From contig NC_057752.1 of the NCBI RefSeq assembly GCF_004010195.1, forward strand, positions 11,379,160 through 11,443,159: a stretch of 64,000 nucleotides of DNA, written 5' to 3'. The notes beneath the pieces are model-generated. The model did not search any database. It was given only the letters and a program-made list of their open reading frames with translations, and was not told the DNA's origin. This document shows, piece by piece, positions 1 through 64,000 of this stretch. How positions within the stretch are numbered: the stretch's first letter is position 1; the number at the start of each line of letters is the position of its first letter. Origin of the DNA: Chiloscyllium plagiosum (taxonomy: Eukaryota). A program made the position numbers and the translations under genes.

Positions 1-51
1 TCACAGATTAGACCAAGCTGCATCTGAAGGCTGCTCATTTACGGTGGCAGT

Positions 52-362
52 GGGCAGCACGGTGGCACAGTGGTTAGCACTGCTGCCTCACAGCGCCAGA
101 GACCCGGGTTCAATTCCCACCTCAGGCGACTCTCTGTGTGGAGTTTGCACATTCTCCCTGTGTCTGCGTGAGTTTCCTCCAGGTGCTCCGGTTTCCTCCC
201 ACAGTCCAAAGATGTGCAGGTTAGGTGAATTGGCCATGCTAAATTGCCCGTAGTGTTAGGTGTAGGGGAATGGGTCTGGGCGGGTTGCTCTTCGGAGGGT
301 CGGTGTGGACTTGTTGGGCTGAAGGGCCTGTTTCCACACTAAGTAATCTAAAAGGTAATCTA
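52..362 (+). mobile_element. tRNA-derived V-SINE (HE1-like, elasmobranch type), near full length
   Basis: Pol III A box (TGGCACAGTGG) and B box (GGTTCAATTCC). Central V-domain-like TGTGTGGAGTTTGCACATTCTCCC...CCGGTTTCCTCCCACAGTCCAAAGA. The 3' end (GGCTGAAGGGCCTGTTTCC) resembles the 3' ends of the CR1 LINEs in this window. Confidence 0.85.
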
Positions 363-1524
363 ATATTAATGCTTGTTCACGTTGCCCCTCCTGGCTTACT
401 GTTAGCATCCCTGCTTTGCCTCAATTAGCACAGTCACCCATCCAGACAGCTTACTTTGCTGGTTCAGTCAAGGGTGCAGACATCTTACACAGCAGAGTGC
501 TGAATCAATCTCCTAGTTACACTATATGCCAGAGCTTAAATGGCAAGCACGTTGCAAGCAAATTGCCATAGCTCAAATTCTTAGCAAAATCCATCCAGGC
601 ACCCGTCAGTCACTGCTTCTGGCGAAGCAAATCGAAGGTCACCTCCAATCCCACTACAGGCTGCAGTGATCTCAGTCATTGTCTGTGTTTCTACAGCCCA
701 GGGAGTAGGTCACAGTCAGTCCAACGGCTCCATAGCAATATCTGGGGGCAGGACTAATGTGATCAGGGGTCTGGACACTTCTCATCTGGTCAGGTCACTC
801 AAGGGGATGCAACGCAGTCAGTCCATCGGGTTCATCCACAGGTGTTGAGGGAAAGGGGAGGGTGATGACCAGGGGAATGGCTGCAATGGGAGGAGAACTC
901 ACAAACCCATTCTTTGAGATGGGACTGTCGGAAGAGGGTAATCTGGAGGCTGTAAGGCATGGAAGATGACAACTGTGGATTTACAGAATCTGCAAGGGTT
1001 GAGCGGTTGACAATATGGTAAAGCATAGATGGGAAGGGGGTAATGTGGGAAGCAGTTGATCCACAGGAGCACCCTGGCTTCGAGGTGGGGAATGGAGAGT
1101 TGTGATGTGTGACCATCACTTTGTGGGGGTTGAGGGAGAACGGGCAGGTGAAGGCTCAAGTCAGTGGGTTGGGTGAGAACCTGGGGAGGCCCATGGTGTT
1201 CGTGGAAAGGGCGATCAGGAAAGAGATATTGATGTTCAATGCCCCTCAGCATTGTAGAGGTTAGAGGCTGGAAACCACTGGCCAGAGTGCACCCACTGTC
1301 GCCTTCCGTTGTACTGGATATCGAACGTGCGTGATGAGGAAAATAATAGCTGTGACCACACTGAGTGAATGGGATAGGTTTCTCAACCTTTTGAGGGATG
1401 GGCTGTAGGACCCACTGATTTGAGCTCCTTTAAAGGGAAACAATATTCTATATAGACCCAAACACTAAGTCTGACCCCAACAGGGTACAGACCTGGGACC
1501 CCTAATATCTGGTCGTTATAATAC

Positions 1525-2000
1525 ATTCCTGAGTTTTGAGAAGATTTGTAGCTCCGGTTGAGGTTCTGCTTTTTTTCCCACCCCCTGAGAAAAAGAACAG
1601 GAAATGACATCACCACAGGAAATGGTGTCACCAACCCAAGGAAACCTAAACACAAAAAGCAGACCATATCATCAGTGCTGCTTCCAGAGGCTCACTGATG
1701 TTACGTCTGAAACCGAACCTTCCGGCTCAGCAAGCAAACCTACGTCCTCATGAAGCTAAGAGGTCTGAGTAGTGTGGCAGTCATTTTCGAGATGTCTTTG
1801 ATGTAGGGGAGAGTGGCTAGGGTTTCTGGACATGTTTTGTCTGCTTGTTGGGGTTTGTTGCTGAGAAATCGGCAGACTGTGTTCGTTGGGTACCCATTCT
1901 TTTTGAATACACTGTATAGGTGATTTTCCTCTGCTTTTCATAGTTTCTCTGTGCTGCAGTGTTGGTGGCTCGTTGAAATACTGTTTGTTCTGCATCTCCC
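1525..2000 (-). mobile_element. Penelope-like retrotransposon fragments (RT thumb/linker on the minus strand plus terminal-region remnants)
   Basis: The minus strand of ~1757-1990 reads ...KAEENHLYSVFKKNGYPTNTVCRFLSNKPQQADKTCPETLATLPYIKDISKMTATLLRPL, which contains the NGYP and LPY motifs typical of the Penelope RT-EN linker. Confidence 0.7.
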
Positions 2001-2050
2001 TACTCCAGACATTACTGACCGCCTCATTCATACCAAGGTTTTTGGATGAT

Positions 2051-2431
2051 TTGGAGGTGCTGGTGTTGGACTGGGCTGTACAAAGTTTAAAAATCACACA
2101 CCAGGTTATAGTCCAACTGTTTTATTTGGAACCACTAGCTTTCGGAGCGCTGCTTCTTCATTGGGTGGTTGTGCCAAGAGGTACTGAGCCAGGGGAGGAA
2201 CCAGCCTTCAGTCTTCTCTTGGGACACTCCAGAGGTCGGCAAGCCCTCCACCCTCTGATCTTTGGAGGTTCACACCAAGGAGGGTGAGAGAGAGAGAGAG
2301 ACAAAGAAGACAACCACCTGATGAAGGGGCAGTGCTCCGAAAGCTAGTGGGTCCAAATAAAACAGTTGGGCTATAACCTGGTGTGTGATTTTTAAACTTT
2401 GTACAGGCCAGTCCAACACCAGCACCTCCAA
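2051..2431. mobile_element. Fold-back repeat, family C: inverted arms 2051-2172 and 2310-2431 around a ~137-bp spacer; hammerhead motif in the right arm
   Basis: The arms are near-perfect reverse complements (TTGGAGGTGCTGGTGTTGGACTGG... / ...CCAGTCCAACACCAGCACCTCCAA). The same family recurs at 25590-25803 and 48404-48586. Confidence 0.8.
2314..2350 (+). ncRNA. Minimal type I hammerhead ribozyme motif (family C)
   Basis: CCAC-CTGATGA-A-GGGGC agt GCTCC-GAAA-GC-TA-GTGG. Stem I is CCAC/GTGG, the core CUGAUGA/GAAA is intact, stem II is GGGGC/GCUCC, helix III is the palindrome AGCU, and the predicted cleavage is after CUA (2346). Activity is not shown. Confidence 0.7.
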
Positions 2432-4989
2432 GGAGAATCTTATTGAAACACAAGATGCTGAGAGGGATCAACAACGCAGATGCTGAAGAGATATTTCCCT
2501 TCAGGTGTAATCTAGGACTCAGACTCAGTTTTGAAATAAAGGATTCTTCAGTTAAGATGAAAATGAGTTATTTCTCCCAGGCAAAATTTGTCTCTGCTGT
2601 CTTGAGTAAAGAATTCCAAAGCACACGCATGTGCACCCTCATGCTGGCAGTTTCCAATTGTGAACCACTTTTTTTTCCAAATTGTTATTGACTGAAAATA
2701 TTCCTCTACTAATATAGGAAAGAAATTAGATATGTGCTTAAGTTCAGAAAGCTGCATGACGAGAAACATATGGCAATTCAAAATAATTTAAATTATCTTT
2801 CTCCCACTCAAGCTGTAAGAGATGGTCAGGAAGCCTTTTTTCAAAGTGATTTGCTCAACTTTTCACAATTATGAAATCATTTTTCTTCATGTTGGGAAAG
2901 ACTCCCATTGCCTCCAATCTACTTGTGACCAAGTAAATGTTCACGCTGCTCACCATTTGTGGTGAACACAGCTCAAATTTTACAGCAGTCTTGTACAAGG
3001 TACTGGGGTGTATCCTGACCTCCTCAACGGTATGTATGTTGAAAGTTGAACAGTTATACATTACAAAGCTTGGGTTCAGCATTTGTTGTTTCGGGTCAAT
3101 TCTCTGCATCATTGGCCTTTTGACATAGTGCTAGCATTTCATGAGGACGGGTGTGGAGGGTGGTGAGCATGCCAGTTTCCCGTCACTATTTTGGGAAGAG
3201 ATAGGTAGGCTCTTAGGTAAATGGCTTTTGGGCTCCTTGTGGCATTGGGAACAAAAATATCTGCTGGGAGGTGTCCTCCCAATGATGGTCTGGGACGGCC
3301 AGTGCTCCAGGCTGCTTTGGGGTTCTTCCCATCTGGCTGGCACTGCTGCAGTCGGAGATTGCCCCAACCCCTTCACAACTTTGGCCCAATTGCTAAGGCC
3401 ATTATGTTTAAGACCAATAAAAGTTGCGAAAAGGGTGCTGCCATTTCGCCACGTCCTCTCCCACAGGCTGAACTTCATTCTGCTGCTTTTACCAAACTGG
3501 AAAACCCCTAGCTTTGAGAACCTGCCCAACATCCTTAATTGGACAACAGTTAACATGCTGCAGCTATTATTTAGCCAGTGCATGGAGCATCACTGTTTCC
3601 CACACGGCGCAAAGTCAAGATCCTTGTTTGACCATGAGTATCAGGCCAAAATCCTGCTCATGATTTTCAAATTCAGAAAGCTTGATTAAAGTTCAAGGTT
3701 CTCCACAGGACAAGGCTGAAATTCTCCAAGTTGTGTTGCAGCTTTCACTATCTGTATGAGTTAATGTTTTCTAATCGGAGGAGTACCCAATTTTGTTTTC
3801 AATAGCTTTGCAGACAAAACTGCACATAATACTGAGATGAGTATATTTCCAGGTAGGATTGTGTTTTGACTTGATTTCTCCTTTTGAAACGTTGTGATAC
3901 TGGAATAGTGTTTTTGAAGTTAATAAAATTAGAAGTATGTGGAATTAGTGGCAACCTTTTGATAGGAATTGGTAAGACTGTCGTACACAACTGGTAGTGA
4001 GTATTTCGAGGAGGGAAGCATTTGCATTCAATAGCACTTTACACGACGCAACCACAATGTCCTTATACACTTCCCAGCTAGCGAAGTACTTTTGAGGTAT
4101 TGTGTGTGGATGGAAGCCATAAATTATACTTAGTGAGTGGTCAAAACTCTGGCAGATTGAGTTCAGTGTGGGGTGTGTAAGGCGAGCCACTTTAGACTAA
4201 CAAAAGAGTTTTGGTTGTTTAAATGGTGAGCTGTTCAGAATTATGGAGGAGAAGCTGAATATTGGGGCTCGGGTGTAAAAGAAAACCACTACAGATCAGT
4301 GAACAAGTACAAACAATTTAAAAAGCAAATTGGATGTTGACTGTTATCCAATGAGGGCTACAATACACAGGGAAGAAATGAGAGTTCAGCTGTACAGAGT
4401 TCTGGTGGCATCCTATCTGGAGTAACCATTTTCTGTTCTGGTACCAGACCTCAAAGTGGGAATAGCAGCCTTGGCGGAGGTGCAGTTAAGTGGGCTACCA
4501 AATAAGTTGAGTAAGCTCGGTTTGATTTCCTTAAGCTATATTCAAAGGCCGGTAGATATCTAGAACTCACTTTCTCCTCCTTCCTCAGCATGCCCCACAC
4601 CACGCCGCCTTTAAAAAAATCTATTGCGACTGGGTCAATTGAAAGTTTGCAAACTAATATTTTAGCCTGAAGATGGTGGGAACCCCACCTGGCTGTAACA
4701 CCTAATTTAGGTCAGAACATTCTAGTTCTAGAACAAAGGCAGGTAGTATGGTATTAAAGTGCAGACCAGTTGTGATCTAACTGGTGGACTGACTTGAGGC
4801 TGCAAGACTAGTTCCTGGTTCTATTTTATATTATTTTGGATTTAGATTTTGTCTTGTGATGAGTAGCTTAGGAACCAGTCATCTCTTTTTATTAATTCTC
4901 ATGCTAAGCTTTTTTATATTTTTTTATCGTGAACGTTTTTCAGTTCATTACATTCATTCCAGTGTAATAATTCATATTTTTCCCTTCAG

Positions 4990-5099
4990 GATGGTCAGAC
5001 CAAGGCTGACGATTTATGTTTGTCAGGAATTACAACAAATTCGAGAGCAGCAGCAACATAAACATGAAAATGGTGATTCTGTAAGCTGTTCTTTCTATG
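4990..5099 (+). CDS. TFCP2: TFCP2 internal coding exon (R)MVRPRLTIYVCQELQQIREQQQHKHENGDSVSCSFY(V)
   Basis: Acceptor tttcccttcag and donor gtaagt. The peptide matches the TFCP2 segment RMVRPRLTIYVCQE...REQQ...KHE.GDS better than the UBP1 or TFCP2L1 equivalents. Phases join with the next exon. Confidence 0.93.
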
Positions 5100-5116
5100 G
5101 TAAGTAAATTTGTGTA

Positions 5117-5309
5117 CAGTCAGTTCTTCTATATCCTGCATTACAAAAAAATCACATTTTAGAAACAGCGCTTAGTGTTGGCGATGTAATCACGTTCCAG
5201 CCAATGCATGTTTTAAAAGTTTGCACTTTAGAAACTGCATCTCCAATATGTCAATCATGTTACAGCGAATTCACATTAACACAATGCATGTTATAAGCAG
5301 AACAACCCG
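5117..5309. mobile_element. Tc1/mariner-superfamily (Tigger/pogo-like) MITE
   Basis: TA flanks at 5115-5116 and 5310-5311. Imperfect terminal inverted repeats CAGTCAGTTCTTCTATA / TATAAGCAGAACAACCCG. No coding capacity. Confidence 0.55.
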
Positions 5310-5439
5310 TACCACACTCTAACATACTGAAATCAATTTCATTTGCCATGCTTTGTGCAGGCTTGTCTGGTGGGGGATAAAATGCTCCTCCTTTTGTGTA
5401 TGCATGTATGACATGCAAACCTCTACTTCAAAAGAGGCT

Positions 5440-6040
5440 GATAGTTCTTTGAAAATTGCATCACAGGTACATAGGGTGGTTTTAAAAAAGTTTGGCATGC
5501 TTGCCTTTGTTGCTCAGACCATTGAGTGTATGAGTTGGGATGTCATGTCGCCGTTGTACAGGATGTTGGTGAAGCCACTTTTGGAGTACTGTTGCAGTTC
5601 TGGTTGCCCTGCGAGAAAAGATTTAAGGGCATGTTACCGGTACTTGAGGGTTTGAGTTATGAGAGGCTGGTTACATTGGGACGACTTTTCACTGGGAGCT
5701 TAGGAGGTTGCGGGGTGACTTTTTTTTAGAGGCTTATAAAATCATTAGGGGAATAGGGTAAATAACAAAGGCTTTCCCCAAGGGTAGGGGTGATGAAAAT
5801 TAGGAGACATATTTTTAAGGTGGCTGGAAAAAGATTTAAAAGGGGCCTCAGGGTCAACTTTTTCCACACACAAGGTGGTTGTATGTGGAATGAACTGTCA
5901 GAGGAAGTGATCGATGCAGGGGCAGTTGCAACATTTAAAAGACATTTGGACAGGTAAGTTGATAAGTTTAGAGGGATATGGACCAAATGCAGGTAAATGG
6001 GACCGGTTCAGCGTGGAAAGTTGGTCAGCTGTATGAGTCT
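5440..6040 (+). mobile_element. CR1-type LINE 3' fragment (degenerate)
   Basis: Encodes ...FGMLAFVAQTIE...LYRMLVKPLLEYC, followed by the CR1 3' end shared with 45421-46397. Confidence 0.85.
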
Positions 6041-6554
6041 GACTGTAAGAATTGTTTGCTTTTCAACACTCTCCCTTGGAGCAGGCCCATTCTTGGCCAC
6101 GAGTTTTAAAGTGCGCAGTTGTGAAGAGTTGTGACTCTGCCTTAAAACTATTCATCTGGAACATTCTATTTTGCGTGTGTGTTTACCCTTGTGCTATTGT
6201 CTTGTCTGTTTGAATTTGGAAGGCTCATTGATTTCCCATGGCTATTCTTAGCTCAGGTCAGCTCCCTGTTATATTTTGGATTTTTGCCTGACTGTAAGTA
6301 TGAGTAAACCCAAAAACTCATGATAAAAGCTAACTGAAAAATAACAGACTAGAGGTGAAGAATCCAGGAGGTTCATGTTCTTATCTATTTTATCTTGGGA
6401 TTATTGTCATTGCTTCCATATCCATCTATAGAGAGTTAATTTGCTGATGTTGGACAAGGCACCTGCACTGCAACACCACACACACCATCTACACAGTGCT
6501 TGTGTTTAAAGCATATGTTGTGGGTCTTATTGTTTGACTTGGTAGTAATTTTGA

Positions 6555-7070
6555 TTGAGTCAGAATGCTCTGTTGGAAGCACATTTCAGATCTCAACGCA
6601 ATTTCAGCTGAGATTTCAACACTGCACTATTTGCTGTATTGCTCATCCTTCCTTCTGATGTGATAAATGGAGGATTCATTGCCTTTGCAGGTTGATGTTA
6701 ACTATGCTGTGTCACTAGTCAAACAACAAGGAGCTCTTCCCATGTCCTTGCCAACGTTCTTTCCTCAAACAGGGTAAATAATCCTGAGGTGAGGGATTCA
6801 AAACCCACAGTGGCAGCTGGTGGAATTTAAATTCACAGAATCAATAAATTTGGAATTAAAAGCTCAATAGATTGACTGACTGAGAAACTAATGGTTTTCA
6901 TTTAAAAAGAAAACCCATCTTGTTCACAGGCATACCTTAGAGAAGGATATCTGTGTTTTTCCTTGGTTTGCCTGATATGTGACACAGTCCCACAGCGATG
7001 TGGCTGGCTCTATTTTAATTGTCCTCTGCATCAATCCGTAATAGCCAATCATGAGGTCCATTAATAAAAC
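6555..7070 (+). mobile_element. Two degenerate SINE remnants (DeuSINE/SacSINE-like at ~6555-6780; a second SINE at ~6786-7070)
   Basis: The first resembles the Deu-domain SINE consensus from memory. The second is similar to the SINE at 42603-42932 (CCCAC..TGGCAGCTGGTGGAATTTAAATTCA). Confidence 0.45.
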
Positions 7071-7120
7071 CAGACAGGAACCTGGCATCAATCTAGGTAC
7101 AAAAGTGACAAAGGCTACCA

Positions 7121-7690
7121 CCTACTTGCGGAACGTTTCAGAGAACACCTCTGGGACACCCGGACCAACCAACCCAACCACCCTGTAGCTCAACATTTCA
7201 ATTCCCCCTCCCACTCCACCAAGGATATGCAGGTCTTTGGACTCCTCCATCGTCAGACCACAACGAAACGACGGTTGGAGGAAGAACGCCTCATCTTCCG
7301 GCTAGGAACCCTCCAACCACAAGGCATGAACTCGGATTTCACCAGTTTCCTCATTTCCCCTCCCCCCACCCTGTCTCAGTCAAATCCATCAAATTCAGCA
7401 CCGCCTTCCTAACCTGAGATCTTCTTCCCGACCTCTCCGCCCCCACCCCAGTCTGACCTATCACCCTCACCTTGACCTCTTTCCACCTATCACATTTCTG
7501 ACGCCCCTCTCCCAAGTCCCTCCTCCCTACCTTTTATCTTAGCCTGCTGGACAAACTTTCCCCATTCCTGAAGAAGGGCTTATGCCCGAAACGTCGATTC
7601 TCCTGTTCCCTGGATGCTGCCTGACCTGCGCTTTTCCAGCAACACATTTCCAGCTCTGATCTCCAGCATCTGCAGACCTCACTTTCTCCT
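7121..7690 (+). mobile_element. 5'-truncated Penelope-like (Neptune-type, family A) element with GIY-YIG C-terminus and hammerhead motif
   Basis: Highly similar to 57658-58223. Encodes ...AERFREHL...RRLEEERLIFRLGTLQPQGMN. Flanked by the direct repeat CAAAGGCTACCACCTAC (7109-7125 and 7691-7707, partly microhomology). Confidence 0.9.
7564..7599 (+). ncRNA. Minimal hammerhead ribozyme motif (family A)
   Basis: ATTC-CTGAAGA-A-GGGC ttat GCCC-GAAA-CG-TC-GATT. The core is intact, helix III is the palindrome ACGU, the cleavage triplet is GUC, and stem I is weak (one mismatch). Confidence 0.65.
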
Positions 7691-8319
7691 CAAAGGCTAC
7701 CACCTACCCAGTCACCTCTGCAAGGTGGTCCTCCTCCTAACCCCTCAGTAACTTGGAGATGATAAAAGTGTATGCCTGATATAAGTAGCTTGAAGATTAT
7801 TGTAAAAGTAGAAAGCCTGTAGTTAGAGACAACTGAGCAACCCAAATGTTCTTAAGCTACATGGGGTAGTTGTTTAGTAGTTAGCAGTATATCATTGAGT
7901 ATTTCCATCTGTTAAGTAAGTTTGTCTCTGAAGTAGAGGGCACCTCAAACAATGAAATGTGTCTCCTGACAAGTTGCAAAGAGGGTGAAATGAGGCAAAA
8001 AATAACGCGTGTCAGACCCCAAAATTGTGACAGTTACATGCAGTAAATGTAAGGGTAAAATTTCAAGGGGAAAAAAAATTTGAAGAAAATTCTGCCCAGT
8101 CAAGTGAAGACAAATCCAAATGTTTTATGTGTGTGCTAAGGGCAGAACAATAAGAAAAGAGTAAGGCCTCAAAGAGCCACAAAAGATGCATGTAAGTAAG
8201 GTTCTTTAATGAATGTCTGCAAGGTTACCTTCATGAAATGAGACTGATGATTGCATTGAGGAAGGTGAATCTGAACTACTTGATAGAAAACAAAAACTTT
8301 GTATGAGGGTGGATATTAC

Positions 8320-10420
8320 AAACATATGAATTGGAAGCAGGAGGAAGCCATTCAGCCCCTCTAACCAGCACTGCTAATCAATAAGATTAAAGTCACATTC
8401 CGATCAGTCTTAATTACATGTCTCTACTTACTCATGATAACCTTTGACTCCCTTGTTAGTCAAGAATGTACCTATTTCTGCCATAAATATATTCAATAAC
8501 TCCCACCTCCTCCATTCTCTCGGGAAGAAAGTTACAACGTCTCCCATCCTTTGGAGACAGAGAAAATCCTCAACATCTCCCTGTTAAATGTGAGGCACCT
8601 TAGTTATAAATTGTGTTGCCTAGTTCTAGTCTCTCAAACATTCTTTTTAGGATCCAGTCTAAGACACCTCAGGATCTTGTGTTTAAATAAGATCCCCTCT
8701 CGTTTTTCTAAACTCCTATAGATTCAGGCCCAATCTGGGGGACAGTTGGAGATATGGGTAGCACGCAAGGGGGTGATCTCTGAAAGCAATTCTCTTGCCC
8801 TTGATCCCCACTGCGCAAGGAGCGAAAGAAACCTTAATGCTAGATCCTCTGAGGAGTTTGCCTCAACTGGTAGACTTCAGGACCTAGAAGCTGCTGGCTG
8901 GCAGCTTCTGTCGATTTCTGAATTGGGCAAGATACTCTACCTTCCTTGTTTCTCTGCTTTTGGTGCACTTATTGGATCAGTCTTGGCAGTGGGTGTGGCC
9001 AGTTAGCTAGTTTTCACTCTTGGAAAATATATGGGCAAAAGTCTGCTCTGAGTGTTAGGCCACATCTTTATACAACTGCAGCAAAACATACTTATTTTTC
9101 TATTCCACTCCACTTGCAATAAATGCTAGTATTCCATTTGCCATCCTTATCACTTGCTGTACCTGCATGTTAGCATTGTGATGAATGTACCAGGATGCAC
9201 AGATTCCTCTGTCCCTCAGAGTTGTGCAATCCCTCTCCATTAAATAATATGCTCCTTTCTTAATCTTCCTGCCAAAGAGGACCAGCTCACAGTTATCCAT
9301 AATTTACCCTATCTGCCAAAGTTTTAGTATGTCAAAATCCTCTGGAGACTCCTGATCACAATTTCCCTATTATCCTTTTGTCATCAGCAACTTTAGTAAT
9401 CATGTATTTGTTCCCTTCATTTAATAAATAATTGATGTAAACTGCAAATAATTGGGGTCTAACAGTGATTCCTGTGGCTCACTACTTGTCACATCCTGCC
9501 AACCTGAAAATGACCAATTTATGCCCACACCCTGCTTATTTGCCAACCAGTCCTTAGTGTTAATACTTTACTTGCGTGGTAATTTTTGTGGCATCCTGTC
9601 AAATGCCATTTGGAAATCGAAGTGCAGTGCATCCACCGGTTCTCCTTTATCTGGGTAGCCTGTTGCTTCAAAAGACTCCGCGTTTGACTAATTTATTATT
9701 CTTTTACAATGGCATGTCAAGTCTGTCAGATTACATTAAGATTTTCTAAGTCTCTCAACAGATTCCAACAATGTTAGGCTAACTGACCTGTAGGTTCCTG
9801 AATTTAGTGTCTGACTTTTCTTGAGTAAAGCACATTTGCTATTTTTTTCCAATCTTCTGGGGCCTTTTTACTGAATCTAGGGAGCTTTAGAAATTAAAAA
9901 CCAATGCACATGCTATCTTAGTAACCACTTTTTCTAAAACTCTAGGATGCAGGCCATCAGGACTAGGGGTCTTGTAAGGATTTGACATCTTTGAAAGTAG
10001 ATAAATCAATAGACCTGGACAAAATATGACCCAGGTTGTTTGAAGAAACGACGGAGGTAATTACAACAGGTCAGGTCATACGTTTCAATCTTCCTTGAAT
10101 TCAGGAACCATACCAAAGATTTGAAGGTTTGCCAATATTGTATGGTTCAAAATGGGAGGAAGACATAATCAAAATAATATAAGCCAATTAGCTTAACTTT
10201 CTTTATGGGCAAATTATTGGAAATCATTTTGACGGGCAGTCTAAAACCTTTTTTAGAAAAGCTTAACTGAATGAAGATACATCAGCCTGATTTTGATGGA
10301 AGATCACTATCTGACCAGCTTAATTGAATATTTTGGTGTGGTGACAAGTAGGTGGTTGAGAGTAATATAGACTTGGACTTGGGCTTCAGTAGTGTTATTG
10401 TTAAGGTCCCACATGGTATT
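8320..10420. mobile_element. Cluster of old CR1-type LINE fragments (minus at ~8320-8735 and ~9050-9985; plus at ~9985-10420)
   Basis: Remnants such as QVQQVIRMANGILAFIASGVE (9100-9300, minus) and DKS.../NYKPISLT-like segments, with many stops. Confidence 0.65.
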
Positions 10421-10435
10421 GGAGCGATCAAGATC

Positions 10436-12290
10436 TAAAGCACTGAAAAAGGCCTTTCAGCCCTTCAAGTCTACACTAGTTAAAAACAGCCAACTAACTA
10501 GTCTTGTCCCATTTCCAGCACTTGACCTGCAGCCTGAATGCCTTGTGTACAGCTCAATACTCCCTTAATATTATGAAGGTTGCTGCCTCTACCACCCTTA
10601 GCTCCAGATTCCATCAACCCTTTGGTTTAGAAACAAGCTTTTCCTCTCATCTCCTGTAAACCTCCTGACCTTTACCTTAAATCTATGTTCCCTGGTCATT
10701 GATCCCTCCACCAAGAGGAAAGGTTTCTTCCTGTCTATGGCCCCTATAATATTATACATCTGAATCATGTCTCCTCTCACCCCTTTCTCCCTCCCCCACC
10801 CACACACACACACACAGTTTTCTCTCTTCCATAGAAGAAAACCCCAGTCTGTTCAATCTTTCCTCTTCAGAGAAACTCTCCAGTCCAGGCGATATCCTGG
10901 TAAGTTTCCATCTGCACCCTCCCCAGTGCTGTCATATCCCTCCTATAATGTGGATTCCGGAACTGTACATTATACTCTGTCTATGGCCTGACCAATGTTT
11001 TGTACAGTTCCAGCATAACAACTTTGTTCCAAAATTGTGTCTAGGCTAATAAAAGTTAGCCTTTGTTATGTATGCTGCCTTAACCACTTTATCTACCTGT
11101 CCTGCTACCTTAAGGGGCTGGTGTACATATGCACCAAGGTCCTTCTGGTCCTCTCTGCTTCTCAGGATCTTCCCGTTCATCATATATTCTCTGCCTTGTT
11201 TGTCCTGCCCAAGTACATCACTTTAAACTTATCCAGATTTCATTCCATTTGGCACTGTCAGTTCCTCTGACCAGCCCATCTACAGCCGCTTGTAATCTAA
11301 GGCTATTCTATATTCAAGTCTAAATAGTTTATATAAACCACAAACAACGAGGGTCCCAATACTGATCTCTTTGGGACCCCACTGGACTCAGGATACCAGT
11401 CTGAAAAACACCCACTGACCATCACCCGCTGCTTCCTGCCATTCAGCTAATTCTGGATCCAATTTATCAACTTCCCTTGGATCCCATGGGCTCTTAGTTT
11501 TGCCGTCGTAGCGCCCTTACCTACACACCTGGTCACATCTTCGAAAAATTCAATCAAATCATTCCCCTTAACAAAACCTGAGTAATCCCTGCCTCTCCAA
11601 ATATAGATTAATTTTGTCCCCCAGAATTGCCTCCAATAGCTTTCTCACTACTAAAGTTAGATTGACCAGCCTATAGTTTCCTGGTTTATCTCTTGCTCCT
11701 TTCTTGAATAATGGCACCACATTAGTTGACCTCCAGTCCTGTGGCACCTATCCTGTGGCCAACGAGGAATTGAAAACTATTGCCAGTATTCCTGCTATTT
11801 CCTCCCTTGCCTCACTCAACACCCTGGGATATATGTCACTCAGCCCTAGAGATTTATCTACTTTTAAGCCTGTCTGACCACTCAAACTCCTGTCAATTGT
11901 AACTACTTTAATTATATTGCAGTCCTTCTCCCTGACTTCTATACCTATATCATCCCTATCACAAGTGAGCACCAGCACAAAGCATTGATTTGGAACCTTA
12001 CCTATATCCTCTGGCTCCATGCACACACTACCACTGTGATCCTGAATGGGCCCTACTCTTTCTCTAGTTGTCCTTTTTGTCCTTAATGTACTTGTAATAT
12101 TTTAAGATTTTCCTTTATTTTACCTACCATTATCCTTTCATATCCCATTTTGGACACCTGATTTCCTTTTTAACTTGTCGCATTCTTTACTCCTCGAGGA
12201 CTTCTGATTTTGAGCCCTTGGTATCTGCCATCAGCCTCCCTTTTTCTCTTTATCCAATCTTGAATCCCTTTTCATCTATGGTTTTCTGGG
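10436..12290 (-). mobile_element. CR1-type LINE ORF2 fragment (degenerate)
   Basis: Minus-strand peptides KVDKSLGLSDIYPRVLSEAREEIAG and RGDMIQMYNII...TREHRFKV. Confidence 0.85.
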
Positions 12291-12639
12291 CAATGAAGTA
12301 AAAGTCCTTTATATTAAGTGGCAAATGTGATGCAAAATTGACTTAGTGGCTGGAACCAGAGGTTATTACACTTATGGCTCTGTTCTCAACTCCTTGTGTT
12401 TTGTAGTTTTATTCTGAAAGATTTAAACACCAAAGTAGGGGCCATGACGACCAATTTTTGGAAATCTGTAAATTTCTTTACATGGCTGACTGTCTGTGGG
12501 AAAGCTTTAGCCTGTAGAAAGGTAGCGATGGCCTGACCAGTTGGACAGAAAAGTGGAAAATAGGTCTCAATCTTAAAATTGGAGGTGGAAGGAGGCAAGG
12601 CAGCGCAGAATAAATGAGAGATAGTAGAGGAACTGAGCA

Positions 12640-13260
12640 ATCTTGGACTGTGTGCCCACTGATTCTTAATTGTAGCAGGAGAGGTTAAGAGCGTATCAAT
12701 CTTCATAGAGACCAATAAACTAAAAAAACCAAATTTACAGGATATTGGTTAAGCCATTTTTAGAATACTTTGTTCAATTCTGGTGTCCCTGCTATACAAA
12801 GGATGTTAAACTTGAAAGGGTTCGTAAAGATTTACAAGACTGTTGCTGGAATTGCAGGGTTTGAGCGAGAGGAAGATGCTGATTGGCTGGAGCTATTTTC
12901 CCTCGAGCGTCAAAACACGAGGGGCATGAATAGGGTGAATAGACAAGATCTTTTTTCTGGGGTGGGGGAGCCAAAAACTACAGGGCATCAGTTTAAGGTG
13001 AGAGGGGAGAGATTTAAAGGGGCAAGTTTTTCATGCAGAGGGTGGTTTATGTCTGGAACAAGCTGCCAGAGGAAGTGGTGAGGGCTGGTACAATTACAAC
13101 ATTTAAAAAGCATCTGGATGGGTATATGAATATGAAAGGTTTAGAGGGGTATGGGCCAAATACTGGCAAATCGGTCTAGATTAATTTAGGATATCTGGTA
13201 AGCATCAACAAGTTGAGAACCAAAGGGTCTGTTTCCGTACTGTACAACTGTGACTCTGTG
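12640..13260 (+). mobile_element. CR1-type LINE 3' fragment
   Basis: ...GMNRVNRQDLFSGVGEPKTTGHQFKVRGERFK followed by a CR1-type 3' end. Confidence 0.8.
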
Positions 13261-13511
13261 ACCAGACCAATACATGAAACTGAGAAGCAAAATTTAATTT
13301 TTAGTTTGACAATCAAACCAAAGTCAGCATAAATGGGGCATGTAGTGACGGGCAAGTTGTGTTCAATGGGAACTAGAATTTGTGTAAAAAGCTGATTTAA
13401 CAACTCTCGATAACACTGATATACTGTAAGCTCTTCAGCACATGACACCATCTGTAACTCAAGTCCTTCAAATCAGGCTTTCTCAATGGGAGTTAAGCTC
13501 CTTTCCCTCAA

Positions 13512-14301
13512 CAGGAATGAGGCTGAGAGCCTCAGAATAAATGGGGGTGTGGGGCGGTAGGGTTGTGGAGAAGGTAGCTGAGAGTGCAATAGGTGGATGG
13601 AGGTGGGGGTAAAGGCCCCAAAGGAGCCTTCGTCCATCAAAGTTTCACCTGCACTTTCACACGTCATTTGTTGTATCCGTTGCTCCTGATGCGGTCTAAT
13701 CCACATTGGGGAGACTGGATGCCCTCTCGCAGAGCGCTTCAGGGCACGTTTCTGGGACACCTGCACCAATCAACCCCACTGCCCCATGGCCAAACATTTC
13801 AACTCCCCCTCCCACTCTGCTGATGACATGCAGGTCCTGGGCCACCACCACTCCCTCACCACCCAACGCCTGGAGGAAGAATGCCTCATCTGCCTCTGGA
13901 CCCTTCAACTCCACGGCATCAATACGGATTTCACCAGTTTCCTCATTTTCCCCCTCCTTCCAACTTATCCGAGTTCCATTCTTCCAGCTCAGCACTGTCC
14001 TCATGACCTGTCCCACCTGTCAATCTTCCTTCCCATCTATCCGTTTCGCCCTCCTCTCCGACCTATCACCTTTACCCCCACCTCCATCCACCTATTGCTC
14101 GCTCAGCCACATTCTGCCCAGCCCCCCCATCCCTCCCATTTATCTCTCCACCCCCCGAGGCTCCCAGCCTCATTCGTGATGAAGGGCTTTTGCCGTAACG
14201 TTGATTTTCCTGCTTTTTTTGCTGCCTGACCTGCTGTGCTTTTCCAGAAAGACATTAATCTTGACTCCAATCTCCAGCATCTGCAGTACCCACCTCAGCC
14301 T
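13512..14301 (+). mobile_element. Penelope-like element (family A relative) with an inverted 5' segment
   Basis: 13613-14301 encodes GIY-YIG remnants (..AKHFNSPSHSADDMQVLG..RLEEECLI..). 13512-13615 is an inverted copy of its own 3' region (~14070-14180). TTTCCCTCAAC is repeated at both flanks. Confidence 0.8.
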
Positions 14302-14630
14302 AGTTAATTTCCCTCAACGCAAGGCTTGCTTATTAAGCCATATCCAACAACAGATTTAATCCATCAAAGTTTCAGGGATTTGATTGTTGTCAAAAAAGCA
14401 CATTTCTGCAGAACCACCTCTGCTTGATTCACAGATGTCTTCAGGTTTTAATCTTTGGCCAAATAAGTCCTCAGTAGTGAAGCCTGATGACAGTTGGACA
14501 CTTTTCTGTTCGTCCGCCCCAGTCATCTTTCATGTAGCTCTTCATCAGCCACCCCTCTCAGCTATTCACAGCCTTGAAGCAAGCACTTCATTGAAGGCAT
14601 TATAAGGCAAGAATCATACAACCATGTAGT

Positions 14631-15988
14631 AAGACCATAAGACATAGGAGTGGAAGTAAGGCCATTCGGCCCATCGAGTCCACTCCGCCATTCAATCATG
14701 GCTGATGTGCATTTCAGCTCCACTTACCAGCGTTCTCCCCGTAGCCCTTAATTCCTCTAGACAACAAGAATCTATCAATCTCGGCCTTGAAGACATTTAG
14801 CGTCCCGGCTTCCACTGCACTCCGTGGCAATGAATACCACAGGCCCACCACTCTCTGGCTGAAGAAATGCCTCCACATTTCTGTTCTGAAATGACCCCCT
14901 CTAATTCTAAAGCTGTGCCCAAGGATTCTAGAATCCCCACCTAACAGAAACAAAAACCCAGCATCCACCCTTTTCAAGCCATGCATTCTATTGTAAGTTT
15001 GTATTGGATGTCCCCTCAATGTTCTAAACTCTAATGAATACAATCTCAGGATCCTCATCAGTTCATCATATGTTAGGCCTAGCATTTCAGGGGTCATCCG
15101 TTTGAATCTCCACTGGACATGCTCCAGTGCCAGTATGTCCTTCCTGAGGAGTGGGGACCAAATCTGGACACAGTACTCCAAATGGGGCCTAACCAGAGCT
15201 TTATAAAGTCTTAGTAGTACATCTCTGCTGTTATATTCCAACCCTCTTGAGATAAGAGACAACATTGCATTCGCTTTCTTAATCACGGACTCAACCTGCT
15301 CTGAAGAAGAACCTTTTATCCCAACTCTCTGCCTTCTGTTAGACAGCCAATCCTCAGTCCATCCCAGCAGCTCACCTCGAACACCATGGGCCCTCACCTT
15401 GCTCAGCAGCCTCCCGTGTGGCACCTTATCAAAGGTCTTTTGAAAGTCTAGATAGACCACATCCACTGGGTTTCCCTGGTCTAACCTACTTGTTACCTCT
15501 TCAAAAAATTCCAACAGGTTTGTCAGGCATGACCTCCCTTTACTAAATCCATGTTGACTTGTTCTAATCAGACTCTGCTCTTCCAAGAATTTAGAAACCT
15601 CATCCTTAATGATGGATTCTAGAATTTAACCAACAACCGAGGTTAAGCTGATTGGCCTATAATTTTCCATCTTTTGCCTTGATCCTTTCTTGAACAAGGG
15701 GGTTACAAAGCCATCTTCCAATCATCCGGGACCTTTCCTGACTCCAGTGACTCTTGAAAGATCTCAACCAATGCCTCTGCTATTTCCTCAGCCACCTCTC
15801 TCGGAATTCTAGGATGTATCCCATCGGGGCCAGGAGATTTATCAATTTTAAGACTTTTTAACTTTTCTAGCACTCTCTCTTTCGTAATGGCAACCATACT
15901 CAACTCAGCCCCGTGACACCCTTTAATTTTTGGGATATTACTCATGTCTTCCACTGTGAAAACTGACACAAAGTACTTGTTAAGTTCT
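14631..15988 (-). mobile_element. CR1-type LINE ORF2 fragment with an internal RT deletion and intact 3' tail
   Basis: ORF 14714-15586 (QHGFSKGRSCLTNLLEFF...VYLDFQKTFDKVPH...LVRPHLEYCVQ) and 15703-15969 (KSPGPDGIHPR). Short TAAGAC tail repeats at ~14631-14645. Confidence 0.92.
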
Positions 15989-16009
15989 CAAAGTACAGAA
16001 AAACCTTCT

Positions 16010-16665
16010 TTGCCTCTGAGAAAGCAACCCCAGTTAATCCAGCAGTGCCTTTTTATCGTTGAATCGCTCAATCCCAGACAGCATCCTGGTGAATCTCTTC
16101 TGCACCCCCTCCAGTACAGTCTCATCCTTCCCATCGTGTGGGGACCAAAATTGCACACAGTACTCCAGTTGGGGCCTGACCAAAGTTCTGTAGAGCTCCA
16201 ACATAACCTCCTTGCTGTTATAACCTACGCCATGACTAATAAGAAGGCATACAAGATGCTTGCCTTTAACTACCCTATTACCCTGCCCTCCCACCATCAG
16301 GGGTCTGTGGGCAAACACCCCAAGATCCCTCTGTTCCTCAGAGCTTCATAGTGCCTTGCTGTTCATTGAGTAGATCCTTGTCTTGTTCCTTCTTCCAAAG
16401 TGTATCACCTCATTTTTCAGGGTCTAATTATATCTGTGTCTGATCTGTCCAATCGTTTATATCCTCCTGTAACCTAATATCATCATCATCCTTACTGTCA
16501 ACCACCTGGCCAATCTTTGTGTCATCCAAAAACTTGCTATCGTCCCTCACATTTTCATCTCCATCATTAATCAATATCACCAACAATGACAGACCCAACA
16601 CTAATCCATGGTATGCCACTGTACATTGGGCTCCAGTTGCACAAACTGCCTTCTACCACCACCCA
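16010..16665 (-). mobile_element. CR1-type LINE RT fragment
   Basis: LYRTLVRPQLEYCVQFWSP and SKFLDDTKIG motifs. Confidence 0.85.
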
Positions 16666-17337
16666 CTAAGCAAGTGGAGTTATGCAATATGTTACTCTTT
16701 TGGATTATTAAAAATGTTACTTTGGGCATCAGAAATTGAAGTAGGCGGTTAGGGTACATATTCTGGATTGGATGTTTTTATAAATCTGTCATTGTTTTCT
16801 TGCAGTTTAGTGGCAGCATCCTGCATTTTGTTTGATATTTTGAGACTTCAATTGTGATAACTGTTAAATGATTGATCTGTCATCAAAGGCTGTAAGCGGA
16901 TGACTGGAGAAAAGGTTAATTCTCTCTGATTCTATAGGTTGAATGTAAGTAGTGTTCATGGAGGATTAGATATTCTTCTGTAATTTCCATATTTGTATTG
17001 TCTGAAGTCTCAAATTAAGTATGGGTTTATTGCAAGAGACCGCTGAGAAACATGAGGAAAAATTTGTAAGTCCCATATACCAAAGACGTATAATCAAAGG
17101 GAATGTGGAGCATAGATGAACTGCAATACTGCAGGGCTGATGATGCCCTGTACATCTGGTGACACTTGACAGGAAATTGTCGATATCAGCCTCCATCTTC
17201 AGTGTTTATTTCATAATTTTTCCTGTGTATCTTGTGGTTGAATATAAGTGGGAAAAGGCAAATGATGAAGTCTTGTTATTAACAAAAAGATCAATTTAAA
17301 GCTACATCACTCCACTTGGTGTGTTCTTCTGTTTCAG

Positions 17338-17480
17338 TGTACCACGCAATTTATTTTGAAGAATTAACAGCAGTTGAAATGACTGAGAAGATTGCCCAAC
17401 TTTTCAATATTTCTCCTCGTCAAATCCATCAGATCTACAAGCAGGGACCCACTGGTATTCACGTGCTTGTGAGTGATGAG
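17338..17480 (+). CDS. TFCP2: TFCP2 coding exon (V)[47 protein letters not shown]
   Basis: Acceptor ttcttctgtttcag and donor gtaaat. Phase 1 to phase 0, in frame with both neighbours. Contains the CP2-family motif [12 protein letters not shown]. Confidence 0.96.
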
Positions 17481-18046
17481 GTAAATACCTTGTGAATAAA
17501 AATAAAATACTGTGGGTGTTTGAAATCAGAAACAGAATGCTGAAGAAATGCAGCAGGCCTGGAGAGAGAAAATGTTGATGTTTTTGAGTCTGTTATAGCT
17601 CTTCAGAACAAGGATACTCACTTTGAGACCTGTTGAGATTCACTCTGGCCTATTGCTACCTGAATCATAAGTTAATGCTCAGTACTCTGTTCTTGGTTCA
17701 GATAAGCACAAATTGCATGCACTGTCAATAATCTTATGACACCCCCTCGGAAGATGGATGATAAATAATTGAAGATTTATTCAGCATTTGTAGCACCAAG
17801 AAATGAACTGTTTTGTCTTTGTAGGTGAGCATCAGTTCACATTCTTGCTCAAGGTTGATAATCTTTCCTGCAAGATCACAAATATGGATTTGCACATTTC
17901 TTTGTTTGCTGCAAAATATGCACACTGTGGGAGCAAAACGTATCCTGGTTGACCTACTGTCTGGCTTCACAACGACAGTTCTCTGCCAGGGTCTGTTATA
18001 ATCCCACGACCTGTCAGGAAGGATTTCCTGATGATCGAGAAGCTTG

Positions 18047-21000
18047 ATAGAACGTAGAACATCACAGCGCAGTACAGACCCTTCAGCCCTCAATGTTGCA
18101 CTGACCTGTGAAACCAATCTGAAGCCCAGCTATCCTACACTATTCCATTTTCATCCATATGTCTATCCAATGATCATTTAAATGCCCTTAAAAGTTGGTG
18201 AGTCTACTACTGTTGCAGGCAGTGCATTCCACGCCCCCAACTACTGAGTAAAGAATCTACCACTGACATCTGTCCGATATCTATCATCCCTCTATTTGAA
18301 GCTATGTCCTTCTGTGCTAGCTGTCACCATCTGAGGAAAAAGGCCCTATCTAACCCTCTGATTATCTTTTATGTCTCAAATAAGTCACCTTTTAACCACC
18401 TTCTCTCTAATGAAAACAGCCTCAACTCCCTCAGCCTTTCCTCGTAAGACCTTCCCTCCGTACCAGGCAACATCCTAGTAAATCTCCTCTGAACCCTTTC
18501 CAAAGCTTCCACATCCTTCCTATAAAGTGGTGACCAGAACTGTATGCAATACTCCAAGTGTGGCTGCACCAGCGATTTGTACAGCTGCAGTATGACCACG
18601 TGGCTCCAAAACACAATCCCTCTATCAATAAAGCTAACACACTGTACAACTTCTTGCCATCCAGTTTGATAGGGTTGTTAATGTTCAGGGATCTATGTAC
18701 ATGGACACAGAGATCTCTCTGTTCATTTGCACTACCAAGAATCTTACCATTAGTCCAGTACACTCTATTCCTGTTGTTCCGTTCAAAGTGAATCACCTCA
18801 CACTTTTCTGCATTAAATGCCATTCGCCACCTCTCAGCCCAGCTCTGCAGCTTATCTATGTCCCCCTGTAACCTGCAATATCTTTCAGCAATATCCACAA
18901 CTCCACCGACCTTAGTGTCATCCACAAATTTACTAACCCATCCTTCTGCGCCCTCATCCAGGTCATTTGTAAAAATGACAAACAGCAGTGGCCCCAAAAC
19001 TGATCCTTGCAGTACACCACTAGTTACTGAACACCAGGATGAACATTTCCCATCAACCACCATCCTCTGTCTTTCTTCAGTTAGCCAACTTCTGATCCAA
19101 ACTGCTAAATCACCCTCAATCCCATGTCTCTGTATTTTATACAACAGCCTTCTGTGGGGAACTTTATCAAACACCTTACTGAAATCCGTATATACCACGT
19201 CAACCGCTTTACCCTCATCCACCTGTTTGGTCAGCATTCAAAGATCTCAGTAAGGTTTGTGAGGCACAACCTACCCTTAACAAAAGCCATGTTGACTATG
19301 CCTAATCAACCTATTTACCTCTAGATGATAAATCCAATCTTATAACCTTTTCCAGCACTTTACCCACGAAGTAAGGCTCTCAGGTCTATAATTACCAGGG
19401 TTGTCTCTACTCTCCTTGAACAAGGGGACAACATTTGCTATCCTCCAGTCTTCTGGCACTATTCCTGTAGACAATGATGACATAAAGATCAAAGCCAAAG
19501 GCTCGGCAATCTCCCTGGCTTCCCAGAGAATCCTAAAATAAATCCCATCCGGCCCAGGGGATTTATCTATTTTCACACTTTCCAGAATTGCTAACACCTT
19601 GCAAACGTCAATCCCGTCTAGTTTAGTAGCCTGTATCTCAGTATTTTCTTCGACTACATTGTCTTTATCCAGTGTTAATACTGATGAAAAATATTAATTG
19701 AGCGCTTCCCATATCTCCTTGGACTCCACTTACAATTTACTACTACTATCCTTGATTGGCCCTAATCTTTCTCTAGTCATTCTTTTCTTCCTGACATACC
19801 TATAGAAAGCTTTCAATCCTATCTGCCAATGACTTCTCATGTCCCCTCCTGGCTCCTTTAGTTCTCTCTTTAGGTCTTTCCTGACTCACTTGTAACTCTC
19901 AAGCGCCCTAATTGATCCTTCACCTCTCCTCCTCCTAAAATAAGCCGCCTCCTTCCTCTTGAATTGAATTGAATTTATTGTCATGTGTACCGAGGCACAG
20001 TGAAAATCTTTGTCTTGGGAGCAATACAGGCAGATCATGTAGTTAAGTAGCATAGATAAGTAAATAATAGGTAAACAGCGGCAAAAACAAAAACACAGGT
20101 ACAGGCGAATGCTAAGAGTTTGAGTCCATTCAGTATCCTAACAGGAGGGTTGATACTGGCTGGTGCATGTGTATCTTTTCCCCGACGGGAGAGGTTGTAG
20201 AAAAACATTGCCAGGGTGGGATGGATCAGTGCTGGTGACCTTTCCTTGACAGTGGGCCTGGTAGATGGACTCTATAGATGGGAGGTTGGCCTTTGTGATT
20301 GTCCGGGCTGTGATTATTGGCGCACCTATAAAAGTTGGCAAGGGTATTCTCCTTCATGCCAAATTTTTTCAGCTGCCTGAGGAAGAGGAGACATTGGGCC
20401 TTTGTAACCAGTGCGTCCACATGAAGAGTCCAAGGAAGCTTGTTGTTGATGACTGCTCCCAGGAGCTTGACACACTCCAGTCATTCCACCTCTGTGCTGT
20501 TAATGTGGGGGGGGGGGGGGGGGGGGGGGGGGGGTCATGAGTAACATCCTGCCAAAAGTCAATAATGACTTCCTTGGTTTTGCTGGCATTGAGAGCTAGA
20601 TTGTTCCCAGTGCACCGTTTTTCCAGGTCTTCCACAACCCTGGTAATTATAGTCTGTTTCGTCACCATCTGAGATTTGACAGACTATGGTGATGTCATCA
20701 GCGAACTTGTGCATGGCATTATTCTGGTATTTAGCGATGCAGTCACGGGTATACAGTAGAGGGCTGAGTACGCACCACTGGGGTGCTCCAGTGTTGTAAG
20801 TAGCATAGATAAGTAAATAATAGGTAAACAGCGGCAAAAACAAAATCACAGGTACAGGCGAATGCTAAGAGTTTGAGTCCATTCAGTATCCTAACAGGAG
20901 GGTCGATACTGGCTGGTGCATGTGTATCTTTTCCCCGACGGGAGAGGTTGTAGAAAAACATTGCCAGGGAGTGTTAGTGAGGATGAAATATTGTCTGCAG

Positions 21001-22200
21001 TCTTCATTGATTGTGGCCTGTGGGTCAGGAAACTGAGGATCCTGTTGCAGAAAGTGAGGCTTAGTCCAAGATCACTAAGTTTAGTAATCCGTCTCACGGG
21101 GATAATATTATTGAAGGCTGAACTGCAGTCAATGAGTAGGATTCTTACGTAGATGTTCTTGTGTCAAGATGTTCTAGGGAGGAGTGAAGGGCAAGTGATA
21201 TGGCATCTGACGTGGATCTGTTGGTCCAATAGGCAAATTGGAGTGGGTCTAGAGTAGTGGGGAGGCTGGAGTTGATTAATGCCATGACCAGCCTTTCAAA
21301 GCACTTCATGACCACCGAGGTTAGGGCCACTGGGCGGTAGTCATCGAGACATGCTGCATGAGCTGCCTTAGGCACAGAGATGATGTTGGCCCTCTGAAAC
21401 AGGCAGGAGCAGTGGCCTGCTGCAGGGAGAGGTTGCAGATGCCCGAGAAGATCTCTGCCAGTTGATCTGCACATGCTCTGAGTGCATGGACTGGTACTCC
21501 ATCTGGTCCCATCGCTTTCCTTGGATTCACATGAAGGAAAACTGATCTGACCTCAGCAGTGACTGTTGGGATAGGTTCGTCAGGACTTGTCAGAATAGAC
21601 GTTACCTCTCGGCCAAAATTCTGCTTTAAGTGAGCATAGAGGCATTGAGATGATCTGGGAAGGATATGTCATCGTCTGCTATCTTGCACTGTCTCCTTTT
21701 TAGAACCCGTTATGTCATTCAGTCCTTGCCATAGTTGCCAGGTGTCTGTCTGGGTCTCTAGTTTGGATAGGTATTGGTCCTTGGCTGTCTTGACAGCTCT
21801 GCAAAGGTCATACTTGGATTCCTTATATTTGGGTGGGTCTCCTGATCTGAAGGCCTCACACCTGGTTTTTAGCAGGTTCTGAATGACCTGATTCATCCAG
21901 GGTTTCCTGTTGGGTAACACTCGGATTGACTTGCTTGACAAGAGCATCAACTACTTGAGTAAACCAAGGCTTCCTCACTCGACCGCTTCCTCACTCGACC
22001 ACTTCCTCCCTGCTTGATGGGTACATACATATCAAGGACACGCATTAGCTGTTTCTTGAATTAAGGAGACACAGTAGCTGTTGCATTCAAGGCATCCCAG
22101 TTGATCTGATTATCTCATGACCATTCTTAACTTCTTGCCCTGCTACAAGATACTTTGATTGGATCTTGCAAGGCATTACAAATTGAATCCACTTCAAGTA
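18047..22200 (-). mobile_element. CR1-type LINE (18047-~19960, resuming at ~21935-22200) interrupted by a Rex1/Babar element
   Basis: ORF 18431-19237 has RT motifs (VYTDFSKVFDKVPH, SGVLQGSVLGP, SKFVDDTK). The TAGAAC tail is at ~18047-18060. CR1-like sequence resumes after the Rex1 insert, with CTTGA at both junctions. Confidence 0.85.
19960..21935 (-). mobile_element. Rex1/Babar non-LTR retrotransposon, 5'-truncated and degenerate
   Basis: Peptides [62 protein letters not shown] and KFADD. (TTGAA)n 3' tail at ~19960-19976. Confidence 0.9.
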
Positions 22201-22229
22201 TTTCATCACCTCAAAAGTGCTTTAAGGCA

Positions 22230-23340
22230 CAGTTTGTCAACTGAGAGTTGATGAGGGGAGCCAGTGTGGTTTATTTGGACTTTGGGAAAGTCTTCAGCCA
22301 AGTTCACATGAGATCAGCATGTAATATTAAAGTGCATGGGACGAGGGGCAGTGTATTGAGATGGATAGAAAACTGCTTGGCCAACAGGAAACAAAAAGTA
22401 GAGATAACTGGGTCTTTTTCCAAATGGAAAGCAGTGACTACTGGTGTATTGCTCAGTCCCCAGCTGCTACTCAATATTTAGATGACAGAATCAAATATAA
22501 TACCTCCGAATTTTCAGATGACACCAAAGCTGGATTGGGGGGGGGGGGGGAGCTGAGTGGAAGATGCAGAGGTGGTTCAGAGTAATTTGGAGAAGCTGAT
22601 TGAGCAAATACATGGCAGATGAAATTTAATGTGAATAAATGAGGCCATCCACTTTGGTAGCAAAAGCAGGAAGGGAGATTTTTATCTGAAAGGCAATAAA
22701 TTGAGGGGAATGGGAAATCTGTAATGAGACTTTGGTGTCTTACACTGGTTGCTTAGTGTAAATATGCAAGCGCAGCAGATGGTGAAGAAAACAAATGTGA
22801 TGTTTCCCTTCATAGTGAGTGAATTTGAGTACACGAACAGGGATGTCTTGTTGCAGTTGTACAGGGCCTTGGTGAGACCACACCTGGAGTATTGTGTGCT
22901 TATCTGAGGAAGGGTGTTCTGGTGATGGAGGGAGTACAGCGAAGGTTTCCCAGACTGATTCCTGGGATGGCGGGACTGATGTATAAAGACAAACTGGATC
23001 AGTTAGGATTGTATTCATGAGTTTAGGAGAATGAGGGGAGATTTCATAGAAACGTACAAATTTCGAACAGGACTAGACAAGGTCAGCACCGGAAGGATGT
23101 TCCAAATGATCAAGGAGCCCAGAACCAGGCTGTCACAGTCTAAGGGAACAGGGTAGACCATTTAGGACTGAGATGAGGAGAAATGTCCTTAGAGTGTGAG
23201 GGAGCCTGTGGAATTATCTGTTGCCACAGTGGTTGAGGCCAAGACATTGAGCATTTTGAAGAAGGAGTTAGACATAGTTCTTGTGGTTGAAGAGGTCAAA
23301 GGGTATTCAGCCATGATTCTGATGAATAGTGGAGCATTTT
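22230..23340 (+). mobile_element. CR1-type LINE RT/3' fragment (degenerate)
   Basis: VVYLDFGKVF, SEFSDDTK and LYRALVRPHLEYC remnants. Confidence 0.8.
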
Positions 23341-24134
23341 GAATTCTTGTTCAGATTTTGTTCTTGGTGCATCTTCCCTAATTTTCAAAGCCTCTGATCA
23401 CCACTTATTTCCTTTAATTCTTTCTTGCTTTATTCATTTTCCTTTAAGTTTGTACAAGAATTCAATTTCCACTGTGCTAATGCTTTTAGAACTTTGTCTC
23501 AAAGCGCAGTTAATGAAATCTTGACCAGTTACCTGTGCTTCAAAGACCCACCGGGCTGTGGTGACTGAACTACTGATTTCCAACCTAAGAAATTGAGCAA
23601 GAGGAGGCCATGCAATCCCTCAAACCCCTCCACCGTTGGATGCAATCAGGACTGATCATCTTCACTTCATTTCAGTTTGTTGTCCATTGTCCCTAAGCTT
23701 GACTCGCTGGCGGACCAAAAATCTGTTTATTTCAATAATAGATATTTTTGACAGTCTGGTGCATAGGAATACAAAAGTTTGTAGGCCTTTGCAGGAATAT
23801 CTCTTTACTCAAAATTGATTGACCGCCCATCGGAGATTTCTTGTTGTTAGTCGGAAAAACATCGTCTGTCTACTGTGTCAAGTCCTTAAGAATCCAAATG
23901 AATGTTTAAAGGTAACCTGGTTTCTGCCTCAGCACATAAGAGACTCCGTGCGTGCAATATTTTTTTATGAGCCAATTACAGAATATAAGCATTATTTGCA
24001 AGGCCAGCCTTTGTTGTCCGTCGGAGCGACCTGTAATGCCTTTACAATACAAAAATCTAGCAAGAGGTTTTGCAGGAACATTATGAATCCTTTATTGCCA
24101 CGGAGAGCCTCTTCTGAAGTTCTGCAGTCCGTTT

Positions 24135-24830
24135 TAGAGTCATAACGATGTCCAGCACAGAAACAGACCCTTCGGTCCAATTCGTCCATGCCAACCAATC
24201 ATCCTAACCTAATCTAGTCACTTTGCCAGCACTTAGCCCATAGCCCTCTAAACCCTTCCTATTCATGTACCCATCCAGATGCCTCTTAAATGTTGCAATT
24301 GTACCAGCCTCCACCACTTCCTCTGGCAGCTCATTCCATACATATACCACCCACTGTGTGAAAAAGCTGCCCCTCAAGTCCCTTTTATATCTTTCCCCTC
24401 TCACCCTAAACCTATGCCCTCTAGTTCTGGACTCCCCCACCCCAGGGAAAAGACTTTGTCTATTAACCCTATCCATGCCCTTCATGGTTTTATAAATGTG
24501 TGAGGTCACCCCTCAGCCTCCAACGCTCCAGAGAAAACAACCCCAACCTATTCAACCTCTCCCTATATCTCAAACCCTGGCAACATCCTTCTAAATCTTT
24601 CCTGAACCCTTTCAAATTTCACAACATCCTTCCGATAGGAGGGAGACCAGAATCGCACACAATTGTTAGACTACTTTTGGAATAATGTCCTGTATAGCAG
24701 CAAAATGACCTCCCAACTCCTGAACTCGATGCTCTGACCAATAAAGGCAACCAGACTAACTTGCGACTCCACTTTCAAGGAACTATGAACGTGCGCTCCA
24801 ACGTCTTTGTTCTGCAACACTGCCCAGGAT
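24135..24830 (-). mobile_element. CR1-type LINE 3' fragment
   Basis: ORF 24204-24509 (RTRGHRFRVRGERYKRDLRGSFFTQ..WNELPEEVV), close to the copy at 45421-46397. Confidence 0.9.
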
Positions 24831-24859
24831 TAATGCATGTATCTACAGTGTTGTTAAGG

Positions 24860-26230
24860 ATAGAGCTCCAGCAATGAAGGAATGGCAATGTACCTCAACT
24901 GAAATGGTGTCTGGCTTGGAGGAGAACTTGCAGGTGGTGGTGTTCTTCTGTATCTGCTGCTCTTGTCTTTCCAGATGGTAGAGGTTACATGTTTGGAAGG
25001 TGTTGTTGATCGAGCCTTGTTAATTTACTGCAATGCATCTTGTAAATGGTATGCACTGCTGTTACTTTGTATCAGTGGTGAAAAGAGAATTGTTGAAGGA
25101 TGTCAATCAAGTGGGCTGCTTTGTCCTGGATGGTTTCGTGCTTCTTGTGTTGGAGCTGCTCTCATCCAGGCAAGTGGGGAGTATCCCATCGCACTCCTGA
25201 CTTGTGCCTTGTAGATCGATGGTGGGCTGGCTTTGGGAAGTCAGGAGGCGAATTATTGCTGCAAGGTTCCTAGCCTCTGACCTGCTGTTGTAGCCACTTA
25301 ATTTATATAGTCACTAGTGATGGTAATGCCAGCGGATGTTGAGTTTGGATTCTCGACTGTTTGAGCTGGTCATTGCCTGACATTTGTGTGTGGTAAATGT
25401 TAGTTAACAGCCAGTCTGAGTCTGAATGTTGTCCATTTGGTGCATTTGGACACAGTGTCTGAGAATTTATGAATGATGCTGAACATTGTTCAAACACTAG
25501 CAAACGTCCCCGATTCTGACCTTATGATGGAGGGAAGGTAATTGAAGCAGCTGAAGATGGTTGGGCCTAGGACACTATCTTGAGGAACTGTTTAAAAAAA
25601 AAATCAAACAACACCAGGTTATAGTCCAACAGGTTTAATTGGAAGCACTAGCTTTTGGAGCGCTGCTCTTTCATCAGGTGGTTGTCCTGATGAAGGAGCA
25701 GCGCTTTGAAAGCTAGTGCTTCCAAATAAACCTGTTGGACTAAATCTGGTGTTGTGATTTTTAACTTTGTCCACCCCTGTCCAACACCGGCATCTCCAAA
25801 TCCTGAGGAACTCCTGCAAAGATGTCCTGGAGCTGAGATGACTGACCTCCAACAACCACAACCATCTTCCTATGTGTCAGGTATGACTCCGACCAGCGGA
25901 GAGTTTCCCTTCTGATACCCATTGATTCCAGGTTTGCCAGGGCTGCTCAATGCCACACTTGGTCAAATGCAGCCTTGATGTCAAGGGATGTCCCTCTTCC
26001 CTCCCCTCTGGAGTTCAGCTCTTTTGTCCATGTTTGACCCCAGGCTGTAATGAGGTCAGGAGCTGAGTGACCCTGGTGGGACCCAAACTGGGTGTCACTG
26101 AGCAGGGTATTGCTGAGCAGGTGCTGCTTGATAGCACTGTTGGTGACACCTTCCATCACTTTCCTGATGATCGAGAGGAGACCGATGGGGCGGTAATTGG
26201 CCGGGTTGGATTTGTCCTGCTTTCTGTGGG
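24860..26230 (-). mobile_element. Second CR1/L2-group LINE family, RT fragment
   Basis: QFGSHQGHSAPDLIT..TWTKELNSRGE..LDIKAAFDQVWH and SAGVPQ.SVLGP. Same family as 31886-33600. Confidence 0.85.
25590..25803. mobile_element. Family C fold-back element inserted into a LINE RT
   Basis: Inverted arms meet at ~25680-25686. TSD TGAGGAACT (25581-25589 and 25804-25812). Hammerhead core CTGATGA...GAAAGCTA at 25687-25715. Confidence 0.85.
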
Positions 26231-26783
26231 TAGAATTATTGTATTTGTTCTACCTTTTAAGGTGTTTCCGAGACACATCCCAATGGAGTTCAGAATGGTA
26301 ACGTGCATGTTGTTGTCACGTTCCTCATGTTACTGTCTATATTTAATCTGCAGTATAACACTACTTTTGCAGATCAACCTGATTAGACTTGAGGTGACTT
26401 CAGAGACCAGCCCCTCCTAAATTAATGCAGTCTGTGGTAGATATCATGTTTTAGGTTTTAAGTGGCATGTGTCCTTCATATGCCATTGTTCCTATTCTCA
26501 ATGGTTTAATAGTTCTGAGAATTTTGCAAGGGTGAATGGTTATTTTGGGTTCAGCTTTAGGTTGAAATTAATTGCCGTGGTGCTGTTGTTAGGGAAGAAT
26601 GAAGAGCTCTGTCCATGCTCCTCATGTGGTTTCCAGAACACACCAAACTAGCACTCTGTTTGACAAATGTGTACTGTTAAGGAGTGTGCTTTTCGTATCA
26701 TGTCAGTAATATCTCATTGTTTGTGATTTTACGAATGGCAAATCTGTGTGGCTTATACAGTTTGAATCCTGTTTGTTTTTCAG

Positions 26784-26835
26784 ATGATCCAGAATTTCCA
26801 GGATGAATCTTGTTTCATTTTAGACACATTAAAAG
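26784..26835 (+). CDS. TFCP2: TFCP2 coding exon MIQNFQDESCFILDTLK(A)
   Basis: Acceptor tttgtttttcag and donor gtaatg. In frame with both neighbours. Matches the TFCP2 segment MIQNFQ..CFILDT.K. Confidence 0.95.
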
Positions 26836-26974
26836 GTAATGTTTTCAGCACTTGCCAGCAAAGCCTAATTTTCTTTTCTAGTCGAGTTTGCAGAACTCTC
26901 CTAAGCTTTTTGGGATGGTACAAATGGTTCGAGAAATAGTTAAATCAAAAGCCAACACTCCTAAGCACGTAAAC

Positions 26975-27420
26975 AAAGAAACAAAAGAACTGCAGATGCT
27001 GGCGATCTGAAACATAAAACAAATTGCTAGAAAGTTCAGCAGGCCTGGCAGCATCTGTGGAGAGAAAGTCGTTAACGTATTGGGTTCAGTGACCCTTCCT
27101 CAGAACAAACCACAAATCACAAGGAGAAAGTGAGGTCTGCAGATGCTGGAGATCAGAGCTGAAACACGTGTTGCTGGAAAAGCGCAGCAGGTCAGGCAGC
27201 ATCCAAGAAACAGGAGAATCGACAGAGCAGGAAGAAGGGCTTATGCCTGAAATGTCGATTCTCCTGCTCCTGGGATGCTGCCTGACCTGCTGCGCTTTTC
27301 CAACAACACATTTTTCAACACAAATAAGAAGGGTCAGTGGGCCCAAAACATTAATTGTTATCTTTCCACAGGTGCTGCCAGACCTGCTGAGTTTTTCCAG
27401 CAATTTGTTTTTCTCTCCAA
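26975..27420. mobile_element. Family B fold-back repeat with a family A fold-back (~27121-27318) nested at its centre
   Basis: Outer arms are AACTGCAGATGCTGG...GACCCTTCCTCAGAAC and AAGAAGGGTC...CCAGCAATTTG. The inner arms match 44623-44833. CACAAAT is repeated at 27111-27117 and 27319-27325. Confidence 0.8.
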
Positions 27421-28382
27421 AGCACATGCTGGCTGAAGATCAGTCTGACCTGCTTCAGCCATCTTTGAATGCTTCATGAGATTTCTGTATTTTTCTTAAA
27501 CAGTTGTACTCATAGTCTCTTAAGAGCTTATTTGTAGACAGAATATATTGGTTTTATCCAATCGTGGAGTGTGTATTATCATTTATTGCCCGGTTCTCCT
27601 TGTAAAATGATTGTGAGCCATTTTTCTTAAAAATACAACTGAATGGTTGGTTCAGGCAGTTACCAGTCCACTACATTCCTGTAAGTCAGCAGTCACAACA
27701 ATAGTTCAGCTTGGGTCAGTATGACAAATATTGTTTTGTTGAAGGTCGTCGGGGAGCTGGTTAGGTTTTATGACCATCCGATAATGAGCATCATTACTGA
27801 AGCTTGCCTTTTATTCCACATTTACGGAGTTCCTCAGCTGCTGTGGTGGGGCGTGAACTTGTTTCCAGAGCATTCATCCAGTAAGATGAACATTACACTG
27901 TCACACTGGGGTTATTAAAACTATTCAAAAGAAAAGCTAAATTTGTCAGCCATTGTTTAAATTTGTTCAGTAATGCGATCTTTTATCAATCCAAATATGT
28001 GAAGAGAAAATTAGTCATTTGTAGGCAGCTTCAACAACTGCAGTTTTTCCTCCATGATTTGTGCTGTTCCTTCATACAGTTCTGTAACTGCCACAGCCCT
28101 TCTCTTGGTGATTCCTGTTGTTCCCCTTTTATATCAAATGCTCATTAGTACGAGCGACCATTGTATTATAAGAATGGTGTTCATATGTGCTGATTGTTTA
28201 TGATTGCATTCCATTTGAGAAGTAAAATTATTTTATGACCCCCAAAGCAACTTTACACTGTTACTACTTAATCTGAAAACTATTTCCCTCCGGAATTATA
28301 GGAATTATAAATCCCACTTTTTGAAAAAGAGTGAGCTAATTTTGTTTTAATGTCTTTTTTTTCCTCCATTTCTTTCCTACAG

Positions 28383-28420
28383 CTGAGGGCAGTGACAGTT
28401 ACCATATAATCCTGAAGTGA
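28383..28420 (+). CDS. TFCP2: TFCP2 terminal coding exon (A)EGSDSYHIILK*
   Basis: Long polypyrimidine acceptor ending tcctacag. Ends DSYHIILK-TGA, as in the TFCP2 C-terminus. Confidence 0.95.
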
Positions 28421-30945
28421 GTAATTTCCACGGATAGCATCTTCAGTGAATAACTTTACCCCTCGTTTGTGGTTCTCGCTTTTGGACGAAAAATATTTAC
28501 TGCCCCTTAAAAAGACAAGAGGATATTGCTGCCTATCTTGCTGAGGCAGGAGGGATCATGATGGACTTGCATACACGTTCAGCAGCATGACACAAGTGAC
28601 TAACATTTGTTGAAGCAAATTCTTGCTGGCAGTTGGAGGCACAGGATTACGTAATGGGAAAAAAAGACCATATGTGAGCATGTGTTTCTGAAAAATTGGA
28701 TTTTCCTGTTAAACTATGATGGAAAATTGCTCCTGATCATGTGTGAAAAATGTATTCAACGCTGTCCTTGATTGGAGAAATGAATGGGCTAGGCAGAGCC
28801 TATCAAATCTACTGGTTGTTCTTCATGCTTGATTTTACACTTTTTTTTCTCTCTGTGCATGATTAGAGTGCCAAAGGGATGGAAGCTAGTTCAGGCATGC
28901 ATTTTAAATGGTTCAGCCTGGTCAAGAGTTCCACTTGAGGTGCTTATTTATGCAGTCATCTGCACATTTTGAATCATCTAAATTTCAGTTCAATGTTAGT
29001 AACCTGGCCCAAACCTTTTGTGCAACTTAGTATCATTAAACTCTGCTTTGGTGCATTGCTTTGACTGAAATCGCTGACTTGGATCATAACTTATTTATTT
29101 ACTGGGGCTGTACTTGGAGGTTGAGTATCTCTCCAGCCGGTTGTGGATTTTTGTTATGTATGTGGTTCTGGTTGATCATTTATGAAGCAATATTGTTAAC
29201 CGCATGCAATGCCAGTGCTCTGTATAGTCCTACCCTGCCAAGTGAAAACTGAAGTTTTTTAGAACAATGATGGCTAGTAGAACAGTTTAAAGTGATTTCT
29301 AAAGTGTGTAAATTCAAACTGGTTTTTAATTATGCCAGCAATATTGAAGCTTGAATATCAGCATACTCTTAACTTTTTAATCTGAACACACGAGTTTAAT
29401 TTGTCTAATACTTAGGACAGTGCATAAATTAGGTGCTCCTATCATAGTTCACTGAAGTGTTCGCCCATATTTTGTCCCATTTATGGCTGTAACAATGTGG
29501 GAACTTGTATCGGATACTCTATCCAATGAAGTGTTTATAGTGGAAAAATGCCTGATGGGAAACATTTTTTTAAACTTTGCATTTTCAACTCTACAAAGAC
29601 TTGCAATTGTTAAGTTTCCACAAAGACACTGAATTTTTATCTTGTCTGTGCTTATCTATGATGACTCAGAGGAACCATGGAACCTACAATGGTAAGATTC
29701 CACATAGGCTAGTTTCTAATCCACTTGGTCTAAGATGTTATTGCACATCTCTGGAGATCCCAGTATATTAAAAGGAGTGGCGATTAACAATGGAAGCTGC
29801 TCCAGCAAAAGAATGTTTCACATTCCTTATCCTGAAGCACAGCTGCACAACTGCTAAATAAGCTCCTTAAGCCTTTTTTTTTAAAAACGTAGATGTTTTT
29901 GGAACCTAGCCAGTCGAAGTAGCATCATTTAGGATTGGAGAATGTTGGGTGCAAATATCTAACTACGTACTTTTTAAAAAGTCAGCCGATTGCTTTCCCG
30001 GCCAGTGAAATTGCCAATGCCTTGTCAAACTCCAGTTGGCTTTCTTTAAATAAATATAAGGAGATGCATCAAAATGGAAGTGCAGAGAGGGCATACAGGA
30101 TTGGCCTGAAGTTTCTCATTCGGACACTTCAGTAAAATGAATGCAGGAGTCGCTGAGGGAACCAGTGAAGTTGGACTCTCCATTCTGCACTTAAGTTCAT
30201 TTGCAAGTATAGTTTTATTTAATCAAACCTTCAGGATTTTTTTTTCCTAAAAACAGTAGTTTAACTTTGGCTGTGTATGGTATGACAGACTGTCTCGCAA
30301 TATTTTTCTTTATATTGTGGACTGAGACTTGAGAAGATCTTGTAGACCAATTGCAGCAATCTAGAATTGATGATTTGAAACCATGCCTTTCAATTGTAGC
30401 TACTGTATAGCATGTTTGCAGACCCTGAATGGGCTGGCACATTTAATTGGAGCTCTTCAACGCATAGAATTTCCAGAGGAACTGGGGAAGAAAGCAGTTG
30501 GTGATGGTTAATATCCTTTTTATTAAGGTGACATTTCATGTAATGATGTCACATTGAAATATGTTGTAACAATTTTAAAAAATATTTTTCCTATGCAAAT
30601 GGATTACAAAATGTAACAAAAAAACTGAAAGACAAAATGACAAGCTTGTTTATGCATTGTACAACTTAACGTGATATGGCAAAGTATTGCCATCACTACC
30701 TGTAATGTTTTTCTATACATGTATAATCCATAAAATGTACAATTCACAATATGTCAGATTAATAGTAAATTGTGATTTTAATTTTCTAGCTGTCTCTGGT
30801 TTATGACTGTTGGGGTTCTGTCTGGAAATTGAGTATTTGAGGACAAACTTTTGATTCCCTTAAAGCTGTTTAATTTGTATTTGTTGTAAAGTTTTGTGAT
30901 CTGTGCCCTGTGGAAATATAATAAAATTCAAGAGTATCCTTTTTA
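28421..30945 (+). other. TFCP2: Putative TFCP2 3' UTR
   Basis: AT-rich sequence with no recognisable TE from the stop codon to an AATAAA at 30920-30925, followed by T-rich sequence. The end point is inferred. Confidence 0.6.
30920..30925 (+). terminator. Candidate polyadenylation signal AATAAA
   Basis: Canonical hexamer with upstream TGTA motifs and downstream TTTTTATTTGATTTGT. A CR1 begins ~50 bp later. Confidence 0.5.
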
Positions 30946-30974
30946 TTTGATTTGTAAAAGTGAAACTCTTTTAA

Positions 30975-31885
30975 AACTGGGAAGAGATATTTGTATCATC
31001 GATAGTCACAGGTGAGGTGCCGGAAGATTGGAGGTTGGCTAACGTGGTGCCACTGTTTAAGAAGGGTTGTAACGACTAGCCAGGGAACTATAGACCAGTG
31101 AGCCTGACGTTGGTGGTGGACAAGTTGTTGGAGGGAATCCTGAGGGACAGGACGTACATGTATGTGGAAAGGCAAGGACTGAATAGGGATAGTCAGCATG
31201 GCTTTGTGCATGGGAAATCATGTCTCACAAACTTGACTGAGTTTTTTGAAGAAGTAACAAAGAAGATTAATGAGGGCAGAGCGGTAGATGTGACCTATAT
31301 GGACTTCAGTAAGGCGTTCGACAAGGTTCCCCATGGGAGACTGATTAGCAAGGTTAGATCTCATGGAATACAGGGAGAACTAGCCATTTGGATACAGAAC
31401 TGGCTCAAAGGTAAAAGACCAGAGGGTGGTGATGGAGGGTTGTTTTTCAGACTGTGCCACGAGGATCAGTGCTGGGTCCTCTACTTTTCTTCATTTATAT
31501 AAATGATTTGGATGTGAGCATAAAAGATATAGTTAGTAAGTTTGCAGATGACACCAAAATTGGAGGCGTAGTGGACAGCGAAGAGGGTTACCTCACATTA
31601 CAACAAGATCTTGATCAAATGGGCTGAGGAGTGGCAGATGGAGTTTAATTTAGATAAATGTGAGGTGCTGCATTTTGGGAAAGCAAATCTTAGCAGGACT
31701 TACATACTTAATGGTAAGGTCCCGAGGGAGTGTTGTTGAACAAAGAGACCTTGGAGTGCAGGTTCATAGCTCCTTGAAAGTAGAGTTGCAGGTAGATAGG
31801 ATAGTGAAGGTGTTTGATAAGCTTTCCTTTATTGGTCAGAGTATTGCGTACAGGAGTTGGGAGGTCATGTTGCAGCTGTACAGGG
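30975..31885 (+). mobile_element. CR1-type LINE RT fragment
   Basis: ORF 31098-31502 (QHGFVHGKSCLTNL..YMDFSKAFDKVPH) and SKFADDTK. Confidence 0.92.
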
Positions 31886-33600
31886 TGCTGCTGGCTGGGC
31901 CCAGCATTTATTAGCCAATCCCAGTTGCCCTTGAGAGGGTGATGGTAAGCTGCCTTCTTGAACCGCTGCAGTCAGTGTGCTGTGGGTTGGCCAGCAATGT
32001 CTTTAGGGAGGGAATTCTAGGGTTTTGACCCAGCAACACTGAAGGAATGGTGATATATTTCTAAGTCAGGATGAGTGGCTTGGTGGGGAACTTGCAGGGG
32101 TGGTGTTCCCATGTATCTGCTGCCCCTTGTCCTTCGAGATGGGAGCAGTCGTGGGTTTGGAAGATGCTGTCTGAGGATCTTTGGTTAATGTCTGCAGTGC
32201 ATCTTGTAGATGGTACACACTGCTGCTACTGACCATTGGCAGTGGAGGGAGTGAATGTAAGGCCAATCAAGTGGACTGTTTTATCTTGGATGGTGTCAGG
32301 TTTCTTGTGTGGTTGGAGCTGCACCCATCCAGGTGATTGGGGAATATTCCATCACACCTGACTTGTGCCTTATAGATGGTGGACAGGCTTCGGGGAGTCA
32401 AGAAGGGAGTTACTTGCTGCAGTATTCTTAGCTTCTAGCCTGGCATTTGTGTGGTGTGAATGTTACTTGTCAGCCCAAGCCTGGATATTGTCCAGATCTT
32501 GTTGCATTTGAACGCTGACTGTTCAGTATCTGAGGAGTCGCGAATGGTGCTGAACATTGTGCAATCATCAGTGAACTTCTGACCTAATGACAGAGGGAAG
32601 GTCATTGATGAAGCAGCTGAAGATGTTGGGCCTAGGACACTACCCTGAGGAACTCCTGCAGAGATGTCCTGGGGCTGAGATAACTGACTTCCAACACCCA
32701 CAACCATCTTCCTATGTGCCAGGTATGACTCCAACCAGCGGAGAGTTTGCCCCCTGATGCCCAATGGTTCCAGGTTTGCCAGGGCTCCTTGATGCCACAC
32801 TTGGCGAATGCAGCCTTGATGTCAAGGGCTGTCCCTCTTCCCTCCCCGCTGGAATTCAGCTCTTTTGTCCATGTTTGAGCCAAGGCTGTAATAAGGTCAG
32901 GAGCTGAGTAGCCCTGGTGGAACTCAAATTAGGCGTCACTGAGCAGGTTATTGCTGAGCAGGTGCTGCTTGATAGCACTGTTGGTGACACCTTCCATCAC
33001 TTTCCTGATGATCGAGAGGAGACCGATGGGGCGGTAATTGGCCGGGCTGGATTTGTCCTGCTTTTTGGGTACAGGACATATCTGGGCAATTTTCCACATT
33101 GTCGAGTAGATGCCAGTGTTATAACTGTACTGGAACAGCTTGGCTAGGGGACAGCTTGGCTAGGGGAGCGGCAAGTTCTGGAACACAAGTCTTTAGTACT
33201 ATTGCTGGAATGTTGTCAGGGCCCATAGCCTTTGCAGTATCCAGTACCTCCATCCATTTCTTGATATCACATGGAGTGAATCGGATTGGCTGAAGACTGG
33301 GATCTGTGATGCTGGGGACCACTGGAGGAGGCTGAGATGGATCATCCACTTAGCACTTCTGGCTGAAGATTGCTGTGAAAGCTTCAGCCTTATCTTTTGC
33401 CCTGATGTGCTGGGCTCCTCCATCATTGAGGACGGGGATATTTGTGGGGGCTCCTCCTCCAGTGAGTTGTTTAATCCCCCACCACCATTCATGACTGGAT
33501 GTGGCTGGACTGCAGAGCTTAGATCTGATCCAGTGATTGTGGGATCATTTAGCTCTGTCTATCACTTGTTGCTTTTGCTGTTTGGTATGCAAGTAGTCCT

Positions 33601-33736
33601 AGGAGAAAGTGAGGGCTGGAGATCAGAGTCAAAAAATGTGGCGCTGGAAAAGCACAGCCAGTCAGGCAGCGTTTGAGGAGCTGGAGAGTCGACGTTTTGA
33701 GCATAAGCTCTTCATCCTGATGAAGGGCTTATGCTC
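33601..33736. mobile_element. Family A fold-back element truncated by the assembly gap
   Basis: AGGAGAAAGTGAGG...CTTCATC followed by the inverted CTGATGAAGGGCTTATGCTC, which runs into the Ns. Confidence 0.75.
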
Positions 33737-34308
33737 NNNNNNNNNNNNNNNNNNNNNNNNNNNNNNNNNNNNNNNNNNNNNNNNNNNNNNNNNNNNNNNN
33801 NNNNNNNNNNNNNNNNNNNNNNNNNNNNNNNNNNNNNNNNNNNNNNNNNNNNNNNNNNNNNNNNNNNNNNNNNNNNNNNNNNNNNNNNNNNNNNNNNNNN
33901 NNNNNNNNNNNNNNNNNNNNNNNNNNNNNNNNNNNNNNNNNNNNNNNNNNNNNNNNNNNNNNNNNNNNNNNNNNNNNNNNNNNNNNNNNNNNNNNNNNNN
34001 NNNNNNNNNNNNNNNNNNNNNNNNNNNNNNNNNNNNNNNNNNNNNNNNNNNNNNNNNNNNNNNNNNNNNNNNNNNNNNNNNNNNNNNNNNNNNNNNNNNN
34101 NNNNNNNNNNNNNNNNNNNNNNNNNNNNNNNNNNNNNNNNNNNNNNNNNNNNNNNNNNNNNNNNNNNNNNNNNNNNNNNNNNNNNNNNNNNNNNNNNNNN
34201 NNNNNNNNNNNNNNNNNNNNNNNNNNNNNNNNNNNNNNNNNNNNNNNNNNNNNNNNNNNNNNNNNNNNNNNNNNNNNNNNNNNNNNNNNNNNNNNNNNNN
34301 NNNNNNNN
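33737..34308. other. Assembly gap (N run)
   Basis: 572 consecutive N. Confidence 1.
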
Positions 34309-34689
34309 AACCAGCAGGAGGGTTCCTTGCCCAGGTTTAACCTGAAGCCATGAGACTTCATGGGGTCCAGAGTCAATGCTGAGGACTCCCAGGGTAACTC
34401 TCTCCTGACTGTATCCCATTGTGCCCCCACCTCTGGGTCTGTGGTGCGACAGGATATATCCAGGGATGGTGTTGGTGGTGTCTGAAACATTGTCTGTAAG
34501 GTATGATTCTGAGTGTATGACTATGTCTCATTTGGGCTAACTCTCCCAATATTGATCCTAGATCTCAGATATCATGAAAGAGGACTTGATGGGGTCAACG
34601 GGGTTGTTTCTGCCGTTGTCTTTTCCGGTGCTTATTGTCGATGCTAGGTGATCCGTCTGGTTTCATTTCTTTTGAGACTTTAGTCATTG

Positions 34690-34940
34690 ATACGACGGGC
34701 TTGTTAGGGCAATTGGAGTCAACCACATTGGTTGTGGGTCTGGAGTGGCAGGTGAGGATGGCAATTTCCTTCCCTGAAGGACATTAATGATCCAGGTGGG
34801 CAATGGTTTCATGGTCATCGTTTTTTTTTGATGTTGAATTCAAATTCCACCATCTGTTGTGGTGGGATTTGAACCTGTCTCCCCAGAACATGACCTGGGT
34901 CTCCTGGATAAATAGCGATAATACCACTTGGCCATCACCT
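34690..34940 (-). mobile_element. tRNA-derived SINE, same type as 42603-42932
   Basis: The reverse complement contains CAGGTTCAAATCCCACCAC..CAGATGGTGGAATTTGAATTCA and TCCTTCAGGGAAGGAAA. Confidence 0.65.
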
Positions 34941-37569
34941 TTCCTGCCCACCAGGATGGTGGGATAATAATGATTTAAAATTAACTTTGAAAGCGAAATA
35001 AACCTTCAGGAGTGTGTGTAGAGCAGGGAATTGGGACTGACTGGATTACCGTGCAGAGCTGATATGAGCTCAGTGGCCTTTATCCTGTGCTATAAGGACT
35101 CTAGCTCTCTGCTCCCTTGGACACCTCACCAACTGTATCTTGCCAGCCATTTATTTTAACTTTGTTTTCAGTTAGAGAACTGGCTACCTATCACACAGAC
35201 TCAGAGTCTGGGTGTAGACTATCACGTTTTATGGGGCAACAATATTGAGTGCCTTAAACTATTTAATTGCTTTATTTTGACAGGAAGAATGGGAGGGAGA
35301 GCATAAAATAAAGGGCAGAATTCTAAAGGGGTGCAGCAGCAGTGGGGTACAGTGTATCTGTATAAATCTTTGAAGGTGACTAGGTGAGATTGAGGACTCT
35401 GTTGGTAAGACATGCAGGAATCTGGACTCAGTGCATCAGGGCATAGAGGACCTAAAGCAAGGAAGTTATGATGAATGTTTTATAAGATATGGGTTTGGGT
35501 CAGCCAAATTATTGTCGCACAGTTCTGGGCACTGCTTTTAGGAAGATATCAGTGAGGGTGCAAAAGAGAGTGAAGAGAATATGATTCCAGGGTGTATGTA
35601 GATCAGTGACGTTGAGACTGTCCTTCCAGAGAAGGTGGAGAGGAGACTCCATACTGATCCTCAAATCCTGAGCGGTCTGAGCAGGACAGTGAGAAGCCTC
35701 TCCCATTGGTGGAAGGATTGAGAACCACAAGTCACAGGTTCAAGGTAATTGGCAACAAAGGTGGTAATAGTGATAGTGGCCTGATTGGTCAAGATCTGGA
35801 ATGCACTGCCTGGGAGTGTAGTGGAGGCTGATCCAACTGATACAGTAATTGTTTTTTGAGCAGCAAGTGAGCAGGGTTACAGATAGAAGGCCGGGCGTGG
35901 TGGTTAGTCAGTTGCACCCTATGGGAGCCATCACAGACGTGATGGACCAGTTAGCAATGGACTGGGTGAATAGGTTCTGTGGTCCCCGTTTGGCAGCAAT
36001 TAACATTTTAGCTGATTGTAAAAGGAGAGTCATCTGGGATTTGAGGAATGGAAGACACTCACAAAAGTGATCCTGACATCTTGGTGAGAGTAGTGTTTTT
36101 AGGGCTTTCTGTGGCAGCTTGTTTCCTCAGGTGGTTACAGTCATTAGAAGCTGTTTGAGGCTCAGCTAATTGAAGGATGGGGATTAGTTCAACTATTCAA
36201 ACATATACATATTCCTGCTGAGAGTTGGTAGAGGGACTAGCCATCAATGGTCAAAATGCAGTTTGAAGGTCTGCAAAATTCAGAAATATTAACATTAGGA
36301 GATAGAGTCACAAAGAGAGGAAATGTGTCCTGAGAGAAGGGCCAAGCTGAATCCATCAGTCTGCCAGACCAGTTCTGTTTCCCCATGTTTGGGAGGGATG
36401 TCGAATGGGGTTGGGAATGAAGCAGAAAGGGGACAAAGCGATCAGACCAGTAGTCTGGTTAACCAATGTGTTCAGCAGCGCTGAAATGACCTCAGGGCTC
36501 ATTTACAAAGCAAACAGCACCGGCTCATAAGGTTACCTTTCCAAGGAGAGTTAATGGTTTCCGGGGTTGAGAGCAAGTGACTAATCTGTTTTGCATTAAG
36601 CCCTTAAGGTTGAAACCTGCTGAACGTTGTTGATGTTGGCAGCGTTCACAAAGGTCACAAACCCCCTCATCTCAAGGTTAAACACATTTCTCACAAATAG
36701 GACATGTTTGCAGCTGATCTTATCTGTTCTGCTATGACTGTATGAGGTAGACTGTATGCTTCACTTAATCTAACACCAGCAGTCCCTGCCAGGTCCTGGG
36801 ACCACAGATGATTGATGTTCAGTGACTGGAACTTCTTGAAAAACACCTTTGACACGTGCAATTTGAATGAAGGCCTTTGTGGTTAGAAAGATATCAAAAG
36901 ATCTAAATGGAGGTTGATCATTTAGAAAGACTCCACAATTGTAGCTTGATCATTCTTCAGGCGAAATGTGTGTTTTGGGCTATTGTGAATGTTTTTCTTT
37001 AATTCTTAATTGAATTGTAAATGTTTGGAATCCTGTATCTGAAACCCAGTCTTGGTGAATTTATTGCCTCTGGTAAGGTGCAAGGAAAGTGACCAATTCA
37101 TACATTAGCCATTGTTCTAAGAGAATTAAAGCACAGCAGCAAAAAAGACCACATCTGGGGTATTATCTGCAAAAAAGTACACTTGCCATAGACTGTAGTG
37201 GAGAATCAGTAGACCAATTCCTGAGAAAGAAAACTGAGCCTCTGTTCTCTGGTGTTTAGAAGAAGAGAGGTAATCTCATAGAAACAGATAAAATTCTTAA
37301 AGGGATCAACAGAATAGAATAAATTATAGCCATTCAACCTATCGCATCTGTACTGACCCTGGGAATTCTATACGCTGGAGGCCTGTGGGAGCTCAGTTAT
37401 TAAATCTGTTCAAATCCGAGTGTGTCAAGATAAGGGGATAATGTGGGAATATCACATTCGGGCAGATGCTCAAATGGTGGAACATGTGTGAGAAACTGAA
37501 TGGCCTACCGCTCTCCCTGTGTAGTTAAGTTCCCAAGTCAAATCCAGTCCTGCTCAGTCCACCTCCATA

Positions 37570-38060
37570 TTTGAAGTGCTTCAGACTGCTTCACGTAGTT
37601 AAAGGTACCACAGCGCAAGGAACTCGACACCATCCAGCACAAAGTAGCCGCTTGATTGGCCCCATATCCACAAACATCCACTCCCTCCCCCACCGACGCT
37701 CGGTACACACTGCTGCTACTATCTACAAGATGCCCTGCAGGAATTCACCAAAGATCCTCAGACAGCACCTTCCAAACCCACGGCCACTTCCATCTAGAAG
37801 GACAAGGGCAGCAGATACATGGGAAAACCACCCCCTGTAAGTTTCCCTCCGAGCCCCTCACCATCCTGGAAATATATCGCCATTCCATCAGTGTTGCTGG
37901 GTCAAAATCCTGGAATTCCCTCTCTAAGGGCATTGTGGCTCAACCCACAGCACATGGTCTGTAGTGGTTCAAGATGGCAGCTCACCCCCAGTTTCTCAAG
38001 GGGACAACAAAAAATGGGGTAATGAATACTGCCTAGCTGGTGATGCCCATATCACCTAAT
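37570..38060 (+). mobile_element. 3' fragment of the second CR1/L2-group LINE family
   Basis: IHSLPHRRSV..TIYKMPCRNSPKILRQHLPNPRPLPSRRTRAA. It is the reverse complement of the 31890-32250 region. Confidence 0.85.
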
Positions 38061-38858
38061 GCATATATTCAAGGGTGATGGGGGTGTGGTGTAAGTTTAT
38101 CAGGGATAGGTGTGAATATGTTGTTACAATCAGGTCGCCCATGACCTTACAGAATGGTGGAGCAGGGTTGAGGAGCTGACTGGCTGAATCCATTTTTGTT
38201 TATTTCAAGGGCTCTTTCATGTATTTGATCCACAAAATAGGAAAGGCCTTCAATTGTGTCCAGAGTGTATGTGTCCACTTTGCTCGGTTGCCTGTGGCAA
38301 TGCTATTGGCCTGAGCATTTCAGTGGAAAGCAGTCATTCTGGCAGCTCCCGGAGAAGAGGCTGGCGGGATGGGCATTTCAGCCAAGACACCTTTCTACAG
38401 TGAGTTTCCCCAGACTCGTTCAGCTATCAATCTTACGTTCGTTCATGCCTCATTTCACATGCTCTGATTCCAAAGTTACATTCACATTCCAGGGTTTGAC
38501 ACTCTGCACTTTTTCAGCTGGTCTTACTCAGCGGGGAGTGTATTCCCATTGAGGAGCTGAAGGTGACTCCTGTTTATGTTTCAGTTGACAGGCTGATTTT
38601 GTTTTGTCATGTGAGTTGATTTAAAGGAAATTCAAGTTCATGAGCAACTTAAAATTCTGTGGCTTTTTGCAAATGTTGGAGAGATTTTAAATGAAGGTGT
38701 AGGGCCATAAGGATAGTACCAATAAGAGGGGAGAATGTAATTCCAGATCCAGTAGTGAGAAACAGGAGGTAGGGAGTTCCAGAGTTCCAAAGAGCAAGTC
38801 TACTGGGTGTACCAGATTTGCCAGCCTCCCACTAAAATGCCAGAAAGCCAGGTCCTGT

Positions 38859-39358
38859 NNNNNNNNNNNNNNNNNNNNNNNNNNNNNNNNNNNNNNNNNN
38901 NNNNNNNNNNNNNNNNNNNNNNNNNNNNNNNNNNNNNNNNNNNNNNNNNNNNNNNNNNNNNNNNNNNNNNNNNNNNNNNNNNNNNNNNNNNNNNNNNNNN
39001 NNNNNNNNNNNNNNNNNNNNNNNNNNNNNNNNNNNNNNNNNNNNNNNNNNNNNNNNNNNNNNNNNNNNNNNNNNNNNNNNNNNNNNNNNNNNNNNNNNNN
39101 NNNNNNNNNNNNNNNNNNNNNNNNNNNNNNNNNNNNNNNNNNNNNNNNNNNNNNNNNNNNNNNNNNNNNNNNNNNNNNNNNNNNNNNNNNNNNNNNNNNN
39201 NNNNNNNNNNNNNNNNNNNNNNNNNNNNNNNNNNNNNNNNNNNNNNNNNNNNNNNNNNNNNNNNNNNNNNNNNNNNNNNNNNNNNNNNNNNNNNNNNNNN
39301 NNNNNNNNNNNNNNNNNNNNNNNNNNNNNNNNNNNNNNNNNNNNNNNNNNNNNNNNNN
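38859..39358. other. Assembly gap (N run)
   Basis: 500 consecutive N. Confidence 1.
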
Positions 39359-40530
39359 GAGGGGAATGGCCTCTCAGGGGAAAGTAGCAGCAGGCTAAAT
39401 TCGATGCACCACTGTTGGCTGCACATGCAGAGAAGAAAGTGTGAGAAGGCAGTAGCAACAGGGGATTCAATTGTAAAAGGAACACCTCCAGATTTTCCAT
39501 GGTAGCACACAAGACTCCAGGAGCTGCCTGGTGGCAGGATGAAGGATGTCTCAGTGCGGCGGCAGGACATGCTGGATTGGGGAGGGTGAACAGCCAGAGG
39601 TTGTGGCACACATTGGGGCCAATGACTTTGGGAAGAAAAGGAATGAGGTGCTGGAAGCAGTATATAGGGAGCTAGGAAGCAAGTTAAAAACTTGGAGATT
39701 AAAGGTAATAATCTCAGGATTCGCCTCTCAAGGGCAACCGGGGGTGAGCAATAAATGCTGGCCAGCCAGCGACACCCAGATTCCACAAGAGAATAAACCA
39801 AATACCAGTGCTACATGCTAGTCAGCGTAAAAATGGCAGGATCTATCAGATGAACAAATGGCTGAAGAGATGATGTGATGGAGAGAGATTCAGGTTCCTG
39901 GGGCATTGGGAGTAGTTCTGAGGAAGATGGGACCAGTACAAACTGGATAGTGAGTGGCAGCCGGCTAGGATCACATGCCAGTGGATGTATTTGCTCGAGT
40001 GGTTGGGGATGGTATAAAGTGGCAAGGGGATGGGAACGTCGACAGTAGAGGGGGAACAAGGGCAAAAACAGAAGACAGAATGGGAAATAGGAAAAGTGAG
40101 AAGCACGGGTGTTAGGGCTGCCCAGTGGCTGAAAGCAACTTAAAATTGTTTTTCCATTCACATCAAATGGCTGGGGAAGATTTTTAGCTGAAGCAGCAGC
40201 TTGTTTGGTTTGATATTTGAAATCGTTCCACCCCAACAAAAGGATTCAAGCAACAGGATAAAACAATGGGACCAGGCTAAAAACATTCAGAGGACGAGCC
40301 TTAAGGCCTTCCCTTAATCCACGGAGCATTTGCAATGAAGTTGGTGAGTTAGTCGTGCACATGGATATTAACAGATCAGATGTAGTTGGGATTATGGAGA
40401 CATGGCTGCAGAATATCGAGGGGGTTTCAGGTTTTAAGGAGTACAGAGAAGAGGAAAAGGAAGTGGGGATCATTGTTGGTTAAACAGGACATCAATGCAA
40501 GTGTGAGGAAGGATATTAGCTCTGGTGAAG
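39359..40530 (+). mobile_element. CR1-type LINE 5' part: ORF1 SGNH esterase and start of the ORF2 endonuclease
   Basis: AVATGDSIVKGT and PEVVAHIGANDFGKKRNEVL..YRELGSKLK..KVIISG (esterase blocks). ..DVVGIMETWL at ~40380-40410. Confidence 0.85.
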
Positions 40531-40534
40531 TCGT

Positions 40535-42600
40535 AGAGTCAAAGAGTCAGAGATATGTACAACACAGAAACAGACTCTTTGGTCCAACTCATCCATGCTG
40601 ACAAGATATCCTAAATTAGTCCCATTTCCCTCTAAACCTTTCTTATTCATGTACCCAGATGCCTTTTAAATGTTTAAATTGTACCAGTCTTCACCACTTC
40701 CTCTGGCAACTCGTTCCATACACGCACCACCCTCTGTGTGAAAACTTTGCCCTTTAGGTCCCATTTAAATCTTTCCCCTCTCGCCTACCTTGGAAAGAAA
40801 GACCTTGGCTATTCACCCTATTCATGCCTCTCATGATTTTGTAAACCTCTATAAAGTCACCCCTCAGCCTCCGATGCTCCAGGAAAAACAGGCCCAGTCT
40901 ATTCAGCCTCTCGCCATAGCTTAAACCCTCCACCCCAGAAAATCCTTGTGAATCTTTCCTGAACCTTCTCAAGTTTCACAGCATCCTCCCTATAGCAGGG
41001 AGACCAGAACTGAGCACAGTATTCCAAATATGGCCTCACCAATGTCCTGTACAGCCGTAACACTATATTCCAACTCGTATACTCAATGCACTGACCAATA
41101 AAGGCAAGTGTACCAAATGCCTTCTTCACTGTCCTGTCTCCCTGTGACTCCACTTTCAAGGAACTATGACCTGCACCCCAAGGTCTCTTTGTTCAGCAAC
41201 ACTCCCCAGGACCTTACCATTGAGGTTCTAAGTCTTGCCCTGATTTGCCTTTCCAAAATGCAACACCTCACATTTATCTAAATTCAACTCCATTTGTCAC
41301 TCATTTGATCAAAGTCACATTGTACTTTGAGGTAGCCTTCTTCACAGTCCACCACATCATCAATTTTGGTGTCATCTGCAAACTTACTGACTATACCTCC
41401 TATTTTCACATCCAAATCATTTATATGCATCACAAAAAGCAATGGACTTAGCCCCAATCCTTGCGCCACACCACTGGGCACAGGCCTTCATTCTAAAAAG
41501 CAACCCTCCACCACCACCTTCTCTGTCTCCTATCTTCAAGCCAGTTATGTATTCAAATGGCTAGCTCTTCCTGGATTCCTTGTGATCTAATCTTGCTAGC
41601 CAGTATGCCATATGGAACCTTGTCAAACTCCTTGCTGAAGTCCATATCGACAATGAGCAAAATCTTGCCTTCATCAGTCTTCTTTATCGCTTTGTCAAAA
41701 AACTCAATCAAAGTAGTGAGACATGATTTCCCATGCACAAAGACACGTTGATTATCCCTAATATGTCTTTACCTTTCCAAATACATGTAAATCCTCAGAA
41801 TCCTCTTCAACAACTTACCCATCACTGATGTCAGGCCCCCCGGTCTATAGTTCCCTGGCTTTTCCTTACCACCTTTCTTACATGATGGCACTACATTGGC
41901 CTCCAATCTTCTGGCATCTCACCTGTGGCTACCAATGATACAAATATCTCAGCAAGATGCCCAGCAATCTCCTCCCTAGCTTCCCACAAAGATCTGGGAA
42001 ACAACTGATCAGGTCGTGGAGATTTATCTATTTTTATACATTTTAAGATGTCCAGTACACCTCCTCTGTAACATGGACACTTTTCAAGCTATCACTATTT
42101 ATTTCTCCAAGTACTCTGGCTTCTGTAGCCTTTTCCCACAGTAAATACTGGCACAAAACACTCATTTAATATATCACACATAGACGGCTTTGTTGATCCT
42201 ATTCTCTTCTTAATTACTCATTTGTCCTTAACATATTTGTCAAATCTCTGGATTCTCCTTAATCCTGTTTGCCAAAGTTATCTCTCATCCACTTTTTGCC
42301 CTCCTGATTTCCGTCTTGAGTATACTCCTACTGCCCTTGTACTCCTTTTGAGGTTCATTCGATTTCAGCTGTCTACCTGACATATGCCTCTTTTTTTTCT
42401 TGACCACAGCCTCAATTTCACTAGTCATCCAACTCGTCATTCCCTACACCTACCACCCTGCCCTTCACACTAACAGGAACATACAGTACTGTCTCTGGGC
42501 TCTCATTATCTCACTTTTGAAAGCCTCCTACTTTTCAAATGCCCCTTGATCTGTGAATAGCCTCTCCTTTTGAAAATTCTTGCCAAATGCCATCAAAATT
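40535..42600 (-). mobile_element. CR1-type LINE ORF2 fragment with 3' end
   Basis: HGKSCLTTLIEFF..DMDFSKEFDKVP, SKFADDTK and LYRTLVRPYLEYCAQFWSP. Confidence 0.9.
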
Positions 42601-42602
42601 AG

Positions 42603-42932
42603 TGATGGCTTAGCTGTATTGTTGCTGGACTGTTAATACAGAGACCCAGGTGATGTTTTGTGGATCTGGGTTCAAATCCCATCATGGCAGATGGTGGAAT
42701 TACAATTCAATGAAAATCTAGAATTAATAATGGCCATGAATCCATTGTTGATTATCAGGAAAAGCCCATCTGATTCACTGATATCCTTCAGGGAGGGAAA
42801 CTATCATTCTTACCTGGTTTGGCCTGCTTGTGACTCCAGGTGCATGGTAATGTGGTTGACTCTTAACTGCCCTCTGGGCAATTAAGGATGGGCATTAGAT
42901 GCTGGCACAGCCACATCCCATGAATGAATAAA
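42603..42932 (+). mobile_element. tRNA-derived SINE whose tail resembles the second LINE family 3' end
   Basis: B box GGTTCAAATCCC. The tail GGCAATTAAGGATGGGCA..ATGCTGGC..CACATCCCATGAATGAATAAA resembles the LINE 3' ends at ~31890-31930 (minus) and ~38000-38060. Confidence 0.7.
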
Positions 42933-42999
42933 CAAATGGCAAATTGACCAACAGGAGCAGTAGACCTGAGGATTGGGAGCAGTTTCGATTTCAGCAAAG

Positions 43000-43600
43000 G
43001 AGGACCAAGGGATTGATGAAGAGGAGGGAAATCGAGTACAAGAGTAAGCTCACAGGGAACATACAAACTGATCGTCAAAGTTTCCATAGGCCCTTAGAAA
43101 CAGGAATGTTCTAAACAGGAACAAAGAGATGGCAAACCAATTAAATTCACAAAGGAGGGCACCAATAATGTCCCAAAAATGTTGGGGATCACAGAGTCTA
43201 ATGAGAGGGAGGAACTGAAGGAAATCAGTATTAATAGGGAAATGGTATTGGGCAAATTGATGGATTAAAGGCTGATAAATCCCCAGGGCGACATCCCAGG
43301 GTAGTTGATGAAGTGGCCCTAGAAACAGTGGATGTATTGGTGGTCATCTTTCAGGATTCTTTAGACTTTGGAACAGTTACTATGGATTGCAGAGTAGCTA
43401 ATTTAACCCCATTATTTGAAAAAAGGAAGGTGAGAGGTTGACAGAGTTAGTGTTTCCACAGCAGTGACCCTTCTTCAGAACTTCACTGCACTCGAAACGT
43501 TAACTCTCTCTCTCTCTGCACAGATGCTGCCAGACCGGCTGAGTTTCTCCCGCGATTTCTGTTTACCTTTCAGATTTCCAGCCTCCTCAGCTCTTGGTTT
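43000..43600 (+). mobile_element. CR1 ORF2 fragment (~43000-43430) followed by a family B fold-back remnant (~43435-43600)
   Basis: LKADKSPG...DCRVANLTPLF. GACCCTTCTTCAGAACT / CACTCGAAACGTTAACT arms. Confidence 0.7.
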
Positions 43601-43761
43601 GACTGTACCAGTAGACAGCATGAATCAGCGGGTCATGTTACAAGCAATTTGGGTTAAAGCTGAATCTGCAACAACGTGAACTCGATCAACTGCCTGAAAC
43701 CTTCAGTAATAACTTTCTTTCAGCTCCCCACTTTAAGTTAAAAACCGATTTGATTCTAAAA

Positions 43762-43915
43762 AAGATGTGCAGGTTAGATGAATTGGCTATGCTAAAAATG
43801 TCCATAGAGTTAGGTGCATTAGTGAGGGCTAAATCTGGGGAATGAGTCTGGGTGGGTTACTCTTCGGAGGGTCGGTGTAAACTAGTTGGGCCGAAGGGCC
43901 TGTTTCCACACTGCA
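43762..43915 (+). mobile_element. 5'-truncated HE1-like SINE
   Basis: AAAGATGTGCAGGTTAG...CTCTTCGGAGGGTCGGTGT...GGCCGAAGGGCCTGTTTCCACACT, matching ~208-340. Confidence 0.8.
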
Positions 43916-44622
43916 TTCCCTTAACGATAATATGCACATTTCATTCAAATGACTCCCTGCTAAAGATAGATATAAATGTTTGAACATTCTATTATGTACC
44001 AGCTCTATTTTTTTTAACACTGAACAGTGCAGAGCACCGTTATGTTCTGCTCAGTCTATCTTGCAAAGGTATTTGCATATATTTTAAAATCAAGACCACC
44101 TTTACAAAAAAGACGTCAGATCGAATCAAACGGGATAAATATCTGGACCATTTCGTGACAGGAAATAAAACCTTTATGAATCAAAGACAAAATAATGACC
44201 TCCTTTTGGTTTCCAACGCTTTGGTGACAAACGATCTTTGTTGTCAGAGACGAAAACAGCAGCAATGTTTGGGTGAATGTGAGGAAACCACTCGCCTGCA
44301 AAACGTAGTAACCGAGGTTCCATAACCCCAACTCAATCGCATTCGGTGCCAGAAAGCTCCATTTGTCTGAGATATGTGTCAGAGACCATTGCCGCTGGGG
44401 AACGTATCTGTTAAACCAAGTTCTAACATATTAATGCCAGACATCACAGTGCTATCAGTTCCTGTGAGGGTGACTGTGGTTTGGTGTTGCTGTATTTGTG
44501 ATTCGCTCGAGATGCAATGAGTCCGTGTTTAACACCAGAGAGCAGATGCAAGATGCCGATCAGAGGAGATTGACTCAGCACTGATCTTGCCCATTCTGTA
44601 GACAAGGAATCTCTCGGGTAAG

Positions 44623-44833
44623 GAGAAAGTGAGGTCTGCAGATGCTGGAGATCAAAGTTGAAACTTTATTGCTGGAACAGCACAGCAGGTCAGGCAGCAT
44701 CCAGGGAACAGGAGATTCGACGTTTCGGGCACAGGCCCTTCTTCAGGAAGAAGGGCCTGTGCCCGAAACGTCGAATCTCCTGTGTTCCCTGGATGCTGCC
44801 TGACCTGCTGTGCTGTTCCAGCAATAAAGTTTC
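44623..44833. mobile_element. Young family A fold-back mini-element with a 14-bp TSD
   Basis: Arms 44659-44744 and 44747-44834 are reverse complements except for a 2-nt indel. TSD ATCTCTCGGGTAAG (44609-44622 and 44834-44847). Hammerhead motif on the minus strand at 44715-44750. Confidence 0.92.
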
Positions 44834-45420
44834 ATCTCTCGGGTAAGTCCCTGCTGAATAAATGAGAAGCAAGCAGGCTGGAGAAATGGGAATGTTGTTA
44901 ATTGGGAGGCAAGTTCTTCACACCGACGGGCTATTTTACAACCCTGCCTAGATGTTTCTTTAAAAAAAAAAGCACAGAGCCTTCGTTCAGGGTGCTGTGA
45001 TTCTTGCTGGCTTCACCCTTTCTCCAACATTACTCTCCACGTAGGCGCACCCACCCTGCTGCTGATGGGGATTTTCACGTTGATACTGAGGAACACTCCT
45101 GTGTCAGTGGCGGAGGGATTGGACGCCGAAGGTGCTGCATGTGATGGCAGTAAAGCAGGAGGCTGTGGGTTCTGGGTGTTTCTTGGAAGTTGTTTGAGTC
45201 ACGCTTGTCCAGAAAAAGGGAGACGATTCCATCTCATTCCTGACTTGGAGCTGGTGGGGCGGATTCGAGTGGACAGGAAATAAATTACTTTGCAGAATAC
45301 GCCCAACCTCTGACCTGTTCTTTCAGTGAGAACATTTCTCTGGCTACCTGAGGATTGGTTAGAATAGGACGCTTGGGTAGGTATATGAATAGGAAGGGTT
45401 TTAGAGGGATATGGGCAAAG

Positions 45421-46397
45421 GGTCTACTTTTTGTCATTTACATAAATGATTTGGATGCGATCATAAGAGGTACAGTTAGTAAGTTTGCAGATGACACCAA
45501 AATTGGAGGCGTAGTGGACAGCGAAGAGGGTTACCTCAGATTACAACAGGATCTTGACCAGATGGACTGAGAAGTGGCAGATGGAGTTTAATTCAGATAA
45601 ATGCCAGGTGCTGCATTTTGGGAAAGCAAATCTTAGCAGGACTAATACACTTTATGGTAAGGTCCTGAGGAGTGTTGCTGAACAAAGAGACCTTGGAGTG
45701 CAGGTTCATAGCTCCTTGAAAGTGGAGTCGCAGGTAGATAGGATAGTGAAGAAGGTGTTTGGTATGCTTTCCTTTATTGGTCAGAGTATTGAGTAGAGGA
45801 GTTGGGAGGTCATGTTGCGGCTGTACAGGACGTTGGTTAGACCACTGTTGGAATATTGCTTGCAATTCTGTTCTCCTTCCTATCGGAAAGATGTTGTGAA
45901 ACTTGAAAGGGTTCAGAAAAGATTTACAAGGATGTTGCCAGGGTTGGAGGATTTGAGCTATAGGGAGAGGCTGGACAGGCTGGGGCTGTTTTCCCTGGAG
46001 TGTCGGAGGCTGAGCGGTGACCTTATAGAGGTTTACAAAATCATGAGGGGAATGGATATATGTTCCTCATGTGGACTCTTTTCCCTGAGGTGGGGGAGTC
46101 CAGAACTAGAGGGCATAGGTTTAGGGTGAGAGGGGAAAGATATAAAAGGGACCTAAGGGGCAACTTTTTCACGCAGAGGGTGGTACGTGTATGGAATGAG
46201 CTGCCTGAGGAAGTGGTGGAGGCTGGTACAATTGCAACATTTAAGAGGCATTTGGATGGGTATATGAATAGGAAGGGTTTGGAGGGATATGGGCCGGGTG
46301 CTGGCTGGTGGGACCAGATTGGGTTGGGACATCTGGTCGGCATGGATGGGTTGGACCGAAGGGTCTGTTTCCGTGCTGCCCATCTCTATGATTCTAC
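45421..46397 (+). mobile_element. Young 5'-truncated CR1-type (HER1-like) LINE
   Basis: LFVIYINDLD..SKFADDTKIGG, LYRTLVRPLLEYC and RTRGHRFRVRGERYKRDLRGNFFTQRVV. CTCTATGATTCTA tail. Confidence 0.93.
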
Positions 46398-47340
46398 GGT
46401 TTGCCAATTTCTGCTCACCCCGCAGGTTCGATTCTCACACTGACTAAAGGGAGCATCAAGAGCTCTCTTTCCCAATCTTTCCCCTCCCTTGAGGCACGAT
46501 GACCCCCAGGTTAAACCACCACCCCGTCGCCCGTGTTTCTCCCTAATGAGAGAGCCGCCCTAAGGTCCATTCGGGCTTTACCTTCCCTTTATATACCTGT
46601 TCAGTTTCTGAAATTAGTGCTCCTTCATTGAACTGGAGAGAAATCTTTCTTTTCTCTCAGAAAAGGTTTACTGGAGCTGATTTATGACCTGCGAGAAATG
46701 AGAGAATTGAGTTCCATCATGGATTAGCATGAGCTGTTCTGGTTAAAAACCGTTAAGTGTGACTGTATTAAGGTCGAAGTGTTATCCCGTTTTGCTCCCT
46801 CCACAAATAATTTTTAAATCTGGGTCATTTTCAGTTCGGTTAGCCGACTGCTGTGTTATACGTGTAAGGCATTTTATTTAAATGATAATTGAGCAATTCG
46901 GGCAGGACTGAAATAGCAGCAGAATCGCGGAGAGACGCATTTAATACGTGGTGAGGTGTAATTCAAAGAATTTCGCAGTGATGGGACGAGGCAATGTTAG
47001 ATATTATTCCAAAATTCGTGCATATTCCATGGAACTAGGAACTGCGAGCGCATGTCGAGAACAGTTAATGAAACATAGGTTTTAGATACTTCGTTGTTCA
47101 GGACAGAAACGGGTAACTTCTGCTGAACCTGTGTAAATACCTGCTTCAGCTGATATTGTTGTCTTCGGTTCTGCTGACAACATTTTCGGAAGGATAGGAG
47201 GGTGTTTGAATGATTCGATGGAGTAGTTTACGGGAAGTTAGAAGCCCACCCTGATGTTAGTTTATATTTAATGGCGTTGCGATGAAAATGGAGGTGAATG
47301 CAGGCCATGCCTATTGGAGATAGTGTAGACCAACACTACC

Positions 47341-47468
47341 CTGGTGAAGGGCTCTTACCCGAAACCTGGACTCTCCTGCTCCCTCGGATGCTGCCTGACC
47401 TGCTGTGCTTTTCCAGCACCACCCTCTCGACTCTGATCTCCAGCATCTTCAAGTCTTCACTTTCTCCG
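47341..47468 (+). mobile_element. Family A 3'-end fragment
   Basis: CTGGTGAAGGGCTCTTACCCGAAACC...CTCCAGCATC..CACTTTCTCC. The hammerhead core is mutated. Confidence 0.75.
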
Positions 47469-47899
47469 AGACAAACACACTATGTCAGCTGAAAATTCAC
47501 GGTTGTCCGGTTGTAAGCTTTCTGTGAGAGCCACAGGTCTGGTCCTGTTGGGGAGGATTGGTGTCATTCAATGAGTCCGTTACCGGCACTTGGCTCACCA
47601 ATTGCTGACTATGTCAATCTCCCTGTCCAGGAGATGGATCCATGTATCTACATCGTGTCCTGTCTGAGACTGACAGAAAGGTCTACCCTCGCGTCGATAA
47701 TAACAATAATAAAAATAAACTGCTGGAATATCAGAAACAAAGCAGAAATTGCTGGACAAAGCTCAGCAGGTCTGGCAGCATCCAGGGAGAGAAAGCAGAA
47801 TTATCATTCAGAGAGTGAAATCCTGCCGAGGGTCTCTGGACCCCAAATGCTAACTTTGCTTTCCCCCCGACAGAGCCAGCAATTTCTGCTTTTGAACCT

Positions 47900-48390
47900 C
47901 GTGTTGGTGTTCGGTCTGAAACTTTATATCTTGAACTCAATCATATTGCTTCCTTTAAATCCTTCGGTGGTCTATCTGTTGGGCATTACCTTCTCTCTGC
48001 CTGTTTTGAACTTACTACTTTGCAAAACAAACCTGGCATCTGTCCCACCGTCTTCCCTTTACTCCTTGCAAGTGCCATTTCCACTTGCACATGTGCTTTC
48101 TGATCGACGTTGGTTTTGGGCCATACAATACCTGAATCACAGCATTGTAAGGTCGTTCTCCAATCCTTCCATGCGTTTTGGTTTTCTCTCTCTTTCCAGT
48201 TCCAGTTCCAATCGTAGGGAGCTCAGAGGTAACTGCGCTGCAATGATTCTGTCACGGTGTGCATCCTCCAATAGCGATTGCACCACCATTGTTTCACGAA
48301 ATACCAGACTCTGGCAACTGTCCCTACCTCTGTATCTCTCCTTTAGCACATTTCTGAGATGTGACCTCTTTGGTTCAATTTTTGGTCATC
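47900..48390 (-). mobile_element. Probable degenerate CR1 ORF1 N-terminal remnant
   Basis: Minus-strand AQLPLSSLRLELELERERK resembles the CR1 ORF1 coiled coil. Stops occur downstream in this frame. Confidence 0.35.
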
Positions 48391-48403
48391 TGGGCCGATA
48401 TCT

Positions 48404-48586
48404 ATGATGTGGAGGTGCCCCTGTTGGGATGGAAGAGTGTGATGCTGGAAAAGCACAGCCGGTCAGGCAGCATCCAGAGGTGCAGGAGAGTCAACGTTTC
48501 GGGCATAAGCCCTTCATCAGGACAAAGTTAAAAAAAATCACCCAACACCAGATTATAGTCCAACAGGTTTATGTGGAAGTACATTT
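48404..48586 (-). mobile_element. Family C terminal fragment containing a nested family A fragment (~48431-48520)
   Basis: TSD GGCCGATATCT (48393-48403 and 48587-48597). The C-type sequence (GGAGGTGCC..TGTTGG / ACAAAGTTAAAAA..CACC..TTATAGTCCAACAGGTTTA) is split by an A-type segment. Confidence 0.75.
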
Positions 48587-48699
48587 GGCCGATATCTCCC
48601 AGTGGCAGTGTCATGATTGTTTGATTTTGTTTCTATCAAATGCCTCGGGTGCATCATGAATTATTTTTTTCTTGCGTTATAAGACCCCAGAGACTGGGG

Positions 48700-48915
48700 A
48701 TGGCTCTTGTGGAGCAGTGGTAGTGTCTCTAGCTTTGACCCAGGGTAAAAGTGCCGCCTGCTCCTTAGGTCTGTGGTAACACCTCTGAAAGGGTTGGTTC
48801 GGGGAATATCTACCCTGCGGAGCTAAGGCTATTGTGGCGCAGTGGTAGTGTTTTTCCCTGGAGCCTGGAGCTCAAATCCCACCTGCTCCAGAGGCGTATA
48901 ATACCAGTTCTGAGG
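48700..48915 (+). mobile_element. Two tandem degenerate tRNA-derived SINE heads
   Basis: GGCT.TTGTGG.GCAGTGGTAGTGT occurs twice (~48702 and ~48827), each followed by CCTGCTCC. A related piece lies at ~63590-63660. Confidence 0.5.
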
Positions 48916-48959
48916 CTCTAAGGATGCAATGAGTGTAGGAGAAACGCGGCCAAATTTAT

Positions 48960-49740
48960 TTATTGACAAAAATAAGTCATTTTAAGATATTGAAGTGCTG
49001 CCTGTTAACAGAGAAGTGCAGATACTACACAATTGATGAAAAATAAAGTTGTAACGATATGACCAGCAACTTTTGTCTCACCAATATAACCCCCATTGAT
49101 GGGGGAACATCAGGATTAATAACCAGAGGTAAACGTAACAGTTACTTTGGAACATTTCATGCAACTCAAGATTGACATTTTGACTAAAATCTAACTTGGC
49201 TGAATTTAAAAAAAAATGTTTGATGTTTGCAAAAAGAAAAGAAGAAAGAATCTCCAGAAAACGTTTGACTACGGTCCTCACAGGAGCCTTCGGTTTGATA
49301 GAACAGTCAGTTGTAGGACGTATGGAAGAAAGTAAGGGTCAATAGGCTGAAGGTAGTGGTGGATATTGTATTTTTTGAACGAGGGAAAATCTCGAGGGTC
49401 TTCGGGGTTGTTGTCGGCGGGGTGGGGGGGTTCTCTGATTAGTTTGACATCCATTGGGAGTGGGGAAGTGGTGAGCAAAATCCCAAAACAGCGGAGTAAA
49501 CCAGAACTGGGAGACCTTGAGAACTGTTAAGAGGACAATGTTCAAAGGCGGACAACACAGAAAGCGTGAAGGACTAATTGGGAGATGGACGGATAGAATT
49601 GAATGCATGGAGGTGCAAAGTGGTTCCATTTTGTTGGAAATGAATACGAGGAGTGTCAACAAAGGGGAACAGGTCGACTGCGCAGTTCGAAGCCAAACCA
49701 GCCTGTAATAAAGTTCACGTTCCGAGTCTAGTGGCCCTTC
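48960..49740 (-). mobile_element. Degenerate L1/Tx1-like ORF2 C-terminal remnant
   Basis: Minus-strand GPLDSERELYYRLVWLR resembles the L1 GGL.LP...YY motif. Heavily disrupted. Confidence 0.35.
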
Positions 49741-50297
49741 TGACTCTCCACAAATCCTGCCCACATTTGCTGAGTTTCACCAGCAATTCTGTTTTTGTTT
49801 CTGCACAGTTTTATTTACAGGGTTTTTTTTTAACTAAATTCGTTACATGTGGCAGGTCATATTGGAGCGCGGTCATCAAAACGTAAAGGATTCGCGGGCT
49901 TTATATATTGGAGTTTATGGAAACCAAGCCAAGCACGTTCTGAAGAATTGCTGAATACACAGATAGTCCTCAACTCGATTATTCTGTTTATTATTATTCA
50001 GATCTCCGGCACCTGCAGTTGTTTATTTTATTTTGTAGCTTCCATGTTATGAGTTGCTCAACTTGCAAGAACAACATATTTAGCAGCAAGATGTCTTCTG
50101 CAGAGGAGCTGCAATTTGCCTACCAAGAAACGGAGTGGAAAAATGTCGTGAGGAGGGCTAGATGTCTTGCCTGCCACGAGATCTGATAGTGATTCCCAGC
50201 GAAATTCCCGGTGACACCGCCAGTTAGAATGAAGTACGGTGCTTGTTGTGAAATAATTTCTTCATATATTCAGTGAGATCGGACCCACTTTCTCGTC

Positions 50298-50340
50298 ATG
50301 AGGAGTTGGATGTTCATTTCCCTCCTGATATTGACAGAAG
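50298..50340 (+). CDS. Siglec/MAG-like Ig gene, signal-peptide exon MRSWMFISLLILTE(G)
   Basis: ATG at 50298, hydrophobic leader, phase-1 donor G|GTATGT in frame with the V-set exon. Confidence 0.8.
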
Positions 50341-50904
50341 GTATGTTTCTTACCTTTCAGTAATGGTCCACTGGCGTTAATTTCGGTCATTTAGGCATAT
50401 TGTTCCTTTCAGAAGAACGGTCACTGGACTCGAAACGTTTTTTTTTTCTCCACAGGTGCTGCCAGACCTGCTGAGGTTCTCCAGCTATTTCTGTTTTTGT
50501 TTAGGATATTCTCTCAGGCACATTTCATTGATCATTTGTGTGAATATAAAGAGATAGACACTTCGTGAATGTAGAAGCGGGCTTAGCAGTTATAATTCAA
50601 TGTGCTTATCTGTCTATCGGTCTTTTCATTTGGATGCAGCGTATGTTCTATTACATAGTAACTAACATTGAAATTCATGTTTGAATTTATTTAAGGGCAA
50701 TTTAGTGTTTTTTTTCTGTTGTGTTTTTATTGACTTATCATGAACTTCACTGAATATTGCAGAGCTTGATTTTTAATGGGTCTGCATATTTGTTGAGTTT
50801 TAAGTGTGCGTATAGTTGACTTATAAATCGGACATGGAATCGATGCACGAGTGAACAGTTTAGTAACCACCCTTGGTATTATCGAATGGTTTTGCAAAAT
50901 ACCT

Positions 50905-51194
50905 TACCTGGAGACTAGGACCCGTGGACACAGCCTTAGAATTAGGGGGGGGGGGGGTAAATTCACAACAGAAATGCGGAGACATTTCTTCAGCCAGAGA
51001 GTGGTGGGCCTGTGGAATTCATTGCCACAGAGTGCAGTGGAGGCTGGGACGCTAAATGTCTTCAAGGCAGAGATTGATAAATTCTTGATGTCACAAGGAA
51101 TTAAGGGCTACAGGGAGAATGCGGGTAAGTGGAGTTGAAATGCCCATCAGCCATGATTGAATGGCCTTACTTCCGCTCCTATGTCTTATGGTCT
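50905..51194 (+). mobile_element. CR1-type LINE 3' end in the intron after the leader exon
   Basis: Same family as 14631-14950, in reverse orientation. TCTTATGGTCTT tail. Confidence 0.9.
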
Positions 51195-51295
51195 TCAATT
51201 GTGATTGCGATTGTTAACACTGAAGTATGTTTAAGGAATTGCAATCATTTAAAAAAAAATCTAACTAAAGCAATTGTATTTTTTTGATTTCTCAG

Positions 51296-51664
51296 GTATT
51301 TCTGGAGATCAGTGTTCTGTGATAGTGCCAGAACATGCCTTGGCTGTAGTTGGTGGGTGTGTAGAAATCCAGTGTACTTTTGATCATACGATCAATTATA
51401 CCTACAGAAAAGCAATATGGATTAAAAAAGGTGTTAATGCTATGAAGCCCAGTGCCTCGGTCCTTTATGATTCAGAACATCCAAGCAACCAACAGAGTGA
51501 CTATTGTGGGAGGGTTGTATTCACTGGTGACTTTGGAAAAACACAATGCTCCCTTCTCCTAAACGATATTAGGAAGACTGATGAGGGAACCTATCAAGTC
51601 ATTCTGGTATTCGTTTCAGAAGTCAACGTCACTGAACATTCTGAGTTCAATATCTCTGTTTCAG
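51296..51664 (+). CDS. Siglec/MAG-like Ig gene, N-terminal V-set domain exon
   Basis: Acceptor tttctcag and donor G|gtgagt. The 369-nt phase 1-1 exon is open: GISGDQCSVIVPEHALAVVGGCVEIQCTF...AIW...GRVVFTGD...CSLLLNDIRKTDEGTYQVI...FNISVS. It has the Siglec GxCVxIxCxF and CSL/DxGxY pattern. Confidence 0.9.
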
Positions 51665-52219
51665 GTGAGTGTGCCTGTATTTTGTTTACTATTCTCGTTC
51701 AAGTACTTCATTTTGAATCCTTGCTATTTCAAATTGCTCAATATCCTAATGTCCCAGACGATCTCAAATAAGACGAAGAGAGACAGAGTTCAGTCCTGAG
51801 GAAAGGTCACCAGACCCGAAACGGTAACTCTGATTTCTCTGCTGCCTGATCTGCTGAGCTTTTCCAGCAACTTCAGTTTCTGTTAACGTTTCGGGACCCC
51901 CATCAGCTCTCAAATTGTTGCTAAAACAAGAGAGACAGGAACCAGAGACCAGAGGACATTAAACAGAATAATGATGATGAAAGTAAACTAAGGATTAATG
52001 TTGGAGAATATATAATATTCACAGATCCATGATGTTGCTATATCACTCCGAGGAATTGTTTAGAATAGCAAGCTCCTTGCAATGTACATCCGAAAACAAA
52101 GATCAACGTATCATTTGAAAAAAAGAAAACCGAATGTTGTTTTGCTGATCTAGTTGAAAACTTCTTTCGCATTTAAAAAGACAAACCATTCTAACAGACC
52201 TTCCCTGCTTCACTTACAG

Positions 52220-52519
52220 AAAAACCAACCATTTCACATGTTGGAGAAATTATTGCAGGCCAAATTGTACGATTGAAATGCTCGGTCAGTCAGAACTGCC
52301 CGAATGGCAACCTACAATTGAAATGGACTTATCACAACCAGTCAATTCCTCTTCAATGGGACGCCGAAGGAAAAGATGAAAGTTCGAATTCTCGGACAGT
52401 TTCATCCGTGCTAACATTGATTCCATCAGCTGTCAATCACGGGACAATGCTCAAATGTACAATTACAAGCGACAGCTTCCAAATTTCCTCTCCTGAAACT
52501 CTCATCTTGCAGGTTAAGT
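52220..52519 (+). CDS. Siglec/MAG-like Ig gene, C2-set domain 2 exon
   Basis: Acceptor cacttacag and donor T|gtgagt. The 300-nt phase 1-1 exon reads (E)KPTISHVGEIIAGQIVRLKCSVSQNCP...LKW...SVLTLIPSAVNHGTMLKC...LILQVK. The C-x5-CP motif is typical of Siglec domain 2. Confidence 0.9.
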
Positions 52520-53059
52520 GTGAGTGCTTGTTTCAAAGATCGTCATTCTTAGATGTTGTACCCAGCTTTTTTTTTTACTGGCTGTAGGTTAGCTCAGTTG
52601 GATGGCTGGTTTCTGGTACAGACTAACCCTAACAGTGTGGGTTCTATTCCCACATCAGCTGAAGTTGCCATAAAGGATTAAGCCCCCTCTCCTGAGGGGT
52701 GCGTGACCATCTAGTTAGACCACCAATCAGTTGCTTCTCCTTAATGAGATAGCAGCTCCATTGTCAAGTTGGACAATGATAACTTTATGAAGAATTAAGT
52801 GGCTCTTTAGCCTTTGTTGCGAAATTGTTCTACATGCATCGTCGTCTGTTCTACGACAAATAACCCATGAATTGGTGCGTGATTTGGGACTTCAGAATAA
52901 TCAATCCCGAAAATAGTCAAATGCATTCAAGTCCTTAATCTGAACATGATTTCCACATGACAGATGGTAGCACTGCCTGGGAATCAGAATGGGTCCTCAT
53001 TCTCATAGAACAGTCCAGCACAGGCCCTTTGGCCTTCAATGTTGTGCCGCCCTGTTATC

Positions 53060-54897
53060 CTTAGGGACAGCTGGAAAATGGGAAGCCTTCAAAAATCAGA
53101 TAACTAGAGTCCAGAGACAGTATATTCCTGTGCGGGTGAAAGGAAAGGCTGGTAGGTGCAGAGAATACTGGCTGACGAGAGAAATTGAGGGTTTGGTTAA
53201 GAAAAAGTAGGAAGCAGATATCAAGTATAGACAGCAGAGATCGTGTTAATCCTTCGAAGAGTATAAAGGCAGTAGGAGTATACTTAAGAGAGAAATCAGG
53301 AGGGCAAAAAGGAGACATGAGATAGCTTTGGCAAATAGGGTTAAGGAGAATCCAAAGACATTTTATAAATACATTAAGGACAAAAGGATAACTAGGGAGA
53401 GAATAGGTCCCCTCAAAAATCAGTAAGACGGCCTTTGTGTGGAGCCACAGGAGATGGGGGAGATACTAAACGAGTATTTTGCATCAGTGTTTACCGTGGA
53501 GAAGGACATGGAAAATATGGAATGTAGGGAAATAGATGGTGACATCTTGAAAGGTGTCCATACTACAGAGGAGGAGGTACTGGATGTCTTGAAACACATA
53601 AAAGTGGATAAATCCCTAGGACCTGATCAGGTATTCCCTCGAACGCTGTGGGAAACTAGGGAAGTGTTTGCTGGGCCTCCTGCTGAGATGTTTGTATCAT
53701 CGATAGTTGCAGGTGAGGTGCCGGAAGACTGGAGGTTGGCAAACGTGGTAGACTGATTAGCAAGGTTAGAGATCACGGAATACAGGGAGATCTAGCCATT
53801 TGGATACAGAATTGGCTCAAAGGTAGAAGACAGAGGGTGGTGGTGGAGGGGTTGCTTTTCAGACTGGAGGCCTGTGACCAGTGGAGTGCCACAAGGATTG
53901 GTGCTGGGTCCACTACTTTTTGTCATTTATATAAATGATTTGGATGTGAGCATAAGAGGTATATTTAGTAAGTTTGCAGATAGCATCAAAACTGGAGGTG
54001 TAGTGAATAGCAAAGAAAGTTACCTCAGAGTACAACGGGATCTTGATCAGATGAGCCAGTGGGCTGAGGAGTGGCAGATGGAGTTTAATTTAGATAAGTG
54101 TGAGGTGCTGCATTTTGGGAAAGCAGATTTTAGCAGGACTCACTTAATGGTAAAGTCCTCGGGAGTGTTGCTGAACAAAGAAACCTTGGAGTGCAGGTTC
54201 ATAGTTCCTTAAAAGTAGAGTTTCAGGTAGATAGGATAGTGAAGAAGGCGTTTGGTATGCTTTCCTTTATTGGTCAGAGCATTGAGTATAGAAGTCGGGA
54301 GGTCATGTTGCGGCTGTACAGGATGTTGGTTAGGCCACTGTTGGAATATTGCGTGCAATTCTGGTCTCCTTCCTATCAGAAAGATGTTATGAAACTTGAA
54401 AGGGTTCAGGAAAGATTTGCAAGGATGTTGCCAGGGTTGGAGGATTTGAGCTATAGGGAGAGGCTGAATAGGCTGGGGTTTCTTTCCCTGGAGCATCAGA
54501 GGCTGAGGGGTGACCTTATAGAGGTTTATAAAATCATGAGGGGCATGAATAGGGGAAATGGACATGGTCTTTTCCCTGGGATGGGGGAGTCCAAACCTAG
54601 AGGACATAAGTTTAGGGTGAGAGGTGAAAGATATAAAAGGGACTTAAGGGCAACGTTTTCACACAGAGGGTGGTACTCGTACAGAATGAGCTGCCAGAGC
54701 AAGTGGTGGAGGCTGGTACAATTGCAGTATTTAAAAGACATCTGGATGGGTATATGAATATGAAGGGTTTAGAGGGATATGGGCCAAGTGCTGGCAAGTG
54801 GGACTAGATTAGGTTAGGATATCTGGTTGGCATGGACGAGTTGGACCGAAGGGTTTGTTTTCTGCTGTACATCTCTATGACTCAATGACTCTACTCT
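53060..54897 (+). mobile_element. CR1-type LINE ORF2, 5'-truncated with an internal deletion
   Basis: ORFs 53439-53756, 53874-54212 (SGVPQGLVLGP, SKFADS) and 54191-54757. CTCTATGACTC tail. Confidence 0.93.
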
Positions 54898-54899
54898 AA

Positions 54900-55890
54900 G
54901 ATCAGACTAACCTACGCACCTTTTGATTGTATTATCATCCATGTGCCTATCCAAGAGTTGCTTAAATGTCCCTCATGTCTCTGACTCCGGTACCACTGCT
55001 GGCAGTGCATTCCACACACCCACCACTCTCTGTGTAAAGAACTGACCTCTGACATCTCCCCCAAACCTTCCTCCAATCACCTTAAAACTATGCCCCCTTG
55101 TGACAGCCATTTCTGCTCTGGGAAAATGTCTCTGGTTGTCCACTCCATCTATGCCTCCCATCATCTTGTACACTTCTATCAAGTCACCTCTCATCCTCCT
55201 TCGCTCCAATGAGAAAAGCCCTAGCTCCCTGAACCTTTCTTCATAAGACATGCCCTCCAGTCCAGGCAGCATCCGAGTAAATCTCCTCTGCACCCTCTCT
55301 AAAGCTTCCACATCCTTCCTATAAGGAGGTGACCAGAACTGAACACAATATTCCAGATGTGGTCTAACCAGGGCTCTGGAGAGCTGCACCATAACCTCGC
55401 AACTCTTAAACTCAATCCCCCTGCCAATGAAAGCCAACACACCATATGTCTTCTTAACAACCCTGCTAGACAAAAGTGAGGACTGCAGATGCTGGAGATC
55501 AGAGCCTAGATTCGAGTGGTGCTGGAAAAGCACAGCAGGTCAAGCAGCATATGAGGAGCAGGAAAATCGACGTTTCGGGCAAAAGCCCTTCATCAGGAAT
55601 GAATCATTCCTGATGAAGGGCTTTTGCCCAAAACTTCAATCTTCTTAACAACCCTGTCAGCTTAGGTGACAACTTTGAGGGGTCTATGGACATGGACCCC
55701 AAGATCCCTCTGTTCCTCCACACTGTCAAGAATCCTGCCTTTCACCCTGTATTCTGCATTCAAATTCGACCTTACAAAGTGAATCACGTCACACTTTTCC
55801 AGTTTGAACTCCATCTGCCACTTCTCAGCCCAGTTCTGCATCCTGTCAATGTCCCATTGCAACCTGCAACAGCCCTCCACACTATCCACC
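54900..55890 (-). mobile_element. CR1-type LINE 3' fragment, tail-to-tail with the preceding CR1
   Basis: ORF 54973-55533 (ALVRPHLEYCVQFWSP...TRGHSFKV) and 55662-55889 (WAEKWQMEF). Confidence 0.92.
55466..55639. mobile_element. Family A fold-back mini-element with a 17-bp TSD inside a CR1
   Basis: TSD TCTTCTTAACAACCCTG (55449-55465 and 55640-55656). Centre CCCTTCATCAGGAATGA-A-TCATTCCTGATGAAGGG. Intact hammerhead core on the minus strand at 55565-55600. Confidence 0.9.
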
Positions 55891-57382
55891 GCTCAAAGCA
55901 CCTTCAACAACGAGCACATAGCAATGAACTGGGTGTAGGGATGGTGTTGCTGGGTGTGTTTGTTTCACGTTTTATGTCGGTGAATTAGCTTTGAAGCAAT
56001 GTCCACCGAGTGTGAATAGGAATTATTCATTCCCAATTTAAATACAGACTCTCTCCTGCTAATGTATAGGGAGGTCAGCTCATCATTGTCATAGTGCTTT
56101 CCCACCCATGCCAGTTTATGATGGGTGAGTGTTGTAAATCTATCAGTGAGTTTATGGCAGGCCCTCTCTAGCTCGTATCCCACATCATTACTTCAACAGC
56201 TGTTGGTGTATCATGATACTCAGTGTTGTTTCCATGTGTGGAGATCAATATTTTGAAAACAAAACAATCTCAACTTCGCAAGCAGCGATTAAATAAAAGA
56301 TGGACAATATTTAATTTTCACAACCTAAAACCTTTCCCGTAACAAGGAAATGATACTCTCCCAAAAAAACCTGATCCCTCTCAGCTCTACTCCCAGAGCT
56401 GTGATGATGGTTCCTATTCCTGCTGATGTGCCATGCCTTTCTTCCGGAGCTTTCTCAGTGTCACTCCGGTCTGCCCCCACCATCTGCACTTTCACTGCAA
56501 GAGAAACAGCGATTGCTGCATCTGTGGAGAGAGAGAGAGAGTTAACATTTCGAGTCTATTTCTGAAGAAGTCCTGCTGGACTCGAAGCGTTAACTCTGTT
56601 TCATTGATGAGCCTCTGTCTTCCGAGTCACCTGTGGTCACAGGCTTACTTCCATTTCACAGAAATGAAGCGAGTTTTTCCATCCTCTCTCAACGCAGCCC
56701 ACCTCCCCCCCCCCCCCTCCAAAAACACAGCGCACAGTGGCCTGATGTCTTTTTATCAGGTTAAAATAAATTTATAAACACAGCGCAGACAGCAGTTCTC
56801 CAACAACAGTTTTCCGAGACCCAGCTCTGAGTTTAAAGCGATCAATGTGAATTCCACCACATCGTTTGCTGTACACATGAACAGGACTATGTCATTCAGT
56901 CCATCAAGAATTCATTGCTTTTCAAAAAGACCATGACTTATCTAATTGTAGCCTCAAAATCGAATTCATTCCCACTTCTGATACCTTTCAACCCCACAGT
57001 GAACAAAACTCTACCTCTCACACCAATCCATACCCTCACGAGTATCATGATGAATCTTTGATACTCCATTGGAAACAAGCCTGGCCTGCCCAACCTTTCC
57101 ATCCCAGGTGTTAGCCCATGAACTTTCCCCAGATTGCCTCCATCACAATTCCATTCTTCCTTTAATAAGGTGACCAATACTGATTCCAGTCATCCAGATG
57201 CAGTCTCACTAGAGTCTTTAATAACTGAAACCTAATGTACCGACTTTTGCATTCAGTTCCCCTCATGATAAACGATAGCCATTCCCTTTCCTGATTACTT
57301 GCTGCGGCTATACATTAGCCATTTTGTGATTCATGCATGAAGACACCCAGGTCCCTGTGCATTTCAGACTTCTGCAAAATAT

Positions 57383-58223
57383 TTCCCTCCCCACCCCTAT
57401 CAGCGTTCCGAAAAGACCACTCCCTCCGTGACTCCCTCGTCAGGTCCACACCCCCGACCAACCCAACCTCCACTCCCGGCACCTTCCCCTGCAACCGCAA
57501 GAAATGCAAAACTTGCGCCCACACCTCCCCCCTTATTTCCCTCCAAGGCCCCAAGGGATCCTTCCATATCCGCCACAAATTCACCTGCACCTCCACACAC
57601 ATCATTTACTGCATCCGCTGCACCCGATGTGGCCTCTTCTATATTGGAGAGACAGGCCGCCTACTTGCGGAACGTTTCAGAGAACACCTCTGGGACACCC
57701 GGACCAACCAACCCAACCACCCCGTGGCTCAACACTTCAACTCCCCCTCCCACTCCACCAAGGACATGCAGGTCCTTGGACTCCTCCATCGCCAGACCAT
57801 AGCAACACGACGGCTGGAGGAAGAGTGCCTCATCTTCCGCCTAGGAACCCTCCAACCACAAGGGATGAACTCAGATTTCTCCAGTTTCCTCATTTCCCCT
57901 CCCCCCACCTTGTCTCAGTCCCAACCCTCAAACTCAGCACCACCTTCCTAACCTGCAATCTTTTTCCTGACCTCCACCCCTACTCCGGCCTATCACCCTC
58001 ACCTTAACCTCCTTCCACCTATCGCATTTACAAAGCTCGTCCCCCAAGTCCCTCCTCCCTACCTTTTATCTTAGCCTGCTTGGCACACTCTCCTCATTCC
58101 TGAAGAAGGGATCATGCCCGAAACGTCGATTCTCCTGCTCCTTGGATGCTGCCTGACCTGCTGCGCTTTTCCAGCAACACATTTTCAGCTCTGATCTCCA
58201 GCATCTGCAGTCCTCACTTTCTC
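57383..58223 (+). mobile_element. Penelope-like element (Neptune-type, family A), 5'-truncated, with an open GIY-YIG endonuclease frame
   Basis: ORF ...GTFPCNRKKCKTCAH...FTCTSTHIIYCIRCTRCGLFYIGETGRLLAERFREHL...VAQHFN...LGTLQPQGMN: a Cys-rich linker plus GIY-YIG. TSD CTTCTGCAAAATAT (57369-57382 and 58224-58237). Confidence 0.95.
58096..58131 (+). ncRNA. Minimal hammerhead ribozyme motif (family A)
   Basis: ATTC-CTGAAGA-A-GGG atcatg CCC-GAAA-CG-TC-GATT, downstream of the GIY-YIG stop codon. Stem II is shortened. Confidence 0.6.
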
Positions 58224-61200
58224 CTTCTGCAAAATATCCCCATTTAGATGGTATGCTTTTTTTATTCTTCCTGCCAAAATGGACAATTTCCCACATTATA
58301 ATTGATTTGCCACCACCATGCCCACTTAGTTTACCGAATAATATGTGTTTGGAAGCTTATTGTCTCCACCTCACAACTTCCTTTCTTGGTTTTCTTTGTG
58401 TGTTCAGCAAAATTGTTAACTCTAGCTTATTTCCTGTCATCAAAGTCATTTATAGAAATTTTAAGTGTTTTAAGTACCAGCACGACTTCCTATGGCACAC
58501 TACTCATTACATCATAAAAATACATAGTTACCTCTGCTGTCTGCTTCCTGTCAGCCACCAATCTTCTATCTTGCATTTTCCACATTAACCCTTGATGTGG
58601 CAAATTATAAACCAGCTTCTGAATATATAAATACGGTATAAACCATTGGTTCCCTGATATCCGCAGCACTTGTTATTTCCTCAAATAGCTCCCATAAATT
58701 GGTCAAATGAGATTCCCCTTTCAGAATAAACATTTTTATTCTGTTTTATTACTTTGAACTTGTACAAGTGACATTCTGCAACCTATTTATGAATAGCTTC
58801 TATCATTTCCCCATGATAGATGTCAAGATCATTGGTCTTGTTTCTATCACGCCCTCTTTTTGAATGAAGAAGTTACATTTGCTGTAACCCAATCTAATGA
58901 GACCATCCCTGAATCAAGGGAGTTTTGGAAAATTAAATCCGACGTCCCTACGATCTCACCAGCAATTTGTTTTAAAAGGCCAGGATGAAGGCCAATTTAT
59001 CATCAGGTTACAGTTCCAATAATGTACTCATTTACAATTCTGTTGATTGTGATTTTCTTGTGTTCCTCACTCATTTCCATTTCCTGATTCATTGATGCTT
59101 CTGACATGTTACTTGTATCCTCTGTCATGAAGAATCCTGAAAAGGGCCTGCTCCATTCATCAGCTGTTTCCTTAGTTTCCTTCATTAATTCTCAAATCCG
59201 CATTTCTATAGGACTAACACTGACTGTGTTAACTCTTTTCTTCTTTAAATATTTCTGAAACCTCTTACTCTCTGTTTTTATGTTTCTGGTAAACTTTATT
59301 TCTGTCTTGAATATTGCAACCCCTTCTTAATTCTTAGTCATTATTTTCTGTTTCATTTTATATTCTGAAATGCCGCCTGATCATTGCACAATTATATATG
59401 TTGCCTTGGATTCGTTTCTGTTCATTGGAATGTATCTGTTCTGTAAATTCTGAAATGCCCGTTAAATGTATACCAATGTGTCTCTATTAACCTCTCCTTT
59501 CACTTAATCTGCCAATTCTATGAGACAGCTGTGCTTTCACCTGATCATGACTGTGCTGAATTCAAGTTTGGAGAAGTAGTTTCAGACCCACTCCTCTCTC
59601 CCTCATATTAAATGTAATATTCAATCATGTTATGATCACTGCTATCTTAGGTTGCCTTCAACATCAGATCATTAGTTAATCTGATGTTATGACATAATAC
59701 CACATCTATTATATGCTGCTCTCTGGTCATCTCCAATACTGTTCTCAGATGCCATCCTTAAAACATTCTATGAACTCCTCCTCTAAGCTGCTTTTCTCCA
59801 ACTGGCTTTTCTCAGTCAATATGTATATTAAAATATCCTATGATTATCTTGGTTTATATCAAACAAGCTATCATTATTTCTTCCTTTATGTCACACAATA
59901 CTGTGCAGTTTAGGTTAGGGTCATGTACCTCATTCCCATGAATGACTTCTTGTCTTTGCCATTTCTCATTTCAACCCAAGTTGTTGATATACATTGGTTT
60001 CCCAAACACTGGTCATTTCTTTCTTCTTTGCTAATATCATCATTAACCAACACTCCATTGCTTCTGATTTTCCTATCACTCCTAAATACCCTATACCCTT
60101 CAGGTTCAGTTCGCCAATCATGTCATCCTGCAGCAATGTCTCTGTGATTATCACCATATTGCACTTGTTGATTTCTACTTGCACACACATCCCTTTTCTT
60201 TTGCAATCTTTATAAATTCAGAAATGATGCCTTTAGTTTGATTCTCTGACTCTCTTTCAAAATTAATGTCTTTTTTGTTTGTTGATTCCTCCATTCATCC
60301 TTGCTACCCATTCTGGTCATGATCTGTTTACTATTAACACCTCTGACTTTTCACCCCTCTGCTCCTCTTTTCACTCCTCCACGTACATCCCTCAAGTGCT
60401 TAACCCTTGCACTCTATTTTAAATCACTCTTCAAGTGTTAAGTCACACCAAATTGGCTAGTTTTACATGCTTAGAATGCAAAAGGCTGAGCTGACTAACT
60501 TTGTGAAATCCGGTTTGAATGTGTACTTAATTGCATTGCTCTCACAATGAATCTTTGACAAATAATCCTTTCTTAAAACTAGCTACTGCAGATGTGAAAC
60601 TGCAGGTTCCAATGTAATGTAAATTGCAAACTAAAAACTAAATTAGATGAATCCAATATAATAAAAAAAGATAGACGCTCTTACTAAAAAAAAGCTGCTC
60701 GTGTTCTGTCCTCTAGTATATGCTAGTCTATAGCATATTCTCAGATTGCATGAGCCTTGTACAGTGTCATCTGTTGTTTGTCTAGTTGCCCCCCCCTCCC
60801 AAATCAATAACCACAATAAATTGGAACAATTGGCCACTTTGCAAAGTAGTTTAATGAGGTACAATGGGAGATGTATATGTGGTGATTGCATCTTTCTGAT
60901 TACCAGGGAAGCCCACTTACTGTACATTAATTTATTCAGAAGTAAAAAGCTTTCAAAATTTGAAAACAGCAGATACTCCAAAAAACTTTTAAATAAAATA
61001 ATAACAGCTTTGGCTTTTCACATGGGTGTCACTGGCAGAGCAAATATTTATTGTCCATTGCTTCTAAGGTGGGTATTTAAGGGGCCTGTAGGTTAGTCTC
61101 AGTGAGGATGACTAATTTCCTTCCTTAAAGGCCAAGAATGGAACAGAGAGGGTTTTTTTTAATGACACTCGATAATGTGATCACCATTGATGAGAGCAAT

Positions 61201-61359
61201 TTGATATTCGATCCGATTAGTTAAGTTCAGACTCCACTGGTCACCATGGTGAAACTTGTCACAGTGTTGCAAAGGATTAGTCTGAGAACTTGGGGCAGTA
61301 TCTGTGTAATTTTATCACTGCATCACTGTCTCCCTGTGTAAAATGAATTTCCATAAATT

Positions 61360-62045
61360 GTAATAAAGGCAAACTACTGCGGATGCTGGAAATCTGAAAG
61401 AAGCACAGAGAATGCTGGAGCAACTCGGCAGGTCTGGCAACATTTCTCTCTCTCTCTCTCTCAAGAGCAAATCAGGTTTAACATTTTGAGTCCAACATGA
61501 CTCTACTTCAGAACTGAAATATGTTGAGGAAGGTTTTTTTTAATGTACCTTTGTCAGTGGTGGGGGAGGGGCAAGTGGAACAGATGATGTGGAGGTCCAA
61601 TGCAATAGAAAAACTGTTTGTTAGTGGTGGTGAGAGAGACTTATCAATCTTAATTTACCGGGAAAGGGAGAGACTATGCCCTGTCTACTCGGGGTACTAA
61701 ACAAGACAGAAACATTATATGGCTTGCAGGGGGAAGGAGGAATAGGTGGGGGCGTGTTGTATGGTCGATGGAGAACAAGTATCATGCGGTCAGTTTCTGA
61801 GGTTATGGAAGTCATTAATGATACCTAGATGCTGTTACACAGCGAAGTGGAAAATGAGGCACTGTTCCTGGAGCTTGTGTGGTGTTTTGTTGAAACTTTG
61901 TAGCAGGCCCAGGATGGAAATGTCAGCTTGAGAGAGGGCAAGATGATTTATTGAAAAGGTAAGGAACTGGGAGGTCAGGGTCACTGCTATGGACAGAGCG
62001 GAGGTGTTCGGCAAAGCAGTCACTCAGTCTGTGTTTGGTCTCATT
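61360..62045 (-). mobile_element. Older Penelope-like element ending in the family B terminal repeat
   Basis: Minus-strand ADISILGLLQSFNKTPHKLQEQCLIFHF parallels the family A EN C-terminus. 61360-61520 is the family B end. Confidence 0.65.
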
Positions 62046-62639
62046 AAAGGAGGCCCTGTAAGTTCAAAGAACACGACCTCCTATTCTGCTGATGCACTTT
62101 ACAGTCTTGAAGCCTCAATATGGAATGTCATAGCTTTTTTTTCTTGCATTTTTCCCCTAACACCCTCTCAAACATTTTCCTCTTTACTTTGTTGTCAGTG
62201 GGGAGGGCCCACTCTTTCCCTTTCACACCCATTTTGCATCTTTCCTTTCACCGCCATTAACAACACTTTTGTCTCTTGCACTGGGCCTTTAATACATTGG
62301 TTCCCCATATCTCTCTTTCAAAAGTAAATATAAAACAAAAAAACAGTCATTTCCTGTCATCTTTCAGCTCTGAAGAAGAGTTGTGTTGGGTTTGAAACAT
62401 TAACTGTGTTTCTTCTGACATAGATACTGAGAGGCCTGCTGAATTTCTCCAGGGTTCTCTGGTTTTGCTCTGCAAATTATATTGGCATTGAGTTAGAAAT
62501 GTAATGCTGAAGGGAATTACGAAGTGGCACATTTAGAGAGACAGAATAAATCCGCTTATCTGAGCAGAAGGACAAGGGCAAGCCTTATTAAACCTGCACA
62601 ATATGGACTTCAGGGTCAGAAATACTGTCTCCTAATGAA

Positions 62640-63079
62640 GTCAAAAAGTATGGCGCTGGAAAATCACAGCAGGTCAGGGAGCATCCTAAGAGCAGGGGAA
62701 TCAACATTTCGGGCATAAGCCCTTCATCAAGAAGGGGTCTAAGAGATAAGTAGGAGGATGGGGGTTGGGCTGGGGGTAAGGTAGCTGGGAAGGCATTAGG
62801 TAGATGGGAAGTGACAATGATAGGTTGGAGCGGAGGGAGGAGGTGGGTAGGAAGACGGACAGGTCGGACAGTTCAAGACAAAAGTGCCAAGTTGGAGGGT
62901 TGGATCTGGGATGAGGTGGGGGGAGGGGAGATGAGGAAACTAGTGAAATCGACTTTGAAGTCATGTGGTTGGAGGGTCCCAAGGTAGAAGATGAGGCATT
63001 CTTCCTCCAGTTGTCGGGTGGCTAGGATTTGGCAGTGGAGGAGGCCCAGTACCAACGCAGAAGATGAGGCGTTCTTCCA
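62640..63079 (-). mobile_element. Family A Penelope-like 3' fragment
   Basis: LGLLHCQILATRQLEEECLIFYLGTLQP on the minus strand, plus the family A terminal region. TGTCTCCT-based repeats at 62626 and 63080. Confidence 0.85.
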
Positions 63080-64000
63080 TGTCTCCTGAAGAAGGTGACT
63101 GAGCACAGATGGACATTAACAATTCCAAATCTAGCTATTAACCAATTACAAAGTATTTGATCAACTTTTCATATCATTTGTCAAAGATTGCCTGTTTAGA
63201 AAGGTGGTACTGATGATTTGATGAATGATGAAGATTAGGGAATTTCAGTGCATGACATTCTGAGTGTCCTGTAAACCCAGTGAGCAGGAAGAATCACTCG
63301 TAATCATCTTCCCTTTGGCTAAAACTGAATTCATGCAAGCTTAAATTTAGTGCACACATCAAGTTTTCATATATCCGAGCAATTTCCACCACCAATAACA
63401 TTAAAGAACTTAAACTTTGAAATGACGCCATTGTATAGGAGAGTCAATGCAGACAATTGAGACCTGTGCTCCAATATGAACCTCTAGTGTATTAATAGGT
63501 AGGGGAACAACTTGCAGGCGTGAATGGTCCCCTACTGCTCCTATCTTTGTACACCATGTTCTTCTGATCAGTTTGCTGGAATAACAGAGAAACCAGGAGG
63601 CCTGGGTTCAAGTCCCACCTGTTCCAGAGGTGTGTAATGCCACCTCTGAACAGGTTTATCTGAAATTGTTGTAACATCGAGATCAGCAGAAGGCACACCT
63701 GAATGTCCAGTTTCCCAGCAGATGTTAGCAAGAGTAAATCCAGGGATAGAAGTAAATCAAGTTGACGATCTTAAAAGAAATGACTGACTGGTTCCAGTTG
63801 CTTGCTTATGGCAGATAAATTACATTTTGAACTTGATTCCTCTCAGGAAACAACCATAAATCCCTGAGCACAATGAAACCTGTCTGTAATGAATGTTCTT
63901 TGAGTAAAATATGTTTTTGTTATATGATGTGGTTAACTGTGATGAGGATAATGTAGTGAGTTACCAAGTCACCCTGAGAGGTTATTTCGTTCTGATGTAT

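Follow-up and report, generated by a model that had tools for sequence, protein, structure and literature searches.

The repeat families A, B and C in this shark window (the whole 64,000-nucleotide stretch analysed) are minimal type I hammerhead ribozymes lodged in the pseudo-LTRs of Penelope-like retroelements (PLEs), a ribozyme class and a setting that have already been published (Cervera and De la Pena, 2014, PMC4209133). We consider it probable that they represent the pseudo-LTRs of three Neptune-type families, each with its own hammerhead, and, jointly, that most genomic copies originated as run-off cDNAs made on uncleaved element RNA, from its capped 5′ leader.

All three families carry the core C3UGANGA9, G12AAA15.1 and U16.1 H17, flanked by helices I and II, which are paired and change in a compensatory way from family to family, as tabulated on seven natural representatives. 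In helix I, the covarying pairs are 2.1-1.1 (CG/UA), 2.2-1.2 (UA/AU/CG) and 2.3-1.3 (UA/GC/CG, with U.U in A1 and A3); in helix II, they are 10.3 (GC/AU) and 10.4 (CG/UA/GC). Even the core pair 3-8 covaries, with C3-G8 replaced by U3-A8 in a sister family, E, which has 1,302 copies in the genome and was not found in the window. The palindromic 15.1-16.1 helix reads ACGU or AGCU, and one extra base follows A9, namely A in families A, B, C and E and U in family D, where stem II is longer and a U is bulged. An extra base after A9 and a palindrome are published features of such ribozymes, and minimal hammerheads in metazoan PLEs have low activity (PMC4209133). The sequence-only reading had correctly recognized Penelope-type minimal hammerheads with stems that differ yet stay paired, a palindromic helix III and an extra A in all three families. 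Its helix I pairings are more restricted than proposed: CCAC/GUGG is right for the C copy at 2314, but its fourth pair occurs in only 2 of 30 genome copies, the usual form being CAC/GUG followed by C.C. Likewise, ATTC/GAAT describes subfamily A2 alone and not the commonest A forms, in which position 3 of helix I is a U.U mismatch and which fold better into an inactive monomer.

Chance can be excluded as the origin of these motifs, since a hammerhead descriptor matched 46 times in 864 kb versus 0 in the reversed sequence and 0, 0, 0, 0 and 1 in five shuffled controls, and 276 times versus 0 in the control in a 1.72-Mb sample that includes pattern-selected loci. The Rfam scan of the window matched no hammerhead model, and its miRNA matches there were discarded as head-to-head copy pairs. 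A genome-wide pattern search returned 86,527 exact cores of family A, 2,464 of C and 104 of B (reversed-pattern control, 0), which confirms the predicted abundance and bears out the by-eye B consensus with intact copies elsewhere in the genome. A family A pattern with one extra N matched 191 insertion variants only. The motif is intact in 22 of 77 family A copies that span it entirely. Extrapolating from 258 pieces in 965 kb, we estimate some 950,000 pseudo-LTR pieces genome-wide.

The window itself contains 34 such pieces (14 A, 15 B and 5 C) rather than the 11 initially counted; the A and C copies listed then are present where they were placed, with the arrangement CUGANGA-A-stem II-GAAA-NN-UH, and the cuts predicted after 2346, 7595 and 58127 are correctly positioned. 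Family C includes a short copy at 2310..2431 (+), which comprises a hammerhead (2314-2350, predicted cut after 2346) and a tail, begins 8 bases ahead of C3, preceded by a G, and lies head-to-head with a copy with a mutated core at 2046..2173 (−). A second head-to-head pair of short C copies occupies 25599..25802 (25599-25685, −; 25686-25802, +), and in the hammerhead at 25687 the 5′ strand of helix I is missing. Family D is represented by a repeat at 1671..1760 (+) from which the middle of the hammerhead is deleted. The ORF remnant at 1743..1937 (−), which accompanies family D in other loci, had no Pfam match and no match to the Neptune-type P0004; judging by resemblance, it may be Poseidon-type.

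Family A provides a 5′-truncated element at 7068..7660 (+), with a GIY-YIG remnant, a 3′ UTR, an intact hammerhead (7564-7599) and a tail, as well as an element at 57319..58225 (+) with GIY-YIG, 3′ UTR, a hammerhead at 58096-58131 (A.G mismatch in stem II, predicted cut after 58127) and a tail to 58225. The latter has a 210-codon open stretch that encodes a CxxxxCxxC linker and a GIY-YIG domain (PF01541; E 2e-4, 22.1 bits, just below the 22.6 cut-off). Older A elements with GIY-YIG remnants are located at 13603..14287 (+, decayed hammerhead) and 62647..63052 (−). Shorter A copies comprise one at 33633..33716 (−), whose partner is cut by an assembly gap, a previously unlisted intact A-type hammerhead at 48438..48522 (−; helix I GUC/GAC, U17), and head-to-head A2 and A3 pairs at 44622..44837 (44715-44750, −, core intact) and 55481..55640 (55565-55600, −, intact).

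The B element at 61362..61948 (−) retains a GIY-YIG remnant (61799-61948), a 3′ UTR, a decayed hammerhead at 61511 and a tail, and faces a decayed short B copy at 62370..62458 (+) head-to-head. Further B copies include a decayed short one at 26986..27106 (−), head-to-head pairs on both strands at 43442..43582 and 56515..56602, and decayed copies within 49707..51884 (a pair at 49707-49803; 50412-50501, +; 51784-51884, +). Both families meet at 27123..27412, where a head-to-head A pair (27123-27223, −; 27231-27319, +) is followed by a B copy (27326-27412, +), and at 47340..47863, where a decayed A copy (47340-47467, +) accompanies a B pair (47721-47803, −; 47829-47863, +). Neighboring copies in the window are thus mostly head-to-head, an arrangement that gives hairpins rather than tandem dimers. 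The proposed attachment of A and B to GIY-YIG ORFs holds, with remnants upstream of both; for B, however, the joined copy is the unlisted 61362-61517 (−), and the listed copy at 62385 is its head-to-head neighbor.

Longer loci elsewhere in the genome reveal the parent elements. One full-length element of family A (L237) and one long element of family C (L324+L279) have the order pseudo-LTR, hammerhead, a tail of 90-125 bases, and an ORF with reverse transcriptase (RT) and GIY-YIG domains; RT and GIY-YIG are followed on the same strand by a C pseudo-LTR in, for example, L253, L262, L271, L273, L277, L278 and L280. A single ORF with RT plus a GIY-YIG at its C terminus was seen in both A and C. 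Among family B loci, GIY-YIG lies upstream in 3 of 30, and the GIY-YIG and thumb region were seen there without the RT core. The C tail continues into the ATG of the ORF, which starts at +121, and the A ORF begins later. A Cys-rich linker, C-x4-C-x2-C, lies between RT and endonuclease in A loci, C loci and the B locus L081; such a Zn-finger-like linker is a feature of the Neptune clade, shared with Nematis (PMC8557442). The families also display the hallmarks of endonuclease-positive PLEs: pseudo-LTRs, 5′ truncation, an optional 30-40-base tail and inverted 5′ copies, with an inverted partner in 57/137 A and 23/67 C copies. The suggestion that A, B and C are three independent lineages was overstated. 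Family C is indeed separate (about 30% protein identity to A, same clade type), but A and B are relatives, because the tail downstream of the ribozyme is common to both; the resemblance between their endonuclease remnants is about 40%.

Copy 5′ ends were mapped in a tail-anchored 965-kb sample against ORF-linked references, after 33 of 291 anchors (region edges or no alignment) and 9 beside assembly gaps were dropped. The start of short copies falls on the first helix I bases: 53/137 A and 24/67 C copies have their 5′ end within −9..+2, and the stop rate at the helix I 5′ edge is 7.9% versus 0.7% per base in A (Fisher p 3e-24) and 8.0% versus 1.1% per base in C (p 4e-9). Family B, whose copies are old, has a weak peak (8/36). 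Since short-tail (28/71) and long-tail (25/65) A copies peak alike, position rather than length sets the A peak. The C peak extends to −8/−9, past its three-pair helix and in step with a TATA at −40. TATAWA is found at −36..−42 in 22/29 C references, at −35 in 2/2 E references and at −31/−33 in 2/2 B references, and in 0/41 family A references. At their other end, short copies stop at two tail positions, around +85-90 and +121-126. A G immediately precedes the start in 58 of 100 among the matches listed (of 1,224 A2 matches in total) versus 26% expected (p 8e-12), and at that position in 0/69 long A copies; the extra G is weak in the E and C samples (4/19 and 4/12). The helix-edge start, the extra G and the TATA box of B, C and E together fit a capped, uncleaved RNA copied to its start, and the G could also be an untemplated addition. 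By contrast, a start of short copies at the cut site was rejected, with no truncation hotspot there (0.9% per base, p 0.56). Under a relaxed search, target duplications flank 7/23 young peak copies versus 1.6% in the control. A strict search recovers few of them. In one poly(A) single-cell run, read to 2% and perhaps derived from a related species, neither read starts nor read ends accumulated at the cut or at −4; matches in one raw run and in contigs guessed to be RNA cover both strands, read through into unrelated flanks and have no end piles.

The ribozyme site does appear in fusions with U6. Four of 40 U6 copies are joined at exactly +28, with four different tails (p ~1e-5), and all four junctions that fall in a pseudo-LTR coincide with the predicted scissile bond, without microhomology. 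Elsewhere, U6 is joined to inner ORF positions (2/40) and to other repeats, which shows that template switching occurs in this genome; a gapped genome search with the U6 end and one A-tail variant returned the known locus L360 alone. These junctions suggest, indirectly, that the ribozyme sometimes cuts in the germ line. Hammerhead cleavage leaves a 5′-OH, which RtcB-type ligation requires. In the account of the anole PLE, as far as considered here, ends do not pile up at the cut, insertion in vitro has no need for cleavage, and protein-assisted cleavage is reported (Frangieh et al, 2024, PMC11167929).

In our preferred model, transcription would start at the helix I 5′ edge, which in B, C and E lies some 30 bases downstream of a TATA box; the element RT would prime inside the tail, copy to the cap and add a G, an internal start in the tail having been shown for the anole element (PMC11167929). 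Long copies would result when RT either starts in the downstream pseudo-LTR or jumps to the RNA 3′ end. Only a minor share of transcripts would be cut by the ribozyme, which probably acts as a dimer or is helped by protein, and the 5′-OH product may now and then be ligated to U6, perhaps by RtcB, before insertion. As a tentative and rather doubtful extension, the pseudo-LTR might even act as a retroviral-like U3-R-U5, with the promoter in the 3′ UTR as U3, the hammerhead from cap to cut as R and the tail as U5. RT strong-stop DNA begun in the tail would jump to the ribozyme-made RNA 3′ end, failed jumps would account for nearly a million short insertions that bear a cap mark, and the U6 fusions would be a genomic record of germ-line cutting by vertebrate minimal hammerheads.

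It is unlikely, in our judgment, that the 5′ pile-up reflects processing or protection instead of a promoter, whether by a shield of element protein on the folded hammerhead, trimming to the helix I base or RT drop-off, with an untemplated G. Such an origin would agree with a peak at the first helix I base across families of different sequence, with the TATA-less family A and with the Drosophila virilis Penelope, described as having a TATA-less internal promoter and an intron whose end lies at helix I (PMC2377424, PMC4209133); the displaced C peak, in step with its TATA, and the strong G bias at one position speak against it. We also find it improbable that the motif persists as a signal for protein binding or RT start and scarcely cleaves in vivo, the U6 fusions being template switches at structure. 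Compensation by U3-A8 inside the catalytic core and the four of four U6 junctions at a bond that is otherwise not a stop site argue against it, even though cleavage-independent insertion in vitro (PMC11167929), the weak activity of metazoan minimal hammerheads (PMC4209133) and the lack of excess starts at the cut could be accommodated by such a signal.

Very improbable is a third alternative, in which family C, or the short copies overall, propagate themselves from masters of their own as a non-autonomous retrozyme or SINE-like family. Most copies do lack the ORF, retrozymes derive from pseudo-LTRs (bioRxiv 10.64898/2026.07.22.740005), and a direct tandem pair (L017/L018; 355-base unit) occurs among 30 C loci. 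However, C copies grade into 3′ UTR, GIY-YIG and RT, short copies miss the upstream promoter region, and the window has no tandem arrays. Family C has coding capacity and does not consist of direct tandem units each with a hammerhead; the earlier view of C as non-autonomous and retrozyme-like is contradicted by its longer copies, which are Neptune-type elements with C at their 3′ end.

Among known systems, the metazoan PLE hammerheads of PMC4209133 share the type I core lacking a true helix III, an extra base between 9 and 10.1, G10.1-C11.1 and a palindromic 15.2-16.2. They likewise form covarying families of mostly single dispersed motifs, including in Neptune and Poseidon of fishes, and have a U3-A8 variant (there in Schistosoma, here in family E). 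The shark stems are shorter, and the 86,527 exact A cores compare with about 4,000 in coelacanth and 9,000 in Xenopus by differing methods; the part of that study considered here neither names sharks nor maps copy 5′ ends. The anole Poseidon PAc resembles our families in that its tail is the 5′ part of the transcript with the hammerhead just upstream, and in its two RT start sites with an optional 30-40-base extension, reminiscent of the two end positions here (PMC11167929). It differs in being Poseidon rather than Neptune and in an ORF that begins inside the hammerhead, not at +121 (C) or later (A), and the portion of its account considered describes neither run-off copies at a capped start nor U6 fusions. 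Non-LTR retrozymes, known from one chondrichthyan, share the type I hammerhead and pseudo-LTR origin but consist of tandem ORF-less ribozyme units, whereas the shark families are dispersed, often head-to-head and ORF-linked (bioRxiv 10.64898/2026.07.22.740005). U6/LINE-1 chimeras made by RtcB ligation also join the U6 3′ end to inserted retroelement RNA (Moldovan et al, 2019, PMC6789731); here U6 is joined to Penelope-like RNA, with a junction fixed at the ribozyme site. A listing-level literature search found nothing on PLE run-off copies, their cap G or U6 fusion to PLEs, nor on shark PLE ribozymes.

These results bear on the function of PLE hammerheads and on in vivo cleavage by their weak animal forms (PMC8557442, PMC11167929). 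With some 950,000 pieces, the shark genome offers enough copies to infer RNA intermediates from DNA, through a sharp start at the ribozyme edge, a cap-like G and U6 at the cut, and the mapped starts and U6 junctions define precisely where cap mapping and cleavage assays could be aimed.

The hammerhead motifs of families A and C lie at the window positions proposed for them, among 34 pieces of A, B and C repeats. A secondary-structure descriptor, applied to the window and to 800 kb of genome sampled at even intervals, returned 46 matches versus none in reversed and 0–1 in shuffled sequence. Across the 3.56-Gb genome, where reversed patterns gave none, exact cores number 86,527 for family A (stem II unconstrained), 2,464 for one form of family C and 104 for family B. 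Some details of the proposed consensus sequences rest on single copies, and the fourth helix I pair of family C, present in 2 of 30 copies, did not hold up; most family A copies carry a U·U mismatch in helix I.

The suggested covariation was confirmed, as all variable helix I and II pairs stay paired across seven natural representatives, except for U·U in two A subfamilies. In family E, a sister of family B with a palindromic helix I (AGCU/AGCU), 1,302 exact copies in the genome (e.g. loci L281–L300) and none in the window, U3–A8 replaces C3–G8 (core UUGACAA). The 3–8 pair is intact in 266 of 276 descriptor matches, from partly selected loci. Taken together, stem pairing, the U3–A8 swap and the intact 3–8 pairs suggest that the catalytic fold is under selection in active elements; these covariation traits are already described in PMC4209133. 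A fourth hammerhead family, D (window 1671–1937; also loci L143, L148, L177 and L194), has a long stem II and a U bulge, and adjoins a Penelope-like element (PLE)-like ORF of a different sort.

In the full-length family A element L237, two pseudo-LTRs, terminal repeats with a hammerhead and downstream tail, surround an ORF. The first begins 15 bases before the core, and its tail reads in frame into the ORF, which contains RT and GIY-YIG and is followed by the second. Among named proteins, those most similar to the window ORF at 57319 belong to Chiloscyllium punctatum and Rhincodon typus, pointing to a carpet shark as the likely host. Family C is built similarly: longer copies carry GIY-YIG ~700 bases upstream of the hammerhead, many of 30 loci found with the C GIY-YIG protein show RT, GIY-YIG and C pseudo-LTR in that order on the same strand, and in L324+L279 an ATG at +121 (numbered from C3 of the core), where the C tail ends, opens a PLE-like N-terminus. 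Family B has upstream GIY-YIG remnants in 3 of 30 loci, and one at window 61799–61948. All three families possess a Cys-rich linker, a feature given for Neptune and Nematis in PMC8557442. The sequence-only reading had envisaged three independent lineages, with C possibly a retrozyme-like family. Because C copies carry RT and GIY-YIG and their tail runs into an ATG, the retrozyme proposal is not borne out; the three families are relatives within one clade type, since A and B have a common tail, A and C proteins are ~30% identical and the linker is present in all. One direct tandem of a 355-base C unit spanning TATA region, hammerhead and tail (L017/L018; G000:C1:17711312 and 17711667) is a candidate dimer or retrozyme seed.

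The A, B and C repeats sit in and around introns of an Ig-superfamily gene, whose plus-strand exons at 51265–51771 and 52195–52587 encode a CD22-like V-set and then a C-type domain. Head-to-head pairs (44622–44837, 25599–25802, 55481–55640 and 27123–27319) score as miRNA-like in Rfam and would form long hairpins if transcribed, which could lead to small-RNA silencing of the elements. The window also holds many decayed LINE RT fragments, presumably CR1/L2-like (e.g. 14714–15625, 45400–46370 and 53400–54760), and two assembly gaps, near 33740–34310 and 38860–39360.

To map 5′ ends, the tail alone (+45 to +85) served to anchor copies in a 965-kb sample of regularly spaced stretches, and these copies were then compared by alignment with ORF-linked references. 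In family A 53 of 137 copies, and in family C 24 of 67, begin within −9 to +2, where the stop rate is about tenfold that of the flanking background; at the predicted cut, between +27 and +28, these copies show no excess of starts. The peak position is identical for short- and long-tailed copies, and of 23 young copies in the peak, 7 lie between target duplications. The same −4 position also shows a pile-up of loose ends of reads and contigs, drawn from four public runs under three organism codes. By hand count, 58 of 100 matches to the A subfamily A2, among the matches listed, have a G immediately before the start that is missing from long copies; copying of a cap leaves an extra G. A TATA box lies ~30 bases upstream of the start in B, C and E, with none found at that position in A; TATA and initiator are noted for a rotifer pseudo-LTR in PMC3846280. 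Given this peak, the extra G, the TATA boxes and RT initiation inside the tail (described in PMC11167929), the simplest reading is that short copies are run-off products: RT would start in the tail and copy a capped, uncleaved leader RNA to its 5′ end.

Occasional cleavage has indirect evidence in U6 fusions. Among 40 stretches covering 42 of 48 U6 matches (the six in a presumed gene cluster on C25 were left out), four are fused to A tails, all four of them different, and each junction falls exactly at +28, immediately past the predicted cut; of 137 ordinary A copies, only 3 begin at that base. In two others U6 runs into internal positions of the ORF, and none of the 40 has a junction elsewhere in the pseudo-LTR. 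Hammerhead cleavage leaves a product with a 5′-OH. In human cells, RtcB ligates U6 to 5′-OH RNA (PMC6789731). Judged from these junctions, the ribozyme may thus occasionally cleave; counting against cleavage, a weak RNA test gave no read ends at the predicted cut. U6 chimeras with other RNAs are frequent in this genome: in ~15 of the 40, one abundant tRNA-like SINE begins at or near the U6 3′ end (L332, L333, L337, L342, L345–L352, L355 and others), and in L328 U6 is followed by tRNA-like sequence.

The original observation correctly recognised a known class in a new host, and one of its inferences, that on family C, was wrong. Our literature search found no published end-mapping of such copies, and it is this mapping that adds to what is known of the class.
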